The translations under genes were made by a program, and so were the position numbers. DNA of 64,000 nucleotides, taken from positions 452,806-516,805 of the IMG/VR virus record IMGVR_UViG_3300034072_000758; one strand, given 5' to 3'. This document shows, piece after piece, positions 1-64,000 of the stretch. The notes under the pieces were generated by a model. That model worked only from the letters and a program-made list of their open reading frames with translations. It ran no database searches and was not told where the DNA came from. Within the stretch, counting starts at the first letter, position 1, and each line of letters begins with the position of its first letter.

Positions 1-2958
1 GGTGATTTGAATTTCATCCCCCGCCGACAACACGGCGGTCATCACAACCGATGATCCCGTTACCGTATATTCATCCGGGTTCAGGCGCAGACCGTTGACA
101 TCCACGAACAATGTCTCCGGTGCTTGACTATTGTTTCCAATCACATATGTCGAGTTCGCATGGTAATTAAACACTTCGATCTGAACATTCGCCCCAGCGG
201 TCAATTCGCTGAAAGTTCTCAGCGTGATTGTGTCGGCTGGTGTATTTGAAATAACGACCGTTTTGTTCCCGTGATCGACTGAATACAGGCTTGGTGAAAT
301 ACGCTTACCATCAGCAAATGGAACAACGACATCCGCATTTTCAGTATAAGATACGAGGTGAACCGTTCCGTTGCTTAAGATGTCGTGATAGCCTTGTACT
401 GGCATAGAAGCGCCGCCAGACATGAATACGTCAATACTCAAGGTATCGCTCACCGAAGGAGCAACCAACTCTTCTGGGTTATTGCGCTCCATCTGAAAGC
501 CATCTTGTTCGTTGATAGTATCGTCGCCATCCTGATCGAGAATTGTAAAATCCTTTTCATCCGTGAATGATCCACCATCAATGCGATCATCCTTGATGCC
601 AGTCAGCTTTTCGATGTTTGTTTCCTCAAACCCGCCGTAGAAACGAACAACACGATCCGCCGCAGCATTCGCCGCGATATTTTCTTTGACGTAAACCGTA
701 ATGACCGTGTTCGCGTCATAAGAACCATTAAACAGAATTGTATTGCTCGTTATTGTGTAGTTCTTAACGACTTCGTTGTCAGCGAGCACTTCAACGATCT
801 TATTTGTTACGTCATAGTTGAGAGGAATGGATTGATTGTAAATGAAGCTCTCCTGAAAAACGACAGGAAGGTGGTCAATTCTATCAAAATTCAAACCAAT
901 TTTGATAAAGCGCGTTGGGTTCCAAGATGCGGGAGTATATTCCGCAAGATCGCGGCCAGTTTTATTGTAATTAGCGTACCAAGTTTTCCAAGGTTCGGTT
1001 GTCTGAATGATTGTGAGATCACGAGCATTCTTCATATCCAACATGCGATATGAGTTCGTGGACTCGTCAAAATATGCTGGGAAATCGAAATCCATAACCG
1101 ACACCGCAGCGTTGTCGATGTCTGGCGAAACGATACGCGAGAACTCACGAACCTTAACACGATATGGCTTCACTTCGGTGATGTAATCAATGAGGTTTTG
1201 TGTGTTGTCGATAGGCTGAACTGGTACAGCCTTAAGTGGTTCGTTATATCCAATCAAATTTAGGAACGAGGTCTTGAAAGCCCAAGTGACCTGATCTTGG
1301 CTCGAATGAATATAGTGAAGCATATCGTAGAACATTGTGTTTTGTTCTTCGATAGTCAAAATTTCACTTCTCAGCGTATCAATCAAATACTTCAATTCAA
1401 TCGAACCATCACGTTGGTTGAATTGATCAACGTCACCTTCAAACTTGATCAGGTCTTCGTCGTAGAATTTTTCAGAAAGCTCGATTGTACCGGATTGTCT
1501 CGCCACAACGATCCACGCGCCGTCGATGTGTTCACACCATAGCCATTTGCCGTTATCGTCATCCAATACCTTGACGAATTTGTCTTTGTTATTTACGAAA
1601 GAAACGTCGCGGTCTCTAATCGTATTATAAGTAACAGCAGGGGGATTCAAATATGAGTAACCCTCAGCGTACCAATCTACATAATTGAAGAAATCAACAG
1701 TTCTGTAATTCTGATAATTGATCAGTTCGTATGCTGTAGAATTGTATTCCCATACTGTCCAGAAATTGTGAGTTTCGCTGTTTGCGTTCACTAGAACCTT
1801 GTAGCCTTGAGTTGGGTTCGGGATAGCATCGCGTTCTTCCAGCGTATCGACCACAATGTCGTAGGTCTTCACCGGAGAGAATACCAGACCCGGATTATTG
1901 ACCAAGAAGGAGCTTCCATATCCAGTCAAGGTTACGTTAGCAAAATAGGAGGCGGCTTGGCTATACGCACAATATCCGAAGCGAGAAGGACCATAGAACG
2001 GTGAGTTCGATGGAATCTCGTATTCAAGCGCAGTATTATCGTCCAGAGAGCCATTTTTTTGCGACGTTCGAATCGTGACACGATTACTGGCACGGACCAC
2101 TTCGATTTGTATTTCGCCCAGAGCGTTCCATCCACCGCCTTCTGGCAAAATAGTATTATGGCCATTCACGAGAATGGTCTTGGTTGTCCCGGCGTAATAC
2201 ACAAGGCTCCATGCCTCAGATACATTGCTCCCTTTGACCGCACGATTTGCGATCAAGCTATGAGGGACGCCATTGACTTCGGCAAAAGCTACCACAAGAC
2301 CAATAACGTCATCATCCCCGTTGGTGCTACCTACGGTAACGGTATGCTTGTAGTTCGACAAAGCATTCGGTGAAACGAAACCAATCATGTTGGCGCTGTT
2401 CACAGTGGTTTCGAAACGGTTATTGACGAAATCCCAAGAAAGCGCTTCGTTTCCCGGTGGAATCACACCAGCATTAATGAAATATTGATTTCCGTTAAAT
2501 CTCCCCCAAGTATTGAAGATTTCGGATTGTGTAGGCGTCTGAACAACGTCTTCGTCATTGGCATCTTCTGGGATGTTTTCGGTCGATGCTTCCCACACAC
2601 TCCACTGAGGATCATCGACATTGCTAACGCCGTCCACAAGAATTTTATATTTGTTTCCCGCGATTATGGAAGAAACAAAATTTGGATCGAGCAACAGATC
2701 ATTGCGCTCCTGATAACTGTAGACCTTGTGATCATAAGTCGTTTCTGGTGGAAGTTGTTCAATATATTTTTTACCTTCGGCGCGTCTCCACACGAGATAT
2801 TCCGAATAGGGAGTCGTGGCTACCAAGCTATCAATGTACGAAGACCTTTCGATAACGAAAGCTTCTTTCGCAAATATGTTATTAGCTATTTTAACAAAGG
2901 CTTTTCTTGCGACGGTGAAGTCTGTGATAGAAAATATGCCACGATTCAATTCATTCAT
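1..2958 (-). CDS. Large virion structural protein, probable baseplate wedge subunit (partial; runs off window start)
   Basis: ATG at 2958 (MNELNRGIFS...) read in frame to position 1 (...AVLSAGDEIQIT); absent from ORF track because there is no stop in the window; contains WAFKTSFL...IDYITEVKPYRVKVREF, recalled from Rak2-like giant baseplate proteins; TAAATA box 5 nt upstream. Confidence 0.6.
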   Translation of the reverse strand, partial: MNELNRGIFSITDFTVARKAFVKIANNIFAKEAFVIERSSYIDSLVATTPYSEYLVWRRAEGKKYIEQLPPETTYDHKVYSYQERNDLLLDPNFVSSIIAGNKYKILVDGVSNVDDPQWSVWEASTENIPEDANDEDVVQTPTQSEIFNTWGRFNGNQYFINAGVIPPGNEALSWDFVNNRFETTVNSANMIGFVSPNALSNYKHTVTVGSTNGDDDVIGLVVAFAEVNGVPHSLIANRAVKGSNVSEAWSLVYYAGTTKTILVNGHNTILPEGGGWNALGEIQIEVVRASNRVTIRTSQKNGSLDDNTALEYEIPSNSPFYGPSRFGYCAYSQAASYFANVTLTGYGSSFLVNNPGLVFSPVKTYDIVVDTLEERDAIPNPTQGYKVLVNANSETHNFWTVWEYNSTAYELINYQNYRTVDFFNYVDWYAEGYSYLNPPAVTYNTIRDRDVSFVNNKDKFVKVLDDDNGKWLWCEHIDGAWIVVARQSGTIELSEKFYDEDLIKFEGDVDQFNQRDGSIELKYLIDTLRSEILTIEEQNTMFYDMLHYIHSSQDQVTWAFKTSFLNLIGYNEPLKAVPVQPIDNTQNLIDYITEVKPYRVKVREFSRIVSPDIDNAAVSVMDFDFPAYFDESTNSYRMLDMKNARDLTIIQTTEPWKTWYANYNKTGRDLAEYTPASWNPTRFIKIGLNFDRIDHLPVVFQESFIYNQSIPLNYDVTNKIVEVLADNEVVKNYTITSNTILFNGSYDANTVITVYVKENIAANAAADRVVRFYGGFEETNIEKLTGIKDDRIDGGSFTDEKDFTILDQDGDDTINEQDGFQMERNNPEELVAPSVSDTLSIDVFMSGGASMPVQGYHDILSNGTVHLVSYTENADVVVPFADGKRISPSLYSVDHGNKTVVISNTPADTITLRTFSELTAGANVQIEVFNYHANSTYVIGNNSQAPETLFVDVNGLRLNPDEYTVTGSSVVMTAVLSAGDEIQIT

Positions 2959-3045
2959 AGTTATATTTATTTCTCAAAAAGGCTTGACTTTTTGATTTCA
3001 TAGATGGATACTGAGCACAGTCTTAATTTTCCACATTAGGGAAAC

Positions 3046-3252
3046 ATGTCCAGAAAGAAGCCTACCAAGCTCACAATGTCGCAAAAGACGGCGTTGAACA
3101 ACATTCGTCAGAAGTTCGGTGAACCCAAATTTATCTATTATCAGGGTAACTATACCTACTGCGAATTTGCCACGGTCCTATACAAGTGGGACGCGCGGTC
3201 TGAGAAATGGCTTCAAGAGGGCGAGATTTCGGCTCAGGCTGAAACGGCCTAA
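3046..3252 (+). CDS. Hypothetical protein
   Basis: 68-aa ORF with AGGGA RBS, downstream of a TTGACT promoter-like element, 5 nt before nadE. Confidence 0.65.
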   Translation: MSRKKPTKLTMSQKTALNNIRQKFGEPKFIYYQGNYTYCEFATVLYKWDARSEKWLQEGEISAQAETA

Positions 3253-3257
3253 TAAGG

Positions 3258-5015
3258 ATGTCCACTATGATCAAAGTTGCCTCAGTGCAATTCAATCCCG
3301 TTGTCGGCGACGTATTCGGCAATGCGGAGCGTATGCTTCAACTATACATTGAAGCGGCAAAGACCGCCGATCTGGTAGTCTTCCCCGAATGCTCCATCAG
3401 TGGGTATCCCATCGAAGACCTCGCGTTGAAGGCGGATTTCATCGACAGATGTATCGAAGCGCGAAAATCATTCATTGATGCCGTGTATCTTTCCAAGGAA
3501 AAGGCCGGTGTCATTTTCGGATGCCCCAACCTAAACACCAATGGTAAAACCACAAACTCCGCATTCGCGGTCGATCCGGTTCACCAAGACTATTCGATCT
3601 TTGATAAACAACGCCTCCCGAATTATGGCGTGTTCGATGAAGTCCGTACTTTTGCCCCAGCAACCAAGCCTCAACCAACATGGCAGTTCCGCGATCTCAA
3701 GATCGGCATTCTGATCTGCGAAGATGCGTGGCATTCCGGTTCGTTGAGCGGATGTATTGGTGAGCATTTCCCCAACCTGATGATCAGCATCAATGGTTCG
3801 CCGTTCGAAATCGGCAAGAATGTCATCCGCAAGAATGTAATCGTAGATCGTATCCACGAACTGTTCGAAGTCGGTGATGCGTTCGGCGTCCCCTTCGTCT
3901 ATACCAACATGGTTGGTGGTCAAGACGAGATCGTATTTGATGGTAATTCGTTTGTCATCGACAAGAATGGCTACCGGGCTGTGCCTACCTTCGAAGAAGG
4001 TGTTCACTATTTCGATGTCTCGCTGGACTCGTTCCAACCGGGCGTTTACGATGTCGAGCCTTCCAGCATTGCCGATGTCTACAAATGTCTTGTCACCGGC
4101 ACGAGAGATTTCTTCGGAAAGCAAGGTTTCGTGTCCGGCGTTCTCGGCTATTCAGGTGGTGTAGATTCGGGTCTGGTGGCCGCTATCCTTGTGGATGCGC
4201 AAGGACCGAAAAATGCCAATCTCGTGTCTCTTCCGTCGAAGTTCTCGGACCAAGCCTCGAAAGACGATGCCTTGGAAGGCGCTATTCGTTTGGGCGCTAA
4301 CTATCGGTCGATCAGCATTGAACCGATTGTCCAAGCCCTACGCGATGCCTACAAGCCGTCTGAATACAATCCAAACAGCATGTCCATGATGAATGGCGCT
4401 CGTAAAAATACTGGCACGATCTTCACCACGGACCCGGAGTTGAGCAACTATTCGGGTGAACTGACCGGCGTGGCGGACGAAAACATCCAAGCTCGTGCTC
4501 GTGGTAATATCCTGATGGCTATCTCTAACCAAGAAGGCCACATGGTTCTGTCCACCGGTAATAAGTCGGAAGTGAGCCTCGGTTTCTGTACGATTTATGG
4601 TGACATGTCGGGTGGTTACAACCCGATCAAGGATTGCCCGAAGACGCTGGTATGGGCGCTATGTTTGTGGCGAAATCAAGCTGATCCGGCTGAATACGGC
4701 TTCCTTGGTCCCAAGGGTGAAGTTGTTCCGCAAGAGATCATCGACAAAAAGCCGGACGCTGGCTTGGCTGAAAATTCCAAAGGCGATCCGTTCGACTACC
4801 GCAACATCACCGATCCAATCCTCAATATTTTGGTGGACAAGGCCGGTTCGGTTCAAGACGTGATCGATGCTGGTTTTGATCCTGCGGAAGCACAGCGCCA
4901 CTACAAGCTTCTTCTGCGCTCGGAATACAAGCGCCGCCAAGCATGTCCCGGCATCAAGATCACTTCCAAATTACACGGGCGGGATCGACGTATCCCAATC
5001 GTCTATCGAGAATAA
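3258..5015 (+). CDS. nadE: Glutamine-dependent NAD+ synthetase
   Basis: N-terminal nitrilase domain (VVFPE, K-LPNYGVFDE, ICEDAW) fused to NAD synthase domain (GYSGGVDS, ENIQARARG, STGNKSE, SEYKRRQ). Confidence 0.95.
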   Translation: MSTMIKVASVQFNPVVGDVFGNAERMLQLYIEAAKTADLVVFPECSISGYPIEDLALKADFIDRCIEARKSFIDAVYLSKEKAGVIFGCPNLNTNGKTTNSAFAVDPVHQDYSIFDKQRLPNYGVFDEVRTFAPATKPQPTWQFRDLKIGILICEDAWHSGSLSGCIGEHFPNLMISINGSPFEIGKNVIRKNVIVDRIHELFEVGDAFGVPFVYTNMVGGQDEIVFDGNSFVIDKNGYRAVPTFEEGVHYFDVSLDSFQPGVYDVEPSSIADVYKCLVTGTRDFFGKQGFVSGVLGYSGGVDSGLVAAILVDAQGPKNANLVSLPSKFSDQASKDDALEGAIRLGANYRSISIEPIVQALRDAYKPSEYNPNSMSMMNGARKNTGTIFTTDPELSNYSGELTGVADENIQARARGNILMAISNQEGHMVLSTGNKSEVSLGFCTIYGDMSGGYNPIKDCPKTLVWALCLWRNQADPAEYGFLGPKGEVVPQEIIDKKPDAGLAENSKGDPFDYRNITDPILNILVDKAGSVQDVIDAGFDPAEAQRHYKLLLRSEYKRRQACPGIKITSKLHGRDRRIPIVYRE

Positions 5016-5041
5016 AAAAAGGGGCCGAAAGGCCCTTTTTT
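5014..5041. terminator. Bidirectional intrinsic terminator
   Basis: A-tract, GGGCC-GAAA-GGCCC hairpin, T-tract between convergent genes. Confidence 0.85.
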
Positions 5042-5406
5042 CATAATGATAATAATAGTGTGATCAGAAAATCATCAATTTCGGTCTCTTCACCAGTAAC
5101 ATACATTTTATAGCTGGTGACAATATCTCTACCGTATGGTGGATGATATTTGAATGTTGGATCAAACCGAATAACGAATTTATCAGTCTCAAATTCAGTT
5201 ATAGCGTGATAAATATCTCTATCAGGGTTGACCATATTATCGGCTATCGAGAATAGAAAATTTATATCCCTGTGAATTACCCAAAGATAAAATATATTAT
5301 CTTTGGGTAATGTGGTTGCGATTTTACCGAGCACCATTTGCTCCCACACGGTCCTATACAGCGTGTGGCACTTTTCAGCATCATCGAATGTTTTGGTTAT
5401 AATCAT
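5041..5406 (-). CDS. Hypothetical protein (AT-rich)
   Basis: 121-aa ORF converging on the terminator. Confidence 0.65.
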   Translation of the reverse strand: MIITKTFDDAEKCHTLYRTVWEQMVLGKIATTLPKDNIFYLWVIHRDINFLFSIADNMVNPDRDIYHAITEFETDKFVIRFDPTFKYHPPYGRDIVTSYKMYVTGEETEIDDFLITLLLSL

Positions 5407-5549
5407 TTTTCAAGTATGCCACATTTTCTTACTTAATCAAGAATTTCAACAAAATAAATCCCTTGCCCTCAGTTAACGTTAATGCTACGTTAACCACAAA
5501 TCTACATTGTGTGGATTGTGTCTGCCAGTAATCAGTAAGAGAGTAGAGT

Positions 5550-6905
5550 ATGCCTCCATTTTTATGGATTGTAATCCCGGTAGCGGTTGTTGCCTTCTTG
5601 GTCATCACCGCGATCCTGTTGTCGTTCGCATGGCGCGTTGTCGTTGATACGAACAAGGTCCACATCGTTCAGTCTCGCAAAAAGACAACCAGCTACGGCG
5701 TCGGCGCTGAACACGGTAACGTCTATTACCGCGTCCCATCATTCATCCCGGTTTGGGGTGTTACAACCATCGAGCTTCCAGTCAGCAACTTTGATCTGTC
5801 TCTGAACAGCTATAAAGCATATGACAAAGACCGCGTTCCGTTCGAACTCGACATTACCGCGTTCATGCGTATCGCTGACACCAATACCGCCGCAGCGCGC
5901 GTTTCCAGCTTCACCGACTTGAAGACCCAACTCCAATCGGTCGTACAAGGCGCTGTTCGTAAAATTCTGTCGTCCTATGACATCAACACTGTTATGGGTG
6001 ATCGCTCGACTTTCGGTCAACAATTCACTGACGAAGTAAAAGCCGAACTCGCCAATTGGGGCGTTGAGCCGGTTAAGAACCTCGAACTGATGGACATCCG
6101 TGACTCGGACGGCTCTAAGGTAATCGCTAACATCATGGCGAAGAAGACCTCGTTCATCGAAATGGAATCCCGCGTCGAAGTCGCCAAGAACCAGCAAGCC
6201 GCTAAGGAAGCTGAAATCGCTGCCGGTCAAGCCGTTCTCATTCGTGAGCAAGAAGCCCAACAACAAGTTGGTGAACGTACTGCGCAGCAAGAGCGCGCTA
6301 CGGGTATCGCCAAAGAAAAGTCTCGCCAAGACATACAGCAAGAAGCCGCTATCACCAAAGAGCGCGAAATGGAAGTTCTTTCGGTTGAAACCCAGCGTAA
6401 TGCTGAAATCACCAAAAAGGCTCAAGTCGTTCTGGCTGAACAGCAACGCGATACTGACGTTATTAAAGCTGAGGCTCAAAAGAAGACCACAGTTCTGATC
6501 TCCGAAGGTAATCTCCAAGAAGCTAAGCTCACCGCCGAAGGTATCAAGGCAAAGGGTGAGGCCGAAGCTGCTGCGAAGCAAGCGATGGAAACCGCTCCGG
6601 TTCAAGCTCAAATCCTGCTGGCGCAGGAAATTGGTGAAAACCAAGGCTACCAAAAGTACCTTATCGATCTGCGTGAGGTAGAAGCCTCTCAGGTGGTTGG
6701 TGTGGCTCAGGCCGCTGCCCTCCAAAAGGCTGAGATCAAGATCATCGCCAACAACGACACTGCTTCTAAGGGTCTGAACTCGGTCGGTGAACTGTTCTCG
6801 TCCACGGGCGGCACAAAGCTCGGTGCTATGGTCGAAGGCTTCGCTCAGACCGAAGAAGGCCGCAAGCTGATCGACAAGTTTATCGGTAAGGGCGGCGCTG
6901 CTTAA
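5550..6905 (+). CDS. SPFH/band 7 flotillin-like membrane protein
   Basis: N-terminal TM helix, SPFH domain, A/E-rich coiled coil (AEA repeats). Confidence 0.9.
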   Translation: MPPFLWIVIPVAVVAFLVITAILLSFAWRVVVDTNKVHIVQSRKKTTSYGVGAEHGNVYYRVPSFIPVWGVTTIELPVSNFDLSLNSYKAYDKDRVPFELDITAFMRIADTNTAAARVSSFTDLKTQLQSVVQGAVRKILSSYDINTVMGDRSTFGQQFTDEVKAELANWGVEPVKNLELMDIRDSDGSKVIANIMAKKTSFIEMESRVEVAKNQQAAKEAEIAAGQAVLIREQEAQQQVGERTAQQERATGIAKEKSRQDIQQEAAITKEREMEVLSVETQRNAEITKKAQVVLAEQQRDTDVIKAEAQKKTTVLISEGNLQEAKLTAEGIKAKGEAEAAAKQAMETAPVQAQILLAQEIGENQGYQKYLIDLREVEASQVVGVAQAAALQKAEIKIIANNDTASKGLNSVGELFSSTGGTKLGAMVEGFAQTEEGRKLIDKFIGKGGAA

Positions 6906-6930
6906 TTCACTCAACAAAGTGAATTTGTAA

Positions 6931-6956
6931 AGGCGGGGAGAAATCTCCGCCTTTTT
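6931..6956 (+). terminator. Intrinsic terminator
   Basis: AGGCGGGGA-GAAA-TCTCCGCCT + T-tract. Confidence 0.85.
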
Positions 6957-7093
6957 AATGTAAAAATACGGTTAAAAAATATCGTTAAAAAATACGAATT
7001 AAATTGAATCTCCCAAAAACACTTGATACATTAGAGTTAACTTGATGACAGTCATCAAGCCTGTAACAAGCTAATCCAAGGATTAACAAGCAA

Positions 7094-7354
7094 ATGTCGA
7101 ACATCGTACAAGAACTGAACAACGGCCTCGTGTCGGTTTCCTTCACCAAGGCTGACGGCTCGCTGCGCGCCATGAAGGCCACCCTGAGCACCAACGTTTC
7201 GGAAGCCAAGGCTCTGATCGAAGCCGCTCAAGCCGCTGGCACCCTGAACACAACTCCTTCGGCTTCGGGCCAAATCTCGGTCGTTGAAGTCACCGACGCT
7301 GGTGTCGCTCAATGGCGCTCGCTGAATGTCAACACGGCGAAGATCACCGCCTAA
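7094..7354 (+). CDS. WYL_2 / Sm-like SH3 barrel protein
   Basis: VSFTKADGSLRAMKATL...QWRS motif pattern; strongly biased codon usage. Confidence 0.65.
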   Translation: MSNIVQELNNGLVSVSFTKADGSLRAMKATLSTNVSEAKALIEAAQAAGTLNTTPSASGQISVVEVTDAGVAQWRSLNVNTAKITA

Positions 7355-7393
7355 TTGACAAGAAAGTCTTTCCTAGACTTCATGTTAAAACTC

Positions 7394-7424
7394 AAAGACT
7401 CTCGGTATTCCGAGGGTCTTTTTT
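7394..7424 (+). terminator. Intrinsic terminator
   Basis: AAAGACTCTCGG-TATT-CCGAGGGTCTTT + T-tract. Confidence 0.8.
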
Positions 7425-7432
7425 ATGTTTAC

Positions 7433-7460
7433 TTGACATCAACATATTCTGTGATACTAT
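7433..7460 (+). promoter_or_regulatory. sigma70-type early promoter (representative; similar TTGACA elements near 14278, 18573, 20132, 23068, 45079, 59620, 62853)
   Basis: TTGACA-N16-TACTAT with extended -10 TG, followed by AGGAG RBS. Confidence 0.7.
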
Positions 7461-7492
7461 AGGTTCATAAAATATAATCTAGGAGCTTACAT

Positions 7493-8083
7493 ATGACTGA
7501 TGAACGCCGAGTATCAAATATCGAATTTTGTATATCTCGCATGGAAAAGGAATGTCAAATCTTCCAAGCGGCTGGTACTAATCTGACCCCGGCTCACCTT
7601 CTTCAAGTCATGATCAAGGCCGAGGTCTATGATTATTCGCTGATCGTCACGTCGCGCACCGGCAAGGCTTCTGGTTTCAAAGTCACCGTCGATAGTTCGG
7701 TTGACATGCGCCTGATCTACAACATCAATTTCAAGAATGACGTTTTCGATCTCAAGCTGGACATGATGGATACCAAAGATATGAAGGTGACCACCACGAA
7801 CAGCCAAGGCGACGATGTGACGGAAATTCGCAGTGTGCGTATCCTGTATTTTGTCAACAAGCTGGATCGTCATTCAGAGCGTCATCACCGGGATGCCATC
7901 AATATCGCCATGTCGATGTTCGATGAAGACGTGAACCGCGATGATCGCCACACCATTCGCCTTCTGGAACGAGTTCGTTCCTATACCAATCCTCAATCGG
8001 CGGTCGGCGAAGAAAAGCGTAGCCAGTGGGTTGGCTCTAACGGCGAACGTTTCGAGAAACACAAAGGAAAGAGGATCGCATGA
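7493..8083 (+). CDS. Hypothetical protein
   Basis: 196-aa ORF with AGGAG RBS. Confidence 0.8.
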   Translation: MTDERRVSNIEFCISRMEKECQIFQAAGTNLTPAHLLQVMIKAEVYDYSLIVTSRTGKASGFKVTVDSSVDMRLIYNINFKNDVFDLKLDMMDTKDMKVTTTNSQGDDVTEIRSVRILYFVNKLDRHSERHHRDAINIAMSMFDEDVNRDDRHTIRLLERVRSYTNPQSAVGEEKRSQWVGSNGERFEKHKGKRIA

Positions 8084-8247
8084 AATCGGACGCATACAAA
8101 GAGGGCTACGACTACTGTGGTCATCATGGGCCAAACTTTCAAGCCAACCCATATCCCAAAGGCTCTCAGGAAGCCGAGGATTGGCGTGATGGGGTTTGGC
8201 GCTGTGTCAACGAAGACGACGCCGAACATCGCGGAAGGGGCGGCTAA
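8080..8247 (+). CDS. Ribosome modulation factor (Rmf)-like small protein
   Basis: 55 aa, not in ORF track: MKSDAYKEGYDYCGHHGPNFQANPYPKGSQEAEDWRDGVWRC...; AYxxGY...PY...WxxG pattern; GAGG RBS; ATGA and TAATG overlaps with neighbours. Confidence 0.6.
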   Translation: MKSDAYKEGYDYCGHHGPNFQANPYPKGSQEAEDWRDGVWRCVNEDDAEHRGRGG

Positions 8248-8513
8248 TGAAGATCGTTCTGGAACAGCTTCCTAACTACCAAATGGTCACGCATGGTGGC
8301 GATTTCCTCGCGCGGCGTTTCGCCATTCTGATCAACGATGTTGTCGTTGACGAGTTCATGGAACGGGGTGCGCCCCACTACTATGTATCCACCATGTTCG
8401 AAAAGCTTATTCGTGATCGGATCGGCGTCTACGAACTGGCTCTCGGTATCAAAGCCGAAGAAATAGTCATCACACCAGCCGAAGAGTTTAGAAAATGGAG
8501 GAATTTTCAATGA
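8247..8513 (+). CDS. Hypothetical protein
   Basis: Start re-assigned to the ATG overlapping the upstream stop (TAATG). Confidence 0.7.
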   Translation: MKIVLEQLPNYQMVTHGGDFLARRFAILINDVVVDEFMERGAPHYYVSTMFEKLIRDRIGVYELALGIKAEEIVITPAEEFRKWRNFQ

Positions 8514-8710
8514 TGGGTTACACCAAAGCCACCGATTTCATGCGTGATAATGTGTCGGGTAATCTGGTCAAGCGTGGCGATACGACCAAGAGTGGCGGGC
8601 TGGTTTACTATATGGAAACCGGCCCCGCATATCGTCTGTCCGCTAAGGAAGCGGAAGTCCTCGGACGATACAACTTTCGCCCCCGTTTCGTAGAAGGAGC
8701 TACCAAGTGA
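8510..8710 (+). CDS. Hypothetical protein
   Basis: GGAGG RBS, ATGA overlap. Confidence 0.7.
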   Translation: MMGYTKATDFMRDNVSGNLVKRGDTTKSGGLVYYMETGPAYRLSAKEAEVLGRYNFRPRFVEGATK

Positions 8711-9039
8711 TCGTCATGAACCAATATTTCTTTCTGGGGCCGAACGCGATCATTCATAACTTCTATGATCCAGAAATCCAAACGGCGGCTCAGATGTCTC
8801 GCGGCATGGCCATCGAACTCGGTGAAGTTCCCCCGGCCTACAGCGAAGACCCGATCATTGTCACGCCTGATGCGTATATCGCTAAGAACGAGTTCGACCG
8901 CGATGACTTGTTCTTCGGCGATACTAACTTCGTCCCCGAATATCTTCTGTGGGAAGGTGGCGACGGTAAGACTTACGTGGTTCACATCAAGGACTGCTAT
9001 CGAGCCACCGACATGGTTTGTATGGGTCTTCTGAATTAG
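8707..9039 (+). CDS. Hypothetical protein
   Basis: GGAG RBS, GTGA overlap. Confidence 0.7.
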   Translation: MIVMNQYFFLGPNAIIHNFYDPEIQTAAQMSRGMAIELGEVPPAYSEDPIIVTPDAYIAKNEFDRDDLFFGDTNFVPEYLLWEGGDGKTYVVHIKDCYRATDMVCMGLLN

Positions 9040-10091
9040 AAGTCGGCCTTCGGCTTCAATACCTGTGACAAATTCTGACGCTGTTTGATTTCATATCCAT
9101 CACGGAACGTAGTCATCTTGTCGTTCGACAGGTAGTCTTTCAGGATGCGGTGCGCAGCTTCCCACTCGTATTCGCGGTACGCCACTTCCTTGATCTTCCA
9201 AGCGCTGCTAACGCGCTGGAACAGGGTTGATGGCATGTAGTCGGTACGCAGGAAGAAATCGCCTTCCTGAGCCACGTCTGGGAACGCATGACCAGAACCA
9301 ATCAGTTGAGCACCATTAGGCGGAATGCCATCACCCGCAAAAATCCAAGGGTTCTGTAAACCATCCTCAGAACCGGGGATGTAGTAGAACTGCTGGGTTT
9401 CGAAGTTTCTACGAATGAAATTCGCCTTGGCGTTCTCAACGACTTGTTCGTTGATCTCGAACTCCTTAGTCGCGGTGGATAGAATGTCTCCCAGAGTGTC
9501 GGATGTATCCAACCCAAATGGATCGGTGGCCTGTTTATCCAAAATATCTTGGTATTCCTGAGAGGCCGTCATGGGCTTCACTTGGATACGCCATATGTGA
9601 GGATACCAAGTAGACGAATAACCATCAGCGGCCTTGTCGGCTTCCTTCACGACATAAAACTTGTTGGCTGGCTTCGCGGTCGGTGAGGTGTTATCGCGGC
9701 GGTGTGGAAGCTCTATAACGTCCCCGGCGATGATACGACGACCAAGACGGGCGATCAGATCATTTAGATGGAACTCAATAAACAGCGTATCGGACTCAAA
9801 CATCATCCCGAACTGAGACAAACTGAAATCCGTCTCGTCGTTGATTTGATAGATACCGCGTGTCTCATACACGGTATCCGAATATTTTCTATCGCGGTTT
9901 TCCAAGTATAACGGGTCTTGAATACTGGTAATATTCGTGACGGTTGAGTTAGACGTTTGGTCGTACACACCTTCATATAGGTGAACATATACCGCAGTAC
10001 CAGACACCGTGAAAAATTCCGAGATCACCCTATCGGAGAACTTGAAATCGTTTCCTTTTTTACCACTATTCCAGAGAGTTATACGAGCCAT
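9036..10091 (-). CDS. Virion structural protein, probable neck/head-completion protein (gp14-like)
   Basis: IQDPLYLENRDRKY...SLSQFG...GDVIELPH...WYPHIWR pattern recalled from jumbo-phage neck proteins; TAAATA 5 nt upstream. Confidence 0.6.
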   Translation of the reverse strand: MARITLWNSGKKGNDFKFSDRVISEFFTVSGTAVYVHLYEGVYDQTSNSTVTNITSIQDPLYLENRDRKYSDTVYETRGIYQINDETDFSLSQFGMMFESDTLFIEFHLNDLIARLGRRIIAGDVIELPHRRDNTSPTAKPANKFYVVKEADKAADGYSSTWYPHIWRIQVKPMTASQEYQDILDKQATDPFGLDTSDTLGDILSTATKEFEINEQVVENAKANFIRRNFETQQFYYIPGSEDGLQNPWIFAGDGIPPNGAQLIGSGHAFPDVAQEGDFFLRTDYMPSTLFQRVSSAWKIKEVAYREYEWEAAHRILKDYLSNDKMTTFRDGYEIKQRQNLSQVLKPKADF

Positions 10092-10162
10092 ATTTGTATT
10101 TATATTGAAGAAAACCCCCGAACGTGTTATCTAAATATAGCATTGTTCGGAGACTGGCGCTC

Positions 10163-10540
10163 GTGCCAAAGGTTTATCAAAATTTGTCTGGCACGACAAA
10201 AGACTCTTTTAAGATCGGCAAGAACGGTCCTGAAATCATTCGTGGATACGGAGAGCCAGAGGTCGAAGCTACAAATGGTAGTCTATACGTCGATCAAACC
10301 GATGGTGAACTTTATCAATATAAAAAAGACGAATGGGTTCTCCTGTCCAAGGACTACGCGAGCTTCCATTATCTGTCCCTGTTGGCCCAGCACGAGACGA
10401 TCCAGCACATAGCCACTCTCATGTGTCAGGCAAAAGAAAAGAGCCAATTCCCGTGGAAAGTGACTCTTACTTTATTCGGACTATTTGCCGCGTTTGCGAT
10501 CCCCGGCGTGATCCTTATCTGGTTATTCTTTCCCGACTAA
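10163..10540 (+). CDS. Hypothetical protein with C-terminal TM helix; N-domain paralogous to 29726-30160
   Basis: GTG start after GGAG; VYQNLSGTTKDSFKIGKNGP vs VYHNLSGTTEDKFAIGKRGP. Confidence 0.65.
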   Translation: MPKVYQNLSGTTKDSFKIGKNGPEIIRGYGEPEVEATNGSLYVDQTDGELYQYKKDEWVLLSKDYASFHYLSLLAQHETIQHIATLMCQAKEKSQFPWKVTLTLFGLFAAFAIPGVILIWLFFPD

Positions 10541-11800
10541 CCATTCACCCGGAAGATCATAATTGTCGATGATCTTCTTGTTCATGTCGCCATACAGGCT
10601 GATCGACGGCTTGCGATTGATCAGATCATTGTGGAACGCCTGAACCTGTTCGCGGGACGTGCGTTCAGCTTCTTCGAGGATTCCGCCCACGTTATCGTAG
10701 CTTCGGCCTTCATCGAACATGTCGGCCAGAACGAATTGCATCAGTTCGCCGTATTCTTCATCGACCTTGGAAATTTCCACAAGGGCCTTATTCTTCGCCA
10801 GCGTCCAGTCGGCATCGGTGATACCGTTTTCGGCGATGGTGCGCAGCGTTTTACCGATGGCGATAAAGCATTTCTTGAGGTTCTTTTTCGTCGTTTCGAA
10901 CGCGATGACAAAGAGTTCCGTATCGTTGGAATAGTGGGCGCTGACATGGTAGCACAGACCCAACTTCTCGCGTACTTCAACGAACAGAGGCGACGACATG
11001 CCACCAGACAGAACATCGGTGAGAAGATAGGACAGAACGCGCTCGTCACGCTTTACCGGAAAGGCGATGCGACCCTTAACCGAACCCTTCGGGGGAGACG
11101 GAATAACGACTGTGCCACCCACGTATTCCGCCTTTTCAGTCGGAACCTTTTGGCCTTGAGGCAGCTTCATGACGTGGCTGGCTTTCACCTTTTTCACGAA
11201 CTCGTCATGATCGACATTACCACCACAGAACACGATCATGTTCTGGGTGAAATAGTTGGCCTTGTGATAGACCGCCAGATCGTCTTCGACGTTGATATTT
11301 GTGATGGTTTCTTCCGTGCCGAGCGTTTCGCGGCCCAGAGCGCTGCCGGGATATGCCGCCGCTTTCAGGCCGTTGTAGACCATCTTGCCGCCATTGGTTT
11401 GGGTCATGGCGAACTCTTGGAGGATGACATCGCGTTCCTTCTCGATTTTGTTGAAAGCGATGTTGGTCACCATGTCGGTGAGAAGGTCGAGCGAATTATC
11501 CACAAACTTACCGAGACCTTCCACGAAATAAACCGTGTGGCGGGCCGAGGTGTACGCATTGAAGGACGAGCCGAGCGATTCGATTTCGGATGAAATAGCG
11601 AACGAATCTTCCCGGTTGGAAGTACCGTTAAACATCATGTGTTCGAGGAAGTGAGCGGTGCCTTGCTTTACGTCATTTTCATCACTGGAACCAGCGTTGA
11701 CGGCGACCGCAACAAGCGAAGAGTGAGTTTGCCTTTGAGCGGTGATGACCGTTAGGCCATTGTCGAGGACGGTGGTTCTGATGTTTGTGTAAAATGACAT
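10523..11800 (-). CDS. M16 family Zn-dependent peptidase
   Basis: HFLEHMMF (HxxEH), NAYTS, SSPLFVEVREKLGLCY. Confidence 0.93.
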   Translation of the reverse strand: MSFYTNIRTTVLDNGLTVITAQRQTHSSLVAVAVNAGSSDENDVKQGTAHFLEHMMFNGTSNREDSFAISSEIESLGSSFNAYTSARHTVYFVEGLGKFVDNSLDLLTDMVTNIAFNKIEKERDVILQEFAMTQTNGGKMVYNGLKAAAYPGSALGRETLGTEETITNINVEDDLAVYHKANYFTQNMIVFCGGNVDHDEFVKKVKASHVMKLPQGQKVPTEKAEYVGGTVVIPSPPKGSVKGRIAFPVKRDERVLSYLLTDVLSGGMSSPLFVEVREKLGLCYHVSAHYSNDTELFVIAFETTKKNLKKCFIAIGKTLRTIAENGITDADWTLAKNKALVEISKVDEEYGELMQFVLADMFDEGRSYDNVGGILEEAERTSREQVQAFHNDLINRKPSISLYGDMNKKIIDNYDLPGEWLVGKE

Positions 11801-11933
11801 ATTCGCTCCATGTAACTAAATCAACGCATATACTATCATAAAAATCTTTCAAGTCAACATTTTATATTTGCTTATCCACATCCAATGATGATAGAAAAAT
11901 ATGGTTAATTTTGTGTAAAGGATTATCCGCGTA

Positions 11934-12464
11934 ATGGGTACTCGTCATTTGGTGGTTGTTCGCTTGAACAATGAAGTAAAAGTCGCTCAGTATGGTCAAT
12001 TCGACGGTTATATGAGCGGGGCTGGTAGAACAATACAACGTATTTTGTCGTTTGCTGATTTGAATTTGCTAAAAGAGTTAGTAGCAAAATGTTGGTGGAT
12101 CACAGATGATGAACACAACAAGATGATGGCTGATCTTGGTGTCAAAAGTAATGACGGTTGGATTAGCTTGGATGACAGTAAAAAAATTGAAAAAGCTTAT
12201 CCGCATCTTCATCGCAATTGTAGCGCCGAAGTCATCACTGAAATTCTCAACAGCGAAAACGGATTACCGCTTCAAAATTCATACGATTTTGGAGAAGATG
12301 GACTTTTTTGCGAATACACCTATACGGTCGATCTCGACAATGATACATTGACCGCACAAAGCGGGGGTTTGGACGGCAAAGTCCTTTTCCAAGGACCAAT
12401 CAACACGCTCCACACAATCCCACCATTTGAAGACCCCAAAGACGAAGAAGAAGACGAAGAATGA
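11934..12464 (+). CDS. Conserved phage hypothetical protein
   Basis: MGTR...[10 protein letters not shown]...[11 protein letters not shown] pattern; acidic tail; overlaps aspS start. Confidence 0.8.
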
Positions 12465-14242
12465 CCAAGACAAACATGCGAACGCAAACCTGTGGTGAAT
12501 TGACCGTGGCCTATACTGGCGACACGGTGAGCCTGTGTGGCTGGATTCACCGCAAGCGAGATCATGGCGGCTTGCTGTTCATCGACTTACGTGACAATTA
12601 CGGACTGACCCAGATCGTAATGCAAAAGACCGCTGCCTGTTTCTCGGTGGTGGAGCACCTTCGCCAAGAAAGCGTAATTCGCGTAATCGGTAAGGTCGTA
12701 ACGAGAACGGAAAATACACAAAACCCGAACCTCGCAACCGGGCAGATCGAAGTCATCGCTTCGGAAATTACAGTTCTGTCGGAAGCCTCGGAACTTCCAG
12801 TGCCAGTGTTCGGTGATGTTCAGTATCCAGAAGACCAACGTTTGAAGCATCGCTATCTCGATCTTCGCCGTGACGAACTCCACTCAAACATCCTGCTGCG
12901 CTCCAAGATCATTAGCTACCTGCGTAGGTTCATGGAGGGCGAAGGCTTTACTGAGTTTCAGACGCCTATTCTGACCGCATCTTCCCCAGAAGGCGCGCGC
13001 GACTTCCTCATTCCATCACGCCTTCATCCCGGCAAATTTTATGCCCTGCCTCAAGCACCACAACAATTCAAGCAACTTTTGATGGTGTCTGGCTTTGACC
13101 GCTATTTCCAGATCGCACCTTGCTTCCGCGACGAAGCCGCCCGTGCTGACCGGTCGCCGGGTGAGTTCTATCAACTCGATATTGAAATGTCTTTCGTCAA
13201 TCAGGAAGACGTTTTCTCTCAGGCTGAACGTATCCTTCATTCGACCTTTACTGAGTTCTCGAACGGGAAGACCGTAAGTTCGTACCCATTCCAGCGAATC
13301 ACCTACAAGGACTCGATGGAAAAATACGGCAACGATAAGCCCGATCTTCGTAACCCAATCGTCATGAGCGATGCTTCGCTTTATTTCGTGAACGGCGGCT
13401 TCGGTCTGTTTGAGAAAATGGCCAGCGACGGCAAAAGCTCGATCTGGGCTATTCCGGTCAAGGGCAATGGAAACATCAATCGCAAATTCTGCGACAAGAT
13501 GAACTCTTGGGCCATCGAAGAAGGCCAAAAAGGTATGGGATATATCTATTGGAACGAAGAAGGCGCACAAGGCCCAATCGCCAAGAATCTCCATGCCGAT
13601 AAGCTGGGACAATTGGAAGCCGCCTATGAATTGGGTAACGGTGATGCCATATTCTTCGTGGCCGGGATCAAAAAGGATTTCCTCAAGTTCTGCGGATTCG
13701 CCCGCACCAAGATCGCCGAAGAACTCGGTCTGATCAAGGATGATCATTTCCATTTCTGCTGGGTGGTGGATTTCCCAATGTTCGAACTATCGAACGAAGG
13801 CAAAATCGATTTCGCCCACAATCCGTTCTCTATGCCACAAGGCGAAATGGAAGCTCTGGAAACCAAGAACCCGCTGGATATTCTGGCCTATCAGTACGAC
13901 ATCGTGTGTAACGGCATCGAACTGTCCTCCGGGGCTATTCGTAACCACCGACCCGACATCATGCTCAAGGCTTTTGAAATCGCTGGTTACAAGGCCGAGG
14001 AAGTGGAAGAACGCTTCGGCGGTATGTTGAACGCATTCCGCTATGGCGCGCCTCCCCACGGTGGTCTGGCTCCCGGTGTTGACCGCATGGTCATGATGCT
14101 GGCTAATAAATCCTCCATCCGAGACATCATCGCTTTCCCGCTGAATCAGCAAGGACAAGATTTGATGATGAACGCACCATCGGAAGTCACGGATAAACAA
14201 CTCAAAGAGTTGAACATCCGAACATACAAGCCATTGAGCTAA
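12461..14242 (+). CDS. aspS: Aspartyl-tRNA synthetase (probably non-discriminating type)
   Basis: [52 protein letters not shown]; His in RDHGG is typical of ND-AspRS. Confidence 0.97.
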
Positions 14243-14343
14243 TCTTGGAGGGTCGCTTGAAAAAGCGGCCCTTTCTATTGACATACTAAGAAGATATGAT
14301 ATGTTGTTAGTAAGACAACATTATATTATTAGGAGATTTACAT

Positions 14344-14673
14344 ATGACTGACCGCGAAGCGAATGCCCTGAAAATCATTCAACACAAGATTGATCAATTC
14401 GTTCTAATTCTTGAAGCTGCTAATCGCCAAATGATCGCGGCTATGTCGGAAAAAACTGGTCACATGCCGGAAATCTTAGTCTACGAAATCAAGAAAGCCA
14501 ATGACTACATTCTCTACGGCGAGGAAGTCGTTAAGTGGTTCAATGACGGCAAGACCAAGGAAGAGGTCTTGGCGATGATCAACCAATTCTTCATCGACTA
14601 CCATATGGGCTGGTCGAACAAGCCGAAGGAATGCTGTGAAGTGATGGCGGCTATCGCTTGCGCCATCAAGTAA
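14344..14673 (+). CDS. Hypothetical protein, paralog of 56306-56656
   Basis: AGGAG RBS; W-x3-G-x-T-x2-E...F-x-D-x3-G shared with 56306-56656. Confidence 0.75.
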   Translation: MTDREANALKIIQHKIDQFVLILEAANRQMIAAMSEKTGHMPEILVYEIKKANDYILYGEEVVKWFNDGKTKEEVLAMINQFFIDYHMGWSNKPKECCEVMAAIACAIK

Positions 14674-15900
14674 TTACAGCCACACTTTCCCATATGCTGA
14701 TTGAAGAATAGACGGGATGAACACTTTACCACCTTCGTCCTGATAGTTTTCCAGAACAGCCAACAAAGTTCTACCAACCGCCAGTCCAGACCCATTTAAG
14801 GTGTGGACTGGTTCTTTTTTGCCTTGAGCATTGGTGAAGCGAGTCTTCATGCGATTGGCTTGGAAATCGCCACAATTGGATACCGAGCTAATCTCACGAT
14901 AAGTTTTCTGTGATGGCACCCAAACTTCGATGTCGTAAGTCTTTTGTGCTCCGAAGCCCATGTCACCCGCGCATAATAACATGATGCGATATTTTATACC
15001 CAATGAAGTGAGGATGTTTTCAGCACAAGATAACATGAACTCGTGCTCTTGTGCCGACTTCTCAGGCGTAGTGATCGACACCATTTCAACTTTGTTAAAT
15101 TGATGCTGGCGTAAGATGCCATGCGTGTCCTTACCAGCGCTTCCGGCTTCGGATCGGAAACATGGGGTCAGCGCAGTTAGACGAAGGGGTAATTCACCCT
15201 CAGCCAAAATCTTATCAGCGACATAATTTGTCAAAGTCACTTCGGCGGTCGGGATCAGAAAATGTTCATCAGTGTTCACCGAGTACAGGTCATCGATGAA
15301 TTTAGGAAGCTGACCAGTTCCATACAAGGCCGTGTCTTTCACCAGCAACGGAGTGGAGCATTCCTCGAATCCATTTTTAACCTGACATTCAAGCATATAC
15401 TGCCCGATAACTCGTTCGAGACGTGCCACGGGGCCGCGCATGAATGAGAAGCGTGTGCCAGACATCGCTACCCCCGCTGATATATCGAGGCCGTATTTGC
15501 TCCCGATCTCAACATGGTCTTTCGGGTCTTTTATGGAACGGAGCGGAATATCATTGACACGAACCAATTGATTGTCGTGCTCGTCTTTTCCAACCGGAAC
15601 GTCATTGGCTGGGACATTTGGGATGTCGAACAAATAGTCTTCAAGTTCCCCGGCCAGATAATCGACCAAGCCTTCGGCAGTAGTTATTTCGGCCTTCACC
15701 GCCACCCCGGTTTCATGGTCTTTATTCCGCGCGGCATCCTTGCGCTTGGCGTACAAAGCCTCAAGATCAGTCAACGATTTACGATGATCTGTATCCTTTT
15801 TGAGAATGTCCGAAACTATCCGAGACCCGTCAAGCCCTCTCTTATTCAACCCGCTGGCAACGGCTTCTGGATTCTCGCGGATGGTCTTTATATTGATCAT
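14674..15900 (-). CDS. serS: Seryl-tRNA synthetase
   Basis: N-terminal coiled coil, GTGQLPKF, LIPTAEV, FRSEAG, RQHQFNKVE, YREISSVSNC, TLNGSGLAVGR. Confidence 0.97.
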   Translation of the reverse strand: MINIKTIRENPEAVASGLNKRGLDGSRIVSDILKKDTDHRKSLTDLEALYAKRKDAARNKDHETGVAVKAEITTAEGLVDYLAGELEDYLFDIPNVPANDVPVGKDEHDNQLVRVNDIPLRSIKDPKDHVEIGSKYGLDISAGVAMSGTRFSFMRGPVARLERVIGQYMLECQVKNGFEECSTPLLVKDTALYGTGQLPKFIDDLYSVNTDEHFLIPTAEVTLTNYVADKILAEGELPLRLTALTPCFRSEAGSAGKDTHGILRQHQFNKVEMVSITTPEKSAQEHEFMLSCAENILTSLGIKYRIMLLCAGDMGFGAQKTYDIEVWVPSQKTYREISSVSNCGDFQANRMKTRFTNAQGKKEPVHTLNGSGLAVGRTLLAVLENYQDEGGKVFIPSILQSAYGKVWL

Positions 15901-15963
15901 GATATTCTTCTACGGCTATTTAATTCACCATAAAAGAGTGATGATTCTCAGTCAATATAAAAC

Positions 15964-16137
15964 TTATGCTGCGCCTCGAAGAACGACCCCAGCTTCGTCC
16001 AACAAATGTTCCAGCATGTCGTAAAAACCATCCAATTGCTCACGGGTAGGAACGAATTTGGGTTCACGACCATGAACAGCACGATAGCATTCAATGTAGG
16101 CGGCAACTTCTTCGTCGGCAATATTTTGTTGAGACAT
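15964..16137 (-). CDS. Hypothetical protein (57 aa, MSQQNIADEEVAAYIECY...)
   Basis: Below ORF-track cutoff; AAGGAA RBS and TTGACA promoter-like element upstream. Confidence 0.6.
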   Translation of the reverse strand: MSQQNIADEEVAAYIECYRAVHGREPKFVPTREQLDGFYDMLEHLLDEAGVVLRGAA

Positions 16138-16197
16138 ATCTTGTTCCTTTACTGCTATAAATTCAGCATAACATACATAGGAACAGTGTCAATTATT

Positions 16198-17154
16198 TTA
16201 AACCCACTGGACGCCAGTATTTCCGTCTAAATCAATTCCGATTTTCTTGAAGAACTCTGTTATTTCGTTACGATCCAAAGTCTTATCCATAAAGTTCGAC
16301 TTGAGTTGAAGATAATCCCAAGACTGAATATGATACGTAAGATCGTAAAGCTTCTCGACCGAGGCTTTCAATTGATCATTATTCATGGATTGAACGAATG
16401 CCATATTGTTTCCTTTGTCATCCTTACCAACACCAATAGCCACCCAACCATTGTTTTCAGCTTTCACCCGCATGTTTACCAAAGTCATATCCGACGATGG
16501 CTGAATGCCGAATGCTTCTGGATTATCTTTTAACGAAGCCGCGAATTGCTTCACTTGCTTAGTCTCGCCCGATTTAGTATTGAACCACGCTTTAAAAGCG
16601 ACAGGCTTTTCTTTTTTCACAAGCTGGTGGAGAATATTTTGAAGCTGGGAAATGAAATGTTGACCGGGATCATTAACGAACGGAGTATCATTCATACGGA
16701 TTGGTTTACTCAGGGTGTGACCATTAGCATAAGCCAAGAACATGATTTTGGCTTTACCTGAGAATATAACTGCTTCGACCGGTGGATAATAAATCTTGGC
16801 AGCTTTGATTATCTCTGGAAGCATTTTGAAATTTGTCATAACGACAATTTTCTTAATGACGCCCTTGCCGTAAATCCAAATAGTCAATTCGTGATTATCG
16901 TGACCAGACAGTTCCCAAATACGCTTCTTGAAGAAATTGATGTCGGTATAATTATTCTTGAGAATTGCGGAATTTTTTGAATCAGTCTTCCATACTTCTC
17001 TACCGCGCAAGAACTTGAAAGCATTAACAACTTCTAACGCATCTTCCTTTGGAAGATTGCGAATGATGTTGGCCAATTCTTTATTCGTTTCTACCTGTTC
17101 AGGGTCAATACCATGTTTGGATAGAACTTCATATGCTTCTGCTTGTGGGTCCAT
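16198..17154 (-). CDS. Hypothetical late protein
   Basis: 318-aa ORF; TAAATA 4 nt upstream of ATG. Confidence 0.75.
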   Translation of the reverse strand: MDPQAEAYEVLSKHGIDPEQVETNKELANIIRNLPKEDALEVVNAFKFLRGREVWKTDSKNSAILKNNYTDINFFKKRIWELSGHDNHELTIWIYGKGVIKKIVVMTNFKMLPEIIKAAKIYYPPVEAVIFSGKAKIMFLAYANGHTLSKPIRMNDTPFVNDPGQHFISQLQNILHQLVKKEKPVAFKAWFNTKSGETKQVKQFAASLKDNPEAFGIQPSSDMTLVNMRVKAENNGWVAIGVGKDDKGNNMAFVQSMNNDQLKASVEKLYDLTYHIQSWDYLQLKSNFMDKTLDRNEITEFFKKIGIDLDGNTGVQWV

Positions 17155-17229
17155 ACTTTATTTATTTTAAAATTGCGAACGCCGCCACGTATATGCTACG
17201 GTTGATTTTATTAGAAAGTAGATGGTGTA

Positions 17230-17805
17230 ATGGAACAAATCGCTAAAACCATTAAGTATGTGACTTTTCTCGCTCTGGTTACATATGTGTCCACATTATC
17301 CAAAGCGGATATTTTGTTTTATTCCCTATTTGTGGCGTTTGTGTTTCTTATCAATGTCCCAGCAATGGCGGTCGGCTTAACCCAGCCGGATGGCGTAACA
17401 GTTAGATATGAAAAAACCTTTTGCATCACTAACCTGTTACTTCTTTCCATAGGTGGGATGATCTTATCTCATTATAAAGGCTTCGATCTTTTCTGGCCAA
17501 TAATGGGTTCGTCCTTCTTAATAATTCTTGCTGCCGTGGCGGCAGGGAGCTTCATCCCAATCACAGATGATTTCTATAAAGACATTCTCAGGGGAGAAAT
17601 TATCGCAATTGGGTTGGGTTCATTGATAACAATCAGCGCTGGCGCAGCAAACGTAATGGGTTATACCAGCAAGTTTTTGGTAGTGGTCGGGTTGGCATTT
17701 TTATGTGTGGCTGCTATTTTATCCAGCGCAACCGTTCGCTTAAGATATAGTATCCCAACAGCATTATGTGCGTTAACTTGGAGTGCGATGTTCGTTCTTC
17801 GGTAA
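17230..17805 (+). CDS. Multi-pass membrane protein (possibly distant Bax-inhibitor-1/YccA-like)
   Basis: About 6-7 hydrophobic segments; family call weak. Confidence 0.6.
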   Translation: MEQIAKTIKYVTFLALVTYVSTLSKADILFYSLFVAFVFLINVPAMAVGLTQPDGVTVRYEKTFCITNLLLLSIGGMILSHYKGFDLFWPIMGSSFLIILAAVAAGSFIPITDDFYKDILRGEIIAIGLGSLITISAGAANVMGYTSKFLVVVGLAFLCVAAILSSATVRLRYSIPTALCALTWSAMFVLR

Positions 17806-17816
17806 TAAATACTTGA

Positions 17817-18572
17817 ATGAGCATCAGACCAAGAGACCGCCTAAAAAGAGAAATCAACATCATGTTGGGTGGAACCCTCGTAGATGTTGAATTGGAAGAC
17901 CTCGAACTGGATTTGGCTATCGACATTACATTGGATCGCTATCGCCAACGCAGCGGTAATTCAATGGAAGATGGTTATATTTTTATGACCATGACCGATC
18001 AACAGGTCTATCAGCTTCCAGCCGAAGTTCAGGTTGTAAAGTCCGTTCTCAGAACCGGCTATGGTCAATTTGGTACAGAAGAACCATTCTCATTGGCCTT
18101 CGTAAACCAAATGTATTACATGAACAGCCCATCCGGTATGGGTGCTCCCGGTGGTACTGCGGGCTTCCTGTCAACATATGATATGTCGGCTCAATATTCT
18201 GAACTGTCTGCGCGTCTGTTTGGTCGTGACGTTGACTTCACTTGGAACGCTCAAACCAAGCGCATTCAAATGGCTCGCAGACCAATGATCGGTGAGCAAG
18301 TCGCACTGGAAGTCATGCTGATTAAACCAGAAGATGTGATCATTGACGATTTCGCCGCTAAGGGTTGGATCAGAAGCTACGCAATGTCTCAGGCTAAAAT
18401 GATCTTGGGTCAAGGTCGCGGCAAGTTTGCTACCTTTGCTGGCCCACAAGGCGGAATTACTCTGAACGGCGCTGAACTTAAGCAAGAAGCGGTGGCCGAG
18501 ATCGAAAAATTAGATGCTGAGCTTACCAACCTAATCGACGCCAATAGAGGCTTCCCATTCATAATTGGATAA
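17817..18572 (+). CDS. Neck protein (T4 gp13-like)
   Basis: LGGTLVDVEL...WIRSYA...KMILGQGRGKF...GGITLNG; TAAATA 5 nt upstream. Confidence 0.85.
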   Translation: MSIRPRDRLKREINIMLGGTLVDVELEDLELDLAIDITLDRYRQRSGNSMEDGYIFMTMTDQQVYQLPAEVQVVKSVLRTGYGQFGTEEPFSLAFVNQMYYMNSPSGMGAPGGTAGFLSTYDMSAQYSELSARLFGRDVDFTWNAQTKRIQMARRPMIGEQVALEVMLIKPEDVIIDDFAAKGWIRSYAMSQAKMILGQGRGKFATFAGPQGGITLNGAELKQEAVAEIEKLDAELTNLIDANRGFPFIIG

Positions 18573-18634
18573 CTTGACAGCAAGAAAATATATTGCTAGA
18601 TTGAAACCCTCATTTTATTTTGGGGGTATAAATC

Positions 18635-18826
18635 ATGGAATATCGTTTTTCGTATACTGATCTGAGTGGGGGCAGCGTTATGGTGTCTACCCGCGATTAC
18701 AGCGAGGCAAAGAGACAGTACGACAACGTAACCACGAAGTATCTGTGTAAATTCCTCCTTCACTTCGGCGATAATGGCTGGCAAGTCATTGAACAAAGCC
18801 TCCCGGTTTATGGAAGGGCAGCATAA
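18635..18826 (+). CDS. Hypothetical protein
   Basis: Follows TTGACA promoter; TAATG overlap with next gene. Confidence 0.6.
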   Translation: MEYRFSYTDLSGGSVMVSTRDYSEAKRQYDNVTTKYLCKFLLHFGDNGWQVIEQSLPVYGRAA

Positions 18827-19128
18827 TGGACAAGACACAAGTTGCGCTGGGGATCGTGCGCGAGGCTCATTCGCTGTCTCCCGAAGAGTTCCAAAATCGC
18901 TATCCGCCGAAGACTGATCGGATGTATGATCCGAACGACCCCTTCTACATGACTTCGACGGATTATTTGAACCAATATAATCCCAACCGTCTCCATTGTG
19001 CGGATGGCGGCGCTTGTCACCACGCTTGCGCTTCGAACGAGGCCGGGGCCTGTTTCCGACGTGATACTTGCGGGCCGCTCAGTAATAGTGGCTGGGAAAT
19101 GAAAGACGGAAAGTGGGTACAAGAATGA
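18826..19128 (+). CDS. Hypothetical protein with Cys/His cluster
   Basis: CADGGACHHAC...CFR..TCGPLS putative metal-binding motif. Confidence 0.7.
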   Translation: MDKTQVALGIVREAHSLSPEEFQNRYPPKTDRMYDPNDPFYMTSTDYLNQYNPNRLHCADGGACHHACASNEAGACFRRDTCGPLSNSGWEMKDGKWVQE

Positions 19129-20129
19129 CCATCGTTCATAAACTTCAAGAGCACGGACTAATCAGTCCGCCGAAATGGTTGCCGGATAACCTCGCGTATC
19201 TGGTCATCATGGGATCGATGGCTTACGGCGTCAATACGGACACGTCCGATATGGATGTGTATGGCTTTGCTGTGCCTCCCAAGGAGATCGTATTTCCACA
19301 CCTGACCGGCTATATCCCCGGCTTTGGTAACCACCCGGAAAAGTTCGATCAGTGGTCCGAGCATCACATCAGACAGAACCAGAAGGAATACGACTTCTCG
19401 GTCTATTCCATCGTGCGATATTTCGATCTGTGTAGGGAAAACAACCCCAACATGATTGATAGCCTTTTCGTGCCGGACAACTGCGTGATGTTCCAATCCA
19501 AAGTCGGTGAGATCGTCCGCGAGAACAAACACGCCTTCCTTCACAAGGGGGCTTTCCACAAATACAAAGGCTATGCTTACGCGCAAATCGGGCGTTACAA
19601 GTCTCTGTCCCCGGAGAGCAAGCTTGGCTCCATCCGTATCAAGATGGGTGAAGAAGGTTTGGAGTTCGATGCCTTCAAAGAAAAGGTGGATAGTGGGGAG
19701 CTTGTTCTATCAGCTTCGATGAAGCGTGATTTCGACGGCCTGAACGAACGCCAAATCAACACCATCAAGGAAGGTGTGGATCGCAAGGCTATGTATCACG
19801 TGGTTCGTTTGATGAACGAGCTTGAGCAAATCCTGACAACAGGGACGCTTGATCTCCAAATCAATCGGGAACAGCTTAAGTCTATTCGTCGTGGCGAGTG
19901 GACACCTGAGCAAATCTTTGAATACTTCGAGCGCAAGGAAGCCGAACTCGACGGCATCCAATTGACCTCGAACGTGCTTCCACATGGCCCTAACATGAAA
20001 CAGCTTCACAGCATTCTGGTAAGCTGTCTGGAAGAGGTTTATGGGTCTCTGGACAACATGATCTCCCAGAATAAAGATGATCGATTACTGGTCGAATTGA
20101 AAGGTCTCGTGAAAAAGTTCGACGTATAG
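19125..20129 (+). CDS. Pol-beta superfamily nucleotidyltransferase (YcgL/RlaP/NrdC.11-like)
   Basis: GSMAYGVNTDTSDMDVYG, NPNMIDSLF, GYAYAQ, KAMYHVVRL, LKSIRRGE. Confidence 0.85.
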   Translation: MTIVHKLQEHGLISPPKWLPDNLAYLVIMGSMAYGVNTDTSDMDVYGFAVPPKEIVFPHLTGYIPGFGNHPEKFDQWSEHHIRQNQKEYDFSVYSIVRYFDLCRENNPNMIDSLFVPDNCVMFQSKVGEIVRENKHAFLHKGAFHKYKGYAYAQIGRYKSLSPESKLGSIRIKMGEEGLEFDAFKEKVDSGELVLSASMKRDFDGLNERQINTIKEGVDRKAMYHVVRLMNELEQILTTGTLDLQINREQLKSIRRGEWTPEQIFEYFERKEAELDGIQLTSNVLPHGPNMKQLHSILVSCLEEVYGSLDNMISQNKDDRLLVELKGLVKKFDV

Positions 20130-20204
20130 CTTGACAAAGGTGAGTATTGGTGTATGTTGGTATCACAAAATATCGATACTCACCTTTTTCAAGGAGATTT
20201 AAAT

Positions 20205-20336
20205 ATGTTCATCACCAACGAAATGCGCAACTGGCTGAACAGCCAATCAATCCAAGACCTCCGCGATGCCCTGCGGGCCGACATAGGCGATCTGGCTCAG
20301 GTCATCCGCGACGAACTCAATCTGCGGACGGCCTAA
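20205..20336 (+). CDS. Hypothetical protein (43 aa)
   Basis: AAGGAG RBS after TTGACA promoter. Confidence 0.6.
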   Translation: MFITNEMRNWLNSQSIQDLRDALRADIGDLAQVIRDELNLRTA

Positions 20337-20545
20337 TGTTCGACTGGTATCTCGTGAAGCCCGGTCGATATGAAAACGCCGAAAAGACAAGGGCGCTGGT
20401 ATTCTCCGATGACGGTGCCGTCTGGTGGAATGTCCCGGCTGTAAAGACTGGACCGGGATATAACCTTGGTGACATGTGTGGGCCTTACAGAGAGGCCGAA
20501 CACGCTGGGACACTCGATCAAGCGCCGGTTCTCCCACCACTATAA
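20336..20545 (+). CDS. Hypothetical protein
   Basis: TAATG overlap; ends at terminator. Confidence 0.55.
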   Translation: MFDWYLVKPGRYENAEKTRALVFSDDGAVWWNVPAVKTGPGYNLGDMCGPYREAEHAGTLDQAPVLPPL

Positions 20546-20573
20546 AAAAGCCCGCTTCAAGCGGGCTTTTTTT
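20543..20573. terminator. Bidirectional intrinsic terminator
   Basis: AAAAAAGCCCGCT-TCA-AGCGGGCTTTTTT. Confidence 0.85.
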
Positions 20574-21762
20574 AATAATTTGCTAATATGTTTCTATAAT
20601 ATTTTAAATACAAGTTCGAGTTTCCCGAAACGTTATTCATAGTTACAATAATATCCAGATTGTCTATGTAAAACCTCACAAATTCGGTAGCATCAATTGG
20701 TAATGTGACATCACTTAACATGCTTATGGAACGAAGTGCCGAGTCATAATAATAAATCTCGTGTGGCGCACTAGGAGAACTTGAATTTTTCATATTTGTT
20801 ATGATCAAATATTTGTTAGTTCGATTTGATATTTTATGTATATGGCTGTTCCCATTACTTATTATGCTTCTGGTATAATTGTTTATATTGCCCTGTAACG
20901 AACTCGTCTCATCGGTTACAACGGACGTAGAGGGGTTATAAGAAAAATAGGAAAATTGAGGATGCGTTACGCTGCTTGAACCATGATGTAGCAACAATTC
21001 ATTGTTGGCCGGGGATAACATCGCGCGAGACGCAAGGTTACCAGATACAAAGGTATATGGGCTTGTGTATGTTTGTTCATACGTGATGCCGGTAGACGTA
21101 TTGAACTTGAAGAAATATAAATAGCTTCCATTCATATTCCACATCACAAAAGTGTCGTCATTAATCCATTCTACTTCACACACCGCACCAAATGAGCTAT
21201 AACCCGGAATACCGGTAGGCACAGTAATAGTAAAATTAGAAGCCGGGGTCAAAACCGTTACATATACCGTTCCACTAAGAACACTCGCCGTAGCCGCCCA
21301 ATCATTTGTTTTATGCCAACCATTTGCGGTAGTCGTACTCGCAGCCGAGGTAGCATGGTAAATAGAGCGTGATGTCGATGTAGAGGCAAATGGAAATGTT
21401 GTTAACACATCAGAACCACTTACAGTTGTCTGTGGATAACCACCAAAAACCGAGGGTTTATGAAGCGCTCTCGTAAAAGTAAAAGGACCACTACTATAAA
21501 AACCTGATGAATTTGCGGTATCTTTCACATACAAATCGGTCCCGGTATTCAACATAATAGCATATCTTATACCAGACACATAATAGCCGCTCGAAGCAGT
21601 GGTTGTATCTTTTCCGTATGAATACAGGCCATTTACCATTGGTGCTGTACTTGGGTGTACTTTACCATTAAAGCTTACAAAATACGGGGTGTGATCAAAC
21701 CTCGTACTTGAGGTCTGAGCGGGCGATGTACTTTTTCCTTCAACCAAATAATGATACAGCAT
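20572..21762 (-). CDS. Putative tail fibre-associated / receptor-binding protein
   Basis: S/T/Y-rich, AT-rich, translationally coupled to the collagen-like fibre gene. Confidence 0.5.
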   Translation of the reverse strand: MLYHYLVEGKSTSPAQTSSTRFDHTPYFVSFNGKVHPSTAPMVNGLYSYGKDTTTASSGYYVSGIRYAIMLNTGTDLYVKDTANSSGFYSSGPFTFTRALHKPSVFGGYPQTTVSGSDVLTTFPFASTSTSRSIYHATSAASTTTANGWHKTNDWAATASVLSGTVYVTVLTPASNFTITVPTGIPGYSSFGAVCEVEWINDDTFVMWNMNGSYLYFFKFNTSTGITYEQTYTSPYTFVSGNLASRAMLSPANNELLLHHGSSSVTHPQFSYFSYNPSTSVVTDETSSLQGNINNYTRSIISNGNSHIHKISNRTNKYLIITNMKNSSSPSAPHEIYYYDSALRSISMLSDVTLPIDATEFVRFYIDNLDIIVTMNNVSGNSNLYLKYYRNILANY

Positions 21763-23042
21763 TATGAGAAGTTCTTCCCGATCTGGGTTAGAAGATACGT
21801 TAAACCGCCGTCATATGTAAATACAGTGTAAACATCTACCGCACCATTCGACGTGGATTGTGTATACGTAACATTCTGGGGGGTTCTGGCCGATGCTGGC
21901 CATGTTACCGAAAATGCTCCGCCCCCCTGCCGCACCGCAACAATCGCAGTATATGTTCTGGATGTCGAAACCGCATTCGTGAAGGCAAAACTTGTAGCCC
22001 CGGTTAAGGTAATATTATAAAAATAGTTAGCACCTAGATCGAGCGTAACAGTTCCAGACGCACTAGCAACCACCGCAACATTTTCATAAGTTGGCCCCAT
22101 CGGACCTTGAATACCTTGAATGCCCTGAACACCTTGAATACCTTGAACACCTTGAATACCCTGAGCACCAGTATTACCTATAGGGCCTTGTATACCTTGT
22201 ATACCTTGCGGACCTTGTGGTCCTTGCTCACCTCTAACATACCCAGCGTTCCCAATCGATCCATTGGAATATAGAATATTAAGCCAGCCGGTAATCGCGT
22301 TGGCCGAAACAATACCATTACCATATGGACCTGCTGGTCCGGTCGCGCCTTGGTTACCCTGTGGCCCCTGTGGGCCGATCACCGAACCAGCATCAATCGT
22401 CGCTCCCGTTGAGAGAGTCAGAATAAGGCGTCCTGAGCCATTGACCACTGCTGCTGTAACACTGGTCCCACTTGGACCCACCACGGCACCGGCATTGATC
22501 ACGGTTCCAGACGTAAGCGTCAGATAAAGTTGACCGTTCGTAACTGTAGCAGACTGTACACCAACACCATTGGTCCCAGAAGCCCCATCTAAGCCCTTTA
22601 CGTAGCCAGCATTGATCGTGAGGCCGTTGGACATATTAATGAAGAGATCGCCGCTCTGAGCTACGTATGCGCCTTGTACGCCTACACCGTTTTCACCCAC
22701 AACATCACCCACGTCGATGACCGTGTTATCAGTCAAAGTGAAAATCAGATTTTGGTTCAGAATTTGCGCGTTGGAAACGCCGACGCCTTGCGGACCAGCC
22801 TCGCCAGTAGGAACGATCCCGGCATCAATGACTGAGTTATCGGTCATGAGCATCAGAAGATGATTCTCACCGTTTACGTACTCAACGTATACGTTGGCAA
22901 CACCCACCCCACGCGGGCCTTCTGGCCCCATAACAACAGGGATTTTATCGACCACGGCATTAGGTATTATCGTGTCGTTTGTATTGTTGAACATAACTGG
23001 TGGAGTACCACCGGGAAGACGGGCATTGATAATATCTGGCAT
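21762..23042 (-). CDS. Collagen-like tail fibre protein
   Basis: Repeated G-V-x-x-A...L...IDAG-x-V-x-G modules, G-X-Y run, C-terminal WP-containing fibre domain; TAAATA 5 nt upstream. Confidence 0.8.
22098..22229 (-). repeat. Collagen G-X-Y repeat (9-nt period, GIQ/GVQ/GPQ)
   Basis: ccttgaata/ccttgaaca tandem units. Confidence 0.85.
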
Positions 23043-23147
23043 ACAGATATTTATTCAACAACATGACTTGACAAAATATCAGGCTATGCTATCTTATACT
23101 TGTCCCTCCGCTATTGGGTCGTGTGAACATTCTAGGTAAGTAACACG

Positions 23148-23230
23148 TTCTCATACAGGCTCGCGGTTAAGTCTATGGGTGATCTGAGTGGCCTAAGATG
23201 TATGTGGTTCGATTCCACTATGGGATACCA
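23148..23230 (+). tRNA. Non-canonical tRNA-like element (8/4 acceptor/T geometry, CCA end, anticodon uncertain, possibly CUG)
   Basis: TTCTCATA/TATGGGAT-A-CCA, D stem AGGCT/AGTCT, T stem GTGG/CCAC; weak anticodon stem. Confidence 0.45.
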
Positions 23231-23534
23231 ATTCGCTCAAATGAGCAAACGAATTGTTGTTTAAAGGGTGTATGGAGGCACGTTCTGTCCGAGTGGGGAC
23301 AGAAAGGCGGGGGTTCGAATCCCCGTTGTCCGAATCAGGTGGTGTTTTCGAGGGAGACCTTGGAAATGTGGGTTCGAGTCCCACAGAGACAGAACAACAG
23401 ACCAACGGCGAGAGTTGCGTATCTATAAGTTCAGGCCCGAAAGGGATAGAGTGAAGCTGAGGATGCCGCGAAGGAAGTAAGCGCGGATTCGATGACGCTG
23501 AAACGAATATTACACCCTGACGCTCTCAATGATT

Positions 23535-23568
23535 AGGCCCTCGGACATACCATCCGAGGGCCTTTTTT
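23535..23568 (+). terminator. Intrinsic terminator
   Basis: AGGCCCTCGGA...TCCGAGGGCCT + T-tract. Confidence 0.9.
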
Positions 23569-23899
23569 ATATGTATAGCAACACGTCCATTAAAAGATTA
23601 TCTATACATTCCACCGAGGGCTTGTCCGTGTGCGGGAAATTAGTGTACATCAAACGATTATCATTGAACGTAAATTCATACTTATATTCTTGAATACCAT
23701 TATTTCTAAGCTTATACGTGATGTCATCAATAAAAATCTCCCAAATAAAAACCGAATCAATTTTGTCTATTTCAATACGTTTATACTTATGTCCATAGCC
23801 CTCACGACATTGCGTCCATTTACCCAAGCTCTCTATTTGCTTAAAAGCATTTTCAAGAGACCTGAGTAAATGTCGTTGTTCCTGCGGTGTGTAAATCAT
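23567..23899 (-). CDS. Hypothetical protein (AT-rich)
   Basis: Start re-assigned to the ATG overlapping the K+ channel stop. Confidence 0.6.
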   Translation of the reverse strand: MIYTPQEQRHLLRSLENAFKQIESLGKWTQCREGYGHKYKRIEIDKIDSVFIWEIFIDDITYKLRNNGIQEYKYEFTFNDNRLMYTNFPHTDKPSVECIDNLLMDVLLYI

Positions 23900-24240
23900 T
23901 TCTTTTGAGACCGAATGTATTTCAGAATTTCTTCTTGTTCTTCGTGCGTGAACTCGTTGCGATTCTCGACCATCGTACTGATGATGCGACCGATCAACAA
24001 AGGCATAATGAAAAGAAGAATGACGTGCATCAAGCCAGTCGCAATAAGCCGCCCAGCCAAAGTTGTGGGATACATGTCGCCGTAGCCGACCGTAGAGGCA
24101 GTCACGACGCACCACCAAAGACTATCCCAGAAAGTCTTTCCTTCGGCCCACGAGTAGCCCAGAGCCGCCAGAAACACGATCAATACATACAGAGCAATAA
24201 GCTCACGGATCGTGTTTGTCGCCTTGATCAAATACTTCAT
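23896..24240 (-). CDS. Two-TM potassium channel (KcsA-like)
   Basis: TM-pore-TM with TVGYGDMYP selectivity filter; AAGGAG RBS. Confidence 0.9.
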   Translation of the reverse strand: MKYLIKATNTIRELIALYVLIVFLAALGYSWAEGKTFWDSLWWCVVTASTVGYGDMYPTTLAGRLIATGLMHVILLFIMPLLIGRIISTMVENRNEFTHEEQEEILKYIRSQKK

Positions 24241-24299
24241 ACTATCTCCTTTTCTAATAGAGAAGCGCAGCATACTACTTTTTAATGGAAGCATCAAGA

Positions 24300-24581
24300 T
24301 CAGCCATGACGATATAATGCGTCAGACAACCAACCATCCCAATCATCGAATGGAGGAATGTTGTTGAGATCGACCACGAAGTAACGCATCAGGGCATTAT
24401 CGACTGTGGCTTGCGCTCTGGCCTTCCAAACAGCTTTCGCTTCCTCGGAAGATGGATAGATACCTACCAAGTCGATTTTAGAAACATCTTTGAATTGGAG
24501 AGAATCGACGGAGACCAACTCTCCCCCAATCACCAAATACAACCACTGTCTTGTGTGAAAGCTGTCGGTTTCGTTGGTCAT
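24300..24581 (-). CDS. DUF4170-like protein
   Basis: LYLVIGGEL...FKD...DLVGIYP...AVWKARAQATVDNALMRYFV, a family I recall as alphaproteobacterial. Confidence 0.75.
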   Translation of the reverse strand: MTNETDSFHTRQWLYLVIGGELVSVDSLQFKDVSKIDLVGIYPSSEEAKAVWKARAQATVDNALMRYFVVDLNNIPPFDDWDGWLSDALYRHG

Positions 24582-24608
24582 ATTCCAGTCCTTGTGATCA
24601 AAGTATTT

Positions 24609-24685
24609 TGGCAGGGGTGGAGAGATTCGAACTCCCATCGCGCAGTTTTGGAGACTGCCGCTCTAACCGTTGGAGCTACACCCCT
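24609..24685 (-). tRNA. tRNA-Trp(CCA)
   Basis: Canonical cloverleaf, GCAGT-CT-CCA-AA-ACTGC, encoded CCA. Confidence 0.95.
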
Positions 24686-24697
24686 ATAGGCGATCAA

Positions 24698-24976
24698 TCA
24701 CTTGACCGCAAAGGAAGAAATGAGCTTACAACTCGTTTTTACAAACCCTACATAACGAGGGTCCGAGAAACGGTCGAAGTCATTCAAATAATCGAAGTCC
24801 GCCTTGTCGATTTCATACACATGATATTCGACGGCTGGTGAATGCTGTTCTACAACCGTAAAACTACGGTCGCTTCTCAAGCCACGTTCTTTATCTGCGA
24901 TCTTCACAGCTTCAATCGGCCTTAAGTTATTCGTCAAGGCGACGATATGATTTTGATTCAAAACAGCGGTACGCAT
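24698..24976 (-). CDS. Hypothetical protein
   Basis: AAGGAG RBS; TTGACT promoter-like element near 25023. Confidence 0.7.
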   Translation of the reverse strand: MRTAVLNQNHIVALTNNLRPIEAVKIADKERGLRSDRSFTVVEQHSPAVEYHVYEIDKADFDYLNDFDRFSDPRYVGFVKTSCKLISSFAVK

Positions 24977-25036
24977 ACTATTACTCCTTACCCGACATTA
25001 ATAATTTATTTACATTATCAAAGTCAATTTTATTTT

Positions 25037-25127
25037 TGGAGGACGTGGTGGGACTCGAACCCACGGTGGTCTATGTTACGACAACAGGTTAAGAGCCTGT
25101 CCCTCTCGCCGCTGAGGTGACACGTCC
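25037..25127 (-). tRNA. tRNA-Lys(CUU), long-variable-arm variant
   Basis: ACAGG-CT-CTT-AA-CCTGT; extra arm GTC-GTAACATA-GAC; U73, encoded CCA. Confidence 0.85.
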
Positions 25128-25140
25128 GTATCAAAAATGT

Positions 25141-25220
25141 AGGGAGATCGGGTTCACCACAATCATGCTGGTACACAAGGTCGTCACATGATTAGTAACC
25201 CACTAGGGCATGGCTCCAGC
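25141..25220 (-). ncRNA. Small rod-like structured RNA inside the tRNA array
   Basis: GGAG/CTCC, GGGTT/AACCC and TAATCATG/CATGATTG nested helices. Confidence 0.4.
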
Positions 25221-25221
25221 T

Positions 25222-25297
25222 TGGTGAACACGGTGGGGGTCGAACCCACGACCTACTGATTAAAAGTCAGTTGCTCTACCTACTGAGCTACGTGTTC
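25222..25297 (-). tRNA. tRNA-Lys(UUU)
   Basis: Canonical, ACTGA-CT-TTT-AA-TCAGT, encoded CCA. Confidence 0.95.
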
Positions 25298-25298
25298 G

Positions 25299-25378
25299 TG
25301 CGCCCTGTCGGACTCGAACCGACACTCGTTAGAAGCAGATTTTAAGTCTGCCGGGTCTACCAATTTCCCCAAGGGCGC
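25299..25378 (-). tRNA. tRNA-Leu(UAA)
   Basis: GCAGA-CT-TAA-AA-TCTGC; no CCA, 1-nt spacer to next tRNA. Confidence 0.92.
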
Positions 25379-25428
25379 TTAGGTACTTTTCTTGTAAACA
25401 TCAAAGATGATTTTGGCAACATCTTTGT

Positions 25429-25504
25429 TGGCGAGGATAGAAGGATTCGAACCTCCGACACATGCGTTCGAAGCGCATTGCTCTGTCCACTGAGCTATAT
25501 CCCC
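25429..25504 (-). tRNA. tRNA-Arg(UCG)
   Basis: ATGCG-CT-TCG-AA-CGCAT, encoded CCA. Confidence 0.93.
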
Positions 25505-25505
25505 G

Positions 25506-25590
25506 TGCGCCGAGAGGGATTCGAACCCTCATACCATTACGGTGTCCGTTTTTGAAACGGGTGCGTCTACCAAAGTTCCGCCACCAGCGC
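25506..25590 (-). tRNA. tRNA-Leu(CAA)
   Basis: CCGT-TT-CAA-AA-ACGG, type II arm; no CCA, 1-nt spacer. Confidence 0.9.
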
Positions 25591-25641
25591 ATAGAAAACC
25601 TTTAATATAGATCGTTATCCACATCCATATTAAAGGTTATG

Positions 25642-25725
25642 AGGATGTAGAGGGACTCGAACCCCCGATGGTCTTTTGACAACGGATTAAAAGCCCGTCC
25701 CTCTCGCCGCTGAGGTGATACATCC
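25642..25725 (-). tRNA. tRNA-Lys(UUU), long-variable-arm variant
   Basis: ACGGG-CT-TTT-AA-TCCGT; extra arm GTC-AAAA-GAC; D region identical to 25037-25127. Confidence 0.85.
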
Positions 25726-25740
25726 ATAGTAGTATTTGTT

Positions 25741-25817
25741 TGGAGGACGTGGTGGGACTCGAACCCACAACATTCGGTTTAAGAGACCGACGCTCTAACC
25801 ATTGTAGCTACACGTCC
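25741..25817 (-). tRNA. tRNA-Lys(CUU)
   Basis: TCGGT-CT-CTT-AA-ACCGA, U73, encoded CCA. Confidence 0.93.
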
Positions 25818-25834
25818 GTATCAAACAAATACTG

Positions 25835-25907
25835 CGCGGATCAAGGGACTCGAACCCATAACCCTCTGTTTAGAAGACAGATGCTCGTCCAATTGAGCTT
25901 CATCCGC
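25835..25907 (-). tRNA. tRNA-Arg(UCU)
   Basis: TCTGT-CT-TCT-AA-ACAGA; G7.G66 and T-stem mismatches; no CCA. Confidence 0.85.
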
Positions 25908-25916
25908 ATAGTAGTG

Positions 25917-26002
25917 TGTGCCGAGGGGGACTCGAACCCCCACGCCCATTACAGGCCCCGGTTTCTGAAACCGGGAAGTCTACCAAATTTCATCATCAGC
26001 AC
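25917..26002 (-). tRNA. tRNA-Leu(CAG)
   Basis: CCGGT-TT-CAG-AA-ACCGG, type II arm; no CCA. Confidence 0.9.
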
Positions 26003-26027
26003 GTATGCTCTTTCGAGCAAAGTCTTG

Positions 26028-26107
26028 TACGGGTGAGAGGACTCGAACCTCCACGATTGCTCGCTAGAACCTAAACCTAGTGCGTCTACCAGTTTCGCCA
26101 CACCCGC
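26028..26107 (-). tRNA. tRNA-Leu(UAG)
   Basis: CTAGG-TT-TAG-GT-TCTAG; no CCA. Confidence 0.92.
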
Positions 26108-26108
26108 G

Positions 26109-26181
26109 CACTGCCAGTAGGACTCGAACCTACAACCTTCTGATTCGTAATCAGATGCTCATCCAGTTGAGCTATGGCAGC
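26109..26181 (-). tRNA. tRNA-Arg(ACG)
   Basis: TCTGA-TT-ACG-AA-TCAGA; no CCA, 1-nt spacer. Confidence 0.92.
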
Positions 26182-26189
26182 ATAAAGCA

Positions 26190-26295
26190 ACAAGACGGTG
26201 GGGTTCGAACCCACAACCTTTCGGCTCCGACTTTGACCGCAACGGCTTTTCGCAAACCATTACGTGCGTGTGTATACCCATTCCACCACGCCAAG
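26190..26295 (-). tRNA. Oversized Leu-like tRNA with a hairpin inserted in the anticodon arm
   Basis: Leu-type D arm, variable arm AGCC-GAAA-GGTT and intact T arm; 11-bp hairpin insert; two U.U pairs in acceptor. Confidence 0.6.
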
Positions 26296-26305
26296 TTACT
26301 TCAAG

Positions 26306-26390
26306 TGTCCATGAAAGGATTCGAACCTTCACGCCCATTACAGGCAACAGCCTCTCAAGCTGCCGTGGCTACCAATTACACCACACGGAC
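26306..26390 (-). tRNA. tRNA-Leu(GAG)
   Basis: GCAGC-TT-GAG-AG-GCTGT, type II arm; no CCA. Confidence 0.92.
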
Positions 26391-26399
26391 ATACGCAAG

Positions 26400-26516
26400 T
26401 GCGTTCGGGAGGATTCGAACCTCCAACCTCTATACTCGTTTGATCGTCATCCGACCAGTATAGCGGTATCCAACCCTCTAATGGGCTGGCGTGGCTACCA
26501 ATTTCACCACGAGCGC
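26400..26516 (-). tRNA. Oversized (117 nt) Leu-like tRNA with extended anticodon stem and ~45-nt variable arm
   Basis: GCGCTCG/CGAACGC-A acceptor, Leu-type D arm, CCAGCCC-ATTAGA-GGGTTGG, perfect T arm. Confidence 0.65.
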
Positions 26517-26526
26517 ATATTACGAG

Positions 26527-26601
26527 CGGGACTGGCAGGATTCGAACCTGCGACCTTCGGTTTCGTAGACCGGCGCTCTTATTCCGCTGAGCTACAGTCC
26601 C
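26527..26601 (-). tRNA. tRNA-Arg(ACG), second copy, first gene of the array
   Basis: CGGT-CT-ACG-AA-ACCG; no CCA. Confidence 0.92.
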
Positions 26602-26620
26602 GTAATACTTTGATTCACAA

Positions 26621-26632
26621 TGTAAAAGAACA
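26621..26632 (-). promoter_or_regulatory. boxA-like antitermination element
   Basis: TGTTCTTTTACA, 10/12 match to rrn boxA TGCTCTTTAACA, between attenuator and first tRNA. Confidence 0.6.
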
Positions 26633-26633
26633 T

Positions 26634-26669
26634 AGAAAAACCCCCAAAAGCGTATTGCTCTTGGGGGTT
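26634..26669 (-). terminator. Attenuator terminator of the tRNA operon
   Basis: AACCCCCAAGAGC-AATAC-GCTTTTGGGGGTT followed by TTTCT. Confidence 0.88.
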
Positions 26670-26742
26670 CGATCTTAACCGTTATGTTGTCTGCCTATTT
26701 CATCCGATGAAACGCAGACATGCGCGATTAAACCGTACCCCC
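26663..26742 (-). promoter_or_regulatory. Antiterminator helix (mutually exclusive with the terminator)
   Basis: GGGGGT-A-CGGT-TTAATCG (26742-26725) pairs with CGGTTAA-G-ATCG-A-ACCCCC (26681-26663), enclosing TGTCTGC/GCAGACA and TTTCAT/ATGAAA helices. Confidence 0.8.
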
Positions 26743-26793
26743 TTTCGGGCGGCGGAGCCACTTTCTTAACAGTTTAAGGCGCAGAGCGAACAT
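26728..26793 (-). CDS. Attenuator leader peptide MFALRLKLLRKWLRRPKGGTV
   Basis: AGGA RBS at 26807-26804; codons 4-15 are all Leu/Arg/Lys/Trp; 3' end overlaps the antiterminator 5' strand. Confidence 0.82.
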   Translation of the reverse strand: MFALRLKLLRKWLRRPKGGTV

Positions 26794-26839
26794 AACGAAA
26801 AATTCCTGTGATTTTGGGGCGAAACCCCGTGTGGATTTC

Positions 26840-26869
26840 ACCCTATCATTTCTATTTATCATCGGTCAA
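26840..26869 (-). promoter_or_regulatory. Promoter of leader/tRNA operon (sigma70-like with embedded TAAATA)
   Basis: TTGACC-N18-TAGGGT with extended -10 TG; TAAATA inside the spacer. Confidence 0.65.
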
Positions 26870-26904
26870 CAAAAAAAGTTATTTTCCGATGAATTTTTTT
26901 GAAC

Positions 26905-26939
26905 AAAGAAAAAGCGCCGCACGTTTCCATGCGGCGCTT
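26905..26939 (-). terminator. Intrinsic terminator insulating the tRNA operon from upstream transcription
   Basis: AAGCGCCGCATG-GAAA-CGTGCGGCGCTT + TTTCTTT. Confidence 0.88.
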
Positions 26940-26944
26940 CATCA

Positions 26945-27520
26945 TTACTTTACGATCTTGAAACCGTGCTTCTTGTAGTATGGAACGTTCTCGAAATCGA
27001 TGACCGACACCATAAACTTACCATAGCCGTTGCTGACCATGACTTGTTCGACCGTGGCCACGACCTGATCCACGACCGACTTGACCGCCTTCGCCGCTTT
27101 GATCTTCGGCTTGATGGTTTCGACAGCGGGTTCAACCGACGCTTCATCTTCAATAACGCGCGGCGCGATTTCGGCTGCGACCGTTTCGATGCGAGTGTCG
27201 ATGACATTGATGGAATCGCCGAACTTGGAGACTTCACGATCCAGACGCTTGAGTTCGAGGTTTTCGACCGCGTTGTTATGACCGTTACCATCCTTATGAA
27301 CGACTTCATCATTCTTCGTCGCGCCGAGGAAGCAGATGGCTATCAGACGATGGAGGCCGACCTTGGAATGGAGGGCGACGTTCTTGAGACTGATACGGAG
27401 CTTATCGCCATCCTTCTGATAGGATAGTTCGGTGCCGTCCTTCTTGAAGACGCGACCATCGGAAGTGGCAAGATATTGTTCGTCCGCGAAATAGAAACGG
27501 ACGCGCTTGACGCTCGACAT
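26945..27520 (-). CDS. HNH (HNH_3-like) domain protein with extended C-terminus
   Basis: SDGRV...LHRLIAICFL...VVHKDGNGHNNAVENLE; AAGGAG RBS. Confidence 0.8.
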   Translation of the reverse strand: MSSVKRVRFYFADEQYLATSDGRVFKKDGTELSYQKDGDKLRISLKNVALHSKVGLHRLIAICFLGATKNDEVVHKDGNGHNNAVENLELKRLDREVSKFGDSINVIDTRIETVAAEIAPRVIEDEASVEPAVETIKPKIKAAKAVKSVVDQVVATVEQVMVSNGYGKFMVSVIDFENVPYYKKHGFKIVK

Positions 27521-27599
27521 ATAAATCTCCTTAATTGATGTTGTTGGGGAGACAATATATCAGGTGTTTCAATTCGTCAACACCCCACGGCCAAAAATA

Positions 27600-28052
27600 T
27601 TATGACGGCATAGTCCCGTCCATATTTCCATCCGGCCAACCACTATAGATGTCTATAGCATCCAAGTCTTCTAAGGTTTCACAAGCGTCAATTTGTGCTT
27701 TTAACGCCCACGAATATGTATAGACCTGATTAACATATAACAGTAAATATCCAGAAAATGTGATCAAACCTTGAGCATTCATAGGAACGTTATTATTATT
27801 ATTATCGCGCCATGTATAGTTCGGTGGCAAAGGAATACCAGCCGTGACAGCAGCAACCATACCGGTAAGGTTTGTTCTCGCGCGGGCATCGGTAGCCCAA
27901 AAATATCCAAGATACCACATACCCGCAGCAAGCCTAGTCTCTCGGTGAGTATTAATATCATTGTTCAGTTTTAAGATTGTAGCCCCAACTGTTCGGTTAT
28001 CCTCAACCGAGATCAGAACGCCATTATCGTATACTTCTAATTTATTCAACAT
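27600..28052 (-). CDS. DUF4376-like tail fibre assembly protein
   Basis: TDARARTNL...WRDNNN..VPM...LKAQIDAC..LEDLDAI. Confidence 0.75.
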   Translation of the reverse strand: MLNKLEVYDNGVLISVEDNRTVGATILKLNNDINTHRETRLAAGMWYLGYFWATDARARTNLTGMVAAVTAGIPLPPNYTWRDNNNNNVPMNAQGLITFSGYLLLYVNQVYTYSWALKAQIDACETLEDLDAIDIYSGWPDGNMDGTMPS

Positions 28053-28807
28053 TATGTATTCCTAATCCAAATATAAGGAAAGATGTTCGAAACATAGGTT
28101 GGGTTTGTAAAAGTCGCTGGGAACGAAGAGGCCGGTGTGCTTGTAGAAGTCACACCGATGTTTGTATACGAAGAAGTCGAGGTTCTTCCCAAATATGGAT
28201 TTCCGCTCGATTGCCAACCATAACACATCAGGTTCATTGGTGAACTCAATAGGAGTGTTACCCAAATCCATTTTCCATAGCAATTAGCCGAATTATAAAA
28301 AACAATTTCTTTATTGCCACTGGAATTAATAGGTATTTGACCGAGATCATACATTAATGCGGATGGTGCGCCATTGACATTACTGTAAATAGCTATTCGA
28401 ATATTGGGATTTTGCCACTGATGCGTTACATTAAAACCGATGCGATTAAATGCTCCACCGTCATGAATAAAAAACGGCATGGCATACAACGTCCCATTTA
28501 CGAAATAGTTATTTGATAATTGGCTCGCGTCTACTTGAGGGGAGCCATAAAATAAGCCATTAACAAAACCCGGATGCGTCAAAGCATTTGAGTTTGTTCC
28601 GCTCGCCGGTCTACCAGCTAAGTTACTTTCACCAAGCTGGGTCCATTCTTGATTTTTATATTCTTCAATATAACCCAAATCAGTGTTGAAGCGGATCATA
28701 CCCTCAGTCGGCGAAGACGGACGCTGATCGGTTGAACCCTTGGCCAGTCGAAAAAAACCAGTAGATTCTTGCTTAATGTTACCAGATGAAAGTATACCGT
28801 GTTTCAT
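28052..28807 (-). CDS. Tail fibre-related protein
   Basis: GSTDQRP...GMIRFNT...EEY..W fibre module; TAAATA 6 nt upstream. Confidence 0.7.
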   Translation of the reverse strand: MKHGILSSGNIKQESTGFFRLAKGSTDQRPSSPTEGMIRFNTDLGYIEEYKNQEWTQLGESNLAGRPASGTNSNALTHPGFVNGLFYGSPQVDASQLSNNYFVNGTLYAMPFFIHDGGAFNRIGFNVTHQWQNPNIRIAIYSNVNGAPSALMYDLGQIPINSSGNKEIVFYNSANCYGKWIWVTLLLSSPMNLMCYGWQSSGNPYLGRTSTSSYTNIGVTSTSTPASSFPATFTNPTYVSNIFPYIWIRNT

Positions 28808-28886
28808 AGACTATATTTATCGACCGTGAGTGTTTTAAAAAAACGGTATTATACGTTTCGTAACCAAATGTAAGAGGATTTCGCAA

Positions 28887-29672
28887 TTACCCTACAACTA
28901 CTACCTGCCAAGTTCCAGAAATGGTGAAGGAACTCAAATCAACAATAGTGGTTGTAGTATTGGAATACGTGATTTCATCGGGCAAAATCGCACGATTATT
29001 ATTATCGATAATTTGAACCAACACATACTGTTGATTGAGACCATGAGTTACTGTTAAAAGACCCGCAACCGTAGCCGTAAATGTTGTCTTGTAAACCCCG
29101 GCTGCACTCAGGTTAGAGCGGGCTGTCTGTGCGTTGCTGGCTCCTGTACCACCCAGAGTCACGGATACAGGGGCGGTGAGAGAGATCGTGTTACCGACGA
29201 TTGTGATACCATTTCCAGCCGCATAGTTACCGGAGATTGTAGCACCATTCACGGTGATACCAGTTCCGCCGACCAAGTTAGTAGCAACGGTTGTGCTGTT
29301 GATGGTAATACCAGTACCAGCATTTATGGTCGAATAGACGTTGCCGGTCTTCGAAACGAGACCGTTGCTAGACAAGATGCTGAGGTTTTGGAGGCCGTTC
29401 GCAAGACTCAAAGAAACAACACCATTTGAGTAAGCGGTGTTTAGACCAGAACCAATCGTTGTTACCACATTTTCTGTCATGGAAACCCAAGTCGAATTTC
29501 CAGAAAGAGTTGGGTCTGAGAAACCTTCAAATTTACCTAAAGATAGATTATATCGGATCGAACCGGCGTTTGCCGTGGCAGGACGTTGATCCGTATTCCC
29601 ACTGGCGATTTGTGTAGAAATTACACTGTCATGAATGAGTGCGCCTTTTATAACACTATTACCTGAAAACAT
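28887..29672 (-). CDS. Tail fibre-related protein
   Basis: GNTDQRP...IRYN module, AGTGITI repeats, GGTGASNAQTARSNL, VTHGL C-domain. Confidence 0.75.
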   Translation of the reverse strand: MFSGNSVIKGALIHDSVISTQIASGNTDQRPATANAGSIRYNLSLGKFEGFSDPTLSGNSTWVSMTENVVTTIGSGLNTAYSNGVVSLSLANGLQNLSILSSNGLVSKTGNVYSTINAGTGITINSTTVATNLVGGTGITVNGATISGNYAAGNGITIVGNTISLTAPVSVTLGGTGASNAQTARSNLSAAGVYKTTFTATVAGLLTVTHGLNQQYVLVQIIDNNNRAILPDEITYSNTTTTIVDLSSFTISGTWQVVVVG

Positions 29673-29725
29673 TGAAAATATACCCCAGCGTGTAGGTTGC
29701 TTTAGTATATTTAGTTTGTAGTCAG

Positions 29726-30160
29726 TTACACTTTAACGCACACTTTAATAATCATACCTTCTGTAGCATAAGTAGATAAGTAAAGCCTGAAAGAGTTATT
29801 ATCAATAAGTCTTATATTATCGGGACTGATAAGGTTATCATCCCAATATAACTGCACTATAACGTATTTTTCTGACAAATTGTGAGAAATTACTACGGAT
29901 TTTTCCTCGTCTAAATCAGAAATTCCAATAGTTGTTCTATATGAACTCACCGGTATCATGTCAACGGTGACTAATTGAAGCCAACCACTAGCCGTCTTCT
30001 GATACGATGTTCCCGTATCTTCTCTAAGATAAATGCTGCTATCTGGTACATCAATAAAGGCAGTTGGCAAGCCAGTACCGCGCACGAATGTCGGTCCTCG
30101 CTTGCCTATAGCGAACTTATCTTCTGTTGTTCCACTGAGATTGTGATACACGTTGCTCAT
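29726..30160 (-). CDS. Virion structural protein (putative)
   Basis: Start re-assigned to the ATG 5 nt after TAAATA; ISHNL..YVIVQ C-domain shared with 28887-29672. Confidence 0.65.
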   Translation of the reverse strand: MSNVYHNLSGTTEDKFAIGKRGPTFVRGTGLPTAFIDVPDSSIYLREDTGTSYQKTASGWLQLVTVDMIPVSSYRTTIGISDLDEEKSVVISHNLSEKYVIVQLYWDDNLISPDNIRLIDNNSFRLYLSTYATEGMIIKVCVKV

Positions 30161-30194
30161 AGTTTTATTTATATAAAAACCGAGCATTATGTTA

Positions 30195-30665
30195 TCAAAT
30201 TATGGCGTCCTCAATTCCGGCGACACGGAGACGTGTGATGTCACCAATACGAAAACCCATTTGCTCTAATCCTTTAAAGATACCAAAGAACTTGTTTCTG
30301 ATAAGAGCTATGTGTTCAACCAATTGTGCTAGGTCTAACACTGTCTGATCAACCTCAGCATATTGATCAGCCTGACGATCAGTCAAAGAACGATTATAAT
30401 TTTCCAGATAGAATTTCTTACGAGCGGTCTTCTCTTTCAATTCTTCTCGTTCATAGAGCTTAAGAATGGCCTCAAGCTCTTGAAGCTGAGCATAGCGATA
30501 TTCAAATAGACCCGGTATCTCCTTGAGCACCGTATTAAGGCGCTTTTCGTCAATGATCAGGTCTTTCTTAGCATCTTCGTATTGGGCTTCGAAATAATCC
30601 ACAGCCTTTCCAAAGTTGTCAAAGTCCAGAGGACTTCTAGCCAATATTGAATACCACTTGCTCAT
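30195..30665 (-). CDS. UvsY-like recombination mediator
   Basis: Helical 156 aa, KGLEQMGFRIGDITRLRVAG C-terminus; downstream of uvsX and SSB. Confidence 0.7.
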   Translation of the reverse strand: MSKWYSILARSPLDFDNFGKAVDYFEAQYEDAKKDLIIDEKRLNTVLKEIPGLFEYRYAQLQELEAILKLYEREELKEKTARKKFYLENYNRSLTDRQADQYAEVDQTVLDLAQLVEHIALIRNKFFGIFKGLEQMGFRIGDITRLRVAGIEDAII

Positions 30666-30908
30666 TTAGTAGTCGTCTCCGTAGGGATCGTCTTCTTCTT
30701 CATCTTCATATGGAGAGCCGTAAAGCTCGTCATATGCCCTCGATAACACACTGTCTTCATCAGCGATCATTTGAATATCTTTGCTTTCAAAGCCATATTC
30801 TTCAAATTCTCGAAGGATAGACATCGCAACCTCGTGTTGTTGACGGGCTGGTATGAAGGGTTTCACTCTGTCCCAAATATTTAGGATCAGTTCACTTTCG
30901 CTATTCAT
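30666..30908 (-). CDS. Hypothetical protein
   Basis: MNSESELILNIW..., acidic tail; overlaps uvsX end. Confidence 0.7.
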   Translation of the reverse strand: MNSESELILNIWDRVKPFIPARQQHEVAMSILREFEEYGFESKDIQMIADEDSVLSRAYDELYGSPYEDEEEDDPYGDDY

Positions 30909-31971
30909 CACCACTCTCGTCCGCCAAGTCTTCGAGTTCGTCACCAAACCCAATATCACCTGATGGTTCGCTAAACGAATCCATCAAAGCATCGTAGTGT
31001 GAAGGTTCAATTTGCTTTCTGAACATTTTAAGTTCTTCACCATTGATAGTGAACTTGTAACGAGTGCCGTCCTTTTGGATGACATTCTTTCCCAAGAAGA
31101 AATCGAACAGACCGGAATAGGGGTTCATACCACCGTTGTAAGGGATTTGAACTTCTACTTCCTCGAATGGCTTGGAGAAGCGCGACTTGACACATTTGAT
31201 CTTAGAGCGAATACCGCGTACTTCCTTGATCTTCTGACCGTCTTCGTCTTCTTTCAGCTTGAGCTTGTTCATCGTAAGGATAATCGAACTTGCGAAAATG
31301 AAGCCTGAACCACCGGAAACCACATCATCAGGATTAAATTGATCCTGAGATTTGTAGGTGTGGTTTGTGGCTACCAGACCGATGTTGCGCGATCCGAACA
31401 ATTTCAAGCACTGTGTAACAAATGCCTTCAATTGCTTGGCCTTACGGCCCATATCGCCCTTCATGTTACCATCGGCGAACTGATCCAATTCGGTAGGTGT
31501 CGAAAGCATACCCAACGAATCGATAATGAACATGACCGGCTGACGATCTGCCTTATCGACGTTCGCATATTGAAGATCGTAATCCGCAATATATTCAGTA
31601 ACAATCTTGGCGCACTCGTCCACAGTCGATACCGGAATACGAAGCATCTTGTCGATGTCGATGTTGAAGCGTTCAGCCCAACCCTTATCGACGCCATTTT
31701 CGGAGTCCAGAAGGATGGCAAGAATACCTTGCTTCTGGCAGTCTTCAATCACCTTACCAACGGCGATGAACGACTTACCTGAACCAGATTCACCAGCCAG
31801 AACCGTGACTTTCCCAAGAGGAATACCACGTTTGAAATCGCCAGAAATCATCATATTGACAGCGTAGTTTCCAGTGTCAACCCAATGTGTTGGATCAAAG
31901 AAACCAGTTTCAATATTCAATGATTTACTGATCGATTTCCTAAATTTAGAAAAATCGTAAGGTTTTACCAT
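30901..31971 (-). CDS. uvsX: UvsX/RecA-like recombinase
   Basis: Walker A GESGSGKS, LDSE, IIDSLG, GDMGRKAK, TNHTY, SGGSG. Confidence 0.93.
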   Translation of the reverse strand: MVKPYDFSKFRKSISKSLNIETGFFDPTHWVDTGNYAVNMMISGDFKRGIPLGKVTVLAGESGSGKSFIAVGKVIEDCQKQGILAILLDSENGVDKGWAERFNIDIDKMLRIPVSTVDECAKIVTEYIADYDLQYANVDKADRQPVMFIIDSLGMLSTPTELDQFADGNMKGDMGRKAKQLKAFVTQCLKLFGSRNIGLVATNHTYKSQDQFNPDDVVSGGSGFIFASSIILTMNKLKLKEDEDGQKIKEVRGIRSKIKCVKSRFSKPFEEVEVQIPYNGGMNPYSGLFDFFLGKNVIQKDGTRYKFTINGEELKMFRKQIEPSHYDALMDSFSEPSGDIGFGDELEDLADESGDE

Positions 31972-32027
31972 TGATATAAGAAGGGTGGCACGATGGTTCG
32001 CACCACCACTCTCTCCCTGTATTGAGA

Positions 32028-33071
32028 TTAGTTACCCGCAGCGGCGGTTTTGTTACGGATACGCGCAAGGATGGCTTGTGCGTCACCTGATGGGGCGGCT
32101 GTTTGCTTAGGAGCTTCGGCGGCTGGTGCCACGTCAACAACGACTTCATCTGCTTCCGCATCCGGGGTCGTGGCCGCTACAGCCTTGGTAGCCGGGATCG
32201 ATGTTCTAGCTACAGGAGCCGCAGCAGGAGCCGAGGCCGGGGCTTGGCCGTCACGACGCACATACGGCTTGTATGGGCTGTTAGCATACTTGTCAGCATC
32301 GAACGGAAGACCAGCAACGGAGTCGTGGAACAGTTGCATGATGACTTCCAGATCGGCTTCCGAAGGCTTCTTCGGCAGAGCGACTTGTGCGAGATCGAAC
32401 AGACCATAGGTATCGATAGCGGCCAACTCTTCTTCGCTCAGGGTACGCTCCTTCGGAGAGAACTTGGACGAAGTGTAGTTGTTGTGCTCACCGTTCTTGG
32501 TCACAATGATCTTGAAATCACGGCCATGAACGTAGTCTACCGGCAGATGGCTGTAATCGATGTCATCAACGTCAGCTTCGATAATCTTGGCCAATTGCGG
32601 GCCGAAAACAAAGCGACGAATTGGGTTTTCTGGGGGGTCTTTTTCGTTGAGGGATGTCGAAACGACAAAGCCCTGAGCAACCAGTGTGCGCTTACGATAA
32701 TACTTGAGCGCATCTTGCTTGCGGTCAGTCCACCACGGACGGATCGCCTCGGTAATCGGGCAAACTTCCTTCGGGCCATACATCTTCATACATGGAACGG
32801 TGATAGTTACCTTCTTGTTGGTTGGATATTGACCGCCGACAATACCATCAAATTCGAGGGTGATTGTTTCGCGGTAAACCCAGAAGCGTGGGCTGTCTGG
32901 ATCGCCATCAGGCAGGAGGCGGATTACTGTTTGCTCGCCCGACTTCATGTCCCAGAATTGGAAAGAGGCGTTGTCGCCCGAAGAAGTGGTGGTGCGGCTG
33001 TTGTTGCCTTCGTTCTTGGACTTAGCCATCAACGCTTGCAAACGTGCTTTTTTGTCATCAATCTGTGTCAT
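32028..33071 (-). CDS. Single-stranded DNA-binding protein (gp32-like)
   Basis: IRLLPD, PCMKMYG...CPI, GRDFKI, NYTSSKF; C-terminal ILARIRN; upstream of uvsX. Confidence 0.85.
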   Translation of the reverse strand: MTQIDDKKARLQALMAKSKNEGNNSRTTTSSGDNASFQFWDMKSGEQTVIRLLPDGDPDSPRFWVYRETITLEFDGIVGGQYPTNKKVTITVPCMKMYGPKEVCPITEAIRPWWTDRKQDALKYYRKRTLVAQGFVVSTSLNEKDPPENPIRRFVFGPQLAKIIEADVDDIDYSHLPVDYVHGRDFKIIVTKNGEHNNYTSSKFSPKERTLSEEELAAIDTYGLFDLAQVALPKKPSEADLEVIMQLFHDSVAGLPFDADKYANSPYKPYVRRDGQAPASAPAAAPVARTSIPATKAVAATTPDAEADEVVVDVAPAAEAPKQTAAPSGDAQAILARIRNKTAAAGN

Positions 33072-33261
33072 TTTATTTTGCCTTTTTACTTTGCTTGTTA
33101 GGTTTTGCTTGGTATGAGGTTCTTTCTGAACCCGCATAGTATTTATGCTAATTCTTCGTTAACCTCATGAATTAACCATACCATAATGTACTTTTTCTTT
33201 TCAATTTAAATCGGTATTTAATGTAAATAAAAACCATGTTATTTACTTTACACAAGGTAAT

Positions 33262-33288
33262 AAAAAAGCGACCCGAAGGCCGCTTTTA
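33262..33288 (-). terminator. Intrinsic terminator
   Basis: AAAAGCGGCC-TTCG-GGTCGCTTTTTT on minus strand. Confidence 0.8.
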
Positions 33289-33359
33289 TTAATCAATCTC
33301 TGAGACGTTTCAACGGTCCACCAGAGCCATCGCGCTTCAATACTACCAAGCTACTATAC

Positions 33360-35189
33360 TCATACACCATCAGCCAGCATTTCAGCCATGTTCTTCGGCG
33401 TCACATCCTTGTATGAAGGGGCGCGATAGTACATCGACACCATACCATTCGGAAGCTCTGTTACAGGGACGACATTAATCTTTTTAATGGTGGGATACTT
33501 CTCAAAGAATGCCTTAGCGGCCTCCATAGCGGTCTTGTGAACCGATCCGGTTACTCCACCCTTAGCCGATCCCATATAACCCGAATAGGACAGTTCAACC
33601 GCTTCCTCAAGCTCACCGTCTTCTTCATCGTATTCTGGTTCTTCTTCATCGTATTCTGGTTCTTCATCTTCGCTCTTAAGCTCGAAGACGGTCTGATCAT
33701 TTTCATCACGAACATCGGCATAGAAATCACCACGCTCGTCAAGATTGATATAATAACCATAGATCGGCCCATCCCACTCAGCACGGGCTTCATCATCACT
33801 CATCAAATTTTCGAAGTCACGGCTATCAAACAAATGACCGTTTGCTGGGATCAATTCAACGGTTCTCAAGTAATTTTCAAGACCATCGGTATCATGTTTG
33901 TGCTTCATGTATCCAGCGTCGATTACCGAGATCGTTTCATTCAAACCTTCGGTGTCATCCTTAATCATTACTTCGTTCTTAAAGTCATCAATCTGGCTGT
34001 GCGGAAGCAGAACATCTTCACGGCGGAGGCCATCGGCTTCCATGAGGCGGGCAGTCGAGAAACTATTAGTCCATTCCAAGAACTCACGAATAGCCGAGCT
34101 AGAGGTCATGAAACCTTCGGAAATTTTCAGGCCCGATGCCTTGATGATCTTGACCATAAGCGAGCGAACAGCAGTCTTCTTGTCAGCAGGAAGTTCGGCA
34201 TAGCGGTCAGAAATGTAAGAGCACAGATTGCTTAAGCTCAGGTTTTCAATGTATGGAACGACCAGATCGAAATAGTAAATCACATTTGGATTTATTGGTT
34301 TGTCGCTAGGAACAGTTGGTGTTCCAGTGAAAGCCACTTCTCCGGTCTTAACCAGCTTTTCCCAAGCCAGTTTAGATACCTTTTTACCCAAAACGTTCGT
34401 GGTTTCGATACCAGTTCCACCGCAGCTATCGCATGGTTCTTCATTACCACCAGTACCCTTACAAGTCGGGCAAGCTTCGTCATCCACACCCATAGCCACT
34501 CTGGCTTCGGTCAGACGTTCAAAATGACCAGCCGATTTGTATTCAGCATAGCTTTCACATATTTTTGCTGATTTAAGTTCAGAATAGTGAGACGCCATGC
34601 GCAGGATTTGTTGTCCAACCGCGTCAGCAAACGATCCACCACCATTCACGTGGTTGGTCATATCGATTGCGGCTTCGAGATCATTGACCGGAAATTGGAA
34701 GCGATTGCTACTCGCGTCTTCAATTTGAATAGAATTATATCCTTCATTCACCGACTTCTTGGCTATCATCTTAGCATTGTCGAGGGTCAAGTAAGAAGTT
34801 TTAGATGTATGATAAAGCATAATAGTCTCCGACTCTGTAACTGAACTATATGTAGAAAATTCTTTTGGCGTGATTTTTTTATTGGAGGCGCGGGCCGCAA
34901 ATGTAACATTAAATTTAGAGGCCAAAGAACGAAATGCCGAGAACAAGTCTTCAATACTATTAATATCAATAATGCTGTTATCATAATACATACGAATACA
35001 GCTATCATTCCCTTCATCTACGACCGAGACTAGCAGATGATTTGGTTTAGTAATGAAGCGACGGCAATCTTGTGGCTCGTATACAGTATTTCCGTCATTA
35101 TCAAACATTCGGCATTCGTACCCGTATTGACGAAGTACGTTAAAAACCTCCGTAGATAAAGCAGCAAAAGAGATCACAATATTCTCCAA
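33360..35189 (-). CDS. Putative internal head protein with CxxCxGxG Zn-ribbon insert
   Basis: 609 aa; TAAATA upstream; many [ILV]-x-E-[GAS] sites; CPTCKGTG...CDSCGGTG; tandem EEPEYDE. Confidence 0.6.
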   Translation of the reverse strand: MENIVISFAALSTEVFNVLRQYGYECRMFDNDGNTVYEPQDCRRFITKPNHLLVSVVDEGNDSCIRMYYDNSIIDINSIEDLFSAFRSLASKFNVTFAARASNKKITPKEFSTYSSVTESETIMLYHTSKTSYLTLDNAKMIAKKSVNEGYNSIQIEDASSNRFQFPVNDLEAAIDMTNHVNGGGSFADAVGQQILRMASHYSELKSAKICESYAEYKSAGHFERLTEARVAMGVDDEACPTCKGTGGNEEPCDSCGGTGIETTNVLGKKVSKLAWEKLVKTGEVAFTGTPTVPSDKPINPNVIYYFDLVVPYIENLSLSNLCSYISDRYAELPADKKTAVRSLMVKIIKASGLKISEGFMTSSSAIREFLEWTNSFSTARLMEADGLRREDVLLPHSQIDDFKNEVMIKDDTEGLNETISVIDAGYMKHKHDTDGLENYLRTVELIPANGHLFDSRDFENLMSDDEARAEWDGPIYGYYINLDERGDFYADVRDENDQTVFELKSEDEEPEYDEEEPEYDEEDGELEEAVELSYSGYMGSAKGGVTGSVHKTAMEAAKAFFEKYPTIKKINVVPVTELPNGMVSMYYRAPSYKDVTPKNMAEMLADGV

Positions 35190-35218
35190 AAAATCGATAC
35201 ATATATTTATTCAAAAAG

Positions 35219-35248
35219 AAAAAGGGACGAATTTTACTTCGCCCCTTT
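35219..35248 (-). terminator. Intrinsic terminator
   Basis: AAAGGGGCGAAG...TTTCGTCCCTTTTT. Confidence 0.75.
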
Positions 35249-35253
35249 CGGAA

Positions 35254-35571
35254 TTAAACTTGATCGAGATCGAGTATTTGGTACGATTCGATACCATTTA
35301 TATTCAACCACTTGTCCAAAACATACATAGCGTTAGTATCGCAGCCCTCCGAATCCGGCACAAGGGTGTAAGCTCTCCCGGTATAAGTCGTACCTGTTAA
35401 CTTGTCCTTATCAAAGGTTTCAATAGAAGAAGACACTCTCGCAACGCCTTCATAAACGTTGTGACCGACAAAGTGCTTACTAGAGACCCCATCACTGGTT
35501 GCTTCAATAAGCAACCAGCGCTCAAGAAGAACAGATGGGGATTTTTCTATAGACTCTGGATGCCAGATCAT
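35254..35571 (-). CDS. Conserved hypothetical protein
   Basis: HFVG...RVSS.I..FD...G.T..GR.Y.L pattern; start 1 nt after nrdA stop. Confidence 0.7.
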   Translation of the reverse strand: MIWHPESIEKSPSVLLERWLLIEATSDGVSSKHFVGHNVYEGVARVSSSIETFDKDKLTGTTYTGRAYTLVPDSEGCDTNAMYVLDKWLNINGIESYQILDLDQV

Positions 35572-35572
35572 C

Positions 35573-38218
35573 TTAGGTACATGACTCGCATATTTCCGGG
35601 TTTTCTGGGGCAACCGTTGGGGCAGCGTCATAGTTATTGACGGTGACCTTTTGGATACGGCTGGCCGAGCGAGAGCGCAGATAATAAGTCGTTTTCAGAC
35701 CAGATTCCCACGCCATTTTGTACAGGGCCGACAAGACACCAATTCTCTTGTTCTGATCATACTTGTTCAAGTCCAAAAAGATGTTCGTGGACTGCGCTTG
35801 ACAAATAAAGGCACCACGAGCCGCCGCGTGACGAATGATGGCCTTCTGTGAAATTTCCCAGACGGTCTTGTAGAGCGAATAGAAATCCGTAGGCAGGTTC
35901 TTAAGGTTCATGATCGAACCCTCGTCTTGTATCAACGTTTGGATCGTTTCGTCATTCCATCGACCGATTGCCTTCAAGTCGGCAACCAAGTGCTTGTTGA
36001 TAGAAATGAACTCACCCGACAGAGTTTCACGCTTCAACAGGTTTGACTTCGTAGGCTCTGTACATTCCTCAGCACCAGAAATGTGCGCAATGGAGGCCGT
36101 AGGAGCGATAGCAATCAGCAGGGAGTTGCGAAGGCCATACGTTTTAATATCCGCCTTGAGAGCGTCCCAACGGGCCTTGTCAGATGGTTCTACACCTACC
36201 AGATCGAATTGGAGATCACCCTTGGCAGCACGGGTCAGGAAGAAGTCTCGGTGAGCACCATGTTTCTTAGCCAGTTCACATGAGGTCTTCAAGGCTTGGT
36301 AATAAATTTCCTCTTGGATCGTAGCAGACAGAGCAACCGCTTCATCGCTCTCGTAAGGAAGACGTAGCTGATAGAAAATATCAGCCAGACCCATCAGACC
36401 CAAACCAACTGGACGCCAGCGCTTGTTAGATGCTTCCGACTCTGGGATCGGATAGAAGTTACGGTCGATAACACGATCAAGATACTTGACCGCAATGTCT
36501 ACGTTCTTTCTCAGCTTTTCTTTGTCGAGCTTGTTGTTCTTGACATAATTACGACCAACATTGATCGAACCAAGGTTACAAACAGCGACTTCATGGCCTT
36601 CCAACGCGGTATAACGATCCGTTGAGTGATCATAACCAAGAATGTTGATATTGTCGTGAAGAATCTTTTCCGGGGACATCGCATTGAATTGTTCACGGGT
36701 CAATTCGATCTTCTTACCAGAGTTGGTAATTTCGAGAATTTCCGTACACAAATTCGACAGGTGAATGATACCGGAGGACAACTTCTTTTCAACCAGCTTC
36801 ACACCATAGACTTCACTATGACCGGCGACCCCGATAGAATCGGCGGTAGTGATCTCAGCAGCATATTTTGTACCGGAGATTGTCTCGATTTGGTCAGTTG
36901 GAAGATGGCGCAGGAACGAACCATTCGTCAATTCGATCTGAATGACTTCCGTTTCCGGGTGAACCTGATTGCCGCGCTTATTAGCGGTATCCTTGAAGCA
37001 AATCCATCCGTTGCCGGTTTCGCTCAAGGTACGAATCATACGCGCATACAGCTTGTGTGCCGGAATTTGTTCAGCGTACTTGCCTTCGCGCTCAAGCTCA
37101 AGATAGCGAGCCTCATAAGCTTCACCGTACAGGTCATTCAATTCTGGCGCGACAGCCGGGTCAAACAGCGACCATTGCTCGTTGGCGACCATACGCTTCA
37201 TGAACAAATCGGATACCCAGACCGCGAGGTTCAGGTTGTAGGCGCGCTTTTCCTTTTCACCGGCATTATCGCGCAGTTCCAAGAACTCCATGATGTCAGC
37301 GTGGTGTGTTTCGATATAAACACAAGCCGCACCCTTGCGCTTGCCACCTTGGTTGACAGCAGCAACATATCCGTTATTGGCATGAAGCCAAGGAATCAGG
37401 CCGTTGGAATTACCGTTTGTGCCTTTGATGAAGCTACCAGACGAGCGGATGCGCGAAGCCGAATAACCGATACCACCAGCATACTTCGACAATTGATTAA
37501 AGTCCGACTGGCGCTTCGAAATGTCTTTCAGATCATCCAGAGCCGAATCCAACAAATAGCACGACGACATCTGGCTACGTTGAGTTCCCGAATTGAAAAG
37601 CGTCGGCGATGATGTCATGTACTCCAAGCTGGACAGCAGATTATACATTTCGATAACTTCGGAAGCTGTTTCGGCAAGACCAGCAGCTACGCGCATGAAG
37701 AAATATTGAGGCGTCTCAATGACAACACGTTGTTTCGAGTTCTCGCTTACCTTCGCCGAGGTGTGCTTCAAACAATAGCGATCATATAGCGTTTGAATAC
37801 CATGATATTCCAACAGGTTATCGCGCTCAGGCTTAATCGCCGAGTTCAGCTTACGCTTGTTGGCCGAAACCAATTTATACGTTGCTTCGTTAATCAGACC
37901 CAACTCATAACCAGTTTGAATGCTCTGCGAGAACGAATGAATGTCCTGAACAGCCAATTCTTTAGCAATATAGTTCGAGAGAATACGAGCGGCCAGTGTA
38001 CCGTATTGCGGATCAGTAATGGCCAAATTGGAAGAGTTCTTTATAGAAATCAAATCGATTTCGCGGGAAGCAACACCGTCAACCAAACTACCAACGGTCT
38101 TAGTAGCTACCTTAAAGATGTCCAAATCTTTCAGGTCACTCGACACTCTTGTCAGAGAATTAACAATCTTATTCAGGTCAACCTCTTCAAGTTGACCATT
38201 TCTTTTCTTTACGAACAT
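35573..38218 (-). CDS. nrdA: Class I ribonucleotide reductase alpha subunit with two in-frame insertions
   Basis: ATP cone, SPTLFNSG, MSSC, NQGGKRKGA, SNLCTEI, VCNLGS, APTAS, KTTYY, CESC. Confidence 0.96.
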   Translation of the reverse strand: MFVKKRNGQLEEVDLNKIVNSLTRVSSDLKDLDIFKVATKTVGSLVDGVASREIDLISIKNSSNLAITDPQYGTLAARILSNYIAKELAVQDIHSFSQSIQTGYELGLINEATYKLVSANKRKLNSAIKPERDNLLEYHGIQTLYDRYCLKHTSAKVSENSKQRVVIETPQYFFMRVAAGLAETASEVIEMYNLLSSLEYMTSSPTLFNSGTQRSQMSSCYLLDSALDDLKDISKRQSDFNQLSKYAGGIGYSASRIRSSGSFIKGTNGNSNGLIPWLHANNGYVAAVNQGGKRKGAACVYIETHHADIMEFLELRDNAGEKEKRAYNLNLAVWVSDLFMKRMVANEQWSLFDPAVAPELNDLYGEAYEARYLELEREGKYAEQIPAHKLYARMIRTLSETGNGWICFKDTANKRGNQVHPETEVIQIELTNGSFLRHLPTDQIETISGTKYAAEITTADSIGVAGHSEVYGVKLVEKKLSSGIIHLSNLCTEILEITNSGKKIELTREQFNAMSPEKILHDNINILGYDHSTDRYTALEGHEVAVCNLGSINVGRNYVKNNKLDKEKLRKNVDIAVKYLDRVIDRNFYPIPESEASNKRWRPVGLGLMGLADIFYQLRLPYESDEAVALSATIQEEIYYQALKTSCELAKKHGAHRDFFLTRAAKGDLQFDLVGVEPSDKARWDALKADIKTYGLRNSLLIAIAPTASIAHISGAEECTEPTKSNLLKRETLSGEFISINKHLVADLKAIGRWNDETIQTLIQDEGSIMNLKNLPTDFYSLYKTVWEISQKAIIRHAAARGAFICQAQSTNIFLDLNKYDQNKRIGVLSALYKMAWESGLKTTYYLRSRSASRIQKVTVNNYDAAPTVAPENPEICESCT

Positions 38219-38281
38219 GTGACGATCCTTTCAATACCGATTATAGGTTATCGGTTTTGCCTTTTACAATTTTTAAATAAT

Positions 38282-38866
38282 TCAGATGGTGGTTTTTTTA
38301 ATAAAAGCGTGAATAACATCACCCAAGTCATTGATCAGCAGAAGCGGGCGATAATATTCCCCGTCTTGGACAAACTCGTCCCCAACAACAAATTGTTGTT
38401 CTACTATACCAATACCATTTCTCTGATATGTAATTGTATCACCATAGAGTATTCTCAATTCGTATGGCGGTTCAATTGGTACATTTGTTTCAGAACGCCA
38501 AGTAGAGATCAATAGCGTTACTGATGTGTTCTTTTTTATATTCAAATCATAACCATATCCACCTTCCTTAGATATGACCTTCACGACTTGCGGTGTGTTT
38601 CCCAGACTTTCATATCGAGGGGTAATGAAGAACTCCGTCTTCGTCTGGCGGCGATTATGGAGGCTAAAAACACGTTGGGTCTTTGTCCCAATCTCAGTAA
38701 GAATTTCTGTGTGGCTATATGGAAAGCTTTCACGATTGAAACCGTTTTTACTACCAATGATAACTTCGTTCGCATCGGTAAAAGCCAGACGACCCTCAGC
38801 ATAATCAGGCCCAATTACGGAATTACTTACTTGAGGAAGGACGAGTGGTGATTTCAAATTTAACAT
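38282..38866 (-). CDS. Putative virion protein
   Basis: GRLAFTD...IIG...FPY..TEILTE module shared with 39294-39935. Confidence 0.6.
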   Translation of the reverse strand: MLNLKSPLVLPQVSNSVIGPDYAEGRLAFTDANEVIIGSKNGFNRESFPYSHTEILTEIGTKTQRVFSLHNRRQTKTEFFITPRYESLGNTPQVVKVISKEGGYGYDLNIKKNTSVTLLISTWRSETNVPIEPPYELRILYGDTITYQRNGIGIVEQQFVVGDEFVQDGEYYRPLLLINDLGDVIHAFIKKTTI

Positions 38867-39297
38867 TCTTTATATCTCCTACCATCAAACTTCCATACCG
38901 ACAGTACATCATGGTGAGTTGATGGTATCGCCGAAACAGTTCTATATTTATAGTTCAGCCAATACTTTTTATCGACTTCAAGCACGATCATTTGATCAGA
39001 AATATCATAGTCTCGGATTAGTTTTAATGACAGATCGCTCGCCTCATAGCCGCCCAAACGAAGCGTAAATTCCATGCCAGCGGCTATGGAATTGATACAC
39101 CAGTCATTGTTGTTGATCATTTCCCAAGGCGTCGGCCAAGTATCCAATGCTTCGGGATCGTATGCCATTTTAGCAAGCGGGGCCATCGACCAAAAATCAA
39201 CGACCGCTTGTAAAGCATCGTCACGTTCGGCCACACTATTGCGCAGGGTCTTCCAAGCTTTAGTCAGTTCGTCTATTGGGAGTATAAAAGGATTCAC
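38860..39297 (-). CDS. Conserved jumbo-phage hypothetical protein
   Basis: W..LR...FWS.AP...WPTPWEMI motif; overlaps both neighbours. Confidence 0.7.
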   Translation of the reverse strand: MNPFILPIDELTKAWKTLRNSVAERDDALQAVVDFWSMAPLAKMAYDPEALDTWPTPWEMINNNDWCINSIAAGMEFTLRLGGYEASDLSLKLIRDYDISDQMIVLEVDKKYWLNYKYRTVSAIPSTHHDVLSVWKFDGRRYKEC

Positions 39298-39935
39298 ACC
39301 AATTCCCCATCAGTCAATCCAGAGAGAACAGTCTTCCTCATAAAGAATTTCACATCGCCGTTTTCAGCACCATTGTCGCACATCAAATAATAGTAAGTGC
39401 CATTATAGCCGATAGTAAAATCTACAGCGGACCCAACGCCTTCATGGAATATTTCAGCCGAACCACCCGATGCGCGGATGTACAATTTGCCATTCTGAAT
39501 TGGCGAATTATCAGCTAAAATAAAACAATGATATTCAACCACCGCGCTGAAATTAGTAGCATAAAATCTGCTAGGAACTTCATTACCACTGTAATCAGGG
39601 AAAGTAATTTCAGCATTGGCGACCGGAATTGTTGTTGGGACAAAAAAGTCATTTTCTGTTTGACTTTTCATAAAGTCAGAAAATAACTCTTTCGTTCTTG
39701 GGGAAGCTTCTGTCAGTATCTCGATATTCTGATAGGGGAAGCGTGTTCTGTTGTAATTTACGTCACCAACACCCGGCACATGACCGATGAAAACTCGTCC
39801 GGTGTCTGTGGTCATAACGAGTTGCCCTAAATCTACACTTTGGCTGAAAGCCAGTGGAGACTCGCTTATTGGTTTACCCGGTAAGTCAATTTCCTTACCT
39901 CTAGTTAAACGAAACTTAGCAGCAATACTCGTCAT
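39294..39935 (-). CDS. Putative virion protein
   Basis: RG...DLP...GQL...TDTGRVFIG...NIEILTE; TAAATA upstream. Confidence 0.65.
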   Translation of the reverse strand: MTSIAAKFRLTRGKEIDLPGKPISESPLAFSQSVDLGQLVMTTDTGRVFIGHVPGVGDVNYNRTRFPYQNIEILTEASPRTKELFSDFMKSQTENDFFVPTTIPVANAEITFPDYSGNEVPSRFYATNFSAVVEYHCFILADNSPIQNGKLYIRASGGSAEIFHEGVGSAVDFTIGYNGTYYYLMCDNGAENGDVKFFMRKTVLSGLTDGELV

Positions 39936-39956
39936 TCATAAATCCTCGCATTCTAT

Positions 39957-40628
39957 TTATTTCTTATTTTCGTGGTATTGCTCTAATCTCTGGAACCAAA
40001 TGTCGGAAAAATGATCGAACTCCGCCCCCTTCACTATAAACTCTTCGTAGTTGGTATCACGGTCGATCATCATAATAACGATCTTTCGTATCTCAGTGCC
40101 GTAGAGATAATTATGTGCGTGAGCATATGCAGCACACTGACAAAAATAGTCAGTGATTTGTTCTTTCTTTTTGATCTTCTTCGAGTTCTTGAAGTCCATA
40201 ATGGCTTGCTCACCATGATGTTCTCCCACCAGATCGGTGGTCCCGGCATACAGGGCTGGATAATAAAGCCCCACTTCGCTACCGTAGAGCGTCGTAACGC
40301 CCGGTAGAGCCTCTTTAATCATCTTGTCTGCCATGATAGCCGCAAGCTGAAAGATGGGCTTCCCCGACCGCGATGGGCGCTCTGTGCCAAGGATATGACA
40401 CTCCATATGCTCATGGACCAGAGTTCCCAAATTCGAAGCGTACTTGACTTGTTGGTCAGCAGCCGCATTTCCAATACGCTTACGCCATTCAATCAAGAAT
40501 GTTTTGTCGGCGGTAGCATCCAGAATAGTGGTAACAGAGGGGATCAATAGATTGCTTTCGGGACAGACATAATGTCTCTTCTCGTAAGTAGTTTCGTCCC
40601 GAACCAATTTTTGATAATTAAACGCCAT
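39957..40628 (-). CDS. PD-(D/E)XK exonuclease
   Basis: PSVTTIL, GTLVH, YAGTTD, MDFK, QCAAY. Confidence 0.88.
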   Translation of the reverse strand: MAFNYQKLVRDETTYEKRHYVCPESNLLIPSVTTILDATADKTFLIEWRKRIGNAAADQQVKYASNLGTLVHEHMECHILGTERPSRSGKPIFQLAAIMADKMIKEALPGVTTLYGSEVGLYYPALYAGTTDLVGEHHGEQAIMDFKNSKKIKKKEQITDYFCQCAAYAHAHNYLYGTEIRKIVIMMIDRDTNYEEFIVKGAEFDHFSDIWFQRLEQYHENKK

Positions 40629-41215
40629 TATGTTAACTCGTACTTTGCGATATAGTAATTCAGCAGAGGTTTGCTGATCTTCAAATCGGCCATGATTTTT
40701 TCGATTGGCTTATTTCGACAATAAGCAGTGAATGTTTCTTTGCTGGAAACGATGTCGGCGAGACTCAATTCATCAACTTTATTTTCACAAATCCAATTTC
40801 TCTGAGCATTTTTTGCTTCCTGAACGGCGATCCTAGCTTCATGCGCTGCGGATATGCGTTGGTTCACGCAAGGGCATCCTCGTTGACACCGAGCGACATA
40901 CTGCCCCGGATCAAAAACTCTTGTGTTCCCGAAGCTACATGTTCGAGCTTCCTTAGAGTACAAAAAGAAAATCTTCGACTTGGCGTCTAAGTCTTCGTTG
41001 GGAAATTGACTATCGATACACATCTTGAAGTCGTCATCGATCTCATATATTTTCGAGAACGCCGTAACAACAACTTCCACATCCGAACGAGTCTTCGCAA
41101 CGATGGGCCGACGACCTCTTCTCGGATTATAACTGTCAGCAATGAGATATTCTCTTATCAAAGAGGTATCTTGCTTACCTTCTAATATCGATTGAAAATG
41201 TAACGCAAAACTCAT
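40628..41215 (-). CDS. Hypothetical protein (Cys cluster, possible C-terminal HTH)
   Basis: 195-aa ORF, GAGG RBS. Confidence 0.7.
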   Translation of the reverse strand: MSFALHFQSILEGKQDTSLIREYLIADSYNPRRGRRPIVAKTRSDVEVVVTAFSKIYEIDDDFKMCIDSQFPNEDLDAKSKIFFLYSKEARTCSFGNTRVFDPGQYVARCQRGCPCVNQRISAAHEARIAVQEAKNAQRNWICENKVDELSLADIVSSKETFTAYCRNKPIEKIMADLKISKPLLNYYIAKYELT

Positions 41216-41334
41216 ATCATCCTCACTTGGATGTTAACCATACTATACTGTCGGAAGAAATAGCAAAATTATTTTTTATGATTCCGCGCAAACAGCCAAA
41301 ATGTTGGCCATAGTATAAGTATGGAGGACTAGAT

Positions 41335-41553
41335 ATGATCGTGTATTTGGTAATAGGACACATCGACGGCGCAATCTATGCGCACTTCACCGCGACAAAA
41401 AAGCAAGCGAAAGAGCACATAAAATACTGTGAGCGAACTTTCGATTGGGTAGAGGTGAGTATATCAGAATACGAAATAACCCCGACTAAAGCCGGGGTCG
41501 CAGAAGCAATGAATGTGTTTATTCATCATACCGCTCTTAACGATGGCGGCTAA
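41335..41553 (+). CDS. Hypothetical protein
   Basis: GGAGG RBS. Confidence 0.7.
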   Translation: MIVYLVIGHIDGAIYAHFTATKKQAKEHIKYCERTFDWVEVSISEYEITPTKAGVAEAMNVFIHHTALNDGG

Positions 41554-41815
41554 CGGCTTCCAAACCAGCGTCGGTGATTTCGACAGATGGCGTAAATGTG
41601 AACATTTCACCATTGTCCAGTTCAACAGGGTCTTCTTCTGTTATGATCACATACCCCGCCTTATTGAGACGCTTAAAGCGATTCAAACCGAATGAATCCG
41701 AACCAAGGTTATCGGTGGAGTCTTTGTCATCCAGACGCGAAATTAGAACCGAACCACCAAAGTTGTGTTTCAGCCAGTATAACGCATCATAATCTTTCGG
41801 TTTAAGATTAGACAT
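41537..41815 (-). CDS. Hypothetical protein (winged-helix-like)
   Basis: AGGAGG RBS, TTGACA promoter; RL..AGYV...EITDAG. Confidence 0.7.
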   Translation of the reverse strand: MSNLKPKDYDALYWLKHNFGGSVLISRLDDKDSTDNLGSDSFGLNRFKRLNKAGYVIITEEDPVELDNGEMFTFTPSVEITDAGLEAVSRHR

Positions 41816-41868
41816 AGATACCTCCTATAGAGATATATTACACAAATATACGTATATGTCAATCTATC

Positions 41869-42231
41869 TTACTTTTTGACTTCTTTAGCCGCTTGGTCAG
41901 CCGCAAGTTTGTCAAATCTCTTCTGACCCTTTTCTTTTTCAGTGTCGGATACGACTGTATCCGGGTCGAACTGTTGGTTGAAGTAGATTTTGTCATCTTC
42001 AATTTTCTTGATAATCTTAAATTTATCTGGATTCAAGAGGTTCATCACATAGTCATCGTCCAGATTAATACCAGTGTCCAAATTTTCCAACTGATCCTGA
42101 ACGGACTGAACGGACACAAATGGAACTCCACCATCATATAGCGGCAACAACACATCCATTAGATAGTTTCTAATGTCTGCGTCGTCGTTCACGCCGTCCG
42201 GGTCTTCATCGAATAATTCCGAAAGTCTCAT
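41869..42231 (-). CDS. Putative head protein
   Basis: MRLSELFDE leader, acidic. Confidence 0.65.
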   Translation of the reverse strand: MRLSELFDEDPDGVNDDADIRNYLMDVLLPLYDGGVPFVSVQSVQDQLENLDTGINLDDDYVMNLLNPDKFKIIKKIEDDKIYFNQQFDPDTVVSDTEKEKGQKRFDKLAADQAAKEVKK

Positions 42232-42248
42232 TTGTGTCCGCCTAATCC

Positions 42249-43925
42249 TTATGAGAATGGGGTGTCGTCGGCGTTTTCAGCCGATTTTTGAACGCGGTAT
42301 TGTGGAGCGTGGATCACACCATTTTTAACGTTTTCTGGGATGATACCCTTCCCGTCAACGATAGTAACACGATAACGAGGGACCAGCATATTACCTTCCC
42401 AAGTCAATACGAGATCGGTGTTTTGCATCACCTTTACGAGGAAAGGATTGTTCACCTTCGAATTGAATTGCTTGGTTTCGCCCAACCCAATTGTTCCAAA
42501 TACGTAAAGTGCCTCAACGGTCTTGTTGACGAACTTCTTGTAATCCAATTTCGCGGCATTTTCAGCCTCTTCCTTTGTAGCCTTGTCGATATACGACTTA
42601 TAAATTTGCTTCAACGGAACAACACCATTTGGCGTCTGATGAGCTACTGGCGCAGCTACACCACGCTTACCGAAGGCTTCATCCAGTTCTTCTTGGTCAT
42701 TTTGCTTCTTCTTGCGATTTTGAGCAAATTGATCCTGAGACTTAGCCTTACTACCACCCTTGAAGTTAGGCGAATCTGGGTTCTTCGACCATGAACGGCC
42801 TTCTTCTAATTCGTCCTGATCAGACTTTTTTTTACGGCGCTCTTGTGAGGCTTGGGCCTGTCCAGCCGCTTTCTTTCCACCTTTGAAGTCTTCGGAGTCC
42901 GGGTTATTTGACCACGAACGGCCTTCCTTGACTGGTTTTGGCGCAGCTTTGATACTCTTGGCCATAGAAGCTTCCTTACCATTCTTCAACAGAGCGGATG
43001 GGATTTTTCCTTCTTCGAGTTCTTCCTGATCGGCTTTCTTCTTGTTACGATCCTGAGCGAACTTGTTTTGAGTAGTAGCTTTCTTACCACCCTTGAAGTT
43101 AGGTGAGTCTGGGTTACGGTTCCAAGAGCGACCTTCATCCAAATCCTCTTCTTCGCCCTTCTTGCGGCGGTGGGCTTGTTCATCCTTAGCCTTCTTTTGC
43201 GCGTCCTTGGACTTGTAATTCGCAGCGTCAGGATTCTTCGACCACGAACGACCTTCCTTGACGATCTCAACTACGTCCGACATTTCGATACCAAAAGCTT
43301 CGGAGACAAGCTTTGCTGTCTGTGTGCCATTCTTTACCGATGGATAGAGCTTAACAAATGTGCTGAAAATCAAAGCATCCGGGTTCGAAGACTCGCGCAG
43401 AGCCTTTACATTACGCTCGAAGCTTTCCTTGCGGGCGCGGCCCATGTTGAAGTCCATTGAGTCTCCGTTCATGGTGTCTGGACCGGCTTCGGCGTCGTCT
43501 GCGTTGTCATCCGCGAAATCATCGACCGCATCAACGGTCTCTTCATCATCACCCAAATCAGGAGCGTCATCACCGGAGAAGTCGTCATCGCCTGTACCAT
43601 CGTCCATAGCCATGTCGTTGGTTTCTTCGCCGTTCACTGTACCTTCCATCTTACCGATGTGTGTGGTCAATTCTTCTTTAGCTTCTTTTAAGGAGTTGAT
43701 GACAGCACGAAGCTTTTCTGTAGCCGATTGATTGAATTGATCAGCCATTTCAGTTCCAAATGCTGTTTGCATGTTGTCCAGAATAGGCATAATGTCATTA
43801 GCTTCAATCTTCGCCATGTTTTCAGCGAGACTTTGAAGTTTATCGGTGATGGCCTTAACCGCCAATACTACCGAAGCTTTGTTCAATTCATTCTCAATCA
43901 AGAATGAAATATTTTTCGTGGTCAT
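42249..43925 (-). CDS. Putative prohead core/scaffold-like protein with internal peptide repeats
   Basis: Coiled-coil N-domain, D-rich linker, four GRSW repeats. Confidence 0.65.
   Translation of the reverse strand: MTTKNISFLIENELNKASVVLAVKAITDKLQSLAENMAKIEANDIMPILDNMQTAFGTEMADQFNQSATEKLRAVINSLKEAKEELTTHIGKMEGTVNGEETNDMAMDDGTGDDDFSGDDAPDLGDDEETVDAVDDFADDNADDAEAGPDTMNGDSMDFNMGRARKESFERNVKALRESSNPDALIFSTFVKLYPSVKNGTQTAKLVSEAFGIEMSDVVEIVKEGRSWSKNPDAANYKSKDAQKKAKDEQAHRRKKGEEEDLDEGRSWNRNPDSPNFKGGKKATTQNKFAQDRNKKKADQEELEEGKIPSALLKNGKEASMAKSIKAAPKPVKEGRSWSNNPDSEDFKGGKKAAGQAQASQERRKKKSDQDELEEGRSWSKNPDSPNFKGGSKAKSQDQFAQNRKKKQNDQEELDEAFGKRGVAAPVAHQTPNGVVPLKQIYKSYIDKATKEEAENAAKLDYKKFVNKTVEALYVFGTIGLGETKQFNSKVNNPFLVKVMQNTDLVLTWEGNMLVPRYRVTIVDGKGIIPENVKNGVIHAPQYRVQKSAENADDTPFS
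42679..43256 (-). repeat. Four ~41-aa repeats E-GRSWxxNPD...K-rich...DQxEL[DE]E
   Basis: Read directly from the translation. Confidence 0.9.
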
Positions 43926-44161
43926 TTACTTCTCCTTGTACGCTTTGGGGCGATTTCTTTCAAATATAATTTAATCGATTCCGAAATCAAAACTGACTTT
44001 GAATACTCAGCATCGAGGCGACCTTCCATCGCAAGAGACTTCTTCTTTTCCCCATAATGGGTCATCACATCCACCAAATGATCGCGGGATGCGTCGAAAT
44101 TGATCTCTATTCCGAACTGTTCATTCAGAGATTTGTTTAACTTCTTAATTTTAGAGTTCAT
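43922..44161 (-). CDS. Hypothetical late protein
   Basis: TAAATA upstream, ATGA overlap. Confidence 0.7.
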   Translation of the reverse strand: MNSKIKKLNKSLNEQFGIEINFDASRDHLVDVMTHYGEKKKSLAMEGRLDAEYSKSVLISESIKLYLKEIAPKRTRRSK

Positions 44162-44214
44162 GAATCAATCCAATTAAGCATCAAGTATATTTAGTATTTT
44201 TAATAAATATTCGT

Positions 44215-44445
44215 ATGCGCTATTTTGAAATTGCCGGTGGAATGAACCTTATGCTGTCATCAGAAGAAGATGACATAATGGGTATGTTCTCGAATAAATC
44301 GAAAGTATACAAGAGTTCAATTAAAGACGAGAGGCTTGAAGAAGTAGCTCGTAACATGGTTACTCGTGGAATATTAAATAGACACAAAGATGACAACGGT
44401 ATATACTTCGAGATTAACGACAATAAAGGAGTTTGGAGGCTATGA
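44215..44445 (+). CDS. Hypothetical late protein
   Basis: MRYFEI start, TAAATA-N5-ATG. Confidence 0.75.
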   Translation: MRYFEIAGGMNLMLSSEEDDIMGMFSNKSKVYKSSIKDERLEEVARNMVTRGILNRHKDDNGIYFEINDNKGVWRL

Positions 44446-45065
44446 GCTTAGGACCACCTAGCAGAGACGAAATCAATCAAATGAGCAAGCTTATTGCTTT
44501 GATGAACGCTGGCGTTTCGGATGAGCCAGATGATATTGTCATGGAGAACTACAAAACCATCGATCCTTCGGCGGGTGATGCTATTCGTGCCGCTACTTCC
44601 GATAAACAATCGATGAAAGAAATCCTTGAACGCATGTATTCAGCGAACGATGTTGTAATCGACAAAGCGAAGACCAACCGCGTTCTAAAAGAAGCCATCG
44701 ACACCCATACCATTGAGAATGGCGTGATGATCGGACATTACTCGATAATCAGTTCGGATAATCATTATGACGTAGTGGATACATCGACCGGTAAAAAAAT
44801 CGCCGAAGACTTATCTTTGTATGACGCTGCTTACGGTATCGCCAAGTTCTTATATGAAGGCGCGATGATCAATGATCATCGTATCAAGACTATCTTGATC
44901 CAAGAGAGTGATTATTCGAAATACATCAATGATGCAGCGCTTTATAAGATCAACATGAAAACTAGCGATGATCGTAAGAGAATGGTTCTGGAAGACCGTT
45001 ATCAAGTAGCTTATGACCGTGCTAAGGGTTCAAGAAAGATCATCAAAGACCTTTTAAAGGATTAA
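44442..45065 (+). CDS. Hypothetical late protein
   Basis: GGAGG RBS, ATGA overlap. Confidence 0.75.
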   Translation: MSLGPPSRDEINQMSKLIALMNAGVSDEPDDIVMENYKTIDPSAGDAIRAATSDKQSMKEILERMYSANDVVIDKAKTNRVLKEAIDTHTIENGVMIGHYSIISSDNHYDVVDTSTGKKIAEDLSLYDAAYGIAKFLYEGAMINDHRIKTILIQESDYSKYINDAALYKINMKTSDDRKRMVLEDRYQVAYDRAKGSRKIIKDLLKD

Positions 45066-45140
45066 CCATACTTTCTCATTGACAAACAAAATATACAAAA
45101 TATAGTCTCCTATTAGTTAATTCTATTGGGAGACCTTTTT

Positions 45141-45359
45141 ATGTCCAAAACCTTCAAATTCGACGTGTTCTTCAAGGCTTCGGCTGGCGCAAAAGAAACG
45201 AAGCAAAGCTCGGAAGCACCGTTCACCGATTTTACCGCTGCGCAAGAAGACGCGAAGCGCCGTATGTCGGAAAACGCCTTGATCACCCGCATCGAAATCT
45301 ATACACTGTCGGCTGTCGTGCGTACACAGGTTCAGCAAGCCGTCGAAATGGTGGCTTAA
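45141..45359 (+). CDS. Hypothetical protein
   Basis: TTGACA promoter and GGAG RBS. Confidence 0.7.
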   Translation: MSKTFKFDVFFKASAGAKETKQSSEAPFTDFTAAQEDAKRRMSENALITRIEIYTLSAVVRTQVQQAVEMVA

Positions 45360-45374
45360 ACTCAGGAGTCTCCA

Positions 45375-45848
45375 ATGACTGTTTCCCGTCGATCTTTGCT
45401 CGGTGCTGCGGTGGTTTCTGCCGCTGCCAGCGCTACGCTACCAGCCATAGCCAGCGACAATACCGAGAAGACGGTTGCGCCGGACAGGTATGATCGTCTG
45501 GCGGAGGCTATAAACAATTATGCCTCACAAGTCATGCTTCGGGCGCATGACCGCCACATGAGCACATTTAATACAAACCACGAATACGCTTCATCCTATA
45601 GTAATCAAGACGCCGCTGAACAACAGTTAGATGCCGTCCTGATCACAGAGTTCGCCGCGCCATTCAAAGATCATGGTGGATATACATCCTACCAAATCGA
45701 GAGCTATAGCGAACCTATGTCCAAGGAACGTTTTAGCACAATTGTTAGAATGCGCCACGGAAATGCTGACGCAACCATTTTGCGCAATTATACCGATCTT
45801 GAAATTCGGGTGAGTTTCGGGCGGTACGCATACCACAACTATGTATAG
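45375..45848 (+). CDS. Hypothetical protein with twin-arginine (Tat) signal peptide
   Basis: MTVSRRSLLGAAVVSAAASATLPAIA; AGGAG RBS. Confidence 0.75.
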   Translation: MTVSRRSLLGAAVVSAAASATLPAIASDNTEKTVAPDRYDRLAEAINNYASQVMLRAHDRHMSTFNTNHEYASSYSNQDAAEQQLDAVLITEFAAPFKDHGGYTSYQIESYSEPMSKERFSTIVRMRHGNADATILRNYTDLEIRVSFGRYAYHNYV

Positions 45849-45864
45849 GCTCCAACCGGAGCCT

Positions 45865-46146
45865 TTATTTCTTTGTCGGTTTGAGATTTGCCTTGGACAA
45901 AGCCTGAACAGAGGCTTTGTCGAGATACAATCGACCGTAATCAATTCCCAGATACGCCTTACCAGCATCATCCACGTGATAATCCAAGAGAAGATTTTCA
46001 CTCCAAACATAACGACCATGAACGGTTACGGTCAGATCAACATCCGGGGTTTGCTCACCATCCTCGTTGATCCATATACCGCGAACAGCAACATGAATGT
46101 TCTCGGCTTCCATCAGATTCACAATGTTACGATACCAATTTGACAT
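45865..46146 (-). CDS. Hypothetical late protein
   Basis: TAAATA-N5-ATG; RNIVNLMEA leader. Confidence 0.65.
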   Translation of the reverse strand: MSNWYRNIVNLMEAENIHVAVRGIWINEDGEQTPDVDLTVTVHGRYVWSENLLLDYHVDDAGKAYLGIDYGRLYLDKASVQALSKANLKPTKK

Positions 46147-46154
46147 ATTGGTAT

Positions 46155-46574
46155 TTATATCAGTGAAGCTTTAATTACAAATTCAGATAATGCGTACTCA
46201 TCATTCTCAAAATATGAAGACGACATAACTATATCACCAACCGATACTATATGAAACAACCACTCATCCCGATAAAACACCGTAAAATCAAGTCTATCCG
46301 TTAATATACCAATTTCCAGTGGCATTCCATTAGAATACATGGCGTCTCGCAAAGTATCCAAAGCTTTCAACTCCGCTTCTGATGGTTTGAAGCCGGTGCT
46401 TTCATGTTCTATTACTATTTTATAATCATCAAATGTAGCTTCGTCCCATTCCCCATAAGAATCATGTAGCAACGTAAATAAATTCTTTTCAAATCGAAGT
46501 TTTTTAATCATATGTAAAACTTCCATTTCATTCTGAAAATTAGTGTTTTCGGATGCTTCCTTAATAATCAACAT
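46155..46574 (-). CDS. Hypothetical protein (AT-rich)
   Basis: 139-aa ORF following RNase H. Confidence 0.65.
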   Translation of the reverse strand: MLIIKEASENTNFQNEMEVLHMIKKLRFEKNLFTLLHDSYGEWDEATFDDYKIVIEHESTGFKPSEAELKALDTLRDAMYSNGMPLEIGILTDRLDFTVFYRDEWLFHIVSVGDIVMSSSYFENDEYALSEFVIKASLI

Positions 46575-46578
46575 TTTG

Positions 46579-46947
46579 TTATTCCTTTCTATCTAGGAAA
46601 ATCCCCGCCTTATTCCGATCACGAAGCACATGGGTAATAGTCAATCGACCAGCTTGGCCCTTAACCATTTCGTCGTAAATCGCCTTGTATTCCATGAGTT
46701 CCGGCTTCTTAACCTGCCATACACCGTTGGCTTGGCTCACCACCAGCTTCGAATCGCCGATGATGCGATGTTTCCCCTCAACCGACAGAGCGTGTTGAAC
46801 TGCGGCGAGAAAGCCCATCCATTCGGCTACATTGTTCGTGCCATATCCGATACGCTCATAGATTTTCACTGTACCGCAATCAGAGATCACGGCCAGTTCC
46901 ATTTCACCGGGATTGGGCTTACAGCCGCCGTCAAAATAAAGGTCCAT
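46579..46947 (-). CDS. rnhA: Ribonuclease HI
   Basis: YFDGGCKPNPG, TNNVAE, GDSKLVV.Q..G.W, H..RDRN. Confidence 0.9.
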   Translation of the reverse strand: MDLYFDGGCKPNPGEMELAVISDCGTVKIYERIGYGTNNVAEWMGFLAAVQHALSVEGKHRIIGDSKLVVSQANGVWQVKKPELMEYKAIYDEMVKGQAGRLTITHVLRDRNKAGIFLDRKE

Positions 46948-46948
46948 C

Positions 46949-47800
46949 CTATCCTTCTATCAATTCGGAATGGTTCTCCGATATATAGTCCTTAAGTTTT
47001 TTCATCGCAGCCTTTTCGATAAAATCTATTCGCTGACGAGAAATACAAAACAGATCGGAGAGTTCTAAAGTGGTCATCGTGTTGTCTTGGAGATACCGGT
47101 TGCTTATGATCATGCGTTCACGATCAGACAAGATCGCCATACTGGATTGTATAGCTCTCATGCGCACGTTGCGAAGATCGGTATCGACCAGAACGAGTTC
47201 ATGACTATCGCGGTTATCATCGAGTAAGTCAATATATTCTCCACCGCTATCCATCCCGGCGACCGGAGTATTCAGCGAAAAATCCATAGATAATCTGGTG
47301 TCGATCTCACGAACACAGCTTTCAGACACCTCGTTATCGATGGCAATTTCGGCGATCTCCTGATCGTTTAAAGCACGACCATTCGCCAGCGCATACTTCC
47401 CGGCACGGATCGACCTCAAGCGGAAAAACATCTTCTTGCGATCTGCCGTGTCGTTTACTCGAACCATTGACCAACTTCTCATGATCAGATCGCGGATCGA
47501 AGCTTTAATCCACATACGAGCATAGGTGGCAAATCGTGCGCCCATATCTGGATTGAATGAGCGAATGGCCTTGACCAGTCCGACGAAACCTTCACCAATA
47601 ATGTCTTCAAGTGCGATACCATAGTTACGGTAAAGCCACGAAGTCTTATAGACAAGATATAGATGTGAATTGATTATTTTTGTGGCGGCTCTTTCGTTCT
47701 TGTGATCTCTACACAAGATACCCAGCTTGTATTCTTCCTCGGCTTCGAGGCGTGGGTACTTCGCCATTTCTCTTTTCAGAGTAGTTAAACTATATGTCAT
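46949..47800 (-). CDS. RpoH (sigma32)-like RNA polymerase sigma factor
   Basis: EGFVGLVKA..FNP..G.RFATYA..WIKA, RSWSMVR...RKKMFFRLR (RpoH-box-like), region 4 ISRQRI. Confidence 0.88.
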   Translation of the reverse strand: MTYSLTTLKREMAKYPRLEAEEEYKLGILCRDHKNERAATKIINSHLYLVYKTSWLYRNYGIALEDIIGEGFVGLVKAIRSFNPDMGARFATYARMWIKASIRDLIMRSWSMVRVNDTADRKKMFFRLRSIRAGKYALANGRALNDQEIAEIAIDNEVSESCVREIDTRLSMDFSLNTPVAGMDSGGEYIDLLDDNRDSHELVLVDTDLRNVRMRAIQSSMAILSDRERMIISNRYLQDNTMTTLELSDLFCISRQRIDFIEKAAMKKLKDYISENHSELIEG

Positions 47801-47871
47801 TGAGTGGAAAATTCCTCTATTAGAAGTTTAATAGAACTGAATTTATTTCCTGTCAATGTGTTGGGGGATAC

Positions 47872-48204
47872 CTAATACAACTTATCACCTGTTGTTAATG
47901 CGGCCATACATATCGCCAGCGGTAGTGTCTTGGCGGTTACAAATTCAGTCGCGGTTGTTTTATAAAATGATACATGGAAAGAGTTGGTCTGTGGTTCATT
48001 TACGACCCGCAAGAACCAACCTTTCGCCTGTAATCCTTTGACTAAACGATAAGCATCTTCCGTATTAGTGCTATATTGAGGCAGCTTCACTCTCTGGCGC
48101 GACTTGTTAAGCGCAACCATATAGTATTCGTCGCCTTCAATAACTACGAATGCACCCAGAAAGATGCTCGCCAGTTTAGCGTCTAATGCCGGACCAGCTT
48201 CCAT
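47872..48204 (-). CDS. Phage ABA-sandwich domain protein
   Basis: LDAKLA...PQYSTN.EDAY...TLPLAICMAAL. Confidence 0.75.
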   Translation of the reverse strand: MEAGPALDAKLASIFLGAFVVIEGDEYYMVALNKSRQRVKLPQYSTNTEDAYRLVKGLQAKGWFLRVVNEPQTNSFHVSFYKTTATEFVTAKTLPLAICMAALTTGDKLY

Positions 48205-48205
48205 A

Positions 48206-48439
48206 TTAGCCTTGGTCCTTCTTACGATTGGCCTTGATCTGGCGCGCAATCGCTTCGTTCTTTTCACGACGACGCTTGACGCTCGGCTGTTCGTAATATT
48301 GGTTCTTCATGACTTCGGTAAGGACGCCATCGCGCTTTACTTTACGTCCGAGAACCTTGATCGCGCTTTCGATGTTATTGTCACGAACGATAACACAAAG
48401 CCCTCTCTTGCTTTCAAATTCGCCCTTATAATGGGACAT
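48206..48439 (-). CDS. rpsU: 30S ribosomal protein bS21
   Basis: VIVRDNNIESAIKVL.RK...G...YYEQPSVKRRR...AIAR. Confidence 0.88.
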   Translation of the reverse strand: MSHYKGEFESKRGLCVIVRDNNIESAIKVLGRKVKRDGVLTEVMKNQYYEQPSVKRRREKNEAIARQIKANRKKDQG

Positions 48440-48442
48440 TAA

Positions 48443-49690
48443 TCACTCTCCATCCTTGTGATCTTCATTACTCCACAATGTAGGTGGTTCTTTTCCACCG
48501 ACTGCGTTAGCACCGACAATAACTTTGTCGATACCTCTACTCTTCAATTCCGGCAACTCGAACTGAGTAGCTGTCAGGCTTTTTTCCACGACACTTCTCA
48601 GGCCACGAGCACCAGTCTTTCTTTTCTTGGCTGTTTTGGCGATTTCCAAAAGAGCCTCCGTTGTGAACTCAAGTTCCACATCGTCCAGCATGAAATTAGC
48701 TTCATACTGTTTGGTGATTGCGTTGACGGGTTCTGTCAGGACGCGCACCAATTGATCTTCCGACAGTTCTTCCAAAACGGTGAAAACTGGCAGACGACCA
48801 ATGAACTCAGGGATCATTCCATATTTAACAAAATGTTCTGGTTCTAAGTTGTCAATAATGTCTTTTGTTTTGTCACGATCAACATCTTTGACTTTGGAAG
48901 TGAAGCCGATTGAGCTTCCCTTATCCATAGTCTGTTCAACGATCTTATCCAGACCGACGAATGCACCACCCACAATGAACAGGATATTGCGAGTGTTCAC
49001 TTTGAGCAATTCGCTCTTTTTACCGTTCGGAGACACCATAACATCGGTGCCTTCCAGAAGCTTCAAAAGGGCCTGTTGTACACCTTCTCCCGATACGTCA
49101 CGCGAGCTTCCACCCGTGGACTTACCGCGCTTCTTATCGATTTCATCAATGAAGATGATGCCGCGTTCGGCCTTCGATATATCATATTGTGCTGATTGCA
49201 TCAGGCGGGTGATGATAGATTCAACATCTTCACCCACATACCCGGCTTCGGTAAGAGCCGTGGAATCGACAATAGCCAACGGAACATCAAGCATCTTAGA
49301 AATGCTCTGGGCGATCAAAGTCTTCCCGCTGCCCGTTGGACCAACCATCAGGATATTAGCCTTTTCAAGCTCAACACCATTTATGATTGGATTTTGGAGG
49401 CGCTTGTAATGATTGTACACCGCAACAGCGATGTCTTTCTTAGCGCGATCCTGACCAATGACATACTTGTCCAGATGATCTTTGATTTGACGAGGTGTCG
49501 GTATTTTGTCATCAGCATCAAGCTCATCGACTGTCACCATTTCGGTAGTGGCTGGCGCGCCATTAGCCAACAAGTCGTAACAAGTGTTAATACATTCGTC
49601 ACAGATGAATACCGTTGGACCGGCAATTATCTTTTTAACGTCTTTGCTGCTTTTAAAGCAAAACGAACAGAAGATTTCCTCGTTACTCAT
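48443..49690 (-). CDS. clpX: ATP-dependent Clp protease ATPase subunit
   Basis: C4 Zn finger, GPTGSGKT, TEAGYVGEDVE, RDVSGEGVQQALLK, IGF loop, GARGLR. Confidence 0.97.
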   Translation of the reverse strand: MSNEEIFCSFCFKSSKDVKKIIAGPTVFICDECINTCYDLLANGAPATTEMVTVDELDADDKIPTPRQIKDHLDKYVIGQDRAKKDIAVAVYNHYKRLQNPIINGVELEKANILMVGPTGSGKTLIAQSISKMLDVPLAIVDSTALTEAGYVGEDVESIITRLMQSAQYDISKAERGIIFIDEIDKKRGKSTGGSSRDVSGEGVQQALLKLLEGTDVMVSPNGKKSELLKVNTRNILFIVGGAFVGLDKIVEQTMDKGSSIGFTSKVKDVDRDKTKDIIDNLEPEHFVKYGMIPEFIGRLPVFTVLEELSEDQLVRVLTEPVNAITKQYEANFMLDDVELEFTTEALLEIAKTAKKRKTGARGLRSVVEKSLTATQFELPELKSRGIDKVIVGANAVGGKEPPTLWSNEDHKDGE

Positions 49691-49759
49691 GAATTACTTT
49701 CCAAATATGAACTAAAAATATTTAGGCTTATCAACGACAAGCATAATGTTATTTTTTTG

Positions 49760-50632
49760 TCATAACCAAGACTTGTAGTCTTCCGGTTTAATGTCAATCT
49801 GGGAAGTATTGTCTGATATTTGAGGTTCTAAGTCAATTTTATTATCATTTTCTTCAATTGGTTCCGTAATCAATTCTTTTTCTACTACAGAGTTATCCAC
49901 AGGTTTATTATTACTCTTGGTTGATGAAATGATCAACATTAATGCTAAAGGGTCAAATGCGATCATAATCAGAACAATAATTATGCGAACCGCACCTTCT
50001 GTGTCTTTTATACCGAACAATTCAGCCACATACTTAACCGGACCAAGCTTTGCCTCAGTCTCGGATACCTGTTGCTTCAACGGTAGCAAATCAGCATTTA
50101 ATTGGTTGATCTGGTCCACAGCACCTTTTTGGTTCTTCACAATCTCGGCGCGTTCAGCCTTTTGAGTGTTTCGGTAGCGCAGGGCTTGTGTCGATCTATC
50201 TTTGGAGATCATGTTGTCAACAGCGGAATCTAATTGTTTTAGACGTGTATTGTCCGCATCTATTCGACTTTGTATCTGTGCGATTTCCATTTCTTTTTGT
50301 TGGATTTGTAGTTCAATCCCGGCGACTGGCAGCTTTTGCTCAAGATGTCCCTTCGACAAGAACCCATAAATCCCCAGCGATGTGATAAGCATCAGGACCG
50401 CAATAGCCAAGCACATATAAATCTTGTGCCATTTACCAATGAATGAGTTCTTCCAGTTATGGTGTAGCCAAGTCGCCGCCACAATTTTACCAAATTCAAG
50501 CACCGATCCCATGATAATGACGGGTATGAATGTCGCAGCAAAAATCGCAGCCAATCCCACAATAGAGAAATAGGCCGCAACAAAGCTAATTGCTATACCC
50601 GCAATCAAGCACAAAATATTAAGAAGCTTCAT
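49760..50632 (-). CDS. Membrane protein with extracytoplasmic coiled coil
   Basis: Three N-terminal TM helices, coiled coil, C-terminal TM (FDPLA). Confidence 0.75.
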   Translation of the reverse strand: MKLLNILCLIAGIAISFVAAYFSIVGLAAIFAATFIPVIIMGSVLEFGKIVAATWLHHNWKNSFIGKWHKIYMCLAIAVLMLITSLGIYGFLSKGHLEQKLPVAGIELQIQQKEMEIAQIQSRIDADNTRLKQLDSAVDNMISKDRSTQALRYRNTQKAERAEIVKNQKGAVDQINQLNADLLPLKQQVSETEAKLGPVKYVAELFGIKDTEGAVRIIIVLIMIAFDPLALMLIISSTKSNNKPVDNSVVEKELITEPIEENDNKIDLEPQISDNTSQIDIKPEDYKSWL

Positions 50633-51126
50633 TAGAACGTCTTTGTTACCGTGATGCTGGTTTCTATAGTAGCTACGTTACCCAAAGAACCGATAGTCAA
50701 TGGCTCTACTATGAAAAATTGCTTTGTGTTTGTGCGGATTTCGCTGATCTTAGTGTGTTCAAGTGCCAAAGCACGAGCGATAACGCGCTTAATGGCGGCG
50801 GCTCCCGTAATTTCAGCGCCGGTAGTTTCATCTTTGGTGAACAAAATGGAATCACCCTTGTCAACACTCAAATCAAACTCGAAAGCGGTAGGTGCGGTAG
50901 TCGCGTTCGCGCCAGTAGCAACAACATTAACTAAATCCATGTTACCCATCACTTGAAGACCATCAACAATCTTAATGAAACGAATATTCGCGCGCTCTTT
51001 ATTCAGAGCATCCGATTTTGCTTGTGGTTCAGTAGTGTAATTCTCAATTTTTGTATTATCTACAAATCCAGCGGAATTTGCCGTTCCAGTAATTTGTGCG
51101 ATGTTTACATGATATATACTTGGCAT
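50632..51126 (-). CDS. Putative virion protein
   Basis: TAAATA and GGAG upstream; T/A-rich. Confidence 0.65.
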   Translation of the reverse strand: MPSIYHVNIAQITGTANSAGFVDNTKIENYTTEPQAKSDALNKERANIRFIKIVDGLQVMGNMDLVNVVATGANATTAPTAFEFDLSVDKGDSILFTKDETTGAEITGAAAIKRVIARALALEHTKISEIRTNTKQFFIVEPLTIGSLGNVATIETSITVTKTF

Positions 51127-51218
51127 GGGTCAATCTCCAACTTTATAACGTATTTATGCGAAATTAAAATTGACAACGAAAAACTTTGTTAACTATACCT
51201 ATATCAAAAGAGGTAAAT

Positions 51219-53096
51219 ATGTCTGATATTAAAAAGCTTAATGACTTCCAACACGCTCGCCTGAGAACAGAAATGTATCTCGGATCGCGTGACCCACATT
51301 CTCAGACCGTCATTGATTACCTCGATGGCAAACCCATCCTCAAGGAAACAACATGGGTTCCCGCCGTATTTACCGCGTTCCGTGAAGTGCTGGACAACGC
51401 CTTGGACGAAATTATCACGCATGGTCATGGCAACACCGTCAAGGTGAACTACGATCCAGCGACAATGACATTCAAGGTGTCCGACAATGGCCGGGGTATC
51501 CCCATAGCTCTTGATCCAGTTCACAAGGTTCACCTCGCTACTATGGCCCTGTCTGAAACAAAGGCAGGGCGTAACTTTGGTGACCGTGGTGCTTCTCGTG
51601 GCCTGAATGGCGTCGGGGCGTCTATTGTGAACTTCTGTTCGTCGTCATTTCAACTGGACATCTACCGCGAGAACCAACACTTCTCTCAGCACTTCCATGA
51701 TAAAAAAGGCAAGGCGACCGATCTAGTAATCGAGAAACCCTCGATCATGCCGGATAAGCGCAAGGATACTGGTACGACCGTTGAGTTCCAACTGTCCCCG
51801 CTCGTCTTCAAAAACATGGCTCTCCCTGAGTCATTCATCAAAGCGCGTGTGTACGAGATTGCCCTTATCTATAACGGTAAACTCAAGGTCTATTACAACA
51901 ACGAACTTATCAAGCTCCCCAAGACGAATGCTATAAAATCACTATTCCCGGCTGACGTGATCCAAGTGGACATCAACCGCGAAAACGTGTTCAACGGACA
52001 ATATTTCCTTGTTCCAAACTTCGCTACCGATGGTAACGAATATCAACACAGCCTTGTCAATGCCATTCCAACCTTCAATGGTGGGACGCATATAGATTCA
52101 TTCAAGACCGGCTTCTATAAAGGCTTATTGACCGCGTTGGAGCGCGAGAGCAAGAAAAGAAAGCTCGTCCCCAATCGTTCGGATGTGGCTGATGGTATGT
52201 TGATCTATAACGTAACCGAAATGGCAGAACCTTCGTTCGATAGCCAAAACAAATCGCGCATGATCCTCGAATCCGTCTCTAAAATCGTTCGTGACGAACT
52301 CGACAACCCGGATTTCTTCAAAAACATAATCAAGAAATACCCAGCTTGGATCGACAGCATTTATGCTCGCTGTGCCGAACGAACCGAAAAGAAAGACGCC
52401 GCTGATCTATCCAAGCTGGCGAAAAAGAACCTGCGAACCAAGGTTGAAAACCTCATGGACGCATGTGGCACTGACCGTCAAAAATGTATCCTGTTCCTCG
52501 CCGAAGGAAACAGCGCTATCTCCGGTATGAGTGACGCCAGAGACCCGAAAATTCATGGCGGGCTTCCTCTGCGTGGTAAAGTGCTAAATGTTCATGGCCA
52601 GTCCCCCAAGACGATCATGGAAAATGAAGCTCTGGCCAAGATCATGAACTCCTTGGGTCTCATTCCTATGGTTCGCCCGAACCGTTTAATGCTGCGTTAT
52701 GGCAAGGTATACATCACCACCGACGCCGACGAAGACGGTAAGAATATCTCGGCCCTGCTAATTAACTTCTTTTATACCTGCTGGCCGGAATTGTTCGATC
52801 CGAACAAGGAACCTTTCTTCTACCTGTTTGATACACCGTTGTTGATTGCCGTAAAAGGTAAGCAACGTAAGTATTGGTACAACGATAATTACCACGAGTT
52901 CAAGCCAGAAGATTATAAAGACTGGAAGATAACTCGCGCTAAGGGTCTGGCCCGTCTCACTAAAGAAGACTGGAAGATCATTCTCCAAAGTCCAAAGGTT
53001 ATTCCTATCCAAGACGATGGTAAGCTGGTTGAAACCCTCAACTTGATCTTCAATCCCGCCTTGGCCGACGACCGTAAAGAATGGATTGGTATGTAA
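51219..53096 (+). CDS. Type II DNA topoisomerase, ATPase/TOPRIM subunit (gp39+60-like)
   Basis: EVLDNA.D, DNGRGIP, GLNGVG, AEGNSA, PLRGK, DADEDG. Confidence 0.95.
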   Translation: MSDIKKLNDFQHARLRTEMYLGSRDPHSQTVIDYLDGKPILKETTWVPAVFTAFREVLDNALDEIITHGHGNTVKVNYDPATMTFKVSDNGRGIPIALDPVHKVHLATMALSETKAGRNFGDRGASRGLNGVGASIVNFCSSSFQLDIYRENQHFSQHFHDKKGKATDLVIEKPSIMPDKRKDTGTTVEFQLSPLVFKNMALPESFIKARVYEIALIYNGKLKVYYNNELIKLPKTNAIKSLFPADVIQVDINRENVFNGQYFLVPNFATDGNEYQHSLVNAIPTFNGGTHIDSFKTGFYKGLLTALERESKKRKLVPNRSDVADGMLIYNVTEMAEPSFDSQNKSRMILESVSKIVRDELDNPDFFKNIIKKYPAWIDSIYARCAERTEKKDAADLSKLAKKNLRTKVENLMDACGTDRQKCILFLAEGNSAISGMSDARDPKIHGGLPLRGKVLNVHGQSPKTIMENEALAKIMNSLGLIPMVRPNRLMLRYGKVYITTDADEDGKNISALLINFFYTCWPELFDPNKEPFFYLFDTPLLIAVKGKQRKYWYNDNYHEFKPEDYKDWKITRAKGLARLTKEDWKIILQSPKVIPIQDDGKLVETLNLIFNPALADDRKEWIGM

Positions 53097-53097
53097 A

Positions 53098-53334
53098 ATG
53101 GCATACATCGGCGATATTCATTGTGGTGATTTCACGGTCTCTAGCAGAACCGGTAGTTATTACATGATGAACCCCGTAATCATTCGTGACTATAGCGGTT
53201 TGGTAGATAAACTTTCTAGTTTAGGCGTGTTTCCTACTTGGGAAATGGCAGTTGAAGGCGAAGGTTATCTTATGGATTTCGCTTCATTAGAAGACGTAAC
53301 CACATATTTGTTAGTAAAAGACGGGTTTCAATAA
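53098..53334 (+). CDS. Hypothetical protein between topoisomerase subunits
   Basis: 78 aa, tight spacing on both sides. Confidence 0.65.
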   Translation: MAYIGDIHCGDFTVSSRTGSYYMMNPVIIRDYSGLVDKLSSLGVFPTWEMAVEGEGYLMDFASLEDVTTYLLVKDGFQ

Positions 53335-54674
53335 TGAGTAGTTCACAATTAATTCTTGATAGTAGCCGCGAATACTCTATCTATGTCTGTGCTAACCGCG
53401 CAATCCCCGCCATCGAAGATGGTATGAAAGCCGGTCAACGTGTGGCTATGTGGTTGTTGGCCAAGCGCGCCGAACAAATGAAGACTATCGCTCTGGGCGG
53501 ACTGATGCTGTACGAGCGTCTGTATGTTCACGGCGATACTTCGGCGAATAACACCATCAGCCTGATGGCCGCGCCATTCAAAAACAACATCCCGCTGATC
53601 CAAGGCGAAGGGCAATTCGGCTCGCGCTTATCTCCGGTCGAAGGTATCGGTGCGCCTCGTTACACCGACATCCAACGCTCGAAGGCAGCACAGCAATTCT
53701 TCTACAACGATCTCGACTTGGTGCCGATGGTGCCAAACTATGACGGGTCAAATCACCAACCTCAACATTTCCTCCCGCTGATACCCGTATGCCTTCTGAA
53801 TGGCGTTTCCGGGGTTGCTATTGGATGGTCTACCGAAATCCTTCCCCACGCCTCCAAAGACCTGATAAAGGCCACTAAGGCGGCTCTACAGGGTAAGGAC
53901 ATTGGTGAGATCAAGCCTTACTACCAAGGCTATGACATCGACGTTAGAAACATCGCTGGAAATCAGTGGGAATTGACCGGGAAAGTCGAACTAATCGACT
54001 CTTCGACCCTGCGTATCACGGAGCTTCCTCCAAACGAGAAGTTCGATAATTTCAAAGCCAAATTGATCAAGATGGAGGACGAAGAAAAGATCGCTACTTT
54101 CACCGATCAATCGGCGGACAAGATCGACATCGTGGTGAAATTCAAGCGCGGAGCAATCAAAGATTGGACCGAAGCCGATGCTGTCAAATTCTTCAAGCTC
54201 AACGAGAAGATCACAGAACGCATCGTGGTCGTCGGCTGGGGTGGAAACTCCATCAAAACCTACGACGATCCACAAAGCCTTATCAAAGAGTATGCGGCTT
54301 GGCGTCTGGGTTGGTACACGATCCGCTATAACCGCCTCAAAGACATCGCGGAATATGATCTCAATTACTGGCTGATCTTGAAGTGTCTCTTTGAAGTAAA
54401 CTTCAACGAGCGTCTGCGCGAGTTTAAGGACAAGAAGTCCATGATGGCGGAAGTGAAGAAAATCGCCACCGCTAACACAATCGAATACGATGAAGCTCAA
54501 ATCGAAAAGATCGTGAGCCTCCCGATGTATCGCTGGACCGAAGATTTCCAAAAGGAAGTTGACGAGACCATTGAAGAACTCGTCAATAAAATCCTCGAAT
54601 ACGTGGATATTCTGGCGGACCCAGACAAGCTCAAAGCGATCTATATTTCTGAGCTTGACTCGATCAAAGTCTAA
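53334..54674 (+). CDS. Type II DNA topoisomerase, breakage-reunion subunit (gp52-like)
   Basis: RAIP..DGMK..QR, YVHGD, GQFGS, APRY catalytic Tyr, ITELP. Confidence 0.95.
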   Translation: MSSSQLILDSSREYSIYVCANRAIPAIEDGMKAGQRVAMWLLAKRAEQMKTIALGGLMLYERLYVHGDTSANNTISLMAAPFKNNIPLIQGEGQFGSRLSPVEGIGAPRYTDIQRSKAAQQFFYNDLDLVPMVPNYDGSNHQPQHFLPLIPVCLLNGVSGVAIGWSTEILPHASKDLIKATKAALQGKDIGEIKPYYQGYDIDVRNIAGNQWELTGKVELIDSSTLRITELPPNEKFDNFKAKLIKMEDEEKIATFTDQSADKIDIVVKFKRGAIKDWTEADAVKFFKLNEKITERIVVVGWGGNSIKTYDDPQSLIKEYAAWRLGWYTIRYNRLKDIAEYDLNYWLILKCLFEVNFNERLREFKDKKSMMAEVKKIATANTIEYDEAQIEKIVSLPMYRWTEDFQKEVDETIEELVNKILEYVDILADPDKLKAIYISELDSIKV

Positions 54675-55306
54675 ATTCGTTGATCAGCGGCCAATGCGAT
54701 AAAAGGCACTGATGCCGATGAAATAGCGGCCACAGCCACCTTTGCCTTTTGAACAAAGCCGCAAGAATTTACAATTCCAACAGTTATAGTCGGGAAGGTC
54801 TTAGTGAACTTCCCGGCACATTCTCGATGCATTGTCGAGTCAAGAACGATCATGAGCGATCCTTCTTGAAAGAAATGCGTGTGAAAATCGTTCCGGTCGT
54901 CCGTCAAAATCGAAAACGCCGTGCTCACTTCACTGATATAATATCCATTGTACGTCCGAAGGTGCGATTCTTTGAGAGCCACATTTTGCCATTCAACAGG
55001 AATATCGTCTATTTTCCGAATAGTTTTAGGCTTATAATACCCGTCGTCATCGTAGTCATATGTTCCTCCTTCTTGTTCATCATGTCCTAGCTTTGTAACC
55101 TTTGGCATAAAGATACGATTGAACATCTGAAAATCACCGTCATACAATTCGATTTGTTGATTGTCCATCAGACGGACAATTTCACCTCTTTTGAACTCGC
55201 TACTTGACCACCCAAATGAAGTGTCGCCAAAACGCATGAAGAAAGTCACGAGCAAATCCATGATCGCTTCGGGACTTTCTTTTATGCTGATTACCTTACG
55301 AAGCAT
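54671..55306 (-). CDS. Hypothetical protein
   Basis: 211-aa ORF directly after the AlkB-like gene. Confidence 0.7.
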   Translation of the reverse strand: MLRKVISIKESPEAIMDLLVTFFMRFGDTSFGWSSSEFKRGEIVRLMDNQQIELYDGDFQMFNRIFMPKVTKLGHDEQEGGTYDYDDDGYYKPKTIRKIDDIPVEWQNVALKESHLRTYNGYYISEVSTAFSILTDDRNDFHTHFFQEGSLMIVLDSTMHRECAGKFTKTFPTITVGIVNSCGFVQKAKVAVAAISSASVPFIALAADQRI

Positions 55307-55307
55307 A

Positions 55308-55859
55308 TTACCTCAAAGCACGATAGGTGAGGCTGATACGCGGTACGGTGACCACGTGACCGGCACGAGGGATGCGGTGGAAGTGTGTATCCTGCATCCC
55401 AGCCTTCATGAGAAAGAGCGAACCATTGGTAAGCATAATGCTTTTCTTTTCGGTCTTGTCTTTGCGCATGTAATCGATCTGGCGCTGACCACCAAGGGTC
55501 ACCACAGCGATTGGGCGCTCGTGATTGATATTCGGATCATCATCCGAGTGCCACCCAAGAGCATCTTTACCCGTCGCATAACCGTTCAGGAAACAAGCTT
55601 CATACTCGAACCCCAGAAGCGTCGTCAAACGCCTCTTAATAGACTCGATTAGCGGGTGGGTAGGCTGAGACGCATAGGTACGGATTCCTTCACCCCGACC
55701 GTAGGTGTAATCCCGGTCGAAGATGTTTGTCCAATATTCCCGACGCGGTGCATCTGGACGACGCTCCCACCTCAGTTCAGTCCACAGGGTATCGAACATG
55801 AGAGTTGGATTCGCACGAATGAAATTTGGATCAAAAAATGTAAATTCGTCTTCAATCAT
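55308..55859 (-). CDS. AlkB-like 2OG-Fe(II) dioxygenase
   Basis: N.Y...D..GWHSDD, H..P, RISLTYR. Confidence 0.9.
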   Translation of the reverse strand: MIEDEFTFFDPNFIRANPTLMFDTLWTELRWERRPDAPRREYWTNIFDRDYTYGRGEGIRTYASQPTHPLIESIKRRLTTLLGFEYEACFLNGYATGKDALGWHSDDDPNINHERPIAVVTLGGQRQIDYMRKDKTEKKSIMLTNGSLFLMKAGMQDTHFHRIPRAGHVVTVPRISLTYRALR

Positions 55860-55910
55860 GATTTCGTTTTATAGGTTAGTTGACTCGATGTCAATAGAGA
55901 TAAATATCGT

Positions 55911-56309
55911 ATGCGTTACTTCGAAATATTAACCGAAAGCCAAGTAGACATCCGAGAAGGTTTATATCCTTGGGGCGGTGAAGGTATTCGATATGAAACT
56001 GATCATGGTCATATCGACATCAATACCAAAACACAATTTTCCCCTAGAAAACAGTCGGTGGTAGATTTCGTGGTCGATGAAGATCAACGTGGGAAGGGAA
56101 TCGGGAAAGCCCTTCTACAGCAAGCCATGCGAAATCATGACGATATTGGTGCGCAAGTATCCAGCTTCGCTTCGCTGAAAATATTTTATGACCTTGGATT
56201 TAGAAACCCGGCTAATCCCAAAGGTACATTACAAGAATACGAGCAAACCCGTAAAAAGGATAGCTCGATATTCTTAGCAATGCGTGATCGTGAAGGTAAT
56301 CGCTACTAA
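55911..56309 (+). CDS. GNAT acetyltransferase with MRYFEILTE leader
   Basis: VDEDQRGKGIGKALL (motif A), FYDLGF; TAAATA-N4-ATG. Confidence 0.85.
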   Translation: MRYFEILTESQVDIREGLYPWGGEGIRYETDHGHIDINTKTQFSPRKQSVVDFVVDEDQRGKGIGKALLQQAMRNHDDIGAQVSSFASLKIFYDLGFRNPANPKGTLQEYEQTRKKDSSIFLAMRDREGNRY

Positions 56310-56656
56310 AGCTTGAGACGTTCTACCAAGCGAGCATAAACGTCAAGACGGTCAGATAGATCGAATCGCCCTAGAGAATGATCAACAAAGCACTTGAAGA
56401 TACGATCTTTAATTTCCCCCAAAGTAAGCCCTTGGGTCAACCAATTCTCGATGTACTGAGCGGCCATGACATTGCGCTTACTTTCGGCCAAAATCTCGGA
56501 CTGATATTCACCAGTGTATTTTGGATTGGAAGATAATTGCTCGATCATCACACTACGGGCGTGATCGCCATACTCTTGCGTTTCTTTTATAAAAGATCGA
56601 ACTTCCGCCAGAGCAAGCGATTCAGGGCTAAGGTTCACTTTTAATATCTTCGACAT
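56306..56656 (-). CDS. Hypothetical protein, paralog of 14344-14673
   Basis: AGGAG RBS, TTGACA promoter. Confidence 0.75.
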   Translation of the reverse strand: MSKILKVNLSPESLALAEVRSFIKETQEYGDHARSVMIEQLSSNPKYTGEYQSEILAESKRNVMAAQYIENWLTQGLTLGEIKDRIFKCFVDHSLGRFDLSDRLDVYARLVERLKL

Positions 56657-56741
56657 AATTACAGTCTCCTATATTTCTATAAGAATACTATAGTCCAAAT
56701 ATTTTTTTTGTCAAGATAAGAGGGGGCGAACCCCCTCTTAC

Positions 56742-57023
56742 TTAAATGCTGGTCCAATGAATGCCGTTATCAACACTCATGCGAACAGACACATCGCGTC
56801 CTGTAACTTCCTTGGTAGCAGCCTTCATGAGTTTTGTGAACTCCGAAAACTGATCAGTTTCGAGTTTGACTGATTCCAGACCAGCCCCGAAATCAACGAC
56901 CAAAACAGCAAGATTATAACCGCTGTTAACTACAAGAGAAGGGCGAATTTTGTCCGTAGTATTCTTCGAGAGCCATTCTCTCAGGTTGTTCAAATGAACA
57001 CCATTAGTTCTGTTCTTTGACAT
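56742..57023 (-). CDS. Hypothetical protein
   Basis: ORF followed by terminator hairpin 56719-56740. Confidence 0.7.
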   Translation of the reverse strand: MSKNRTNGVHLNNLREWLSKNTTDKIRPSLVVNSGYNLAVLVVDFGAGLESVKLETDQFSEFTKLMKAATKEVTGRDVSVRMSVDNGIHWTSI

Positions 57024-57328
57024 ATTTTCCACATCAAAAATATATACCCTTATTCTATTTCGGAGACGGTTCAGTAAGGGCGTGTCCTACCGTCTTCCAT
57101 TCGGCCATCTTATCAAAATATTAACTATATTTTCAATTTAAAAATCATTTTTTACCACACTATAAGCAATTGATTATAAAAGACTTTTATATTTTCTTGA
57201 CGAAAAGGGTTGCCTTACTGCCTAAATACCTCTATTGTTCGCCAAATTTCGAGCAAGAAGACTGTTAATTTTGATCGCATTTTTTGATTAATTTTGACAG
57301 TAATTAGTAACACTTTTTTGGAGAAATA

Positions 57329-57835
57329 ATGCGTTATAACAACATCGCAGCCGTCTTAGTAGCCGCGTTATTAGCTACTACTTCGGCAAAAGCCGCAACA
57401 CTCGATACAACACTTACATCGATTAGCACAAACGAAGCAATTCAACTCTTAGACAAAGGAACACAAAACGATATTACATGTTTAGCATTGAACATGTATC
57501 ACGAAGCAAGAGGAAGCACTTATAACGATATTTTAGCTGTTGGTCTTTCAACGCGAAATCGCGTCAATAAGCAAAAGAAGACCTACTGCCAAATTATCTG
57601 GGAACGCGGACAATATGTCTGGACTAAGCGGGCTATATCGGGGATTATGCCACGCGAACGGAAAATCTGGGACCGCATTCTAGTAATCTCTCGTGAAGTT
57701 GTCGAAGGCAAGCACGAGGACATCACATACGGGGCTACAAGCTTTTATTCCGCTGCGCTAAAGACGCCGCCAGCTTGGGCCAGAAATCGGAAGGCCATCC
57801 GTATTGGCGCGCACTATTACGTCAAAACAATTTGA
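57329..57835 (+). CDS. Cell wall hydrolase (SleB/Hydrolase_2) with signal peptide
   Basis: CLALNMYHEARG, NRV, C..I....QY.W, DITYGAT.F, P.W, IGAH.Y. Confidence 0.9.
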   Translation: MRYNNIAAVLVAALLATTSAKAATLDTTLTSISTNEAIQLLDKGTQNDITCLALNMYHEARGSTYNDILAVGLSTRNRVNKQKKTYCQIIWERGQYVWTKRAISGIMPRERKIWDRILVISREVVEGKHEDITYGATSFYSAALKTPPAWARNRKAIRIGAHYYVKTI

Positions 57836-57890
57836 CTTTGTAAAGGGCGATGAATTAATATCCCGATGAATAACTCAAGGGAATTATACA

Positions 57891-58436
57891 TTGTCCGAGT
57901 ACAACCGCGTAAAATCCATTTTGGATCGACACAATAAAATAGCTTGGGATGCGGACGAAACCCTAATCAATGGGCCACATTCCGAGCTATTTTGTCGTTA
58001 CGTCACCGAGCACCCCGAAACAGAACATCACATCGTTACGTTCCGTCATGGTTCTTGGGCGCAAAAAGTTCTTCTTGAGATCGAGGCTTACGGCTTGAAC
58101 AAAGATCAGTTCGCCGGTCTCCACCATCTTCCCCATGATGGGTTCTATTGGTGTAATGACGCCGTGGAAAACAAATCCGATCAATTAGAATATTATTCCG
58201 AGCAATGGGGTTGGACGGTCGAACAAATCAAAGACAACTCCAATTACTTCGTTATCTTCAAGGGACTGAAAGCTGCCGAGATAGGCGCTACCATCCTGAT
58301 CGATGATAAGCCTCATTGGGTTCTCAAAGGATGCGATGAAAACAAGATCGCATTCCTCGACTCCATTACTCTGGAACACCGTTGTAGCATTTCCCGGTTA
58401 ATCAGCCGCCTTAAGACGGACGCTGAACTCCTGTGA
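57891..58436 (+). CDS. HAD-superfamily phosphatase-like protein
   Basis: IAWDADETL (DxD), IVT.R, K, ILIDD. Confidence 0.7.
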   Translation: MSEYNRVKSILDRHNKIAWDADETLINGPHSELFCRYVTEHPETEHHIVTFRHGSWAQKVLLEIEAYGLNKDQFAGLHHLPHDGFYWCNDAVENKSDQLEYYSEQWGWTVEQIKDNSNYFVIFKGLKAAEIGATILIDDKPHWVLKGCDENKIAFLDSITLEHRCSISRLISRLKTDAELL

Positions 58437-58855
58437 AACGGGCTGTCATGAAAGGGACCGGGTTGAATGGTGACGATGAAGATGATTACATCGAATACCC
58501 CAATACACCTAATCTATACGAGTACGAAGGCCGATATTTCTGTGAGTTCGGCATTCTACAGATAGCCAACTGCCCCGATCTATGCGCTACGGGTTACGAA
58601 TGGGCCGATCCTCCGGTTTATCAACCCGAAGTCTATGAATGGTTTCAAGCCCAAACCAACTTTCGATATATCCCTACGCCGCTCGTAGGACCACCGAGCT
58701 TCGAATTTCCATCGGAAGAAAAACGTACTGAGTTCCTAACTAAATTTTGCCGCCCTTTCAATTATCAAGAGAAAAAGGCAAAAAGAAGACGATGGGCCAA
58801 GTCTGAGAAAAGAAACTGGCGAATCATTAGAGATTGGCAAAGTAAAAGTAAGTAA
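58433..58855 (+). CDS. Hypothetical protein
   Basis: GTGA overlap; followed by terminator. Confidence 0.65.
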   Translation: MKRAVMKGTGLNGDDEDDYIEYPNTPNLYEYEGRYFCEFGILQIANCPDLCATGYEWADPPVYQPEVYEWFQAQTNFRYIPTPLVGPPSFEFPSEEKRTEFLTKFCRPFNYQEKKAKRRRWAKSEKRNWRIIRDWQSKSK

Positions 58856-58885
58856 AGGGCGGTTTCAATAACCGCCTTTTATTTT
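58854..58885 (+). terminator. Intrinsic terminator
   Basis: GGGCGGTT-TCAAT-AACCGCCT + TTTATTTT. Confidence 0.8.
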
Positions 58886-58969
58886 GAATCTTAATAGAAT
58901 CAATTGTATATAAAAAAGTTGAATCTTTTGAATCATTTAAATTGACTATGACTCTCGATTCTAAATACA

Positions 58970-59575
58970 CTACACTTAACGTCCTTGGCAGGACGGTTAA
59001 AATTGACCAGATGTGTATAGCTCTCAACCATCGGAGCAAATCGTGTACGGGGAACATGACCCGTGATATGAGACCGGTCAAGTCGAACGGAGATCAACCC
59101 AAAGGGGCTTGGTTCCACCGCGCTCAATTGAGCGGAATAGGATCATAAAAGATGATCGGCGCTGAGTAATTGCGTAACGATCAATCATAGACCCGGCGAG
59201 ACGAAATAGCAACGCCGACTATGATGCTGGCCCAATAGGGCCTAACCGATTTCTGCGAGACTGAATATTAGTTCAACAACACTACAAAAAGACACTGGCG
59301 AAAGCTATCCTCACTGGTTTTGAATTGTTGCTATGCCTTTGATGGCGACTATTTGGTAACGTATTCATGGATTGATAAGATGATACTCAAGTTTAGGGAA
59401 TCCGCTTGAGTCGGTATCTAGCCAATACTAAGTCTTATAATTGTTATACCGAGTGGTACTCTCAATCCCCCTGTAAGGTAGACGTTTGGTTCGCGGACTA
59501 TATTTGCTCTAGGATTTTTAAAATACTGGACTTATATTCTTCTGGTCAATGTGTCTATCTTACAGGGGGGATAAA
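58970..59575 (+). ncRNA. Large (~600 nt) highly structured non-coding element
   Basis: TAAATA at 58962; more than 10 helices; 17-bp 3' stem; no credible ORF in ~830 bp. Confidence 0.65.
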
Positions 59576-59686
59576 GACTATTCATGGTAATAGATTATAA
59601 TGATCTTATCTAGGATCACTTGACAATCTGAGAAAATGTGAGATTATAAATATACACATTGGAATAAAATATGGAGATAGAAAATT

Positions 59687-60700
59687 ATGGTTGACTATAG
59701 CAATAATGAGCGTGTTAAGCGTTATCTCCCCAGAGTCGAACATAATGTTGGCTTAGATCACTATGATACTAAAGCCGCTCAAAAGGATGATCTCGATTCG
59801 CTTTCTCGTATCTATGATGATACGGTACAGAAGGATTTGACTAACGGCCTTCTGAAAGATATGCGCGATCTGGAAGCCAATGGTAAGGATCGTGATTCTT
59901 CGGAATATCGTGCGATCAGCGATCTCTATTGGGACGTTCCGTCCTATATCCATGAAATTCGTGATCGCCATCTTCCACGATTCGCCAAGTATGCTGATCT
60001 CGACTTCACTAAGAAGCTGATCGATCTACGTAACGCTGTTAAAGCCAAGGAAGTCGTCAAGAAGAAGTCCAAGGATGAATTGGCACAAGATGTCAAGAAA
60101 AACGCTGCGGCTAAAGTCTACCCGGTCGGCACCAAGGAATATGCTTTTAAAATCATTTCGGAAGCTACTGCGCCTCTGAAAGAGGCTGCTGTCGAACGTA
60201 CCCGTGTCGTTGCTAACGAAGTTATCGACCGGATCAAGGCCACGCTGGAAGAAAATGACTTCGATCCTTTCAAGATCGTTCCTAAGATCAAATATAAGAA
60301 CGTATGGGATGCGAACTATGATATGGCTAAGAAAGCCGATGAAGACCGCGCTCGCTATCTTCGTTGCTTGAAGATCGCCAATCAAGGCAAGTGGGACTAT
60401 AGCACTGGTGAATACGAAGGTCGTACCTATGAGTGGAATGAAGCCGCCCGCGAAACCTACGTGGCTGCGTGTGTCAAGGCTACCGAAAATCACTATGACT
60501 CGTATGTTCATAAGATGATCACGAAATGCCCGAACGCTAAAACGGCAACGTTCACCAGTGTGTTCGATGTGTGGTCGTTCTCCACCCTCAAGATCGAAAC
60601 CACCGATGGTGTGGTTGAAAAATGGAATACCAAAATCATGATCAACCAGTCCAAGTTCGGGTTGCTGTTCAATCAGTGGCGCACCACGCTTCAAAAATAA
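59687..60700 (+). CDS. Hypothetical protein
   Basis: 337 aa, GGAG RBS, TTGACA promoter; C-terminal INQSKFGLLFNQW. Confidence 0.85.
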   Translation: MVDYSNNERVKRYLPRVEHNVGLDHYDTKAAQKDDLDSLSRIYDDTVQKDLTNGLLKDMRDLEANGKDRDSSEYRAISDLYWDVPSYIHEIRDRHLPRFAKYADLDFTKKLIDLRNAVKAKEVVKKKSKDELAQDVKKNAAAKVYPVGTKEYAFKIISEATAPLKEAAVERTRVVANEVIDRIKATLEENDFDPFKIVPKIKYKNVWDANYDMAKKADEDRARYLRCLKIANQGKWDYSTGEYEGRTYEWNEAARETYVAACVKATENHYDSYVHKMITKCPNAKTATFTSVFDVWSFSTLKIETTDGVVEKWNTKIMINQSKFGLLFNQWRTTLQK

Positions 60701-60708
60701 ATATACTC

Positions 60709-61587
60709 ATGCGTTATCATGAGATATTGAACGAAAAATCGTTATTGGATGTTGGGGTGCGGGGTAATAAATTTTACCTCGCCGCCCGTTCCCAATGGCT
60801 GAACTTGGATGACTTATTTACCAATCATACCATCGGTAGCATTCGTGGTATAAGTTCTTCCAGAAAAATTTGGAAAGAGTTCGGCCCCAACGCCGGACGA
60901 GACATTTTCTTTGTTATGAACGCCACTTCTGTATTGAAGGCGAATAACGTAAAGCGCGTCCAGTATGATAATGTCAATGAGCTTCTGAAAGACAAATCAA
61001 AACTACTGGCTCGCATATACGACACCAACAATTTTGAAACCAGCGGCGGTTCCAATATTGTTTACGGAATTGTTCGTGACATTTTTCGTTTCCATGATTT
61101 TACCGGTGATGATCCAAATACCCTCGGTAATAATGCGCTCTCCATATTGTCGAGAATGCAACAGAACGGGACCATGAATCTATCCTCCTTGGATGCCTAT
61201 CGAGACCTGCTATTTCAAGCCGCGTCGAAAGGTAGCTGGCATACCCGCGAGTCCAAAAAATTCTTCGCACCACAAAACAAAGCCAAGAGCTTTCCGGTCA
61301 TCCAGAAGGCCATTATCAACCAAGCCAGTCGATATGATATGGAAGCTGAATGGATGGTATCTGGTGATTTCATAGTTCCTACGGACACACACATCATCGT
61401 GGCCTTCGGGAAAGAAGTGATGGACCCTATCAATGATCGAGATAGCAACTGGTCTATAGAGCGAAAGAAAGAAACACAAGCTTTTTTGGAAAGGATGAAA
61501 TCTTCACCCTACAAGTATTCTATCGTTGATGGAAACAAGACGGCTAACATGCTCGTAAAGCTTGGAATTAAGGGTTTACCGGAATAA
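60709..61587 (+). CDS. Putative head-packaged protein (MRYHEILNE leader)
   Basis: Start re-assigned: TAAATA-N5-ATG. Confidence 0.75.
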   Translation: MRYHEILNEKSLLDVGVRGNKFYLAARSQWLNLDDLFTNHTIGSIRGISSSRKIWKEFGPNAGRDIFFVMNATSVLKANNVKRVQYDNVNELLKDKSKLLARIYDTNNFETSGGSNIVYGIVRDIFRFHDFTGDDPNTLGNNALSILSRMQQNGTMNLSSLDAYRDLLFQAASKGSWHTRESKKFFAPQNKAKSFPVIQKAIINQASRYDMEAEWMVSGDFIVPTDTHIIVAFGKEVMDPINDRDSNWSIERKKETQAFLERMKSSPYKYSIVDGNKTANMLVKLGIKGLPE

Positions 61588-61594
61588 ATATAGT

Positions 61595-62851
61595 ATGCGT
61601 TATTTTGAAGTATTAAATGAAGCTCCATTGGCTGACTTCGGTGTTCACGGCGATACATACAACGCCGGGTCTTATAGTGCGTCCGATGTTAAAGTATTCC
61701 ATAATCAAAAATGGCTTCACAAGCTGAACTCACATTTTTCAAGGACACCTTATAACTTCAATGTGTATTTGTATAACGCACCTAATGGTGATTTCTATCC
61801 CTATAAAACTACAACTGGTGAAAGAGACGTTGTAAATTCTATGAAATCGATCCGTAGTCTGTATGACGGTCGTGTCGATGGCCAACAACTTCACAATCTG
61901 GAAACAATGCTAAGTATCAAGCTTCCACCAGCTAACGGTTTCATTGGTTTCATGATGTTTGATAACGAGGGTGATGAAAAGGTCGGCCTCACCCCTTGGA
62001 TTTTGGTTCACCGTCTCGTACACGGTTTGATGGCTAGTGGTGGGCGTGATGCGTCCTCTTCGTTAGATTACGCCCGCATAGAAATGATAAATCAAGCCCT
62101 TAATTTTGCTCGATTTATTAATAGAAACTTTCGATCAACGGAAGTATATAAATTTAAAAGCGCAAAACATGATAAAATTTCAAAAGCGCGCGAGGGTGAG
62201 TTCGCTATTGAACTCATGACGCAATTTATTGTTCAGGGAAAAATCACTCTTAACTTACAAGAACCCGTATATCCGATTCACGGTAAGAAAGTATATCTCA
62301 AAGATTGGGGGCATCTTGACGATGAACTTGCTTGGGATGATTATACCGACAGCAAAATTTATGATCGTCTTTTAAAGATGTATCTGGCCATTTTACCCAA
62401 GATAGATATAGAAAATAGTGACCGTTATTACGTAGAGACAGTGCGCGATAAACTCAAGGCTAAGTTTATAGGTAATCAACCGCCCGCACCAAGAAGAAAT
62501 AATTCATATAATGTTTATACCATTGATGATGGTGAGTTGATCGCATCAACCGGAAATCCAGAGCGTTATAATGACAAAACAAAGTATCGTGTCGAAATGT
62601 ATTATGAAGCTACCCCGGCTAATATAAAAAAGGCTGAGGATAAGATCGCCGCGTGGGAAAAAAAGAAAGATGACATCGATAAAGAGTTTAACGATATTTT
62701 CTACGCTTTCAACGCTTCGTTCAAATCATATCATAAGCATCAGCAGAACTATGCTAAAGCGTTATCGGAATTAGAAGCGTTGAATAGCGCTTTCGATAGA
62801 TATTTGAAAAAATGCGTCGGACATTATTTTGTACTTTCGGGTAGATCATAA
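61595..62851 (+). CDS. Putative head-packaged protein (MRYFEVLNE leader)
   Basis: Start re-assigned: TAAATA-N4-ATG; TPWILVHRLVH...EFAIELMTQ zincin-like motif with E replaced by R. Confidence 0.75.
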   Translation: MRYFEVLNEAPLADFGVHGDTYNAGSYSASDVKVFHNQKWLHKLNSHFSRTPYNFNVYLYNAPNGDFYPYKTTTGERDVVNSMKSIRSLYDGRVDGQQLHNLETMLSIKLPPANGFIGFMMFDNEGDEKVGLTPWILVHRLVHGLMASGGRDASSSLDYARIEMINQALNFARFINRNFRSTEVYKFKSAKHDKISKAREGEFAIELMTQFIVQGKITLNLQEPVYPIHGKKVYLKDWGHLDDELAWDDYTDSKIYDRLLKMYLAILPKIDIENSDRYYVETVRDKLKAKFIGNQPPAPRRNNSYNVYTIDDGELIASTGNPERYNDKTKYRVEMYYEATPANIKKAEDKIAAWEKKKDDIDKEFNDIFYAFNASFKSYHKHQQNYAKALSELEALNSAFDRYLKKCVGHYFVLSGRS

Positions 62852-62912
62852 CTTGACATACTATCAATAAATGGTATTGTGGTTCCATATCGTTATACGA
62901 AAGGGACCACAT

Positions 62913-63260
62913 ATGACTGATTTCGCAACCATTTTCACCGAAGCCAAACTCGCCGCTAAGGAAGCGGCTGATGCCATGTGTGAAAAGATCGGTGGTGACC
63001 GATATTCCTGTGGTGTCGCGTGGGTTCAAATCCCAGACGGTCGGTCTCCATTCGTCAACTGGTTGAAAAAACAAATCAAGGAAGACCCGGCGAATGCTCG
63101 CATTTATGGCGACAAGCATTGGTCGAAGGGCTGGTCGATCTGGAATCCGAGTGAACATTCCGCTCAAAACATCGACATAAAGGAAGCGGGCGCACAAGCT
63201 TTCTCTGCGGTGCTCGAAAAGTACGGCATCACGAGCTACGCTGGCTCGCGTCTGGACTAA
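62913..63260 (+). CDS. Conserved phage hypothetical protein
   Basis: CGVAWV...Q..DIKEAGA.AF..VL...GI...SRLD. Confidence 0.8.
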   Translation: MTDFATIFTEAKLAAKEAADAMCEKIGGDRYSCGVAWVQIPDGRSPFVNWLKKQIKEDPANARIYGDKHWSKGWSIWNPSEHSAQNIDIKEAGAQAFSAVLEKYGITSYAGSRLD

Positions 63261-63272
63261 AGGATCATCACC

Positions 63273-63677
63273 ATGAAGACCTACCCGGTATATGCTGATC
63301 CCGATTTCCCGCATCGCCGCTGGGCGCTGGTGGAAGTTGAAACCACAATCGAGATCGAGGGCGAACCCGCCGACTCGCATCCGAAGCGATACGTGACTAT
63401 CCAACCCTTCAACCATCCGACGCTGTATCCCGTAAAGCGGATCGTCCCGGCTGATGTGTTCAAGGAACGTTATAAGTGCGAAGGCACTTGTACTGTCTGG
63501 GACGACGAAAAGGTTCAAAAAATCGTGGATGCCATCGTGGCTTGCGTGAAGGAAGAAACCTCGTATGAGCGTATTACCAGCCATAGCATTACGCAAGAAG
63601 GTTCGCGCGTTACTATGTCAATCACTGGAAATATTGATCTGGCGGCTATTGCCCGAAAAGTAAATTCCGCGATCTAA
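63273..63677 (+). CDS. Hypothetical protein
   Basis: AAGGA RBS. Confidence 0.75.
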   Translation: MKTYPVYADPDFPHRRWALVEVETTIEIEGEPADSHPKRYVTIQPFNHPTLYPVKRIVPADVFKERYKCEGTCTVWDDEKVQKIVDAIVACVKEETSYERITSHSITQEGSRVTMSITGNIDLAAIARKVNSAI

Positions 63678-63790
63678 TCTTAGACAAATACACTACCGAT
63701 CAAGGAAATAATCGATGGAAAATTCATCGAAGTTACCGATGAAGAATACCTTCGCTCTCTCACATTCTTTTTCAACAGGGGGATTTAACA

Positions 63791-64000
63791 ATGAAGACCT
63801 ATTTCATCTTCGCCGGTCTTTCTTATTACCCCGCTGGGGGCTGGAAAGACTTCAAGGGCCAAGTCAATTCACTCGATGAAGCCAAGGATAAGATCATCGA
63901 AGAACTCCGTGATCAGGACTGGTATCAGGTCGTGGAATATACGACCAAGGAAGACGGAACTTCGACCTCGGAAATTGTCTATAAGCGCGGTCGTTTATAA
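63791..64000 (+). CDS. Conserved phage hypothetical protein
   Basis: FAG..YYPAGGWKDF...DWYQVV. Confidence 0.75.
   Translation: MKTYFIFAGLSYYPAGGWKDFKGQVNSLDEAKDKIIEELRDQDWYQVVEYTTKEDGTSTSEIVYKRGRL

What the first reader, a model, noticed from the sequence alone, without database searches (positions are those of the whole stretch)
2958..61597. Late genes appear leaderless: TAAATA-N4-6-ATG with no Shine-Dalgarno
Twelve genes have TAAATA ending 4-6 nt before the ATG. Starts on the minus strand: 2958, 10091, 17154, 23042, 28807, 30160, 46146; on the plus strand: 17817, 44215, 55911, 60709, 61595. None has an SD in the spacer, whereas early genes mostly pair TTGACA with AGGAG-type sites. T4 late promoters are a lone TATAAATA -10 box with initiation a few nt downstream, which would place +1 at or next to the ATG. 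Inference: a systematic leaderless late-translation programme, possibly linked to the phage bS21 and Rmf-like proteins.
Basis: partly seen in the sequence, partly recalled or inferred. Interest (0 to 1): 0.62.

Follow-up and report, generated by a model that had tools for sequence, protein, structure and literature searches.

The report
Late promoters fused to start codons
In this uncultivated 517-kb giant phage, about 60 genes (12 of them in the window) have a T4-type late promoter box ending exactly 5 bases before their ATG and no ribosome-binding site. Their mRNAs should therefore begin at the start codon itself, whereas related phages keep a 20-30-base leader with a Shine-Dalgarno site at the same genes.

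Summary
Across the whole 516,805-bp genome, TAAATA sits at -11..-6 of 47 gene-opening ATGs (0.6 expected), plus 12 at spacer 4 and 2 at spacer 6.

These 61 genes:
- lack SD sites (3/61);
- never have a sigma70-like promoter (0/61 against 90/656);
- start almost only with ATG (61:2);
- have a pyrimidine at -1 (43/47);
- have unusually unstructured 5' coding ends;
- often head divergent transcription units (56% against 25%).

The box, (A/C)TAAATA, occupies the T4 late-promoter position (-13..-6) if the A of the ATG is +1, and the phage encodes a gp55-type late sigma. Orthologues in Atu_ph07, PA5oct, Phosso, RaK2 and a 524-kb sister genome carry the same box 19-33 nt upstream, mostly with an SD in between.

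The leaderless reading is therefore well supported by inference, but no TSS data exist.

It is not the whole late programme. About 31 genes, including portal, sheath and tube, keep leadered late promoters with SD, and the major capsid and protease genes are SD-led.

The proposed bS21 link is not supported, because 4 of 5 leadered relatives also encode bS21. No Rmf homologue was found.

Phage phiYS40 is a precedent for a leaderless late programme. This is a new variant of a known kind.

The parts
2956..2970 (-). Late-promoter/start junction. ATAAATA (TAAATA 2964-2969), spacer 5, ATG at 2958. Gene is a 1773-aa virion structural protein that runs off the window.
   Evidence: phrog_10938 and others
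10089..10103 (-). Junction. ATAAATA-N5-ATG at 10091. Gene is a 351-aa virion structural protein, orthologue of the MS-verified PA5oct gp320.
17152..17165 (-). Junction. ATAAATA-N4-ATG at 17154. Gene is 318 aa, function unknown.
17805..17819 (+). Junction. ATAAATA-N5-ATG at 17817, 11 nt after the stop of the upstream gene. Gene is a 251-aa head-tail adaptor-like protein.
   Evidence: (phrog_211)
23040..23054 (-). Junction. ATAAATA-N5-ATG at 23042. Gene is a 426-aa collagen-repeat tail fibre protein.
28805..28820 (-). Junction. ATAAATA-N6-ATG at 28807. Gene is 251 aa, function unknown.
30158..30172 (-). Junction. ATAAATA-N5-ATG at 30160. Gene is 144 aa with a weak virion-protein match.
44203..44217 (+). 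Junction. ATAAATA-N5-ATG at 44215. Gene is 76 aa and starts MRYFEI (a peptide resembling the T4 capsid-targeting sequence).
46144..46158 (-). Junction. ATAAATA-N5-ATG at 46146. Gene is 93 aa and starts MSNWYRN.
55900..55913 (+). Junction. ATAAATA-N4-ATG at 55911. Gene is a 132-aa GNAT acetyltransferase that starts MRYFEI.
60697..60711 (+). Junction. ATAAATA-N5-ATG at 60709. The TAA of the box is the stop codon of the upstream gene (59687-60700). Gene is 292 aa and starts MRYHEI.
61584..61597 (+). Junction. ATAAATA-N4-ATG at 61595. The TAA of the box is the stop codon of the upstream gene. Gene is 418 aa and starts MRYFEV.
10131..10165 (+). Leadered late-type promoter in the same window. CTAAATA lies 25 nt before the GTG at 10163, with GGAG in the leader. 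It is divergent from the 10091 junction.
24974..25013 (-). Leadered late-type promoter. GTAAATA lies 30 nt before the ATG at 24976, with AAGGAG in the leader.
39933..39960 (-). Leadered late-type promoter. ATAAATA lies 18 nt before the ATG at 39935, with GAGG in the leader.
48206..48439 (-). Phage bS21 gene. It is SD-led and not of the fused class. It is not part of the mechanism as far as the evidence goes.

Best explanation
The (A/C)TAAATA box is the -10-type element of a T4-like late promoter. It has no -35 element and is read by host RNA polymerase core carrying the phage's gp55-type late sigma. In about 60 genes of this phage the box ends 5 nt (sometimes 4 or 6) before the ATG, so transcription should start on or within a base of the A of the start codon. 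That would give leaderless mRNAs with a 5'-terminal AUG, which are translated without a Shine-Dalgarno interaction, in the established model by direct 70S binding.

A second class of about 31 late promoters keeps a leader of roughly 12-35 nt with an SD. This class serves high-copy virion genes such as portal, sheath and tube. The major capsid and protease genes are also SD-led. The leaderless class covers terminase, baseplate wedge proteins, tail fibres, adaptor, giant structural proteins and many small proteins with N-terminal peptides resembling the T4 capsid-targeting sequence.

What is shown: the geometry, the statistics, the presence of the sigma homologue, the comparative shift and the functional bias.

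What is inferred: the TSS position, the leaderless translation and the reason. My best guess for the reason is that it sets a lower translation level for low-copy late proteins.
For: 1. Sharp spacing. 47 sites at N5, 12 at N4 and 2 at N6, against 0-8 at any other spacer. The excess at -11..-6 is 78-fold.
2. T4 geometry. The first base of T4's TATAAATA is -13, so the box spans -13..-6 (PMC2988020). With the A of the ATG as +1, the box here spans -12..-6 exactly.
3. Late sigma. A gp55-type sigma is encoded at G000 307850-308638, minus strand (phrog_12791 E 6e-76, phrog_234 E 7e-18).
4. Pyrimidine at -1 in 43/47 against 159/261 SD genes, p 2e-5. A -1Y/+1R preference at bacterial TSSs is my own knowledge.
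5. Start codon. ATG:non-ATG is 61:2 against 204:57, p 2e-4. Leaderless translation strongly prefers AUG (PMC9031893).
6. No SD in 58/61, and no sigma70-like promoter in 0/61 against 90/656, p 4e-4.
7. Weak structure. The first 36 nt of these CDSs fold with a mean of -1.99 kcal/mol, against -3.78 in SD genes (p 3e-6) and -4.81 at an internal position.
8. Position in transcription units. 56% have a divergent upstream neighbour against 25% of other genes, p 2e-6. Five back-to-back pairs exist, four of them with only 21-28 nt between the two ATGs, which leaves no room for leaders.
9. Same promoter family. The extended consensus (A/C at -12) occurs in 95% of fused boxes and 81% of leadered boxes, against 37% of other TAAATA.
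10. Orthologues keep a leader. The orthologue of window 9036-10091 has the box 19-28 nt upstream with an SD in PA5oct, Atu_ph07, Phosso and RaK2. In sister genome G002, 8-9 of about 14 evaluable orthologues have it 19-33 nt upstream. In Atu_ph07, 7 of 9 have it 23-33 nt upstream.
11. Genome-wide N5 counts: G000 47, G002 4, Atu_ph07 (400 kb held) 1, G003 7, G004 5, G005 1.
12. Late function. 16 of 22 functionally categorised fused-class proteins are virion, tail or packaging proteins.
13. Little redundancy. 51 of 61 proteins are singletons at E 1e-4, so duplication does not inflate the count.
Against: - There are no transcription start data.
- In the leadered class of the same genome, the base 6 nt after the box shows no purine preference (12/31). 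The box-to-+1 distance is therefore taken from T4, not confirmed here.
- No gp45-type clamp was found, and gp33 was not searched.
- Eleven fused genes lie 15 nt or less behind a same-strand gene. In 10 of 61 the box's TAA closes an upstream frame. Those genes could also be reached on read-through transcripts.
- Terminator-like hairpins just upstream are not enriched (3/61).
- The host is unknown. In SD-using Proteobacteria, leaderless mRNAs are generally translated poorly (own knowledge).
- The explanation based on expression level is untested.
Confidence: 0.7

Rival explanations
1. The box is an RNA-level signal rather than a promoter. It could be a non-SD ribosome-recruitment or enhancer element, or an endonuclease processing site, placed 5 nt before the AUG on longer transcripts. 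It might be read by phage-modified ribosomes (bS21, IF1).
For: The spacing to the ATG is as tight as for a translation signal. Eleven genes abut an upstream same-strand gene, and in 10 the TAA of the box is that frame's stop, which resembles termination-reinitiation contexts. The phage encodes bS21 and IF1.
Against: The identical extended box occurs 17-40 nt upstream of about 31 other genes with an ordinary SD between box and ATG, and at the orthologues in relatives. That fits a promoter and not a start-proximal RNA signal. The genes are enriched at divergent junctions, and the back-to-back pairs have 21-28 nt between ATGs. bS21 is present in 4 of 5 relatives that lack the arrangement, and IF1 is present in the leadered sister genome. 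By my own inspection, the conserved 3' tail of 16S rRNA has no complement to UAAAUA.
Confidence: 0.08
2. The box is a late promoter, but these genes are mainly expressed from longer read-through or upstream-initiated transcripts, or from starts a few bases upstream that give 1-5-nt leaders. On this view, true 5'-AUG leaderless translation is a minor contribution, and the close spacing reflects genome compaction.
For: The position of the TSS relative to the box is not verified in this genome. In 59 IMG/VR relatives the same gene has GGTAAATA-N7/8-ATG, which predicts leaders of 2-3 nt. 27 of 61 fused genes have a same-strand upstream neighbour.
Against: Compaction alone does not explain four features: the fixed 5-nt spacer, the pyrimidine at -1, the exclusive ATG and the extra-weak 5' structure. 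In addition, 34 genes head divergent units and so need their own promoter. An internal AUG without an SD on a read-through mRNA would be poorly translated.
Confidence: 0.17
3. The pattern is an artefact of a few duplicated promoter-plus-N-terminus cassettes (the MRYFE and MSNWYR families), or of wrongly chosen start codons.
For: About 19 fused genes share one of two short N-terminal peptides. In 19 of 61 ORFs an in-frame start candidate lies upstream of the fused ATG.
Against: 51 of 61 proteins are singletons at E 1e-4, and more than 40 have unrelated N-termini. In 42 of 61 the fused ATG is the first start of the ORF. Alignments to orthologues begin at residue 1 with offset 0 for several genes, including the MS-verified PA5oct virion protein.
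Confidence: 0.03

Closest known systems
T4-type late promoters (TATAAATA at -13..-6, read by gp55), including the ATAAATA motif reported before structural genes of the Rak2-like jumbo phages CBB and GAP32 (PMC2988020; PMC5259590)
   Same: An almost invariant TAAATA core with A at -12. No -35 element. An AT-rich stretch after the box. A gp55-type sigma is encoded. The motif is associated with virion genes. Relatives of this phage (Atu_ph07, PA5oct, Phosso, RaK2) carry it at orthologous genes.
   Different: In T4 and the cultured relatives the box lies about 19-33 nt before the ATG, usually with an SD in the leader. Here, two thirds of the boxes near gene starts end 5 nt before the ATG and have no SD. 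T at -13 is not conserved. No gp45-type clamp was detected. The CBB paper does not mention leaderless transcripts.
Leaderless genes recognised by a -10 element adjacent to the ORF (Deinococcus-Thermus, Actinobacteria; PMC12340547, PMC3160421, PMC4007540)
   Same: A promoter -10 element immediately upstream of the start codon, no SD, and a sequence signature that can be detected genome-wide.
   Different: Those are host sigma70/sigmaA -10 boxes (TANNNT type) in bacterial chromosomes. Here the box is a phage late-sigma box, confined to one temporal class, in a genome whose other genes use SD.
Thermus phage phiYS40 middle/late leaderless transcripts (as summarised in PMC3594737)
   Same: A phage in which most transcripts of a late temporal class lack a leader, which implies a class-wide switch in the mode of initiation.
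   Different: phiYS40 infects a host that itself uses many leaderless mRNAs, and it is unrelated to the T4-like or Rak2-like phages. Its reported mechanism (IF2 raised, IF3 lowered) cannot be tested here. This phage keeps SD leaders for its most abundant virion proteins.

Membership tests
T4-type (gp55-dependent) late promoter | Conserved TATAAATA-like box about one helical turn upstream of +1, with no -35 element | tested here: met
   (A/C)TAAATA is invariant at -11..-6, with A or C at -12 in 58/61. No information content is seen from -45 to -14. T at -13 is not conserved.
T4-type (gp55-dependent) late promoter | Phage-encoded gp55-family sigma factor | tested here: met
   L008:1345-2133 (minus strand) matches phrog_12791 'sigma factor for late transcription' at E 6e-76 and phrog_234 at E 7e-18. 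It gives a weak direct hit to T4 gp55.
T4-type (gp55-dependent) late promoter | AT-rich segment immediately downstream of the box | tested here: met
   A+T is 74%, 76%, 62%, 52% and 68% at positions -5 to -1, against 55% in the genome. G is nearly absent at -5..-3.
T4-type (gp55-dependent) late promoter | gp45 sliding-clamp activator and gp33 co-activator | tested here: inconclusive
   No match to T4 gp45 at E up to 1, nor to Pfam DNA_PPF. gp33 was not searched. The CBB paper also found neither in that relative. Sequence searches may miss divergent clamps.
T4-type (gp55-dependent) late promoter | Drives late (virion, packaging) genes | tested here: met
   16 of 22 functionally categorised fused-class proteins are virion, tail or packaging proteins. 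The leadered boxes precede portal, sheath and tube. The timing itself was not measured.
Leaderless mRNA genes | Transcription start at (or within a few nt of) the start codon | not testable with these tools
The TSS position is inferred from T4 geometry and the pyrimidine at -1.
Leaderless mRNA genes | No Shine-Dalgarno site, with the -10 element abutting the ORF | tested here: met
   3 of 61 have SD-like words, against 48% of other genes. The spacer is 5 +/- 1.
Leaderless mRNA genes | Strong preference for AUG, and an accessible 5' end | tested here: met
   ATG 61 against GTG+TTG 2, compared with 22% non-ATG in SD genes. MFE of the first 36 nt is -1.99 against -3.78 kcal/mol.
   bS21 is present in 4 of 5 cultured relatives without the arrangement and absent from sister G002. 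RMF Pfam gives no match in the genome.

The most novel reading that the evidence does not exclude
A lineage of giant T4-related phages has converted most of its gp55-type late promoters, en masse, into promoter/start-codon fusions. This splits the late proteome into SD-led abundant virion proteins and about 60 leaderless low-copy or packaged proteins. The phage would therefore run two initiation modes in parallel late in infection, 30S/SD-led and 70S/5'-AUG. Leaderless initiation would act as a built-in stoichiometry or timing control, or as an escape from an SD-directed shut-off. The sister genome (G002) and the intermediate relatives (G003, G004) would form a natural series showing how leaders are lost.
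Probability: 0.3. Interest if true: 0.7.

Novelty: new variant of a known kind. Interest (0 to 1): 0.55.

Why it matters
If confirmed, this would be the first case of a T4-type late promoter class that produces leaderless mRNAs wholesale. It would sit in a phage whose other genes, and whose close relatives, use ordinary SD leaders.

It gives three things:
- A clean natural comparison of leadered and leaderless orthologues under the same promoter. This bears on how bacteria translate 5'-AUG mRNAs and why leaders are kept or lost.
- A practical annotation rule for this phage group: (A/C)TAAATA-N5-ATG marks true starts of late genes.
- A compact late promoter-plus-start module that could be tested with the phage sigma in a laboratory host.

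It also warns that SD-based start prediction will misplace starts in such genomes.

Tried and rejected
- Megablast of 12 kb of the window against phage records: no match.
- Terminator-like hairpins upstream of the junctions are not enriched: 3/61 against 18/656. I dropped this as an argument, although single cases are striking, such as G000 46394 and 14780.
- I looked for a -1Y/+1R pattern 6 nt after the box in the leadered class and found none.
- Links to translation factors were rejected. RMF (PF04957) and IF3_C (PF00707) give no match. IF1 is present but is also in the leadered sister genome. bS21 is widespread in leadered relatives.
- gp45 clamp searches were negative.
- One-mismatch variants of TAAATA at -11..-6 are not notably enriched, so I did not widen the class.
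- A related-loci search with the adaptor protein gave only 5 distant loci, and I did not use them.
- Host identity was not resolved. The relatives infect Alpha- and Gammaproteobacteria.
- Literature searches for leaderless with TATAAATA, gp55 or huge phages found no prior description.
- The PA5oct paper reports only sigma70-like promoters.

Full report
**What the window is**

The window is the last 64 kb (G000:C1:452806-516805) of a 516,805-bp IMG/VR virus genome. The genome has a 127-bp terminal overlap, is rated 100% complete and has 45% G+C.

A structural protein (window 9036-10091, minus strand) places it among the giant T4-related myoviruses. The matches are Sinorhizobium phage Phosso and Agrobacterium phage Atu_ph07 (44% identity), Salicola SCTP-2, Pseudomonas PA5oct and the Rak2-like phages. 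The genome also encodes 57 tRNAs.

**The observation**

In each case the base before the box is A, giving ATAAATA.

The number of TAAATA in the window (47) is what shuffles give (42 +/- 7). The signal is positional. Over the whole genome there are 318 TAAATA. An ATG that opens an ORF of at least 80 codons follows at spacer 5 in 47 cases, at spacer 4 in 12 and at spacer 6 in 2. Every other spacer from 0 to 60 has 0-8.

Among all candidate ATGs of 717 called genes, TAAATA at -11..-6 is the most enriched hexamer: 47 observed against 0.6 expected, which is above any SD hexamer.

I call the 61 genes with this junction the fused class. Their products are mostly unrelated to each other (51 singletons at E 1e-4), so duplication does not inflate the count.

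**Properties of the fused class**

- SD-like words occur before 3 of 61, against 317 of 656 other genes and 18% of random positions.
- No fused gene has a sigma70-like TTGACN-N16-18-TANNNT site 35-150 nt upstream, whereas 90 other genes do, 83 of them SD-class (p 4e-4).
- There is no conserved -35 region. The information lies in A/C at -12, TAAATA at -11..-6, an A+T-rich spacer poor in G, and a pyrimidine at -1 (46 of 50). The pyrimidine count is 43/47 against 159/261 in strong-SD genes, p 2e-5.
- Start codons are ATG in 61, against one GTG and one TTG at the same spacings. Strong-SD genes use 22% GTG/TTG (p 2e-4).
- The first 36 nt of fused-class coding sequences are unusually unstructured. 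Mean MFE is -1.99 kcal/mol, against -3.78 in SD genes (p 3e-6) and -4.81 at +120 in the same genes.
- 34 of 61 have a divergently oriented upstream neighbour, against 166 of 655 other genes (p 2e-6).
- Five pairs are back to back. Four of them have only 21-28 nt between the two ATGs and overlapping boxes (G000 225596/225618, 262878/262901, 10707/10734, 99985/100014). The fifth (90905/90987) has 81 nt.

**What the box is**

T4 late promoters are an 8-bp TATAAATA about one helical turn upstream of +1, with no -35 element and an AT-rich stretch after the box. The first T is position -13 (PMC2988020), so the box spans -13..-6.

If the A of the ATG is numbered +1, the box here spans exactly -12..-6. 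T4 geometry therefore predicts initiation on the A of the start codon for the 5-nt spacer.

The phage encodes a gp55-type late sigma, at L008:1345-2133 (minus strand), which is G000 307850-308638. It matches phrog_12791 at E 6e-76 and phrog_234 at E 7e-18.

An ATAAATA motif before structural genes, together with a gp55-like sigma, was already reported for the Rak2-like phages CBB and GAP32 (PMC5259590). That paper says nothing about leaders.

Of the 52 fused-class proteins scanned, 22 received a functional category. Sixteen are virion, tail or packaging proteins: large terminase, two baseplate wedge proteins, several tail fibres, a head-tail adaptor and giant structural proteins. Six are enzymes: GNAT, RNA ligase-like, methyltransferase, ParB-C, esterase and a RusA-like resolvase.

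**A second, leadered class in the same genome**

About 31 SD-class genes have the same box 17-40 nt upstream, with a local peak at 30-32 nt. They include portal (30 nt), tail sheath (31 nt, AGGAG) and tail tube (32 nt, GAGG). The major capsid, prohead protease, scaffold-like and head-closure genes are SD-led inside operons.

Both classes share the A/C preference at -12 (95% and 81%), against 37% for the remaining TAAATA. They therefore belong to one promoter family.

So the leaderless arrangement covers roughly two thirds of the boxes near gene starts, not the whole late programme. The most abundant virion proteins are on the SD side.

**Comparison with relatives**

*Orthologue of window 9036-10091.* It carries the box 19-28 nt before its ATG with an SD in between in PA5oct (ATAAATA...AGGAG), Atu_ph07 (GTAAATA...GAGG), Phosso (ATAAATA...GGGAG) and RaK2 (CTAAATA...GGAG).

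*Cultured relatives genome-wide.* ATAAATA-N5-ATG occurs at control level in the five cultured genomes.

*Sister genome.* The 524-kb genome G002 (IMGVR_UViG_3300037418_001546, 52% identity in that protein) shows a broad hump of box-to-ATG distances at 18-35 nt and only 4 cases at N5. Of about 14 evaluable orthologues of fused-class genes in G002, 8-9 have ATAAATA 19-33 nt upstream. In Atu_ph07, 7 of 9 have it 23-33 nt upstream.

*Uncultivated relatives.* The arrangement is not unique to G000.
- The closest fragment (G001, 55% identity) has ATAAATA-N5-ATG at the orthologue.
- Two 38.5%-GC fragments (G003, G004) have 7 and 5 N5 sites, which is 3-4 per 100 kb against 9 per 100 kb here.
- 59 IMG/VR loci carry a conserved GGTAAATA-N7/8-ATG at this gene, which predicts 2-3-nt leaders.

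G000 is thus the extreme of a graded trait. The simplest reading is repeated loss of the leader downstream of a positionally conserved promoter.

**How it most likely works**

Shown:
- the geometry and the statistics;
- the sigma homologue;
- the two promoter classes;
- the comparative shift;
- the functional bias.

Inferred:
- RNAP carrying the phage sigma initiates on the A of the ATG, or within a base of it at the N4 and N6 sites;
- the resulting 5'-AUG mRNAs are translated by the leaderless route, which prefers AUG and an accessible 5' end (PMC9031893).

The split between SD-led abundant proteins and leaderless low-copy or packaged proteins suggests that leaderless initiation sets a lower translation level. 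This is my inference only.

**Weaknesses**

- No TSS data are available.
- The leadered class shows no purine preference 6 nt after the box.
- No clamp or gp33 homologue was found or sought.
- Eleven fused genes lie 15 nt or less behind a same-strand gene, and in 10 the box's TAA closes an upstream frame. Read-through transcripts may contribute there.
- The host is unknown.

bS21 is present at window 48206-48439, minus strand (Pfam E 5e-18). It is itself SD-led. Atu_ph07, PA5oct, Phosso and SCTP-2 also encode it, and all of them lack the fused arrangement. The sister genome G002 does not encode it.

There is no RMF or IF3_C match in the genome. An IF1 homologue exists but is shared with G002. 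Nothing ties these factors to the leaderless class.

**Novelty**

Leaderless genes marked by a -10 box next to the ORF are known in Deinococcus-Thermus and Actinobacteria (PMC12340547, PMC3160421, PMC4007540). Thermus phage phiYS40 is reported to make most of its middle and late transcripts without leaders (PMC3594737). T4-type boxes in Rak2-like phages are also known.

I found no report of gp55-type late promoters fused to start codons. I rate this a new variant of a known kind. It is well supported as a sequence pattern and unverified as a transcript structure.

Noticed in passing
window starts 44215(+), 55911(+), 60709(+), 61595(+) and 46146(-); genome-wide list: About 23 otherwise unrelated proteins begin with one of two short peptides, MRY(F/H)E(I/L)(L/I)xE or MS(N/H)WYRN(L/I)xNLxE, and 19 of them have the fused promoter. 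The peptides resemble the N-terminus MKTYQEFIAE of T4 internal proteins IPII and IPIII (read from the T4 record). That peptide is the T4 capsid-targeting sequence, cut after (L/I)xE (own knowledge). These are candidate packaged or ejected proteins, and one of them is a GNAT acetyltransferase.
   Followed up: partly
L012-L074 (IMG/VR relatives), upstream of the orthologue of window 9036-10091: 59 loci from many metagenomes carry a strongly conserved GGTAAATA-N7/8-ATG with no SD. By T4 geometry this predicts leaders of only 2-3 nt. Near-leaderless late genes may therefore be common in an uncultivated clade with about 38% GC.
   Followed up: partly
G000 225596/225618, 262878/262901, 10707/10734, 99985/100014 (outside the window): Divergent gene pairs lie only 21-28 nt apart. 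The whole intergenic region consists of two overlapping late boxes that form a near-palindrome, TATTTATAAATA.
   Followed up: partly
window about 24609-26200 (-); G000 117291-117364: There is a cluster of 14 tRNA genes in the window, and 57 tRNAs in the genome. They include three tRNA-Met(CAT) and one tRNA with anticodon CTA, which would read TAG.
   Followed up: no
G000 30364-30549 (-), outside the window: A phage-encoded IF1 homologue (PF01176, E 1.6e-20). The 524-kb sister genome G002 also has one (49% identity).
   Followed up: partly
window 48817 (-), TAAATA at 48822-48827: This is the thirteenth TAAATA-N4-ATG in the window. It lies 292 codons inside a 415-aa ORF and is probably a chance occurrence or an internal start.
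   Followed up: no
nine fused junctions genome-wide (count); the window 23042 junction shows the word: TGTCAA lies 2-25 nt upstream of the late box. It is the reverse complement of TTGACA, that is, the -35 of a divergent sigma70-type promoter on the other strand. Early and late promoters therefore interleave in the same short intergenic regions.
   Followed up: partly

Follow-up and report, generated by a model that had tools for sequence, protein, structure and literature searches.

We identify a 9-base-pair complementarity, extendable to 10 pairs, that in predicted folds hides the start codon of a short leader peptide upstream of a phage tRNA operon, and find that an equivalent pairing recurs with different letters in two related giant phages. 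The helix sits in a leader-peptide attenuator whose codons are read by the tRNAs encoded just downstream, a switch that we did not find described in the literature searched. The window analysed is a stretch of 64,000 nucleotides, positions 452,806 to 516,805 of IMG/VR record IMGVR_UViG_3300034072_000758, and forms the end of a 516,805-bp phage genome with terminal repeats (hereafter G000) that appears to come from a subsurface or soil metagenome. The two relatives, of 415 kb (G001) and 578 kb (G002), likewise carry four such operons each, and in every case the leader is rich in the amino acids of its own tRNA set. The mechanism, including the role of the helix in the termination decision, is inferred from sequence and folding models.

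A start-region helix in a leader-peptide attenuator

A first-pass annotation of the sequence had proposed that a third helix in the attenuator sequesters the leader start codon, and that the last two bases of its 3' strand overlap the antiterminator. Reading the minus strand confirmed the complementarity: CGTTATGTT, which contains the leader ATG, is the exact reverse complement of AACATAACG, and U26798.G26679 can add a tenth, G.U pair. The helix is present in the minimum free energy structure of the 216-nt leader, which folds far better than shuffled sequences (z-score −4.96), and its pair probability is 0.92–1.0 in the terminated transcript.

We assessed chance in three ways. A perfect 9-nt complement between the 28-nt start region and the 60-nt spacer from the stop codon to the terminator arose in 0.65% of 2000 dinucleotide shuffles (p=0.0065), and a wider search space, a 22-nt core against all 101 downstream nucleotides, gave p=0.018. 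It is also the only complement of 6 nt or more between the whole upstream leader and that spacer. A DNA operator made of the two 9-mers was considered and rejected, because the half-sites are 100 bp apart.

The surrounding elements occupy the places expected of a leader-peptide attenuator (Table 1), with a promoter-like site 76 nt and a Shine-Dalgarno-like AGGAA 9 nt upstream of the ATG. The promoter is inferred from conservation; a generic promoter scan did not call it, but all 12 leader units of the three phages share TTGAC, 16–18 nt, then [CG]ATA[AG][AG], and a 5' hairpin follows the inferred transcription start in most units. In the finished transcript region 1 pairs with region 2 (26736-26721) and the terminator forms, whereas in the transcript cut before the terminator 3' arm region 2 (26742-26725) pairs with 26681-26663 to form an antiterminator of 17 pairs in three blocks: AAUCG/CGGUU (26729-26725 with 26681-26677), CGGUUU/AGAUCG (26735-26730 with 26675-26670) and GGGGGU/ACCCCC (26742-26737 with 26668-26663). 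Its 3' strand starts with CGG at 26681-26679, the last bases of the third helix, in agreement with the overlap noted in the first-pass annotation. The third helix encloses region 2 while the antiterminator 3' strand lies outside it, so the two are also topologically exclusive as nested structures. The G-run of the 5' hairpin can additionally pair with the C-run of the terminator 5' arm (26663-26669), as seen in one prefix fold, a possible fourth alternative pairing.

Table 1. Positions of the leader unit, its surroundings and related features in the three phages
Sequence	Position	Strand	Feature
Window	26945-27520	-	HNH-like gene upstream of the unit
Window	26911-26940	-	Intrinsic terminator of the HNH-like gene; marks the start of a separate transcription unit
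Window	26842-26869	-	Promoter-like site: TTGACC (26869-26864), 16-nt spacer, GATAGG (26847-26842)
Window	26816-26828	-	5' hairpin GGGGU/GCCCC, just after the inferred transcription start
Window	26803-26807	-	Shine-Dalgarno-like AGGAA
Window	26789-26798	-	5' strand of the third helix, (U)CGUUAUGUU; 9-nt complement at 26797-26789; holds the start codon
Window	26728-26793	-	Leader ORF MFALRLKLLRKWLRRPKGGTV, 21 codons; ATG 26793-26791, TAA 26730-26728; codons 4-15 CTG CGC CTT AAA CTG TTA AGA AAG TGG CTC CGC CGC
Window	26769-26783	-	Region 1 (codons 4-9); pairs with region 2 through UGCGC/GCGCA and UUAAACUGU/ACGGUUUAA
Window	26721-26742	-	Region 2, the end of the ORF with its stop codon and 7 nt beyond; pairs with region 1 or, as antiterminator 5' strand, with region 3
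Window	26688-26720	-	Stable hairpin between regions 2 and 3 (7 + 7 bp)
Window	26679-26688	-	3' strand of the third helix, AACAUAACG(G); 9-nt complement at 26688-26680; last 2-3 nt are the first of the antiterminator 3' strand
Window	26657-26681	-	Region 3, antiterminator 3' strand and terminator 5' arm
Window	26636-26670	-	Intrinsic terminator: 14-bp GC-rich stem (26670-26657 with 26651-26638, −20.9 kcal/mol for its core), T-run at 26640-26636
Window	24609-26601	-	tRNA operon: Arg(ACG) x2, Leu(GAG, TAG, CAG, CAA, TAA), Arg(TCT, TCG), Lys(CTT) x2, Lys(TTT) x2, Trp(CCA), plus a tRNA-like gene
Window	26400-26516	-	117-nt tRNA-like gene
Window	25037-25127	-	'tRNA-Lys' with long variable arm
Window	25641-25725	-	'tRNA-Lys' with long variable arm
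Window	23896-24638	-	K+-channel-like ORF (Ion_trans_2) and DUF4170 ORF
G000 genome	424095-424235		46-codon leader of the Phe/Ile/Met/Gln/Asn/Pro/Asp (then Thr/Val/Ala/Gly) array
G000 genome	353341-353279	-	Leader MTFMSYSHSCSYSHSSKGGF of the His/Tyr/Ser/Cys array
G000 genome (locus L002)	352555-353190	-	Short HisRS-like ORF (PF13393)
G000 genome	117291-117364	+	tRNA with anticodon CTA
G001 locus L049	4565-4559		CTCTGAA, positions −14 to −8 from the ATG, right after the SD
G001 locus L049	4433-4427		TTCAGAG, 9 nt before the terminator stem and 2 nt before the antiterminator 3' strand
G002 locus L103	4633-4627		CCAATGA, across the ATG
G002 locus L103	4506-4500		TCATTGG, 16 nt before the terminator stem
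G001 locus L050	about 815-990		Leader of the Glu/Asp/Gly operon
G002 locus L116	about 945-1100		Leader of the Glu/Asp/Gly operon
G002 locus L079	10286-10442	-	tRNA with anticodon CTA
G001 locus L051	1386-1473		tRNA with anticodon CTA

The leader codons match the tRNAs of the downstream operon

The first-pass annotation did not state, in this finding, that the controlled operon consists of tRNA genes matched to the leader codons, and this changes what the switch would sense. The terminator lies 35 nt before the first of 14 tRNA genes called by ARAGORN, which together with the 117-nt tRNA-like gene follow the leader, and the tRNA genes encode only Arg, Leu, Lys and Trp. Of the 20 leader residues 13 are Leu, Arg, Lys or Trp, including 12 in a row (residues 4–15), and by standard wobble rules the codons of these twelve are read by 8 of the 11 anticodon species of the operon. 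We considered whether the ORF is instead a cationic amphipathic peptide gene and rejected this reading, as the other leaders have quite different compositions, each matched to its own tRNAs.

To place the unit in context we examined the whole genome, which has 57 tRNA genes, most of them in four amino-acid-sorted operons with further genes single or scattered. Each operon has a paralogous unit upstream. The three tRNA-Glu genes follow the leader MFAIREEREER; the Phe/Ile/Met/Gln/Asn/Pro/Asp (then Thr/Val/Ala/Gly) array follows a leader in which 41 of the 45 residues after the initiator Met belong to that set; and the His/Tyr/Ser/Cys array, together with a HisRS-like gene, follows MTFMSYSHSCSYSHSSKGGF. 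The motif TTGAC...GATAAATAG occurs three times in 517 kb, each time at one of these units.

A neighbouring DUF4376 protein led us to G001, and the HisRS-like protein led to 24 IMG/VR contigs, many of 400–580 kb and among them G002. G001 (loci L049, L050, L052) and G002 (loci L079, L103, L116) have the same four sorted operons and leaders of matching composition. Across the three phages the roughly 50–70 tRNA genes per genome are mostly sorted into Arg/Leu/Lys/Trp (D-type), Phe/Ile/Met/Val/Gln/Asn/Pro/Thr/Ala (C-type), Glu/Asp/Gly, and Ser/Tyr/His/Cys (S-type) operons, each following a promoter and a leader ORF. In each of the three genomes the true assignment of leaders to clusters ranks first of the 24 permutations. 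All D-, C- and S-type units carry canonical terminators. The Glu/Asp/Gly units are less clear, and the leaders of these operons in G001 and G002 lack a canonical terminator and start 7–9 nt after the −10 box, so they would be leaderless or nearly so.

More distant relatives (G003, G004, G006, G011 and G014) have unsorted tRNA arrays, and a crude filter that recovers 8 of the 9 D-, C- and S-type units in G000–G002 found no such leaders in them. A BLAST search with tRNA-Trp across 24 related records was too insensitive, and tRNA genes were located with the tRNA covariance model instead. Sequence searches for further leaders returned little: blastn of the leader against 50,697 phage records matched only the tRNA part; degenerate DNA patterns for the promoter plus MFA start, and for region 3 plus terminator, gave only chance hits or ordinary terminators; and a pattern from the G001/G002 leader found only those two. 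No RNA-seq run was found to hold the phage, although an 856-nt contig in run X5, about 85% identical and covering 26516-26999, spans the leader.

An equivalent pairing recurs in both orthologous leaders

Absence of the pairing from homologs had been named beforehand as evidence against it, and we examined the two orthologues of the Arg/Leu/Lys/Trp leader present in the collections searched. In both, the longest complement between the whole upstream leader and the pre-terminator spacer again falls on the translation start region, and it is 7 bp in each, with sequences that differ from each other and from G000 (Table 1). Position-specific shuffle p-values are 0.0065, 0.007 and 0.04 for G000, G001 and G002 (Fisher combination 2e-4), and 0.018, 0.12 and 0.087 under the wider null (Fisher 9e-3), with the caveat that only three sequences exist and that the test windows were chosen after the data had been seen. 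With G000 and G002 aligned on the AUG, four of the seven shared pairs differ on both sides and the remaining three are the AUG itself. In G001, however, the helix covers the SD–AUG spacer rather than the AUG. RNAalifold on a MAFFT alignment of the three D-type leaders misaligned the terminators and did not recover the helix, a result that says nothing either way given the poor alignment.

The helix is not a feature of the paralogous leaders. C- and S-type leaders have no significant post-ORF partner (Fisher p 0.58 and 1.0, respectively, and 0.38 and 0.33 under the wider null), with only a weak, interrupted counterpart in the S-type leader of G000 (duplex p=0.038), and would work, if they work, without one.

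These data bear on whether the complementarity is merely fortuitous. The individual p-values under the widest null, the differing exact positions, the absence from paralogues, and the fact that 7-bp matches are common in 200-nt RNAs would be compatible with chance. Against this, all three leaders have their longest leader-to-spacer complement in the same 20-nt start region and the same pre-terminator spacer, the combined p is low, and the 9-bp helix dominates the ensemble in G000. We consider a fortuitous, functionless pairing unlikely, and rate the helix as real and probably functional.

Folding models suggest a clamp favouring termination

Folding the complete transcript at equilibrium always gave the terminator, whatever the ribosome position, in G000 and G002, and we therefore folded the transcript length by length. 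In G000 without a ribosome the helix has a probability of 0.92 once its 3' strand is made (3' end at 26679), and when ACCCCC has emerged (26663) helix 1:2 still holds (P 0.92, antiterminator P 0.04). Forcing the 5' strand of the helix single-stranded flips this at once to antiterminator P 0.98, which persists to 26644. With a ribosome stalled at L6, L9 or W12 the antiterminator has P 0.78–0.99, and with a ribosome at the stop codon it has P 0.00. In energetic terms the helix adds about −8 kcal/mol to the terminator-competent ensemble, in which region 3 is free, and the advantage of the antiterminated state falls from −10.4 to −3.6 kcal/mol. In these models 1:2 alone is therefore too weak against 2:3, and the third helix supplies the missing stability of the default-off state.

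The same test gave a moderate effect in G002 and none in G001, and in the full-length ensemble of G002 the helix is a minor species with a probability of about 0.1. In G000 one prefix length (26657-26650) favours the antiterminator even with the helix allowed. Pairing of the C-run proved a poor proxy for the antiterminator, because the C-run can also pair with the G-run of the 5' hairpin. All of these are equilibrium models, which ignore kinetics, polymerase pausing, ribosome queues and the RNA held inside the polymerase.

We propose that the helix is a functional part of a ribosome-mediated transcription attenuator controlling the Arg/Leu/Lys/Trp tRNA operon. In this model, a ribosome stalled on the Leu, Arg, Lys or Trp codons 4–15 would cover region 1, leaving region 2 to pair with region 3, so that the antiterminator forms and the tRNA genes are transcribed, whereas a ribosome that runs to the stop codon would cover region 2 and allow the terminator to form. 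The third helix would act as a clamp for the case in which no ribosome is on the start region. As soon as its 3' strand leaves the polymerase it would pair with the free start region, closing a domain that holds helix 1:2 and the spacer hairpin, and taking the first 2–3 nt of the antiterminator 3' strand. An untranslated leader would therefore default to termination with its start codon closed to late ribosomes, while a ribosome stalled on the first three or four regulatory codons would, by footprint reasoning, cover the 5' strand and disable the clamp. The net effect would be an operon turned on by slow decoding of its own codons and not by a general loss of translation. The complementarity, its position, its recurrence in orthologues, the match between leader and tRNAs, and the model energies were established directly in our analysis; all of the dynamics, including any rise of read-through when charged tRNA is scarce and any effect of the helix on initiation or termination in the cell, are inferences from them. 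We assign this specific clamp role a probability of about 0.5.

The first-pass interpretation, that the helix blocks re-initiation in an untranslated or terminated transcript, may favour termination as in super-attenuation, and makes the switch respond to codon-specific stalling and not to global translation shut-off, is supported only in part. The attenuator architecture, the predicted sequestration of the AUG, the recurrence in orthologues and the G000 folding models fit it, but these are equilibrium models, their effect is uneven in the orthologues, the paralogous leaders lack the helix, and a block to re-initiation remains an inference.

An alternative is that the helix only shuts off leader translation, closing the start site after the first ribosome has passed, or on released and read-through transcripts, and so keeping ribosomes off the leader and the pre-tRNA. 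The AUG is paired with P about 1 in the finished transcript, and most other leader units also have the start region predicted as paired, but with partners inside the ORF, which points to a general need to close the start site rather than to a conserved clamp geometry; the lack of any modelled effect on the antiterminator in G001 is also consistent with this view. However, the partner always lies just 5' of the antiterminator 3' strand (9–16 nt before the terminator stem) and overlaps it in G000, a placement that pure translational shut-off would not require, and the modelled effect on 1:2 versus 2:3 in G000 is large. We regard this alternative as unlikely, on a par with chance.

Least likely is a processing or stability element that defines a compact leader RNA domain for RNase cleavage away from the tRNA precursor, or a stable released small RNA with a function of its own. 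The helix does bring the 5' and 3' parts of the leader together next to a terminator hairpin, and released attenuator RNAs can act in trans in other bacteria (PMC6614838). However, 9–10 bp is short for RNase III, no target or conserved single-stranded seed was found, and leader sequences are not conserved between the phages.

Relation to known regulatory leaders

The unit shows every testable defining feature of a leader-peptide attenuator. Ribosome-mediated attenuators of amino-acid operons (trp, his, leu, thr, ilv, pheA) share with this unit a short leader ORF with regulatory codons, mutually exclusive 1:2, 2:3 and 3:4 helices and an intrinsic terminator, and terminate by default when the leader is not translated (super-attenuation; PMC7968998, PMC1183508), as is modelled here. 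The genes controlled here are tRNAs rather than enzymes, the leader would poll several amino acids and several isoacceptors at once, and in the model an extra helix to the start codon is needed for the default-off state because 2:3 is much stronger than 1:2. A covariance-model search of 24000-28000 against Rfam at E up to 1 found only tRNAs and chance-level hits, and nothing in 26630-26840, so no Rfam leader or riboswitch family (Trp, His, Leu and Thr leaders, T-box) matches the region.

The pheST attenuator of E. coli, in which the leader peptide pheM controls an aminoacyl-tRNA synthetase, is likewise leader-peptide attenuation of a translation-apparatus gene that senses the supply of charged tRNA, and the Ser/Tyr/His/Cys leader of this phage also precedes a HisRS-like gene. 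pheST encodes a synthetase only and senses a single amino acid, whereas here the products are the tRNAs themselves, which would give a direct feedback on tRNA supply. In the E. coli trp leader, a distal leader segment is reported (Yanofsky laboratory, early 1980s) to base-pair with the ribosome-binding site in the start region of the leader peptide and limit its translation; here the partner abuts and overlaps the antiterminator 3' strand, and the model therefore predicts that it also biases the termination decision. T-box leaders also couple tRNA status to a terminator/antiterminator choice in cis, but this leader has no specifier loop or T-box sequence, and sensing would go through a translating ribosome rather than direct tRNA binding. 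In the phage MS2 maturation gene a long-distance interaction closes a translation start in the equilibrated RNA, so that translation is possible only on the nascent chain (PMC4615214); there an upstream complementary sequence pairs with the SD and the output is translation only, whereas here the partner is downstream and linked to a transcription terminator.

Leader-peptide attenuation is a textbook mechanism for amino-acid biosynthesis operons and a synthetase operon, but searches of the open literature found no case in which it governs tRNA genes. A broader reading, which we consider slightly more likely than not, is that a small clade of giant phages sorts its tRNA genes into four operons by amino acid and governs each with a leader peptide decoded by that operon's own tRNAs. 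This would be a ribosome-based homeostat of tRNA supply, switching an operon on when host tRNAs for those codons run short, for example after host shut-off or anticodon-nuclease defence, and the start-codon helix would make the Arg/Leu/Lys/Trp unit fail-safe, so that it stays off when translation stops altogether. If real, the system shows how a virus with its own tRNA set doses those tRNAs according to decoding demand, and offers compact natural sensors that report the decoding speed of chosen codons. The third helix would address a design problem specific to this unit, an antiterminator stronger than helix 1:2.

Other unusual genes

Beside normal 76-nt tRNA-Lys genes, the operon contains 'tRNA-Lys' genes of 85–91 nt with long variable arms (anticodons CTT and TTT), although class II architecture is not usual for tRNA-Lys. 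The kind is conserved in G001 (L049) with a shared 20-nt D-arm string, and a search with this string found only G001 in IMG/VR and 22 chance hits in metagenome contigs. The 117-nt tRNA-like gene (Rfam tRNA, 34.8 bits) has a Leu-like acceptor and D arm and an insertion of about 45 nt, and is not called by ARAGORN; the contig about 85% identical in run X5 lacks exactly 26390-26515. The protein of a 92-aa ORF inside the cluster has no relatives in IMG/VR.

The short HisRS-like ORF is embedded in the Ser/Tyr/His/Cys tRNA operon (L002; also L052 and L079), downstream of its leader and a double terminator, and in G000 its 5' part reads in another frame across a G5 run. All three phages also carry tRNAs with anticodon CTA, labelled 'Pyl' by ARAGORN, that are possible amber suppressors. 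At the end of the Arg/Leu/Lys/Trp operon, the K+-channel-like and DUF4170 ORFs follow directly after tRNA-Trp.

What the first reader, a model, noticed from the sequence alone, without database searches (positions are those of the whole stretch)
58962..59575. Large ornate ncRNA candidate behind a late promoter
This is an ~830-bp gene-free gap in an otherwise dense genome. After TAAATA (58962) come back-to-back helices: TTAAC-GTCCT/AGGAC-GTTAA, ACGGG/CCCGT, GCTC/GAGC, GATCAT/ATGATC, ATCATAG-CGGCG/CGCCG-CTATGAT, GGCCC/GGGCC, ACTCAAG/CTTGAGT, and a 17-bp stem (59467-59483 with 59553-59569). ATTGACCAGA (59002-59011) is perfectly complementary to TCTGGTCAAT (59541-59550) inside that stem's loop, a long-range pseudoknot, while TTGACC can alternatively pair with GGTCAA (59076-59081). 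Size and helix density resemble large phage RNAs such as GOLLD/ROOL, but I recognise no family motif. A structured replication origin is an alternative.
Basis: partly seen in the sequence, partly recalled or inferred. Interest (0 to 1): 0.72.

Follow-up and report, generated by a model that had tools for sequence, protein, structure and literature searches.

The report
New large structured phage RNA family
The 830-base gap holds a gene for a roughly 620-nucleotide, intricately folded non-coding RNA that matches no known RNA family and occurs as four diverged copies spaced about a quarter-turn apart around a 517-kb jumbo phage genome.

Summary

The decisive evidence is that the same 517-kb phage genome holds three more full-length copies (45-64% identical). 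Their flanking genes are unrelated. Their helices sit at the same places with different sequences: 18 curated helices and 87 pair columns, 98% paired within a copy against 67% across copies, and 50 columns with compensatory double changes.

Each copy has its own sigma-70-type promoter (TTGACT-N18-TAyACT in three copies, TACCAT in the fourth), not a T4-type late promoter. Two copies lie antisense to both neighbours, so these are free-standing RNA genes. Two wastewater metatranscriptomes hold pieces of the element but none of its flanks.

I found no match in Rfam, GenBank phages, IMG/VR, JGI metagenomes, GTDB genomes, or the whole genomes of the nearest isolates, Atu_ph07 and Phosso.

Its "alternative" TTGACC/GGTCAA pairing is the conserved one, and a different pseudoknot (GGAUK with mAUCC) covaries.

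The function is unknown. My best guess is a stable trans-acting structured RNA. A replication-origin pre-primer RNA is a serious rival, because the four copies are evenly spaced (p about 0.01) and two of them sit at strong GC-skew switches.

The parts
58858..58885 (+). Intrinsic terminator of the upstream 140-aa gene (GGCGGTT/AACCGCC followed by a T-run). It separates that gene's transcript from the element.
   Evidence: Read directly from the sequence. The scan reports the same hairpin on the minus strand only.
58942..58971 (+). Sigma-70-type promoter of the RNA: -35 TTGACT (58942-47), an 18-nt spacer, and -10 TACACT (58966-71). The inferred start is near 58978.
   Evidence: The promoter scan scores it 9/12. 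The same TTGACT-N18-TAyACT arrangement (TACCAT in copy D) heads all four copies. AAATTGAC[AT]-N17/18-TATAAT-like sites recur before genes across the genome.
58976..59000 (+). P0, a 5' hairpin. A hairpin is present here in every copy, but its sequence and length vary.
59004..59255 (+). 5' domain with a pseudoknotted core. It contains P1' UGACC/GGUCA (59004-08/59076-80) and P1 CAGAUGU/AUUUCUG (59008-14/59249-55). It also contains H1 (59020-37), H2x+H2 with the conserved loop GAACAUGA (59040-67), and P2 CGG/CCG (59088-90/59246-48). P2 encloses five hairpins, ha to he (59098-59242).
   Evidence: Alignments. Helix table. P1'. Coordinates. Models R1 and R2 score all four copies at 85-108 bits.
59256..59363 (+). 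Middle linker region. It includes a 31-nt block (59286-59316) that is identical in copy B. Its structure is poorly defined.
59369..59429 (+). A conserved pseudoknot plus a hairpin. GGAUU (59369-73) pairs with AAUCC (59399-403), which lies in the loop of hairpin Pv, ACUCAAG/CUUGAGU (59385-91/59405-11). Hairpin Pu follows at 59413-29.
   Evidence: Pv covaries in all four copies. Pw changes from U-A to G-C in copies C and D and to U.G in B.
59443..59591 (+). 3' arm. It consists of Px GUUAU/GUAAU (59443-47/59587-91), Py GAGUGGU/ACUAUUC (59451-57/59577-83), and the long hairpin Pz (59466-84/59552-70) with a C5/G6 base. The internal loop GGGGGGAUAAAGAC is conserved.
   Evidence: A natural variant in run X3 adds a C after 59466, making C6 opposite G6.
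59592..59686 (+). AT-rich spacer that carries the downstream gene's own promoter (TTGACA-N16-GATTAT, 59620-47). There is no canonical terminator for the RNA, and one RNA-library contig runs to 59648.

Best explanation
**What it is.** Window ~58978 to at least ~59592 (+) is a free-standing gene for a ~620-nt non-coding RNA. It is one of four diverged paralogs (585-690 nt) in a 517-kb jumbo phage related to Agrobacterium phage Atu_ph07.

**What is shown.**
- Each copy is headed by its own host-type (sigma-70-like) promoter.
- The RNA folds into a conserved architecture. It has a variable 5' hairpin, then a 5' domain with a pseudoknotted core (P1'/P1/P2) that carries H1, H2 and five peripheral hairpins. 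A linker follows, then a small H-type pseudoknot (Pw/Pv), and finally a long 3' arm (Px/Py/Pz).
- Helices vary by compensatory changes, while junctions and three apical loops stay constant.
- The family has no detectable relative in public RNA, phage, metagenome or genome collections.

**What is inferred.**
- The product acts as a folded, stable RNA in trans. It would be made early by host RNA polymerase.
- The invariant pseudoknotted core would be a binding or catalytic centre, and the variable hairpins would act as scaffolding.
- It would therefore work like the other large ornate phage-associated RNAs (ROOL, GOLLD), as a self-organising RNA or RNP particle rather than as a regulator of its neighbouring genes.
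- Which partner or substrate it acts on is unknown.
For: **Paralogs.** There are four copies in the genome: G000 89.5k (+), 221.5k (-), 358.8k (-) and 511.7k (+). Their flanking proteins are unrelated.

**Structure.**
- The curated table has 18 helices and 87 pair columns. Pairing is 98.3% canonical within a copy against 66.6% when strands are swapped between copies. Fifty columns show double compensatory changes, and 36 cells are G.U, which marks the sense strand.
- In a structure-blind check, 62-64% of double changes at MFE pairs stay canonical, against about 30-40% in slid controls.
- MFE z-scores are -4.5 to -6.4.
- Most of the helices appear in each copy's own MFE fold.

**Non-coding.** Mismatches fall evenly across codon phases (69/71/66), and no conserved ORF exists.

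**Free-standing.** The promoter is conserved. Copies C and D are antisense to both neighbours.

**RNA libraries.** Contigs from RNA runs X5 and X6 cover only 59050-59648 of a 4-kb stretch, apart from one 41-nt piece with 5 mismatches at 58844-58884. DNA run X2 covers the flanks too. Copy D appears in another RNA run.

**No known family.**
Against: - There are only four sequences, all from one genome, so a formal covariation test of the R-scape kind is impossible. The helix table was also curated by hand.
- The RNA-library evidence is thin. It rests on four single-read-sized contigs, the runs were selected because they contain the element, and DNA carry-over cannot be excluded.
- Neither RNA end is mapped, and there is no canonical terminator.
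- A trans-acting RNA gives no reason for the near-even spacing of the copies (p 0.007-0.02).
- It also gives no reason for copies A and D sitting at strong GC-skew switches.
- No partner protein gene is conserved next to the copies.
Confidence: 0.6

Rival explanations
1. Origin-associated pre-primer RNAs. Each copy would mark a replication origin. The promoter-driven, structured transcript would form a persistent R-loop just downstream and prime leading-strand synthesis. This is how ColE1 RNA II and the T4 oriF/oriG transcripts work (established knowledge). Four origins a quarter-turn apart would serve a half-megabase genome.
For: - The copies are nearly evenly spaced on the circular map, with gaps of 0.255, 0.266, 0.296 and 0.183 of the genome. 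P(spread of gaps this small) is 0.007, and P(minimum gap this large) is 0.019.
- Copy A lies at one of the strongest negative-to-positive GC-skew switches in the genome (top 0.16% of random positions), and copy D is in the top 3%.
- Copy D sits beside the clamp-loader gene.
- Every copy is followed by an AT-rich spacer, and no terminator is seen.
- The size is similar to that of ColE1 RNA II.
Against: - Copies B and C show no skew switch.
- Skew in this genome tracks gene orientation, so the switches may only mark module boundaries.
- The spacing test was made after the fact.
- T4-type origin transcripts are not known to need an ornate, pseudoknotted, covarying fold.
- RNA-library contigs of the element without its flanks suggest an accumulating stable RNA.
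Confidence: 0.25
2. A cis-acting leader or riboswitch-like element that controls the gene downstream.
For: Copies A and B point the same way as the next gene.
Against: - Copies C and D are antisense to both neighbours.
- The downstream genes are unrelated.
- Copy A's downstream gene has its own promoter between it and the element.
- 600-700 nt is far beyond the size of known leaders.
Confidence: 0.03
3. Decayed or ORF-less mobile RNA elements, such as group I or II introns or another retroelement RNA, that spread to four sites.
For: The element is multi-copy, large, structured and pseudoknotted. Related T4-like phages carry group I introns (established knowledge).
Against: - No intron model matches, even at E up to 10.
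- No copy interrupts a gene. Each follows a terminated gene or an intergenic region and has its own promoter.
- The copies are 45-64% identical, so any spread is ancient, yet all four keep their helices.
Confidence: 0.05
4. A DNA-level element with no RNA role, such as hairpins in single-stranded DNA or protein-binding arrays for packaging or recombination. A chance cluster of hairpins or small protein genes is a further variant.
For: The antisense strand also folds better than shuffles, with z-scores of -1.7 to -4.7. The JGI gene caller placed a 66-aa gene inside the gap.
Against: - Thirty-six G.U pairs would become A.C mismatches on the other strand.
- The sense MFE is 9-28 kcal/mol lower than the antisense in all copies.
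- A co-oriented promoter is conserved.
- There is no codon-phase bias and no conserved ORF.
- Chance cannot explain four copies with compensatory changes.
Confidence: 0.04

Closest known systems
ROOL RNA (about 581 nt) and GOLLD RNA (about 800 nt), large ornate bacterial and phage RNAs
   Same: The size class is the same. All have many multistem junctions and pseudoknots, and all have few invariant nucleotides set in covarying helices. They are carried by phages or prophages, are free-standing, and have unknown function (PMC5737381). The known ones form RNA-only multimeric cages (PMC12286853).
   Different: There is no sequence or structure match to either covariance model. The element is not next to tRNA genes; the nearest cluster is about 32 kb away at 24609-26601. 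It occurs as four diverged paralogs per genome, evenly spaced. It was found only in one jumbo-phage lineage. Multimerisation is untested.
ColE1 RNA II and the T4 oriF/oriG origin transcripts
   Same: In both cases a promoter-driven, non-coding transcript of several hundred nucleotides has a fold that matters. T4-type phages use several origins around the genome. Two copies of this element lie at GC-skew switches.
   Different: No origin has been mapped here and there is no sequence similarity. This fold is far more elaborate and more strongly conserved than anything described for T4 origin transcripts. Two of the four copies show no skew signal.
Group I and group II self-splicing introns of phages
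   Same: They are large, pseudoknotted, multi-copy RNAs found in T4-like phages.
   Different: This element does not sit inside a gene and has its own promoter. No intron model matches it, and no splice-site features were found.
Two-copy unannotated non-coding element of Agrobacterium phage Atu_ph07 (383.17-383.66 kb and 489.98 kb across the record start)
   Same: It occurs in the nearest cultured relative. It is also a multi-copy, several-hundred-nt, gene-free element with visible compensatory changes and no Rfam match.
   Different: It has no detectable sequence homology to this family. It has two copies that are not evenly spaced, and I did not analyse its structure in depth.

Membership tests
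GOLLD RNA | Match to the Rfam covariance model | tested here: not met
   No hit at the gathering threshold on the window. No hit at E<=10 on 58700-59800 or at E<=5 on the other three copies.
ROOL RNA | Match to the Rfam covariance model | tested here: not met
   The same searches apply.
ROOL/GOLLD kind | More than 500 nt, with several multistem junctions and pseudoknots, in phage or prophage DNA | tested here: met
   The RNAs are 585-690 nt, with at least 18 helices and two pseudoknots (P1'/P1 and Pw/Pv). They lie in a 517-kb phage record.
ROOL/GOLLD kind | Frequent adjacency to tRNA genes | tested here: not met
   The tRNA cluster of the window is at 24609-26601, about 32 kb away. In the gap-wide aragorn scan, none of the four copies' gaps contained a tRNA gene.
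ROOL/GOLLD kind | Homo-oligomeric RNA-only assembly | not testable with these tools
   This needs native gels, SEC-MALS or cryo-EM.
Group I intron | Interrupts a gene whose exons join into one reading frame, and matches the intron model | tested here: not met
   The upstream ORF ends with a stop codon and a terminator. The element has its own promoter, and the flanking proteins are unrelated. No Rfam hit.
Group II intron | Match to the Rfam group II intron models | tested here: not met
   No Rfam hit.
T4-type late promoter | TATAAATA box conserved upstream and used genome-wide | tested here: not met
   Copy A has TCTAAATA (7 of 8), B has 6 of 8, and C and D have none. TATAAATA occurs 34 times in the genome, which equals my composition-based estimate of the chance number (count).
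Sigma-70-type promoter | TTGACA-like and TATAAT-like hexamers 16-18 nt apart, conserved in position | tested here: met
   All four copies carry TTGACT-N18-TAyACT (TACCAT in copy D). Similar sites lie upstream of many genes. Promoter activity itself was not tested.
Origin pre-primer RNA (ColE1 RNA II or T4 oriF/G type) | Located at a replication origin | tested here: inconclusive
   Skew switches occur at copies A (top 0.16%) and D (top 3%) but not at B or C. The spacing is even, p 0.007-0.02.
Cis-regulatory leader or riboswitch | Lies upstream of, and co-oriented with, a recurrent class of regulated genes | tested here: not met
   Copies C and D are antisense to both neighbours, and the neighbours differ in all four copies.

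The most novel reading that the evidence does not exclude
The four RNAs are structure-dependent origin RNAs. In this reading, a half-megabase phage genome is replicated from four quarter-spaced origins. Each origin is fired by an ornate, pseudoknotted pre-primer transcript of a previously unseen family. Equally unexcluded is that the four diverged paralogs co-assemble into a hetero-oligomeric RNA particle.
Probability: 0.22. Interest if true: 0.9.

Novelty: categorically new. Interest (0 to 1): 0.8.

Why it matters
Bacterial and phage RNAs longer than 500 nt with complex conserved folds are very rare. The known ones are rRNAs, group II introns, GOLLD, ROOL, OLE and HEARO (PMC5737381). Those that have been studied turned out to have unexpected biochemistry or architecture (PMC12286853).

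This looks like a new such class, with features none of the others show. It has four old, diverged paralogs in one viral genome, each has its own promoter, and they sit almost exactly a quarter of the genome apart, two of them at GC-skew switches.

If it is a stable particle, it adds a new large RNA fold for structural study and a new player in jumbo-phage infection. If it marks origins, it would show how a 0.5-Mb phage genome organises replication and would tie an elaborate RNA fold to initiation.

The family is also a reminder that the 'gene-free gaps' of jumbo phages hold undescribed RNA genes. The nearest cultured relative, Atu_ph07, has its own unannotated two-copy element.

Tried and rejected
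- **Rfam.** Searched at gathering and at permissive E-values on all four copies. Only noise came back, such as miRNA and sRNA models far below threshold.
- **GenBank phages.** blastn of the gap found nothing. tblastn of the flanking proteins found only distant or no hits.
- **Motif-pattern scans.**
  - IMG/VR gave 0 hits for three patterns.
  - JGI metagenomes gave 4 hits, all chance: none aligned to the element beyond short word matches, and the one read in full was coding.
  - GTDB genomes gave 9 hits, all chance by model score.
- **Relatives found through the terminase.** These are Atu_ph07, Phosso and IMG/VR contigs. I searched them with DNA, models R1 and R2 and nhmmer --max on the whole genomes. 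Nothing was found. The single weak R1 hit in Atu_ph07 lies inside a CDS.
- **The search for related loci** with the downstream protein found nothing. **The look-up of encoding contigs** returned only the source sample.
- **Structure-aware alignment.** It was not available because MAFFT Q-INS-i is not installed. RNAalifold on plain MAFFT alignments loses the helices in which copy D is misaligned, so I curated the helices by hand and checked them with controls.
- **Helices I dropped.**
  - An RNAalifold helix UCAUGGAU/AUUCAUGG was dropped in favour of Px/Py, which also hold in copy D.
  - A GAC/GUC mini-hairpin was dropped in favour of P1'.
- **16S rRNA mimicry.** Short resemblances to 16S rRNA motifs, recalled from memory, were not pursued. 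They are not colinear, they are absent from copy D, and no rRNA model scored.
- **Literature.** Searches found no description of such an RNA.

Full report
**Where the window lies.** The window is the last 64 kb of a 516,805-bp IMG/VR virus record. Its 'terminal repeat' is only 127 bp, so the map is effectively circular. The large terminase is 52% identical to those of Agrobacterium phage Atu_ph07 (490 kb) and Sinorhizobium phage Phosso (469 kb). A Ros/MucR regulator gene also points to an alphaproteobacterial host.

**The observation.**
- The 140-aa ORF ends at 58855 and is followed by a clean intrinsic terminator (58858-58885). The next ORF starts at 59687, which leaves 831 non-coding bases.
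- The sense strand folds at -196 to -202 kcal/mol, with z about -5 against dinucleotide shuffles. The antisense strand gives z about -3.4.
- Rfam finds only the 14 tRNAs elsewhere in the window, and nothing in the gap even at E<=10.

**The key finding: three more copies in the same genome.**
- A DNA search of the phage's own genome found further copies. A small covariance model of the 5' core (R1, then R2) found a fourth and no more.
- The copies are:
  - A at 511.7 kb (+), which is this window.
  - B at 221.5 kb (-).
  - C at 89.5 kb (+).
  - D at 358.8 kb (-).
- A and B are 64% identical. All other pairs are 45-48% identical.
- The flanking proteins are unrelated. They include an endolysin-like protein and unknowns at A, an EcoRV-like nuclease and an ART-domain protein at B, Ros/MucR at C, and a gp44-like clamp loader at D.
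- C and D lie antisense to both neighbours. The element is therefore a self-contained module, not a leader.
- There is no coding signal. A-B mismatches fall 69/71/66 over the three codon phases, and only short translated matches appear, in all frames of both strands.

**Promoter.**
- All four copies begin with AAATTGACT (AATTTGACT in D). Eighteen bases further on there is a -10 box: TACACT in A and C, TATACT in B, TACCAT in D. The scan tool scores the A site 9/12.
- AAATTGAC[AT]-N17/18-TATAAT-like sites stand in front of many genes of this phage. This is the genome's host-polymerase promoter type.
- The 'late promoter' is therefore not supported. I infer the start near 58978.

**Structure.**
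- Each copy's own MFE fold and the alignments agree on a common architecture.
- From 5' to 3' the parts are:
  - A variable 5' hairpin, P0.
  - P1' UGAYC/GRUCA, which encloses H1 (loop ending in CAUC) and H2x/H2 (loop GAACAUGA).
  - P1 CAGAUGU/AykUCUG and P2 CGG/CCG, which close a multiloop of five hairpins (ha to he). P1 crosses P1', so the core is a pseudoknot if both form.
  - A linker.
  - Hairpin Pv, whose loop mAUCC pairs with an upstream GGAUK (Pw, an H-type pseudoknot).
  - Hairpin Pu.
  - A long 3' arm, Px-Py-Pz, with a C5/G6 base and the conserved internal loop GGGGGAUAAAGAC.
- The hand-curated table covers 18 helices and 87 pair columns. Pairing is canonical in 98.3% of cells within a copy, but in only 66.6% when the 5' strand of one copy is matched with the 3' strand of another.
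- Fifty columns show a change on both sides that keeps the pair. Thirty-six cells are G.U, which marks the sense strand.
- Because I picked the helices myself, I added a structure-blind check. I took the MFE pairs of A alone, read them in B through a plain MAFFT alignment, and looked at pairs where both partners changed. Of these, 21 of 34 (62%) stay canonical, against 18-48% when the 3' partner is slid by 1-3 positions. The reverse direction, B read in A, gives 64%.
- With four sequences from one genome, no R-scape-type significance can be given.

- ATTGACCAGA/TCTGGTCAAT is a 10-bp match in copy A (shuffle p 0.006). B keeps 6 bp at chance level, and C and D have nothing.
- The 'alternative' TTGACC/GGTCAA is P1'. 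It is kept in all four copies, with C-G (A, D), U-A (B) and U.G (C) at one position.
- GATCAT/ATGATC is replaced in the family by the covarying GAUCG/CGAUC helix.

**Expression.**
- An index of public runs lists the element in the source sample, in a soil metagenome, in runs of two named organisms, and in two wastewater metatranscriptomes.
- I laid these runs on 57400-61400. The RNA runs contribute four 151-nt contigs at 99-100% identity, all within 59050-59648. They contribute none on the flanking genes, apart from one 41-nt piece with 5 mismatches at 58844-58884. The DNA run X2 covers both flanks and element.
- This is suggestive, not proof. The runs were chosen by the element's own words, contigs show presence rather than absence, and DNA may be present in RNA libraries.
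- One contig reaches 59648, so the 3' end is not at 59592. No canonical terminator follows any copy.
- A variant in run X3 inserts a C after 59466, turning C5 into C6 opposite the G6 run. Its A>G change at 59549 (also seen in run X6) would keep the copy-A-specific long-range pairing as U.G.
- Copy D is listed in a marine-sediment metatranscriptome.

**Distribution.** I found no relative in any of the following:
- Rfam.
- GenBank phages.
- Three IMG/VR motif scans.
- One JGI metagenome scan, which gave only chance hits.
- One GTDB genome scan, also only chance hits.
- The complete genomes of Atu_ph07 and Phosso, searched with BLAST, the covariance models and nhmmer --max.

**Genome-scale pattern.**
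- On the circular map, the four copies are separated by 0.255, 0.266, 0.296 and 0.183 of the genome. A spread of gaps this small has p = 0.007, and a minimum gap this large has p = 0.019. This was a post hoc test.
G-C in the 20 kb to the right minus the 20 kb to the left of copy A is +812, exceeded at 0.16% of random positions. Copy D gives +674 (3%). B and C are ordinary.
- Skew in this genome follows gene orientation, so the switches may simply be module boundaries.

**Interpretation.**
- Shown: this is a promoter-headed, non-coding, structurally constrained element in four old paralogs, and it belongs to no described family.
- Inferred: it is a stable, trans-acting RNA whose invariant pseudoknotted core is the functional centre. 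This places it in the same loose category as ROOL and GOLLD (PMC5737381, PMC12286853) without being a member of either. I give this reading 0.6.
- The main rival, at 0.25, is a structured pre-primer RNA at four replication origins, in the manner of ColE1 RNA II or T4 oriF/oriG. It explains the spacing and the two skew switches, but not the ornate fold or the two copies without skew.
- The leader, intron and DNA-only readings are each contradicted by a direct test.

**Novelty.** It is a new RNA family. The general category of large ornate phage RNAs has precedents, but the four-paralog, quarter-spaced arrangement has none that I could find.

Noticed in passing
window 24609-26601 (-): A cluster of 14 tRNA genes on the minus strand: Leu x5, Lys x4, Arg x4 and Trp x1. 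Several have long variable arms, and Lys and Arg isoacceptors are duplicated.
   Followed up: no
Atu_ph07 NC_042013.1 383170-383660, and 489980-490380 continuing into 1-100 (L109, L110): The nearest cultured relative carries its own two-copy element of about 350-490 nt, 80% identical between copies. It lies in stretches with no annotated feature. Compensatory changes are visible (CUUAAG..CUUAAG against UUUAGG..CCUAAA), and it starts with a CCCCCGC/GCGGGG hairpin. It has no Rfam match and no detectable homology to the family studied here.
   Followed up: partly
Atu_ph07 intergenic gaps at 38.7, 73.7, 85.2, 123.6, 169.1, 179.3, 291.5 and 329.7 kb: A repeat of about 50-60 nt recurs, sometimes twice per gap, in at least eight intergenic gaps of Atu_ph07 at 77-90% identity. 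I did not check its nature (promoter, terminator or REP-like).
   Followed up: no
G000 221456-222181 (-) and 219888-220826 (-), flanking copy B (L002): The phage encodes an EcoRV-family restriction endonuclease (Pfam E 2e-50). On the other side of the RNA gene lies a protein with an ART-PolyVal ADP-ribosyltransferase domain.
   Followed up: no
G000 88531-88992 (-), near copy C (L003): A phage-borne Ros/MucR-family transcriptional regulator (Pfam E 1e-45). This family is typical of Rhizobiales and so hints at the host.
   Followed up: no
window 59620-59652 (+): The downstream 337-aa gene has its own good sigma-70-type promoter (TTGACA-N16-TG-GATTAT). It overlaps a perfect TATAAATA at 59645-59652. 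This is the only T4-late-like box in the gap, and it belongs to the gene rather than to the RNA.
   Followed up: partly
G000 ends (1-127 and 516679-516805): The 'direct terminal repeat' of the record is only 127 bp. That looks like an assembly overlap of a circular or circularly permuted map rather than a physical terminal repeat.
   Followed up: partly
window 58948-59148 (+): The JGI annotation calls a 66-aa gene with a TTG start inside the RNA's 5' domain. It is not conserved in the paralogs and is very likely a false call.
   Followed up: yes
Atu_ph07 NC_042013.1 79548-81739: The large terminase is annotated as two adjacent CDSs 11 nt apart (372 nt and 1809 nt). This suggests a frameshift, a sequencing error or a small insertion.
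   Followed up: no
window 59056-59060 with 59365-59369: The invariant H2 loop (CAUGA) is complementary to UCAUG just before the Pw strand. Copy C changes it to UUAUG, which is wobble-compatible, and copy D keeps only 3 bp. This is a candidate contact between the two domains, and it is unproven.
   Followed up: partly
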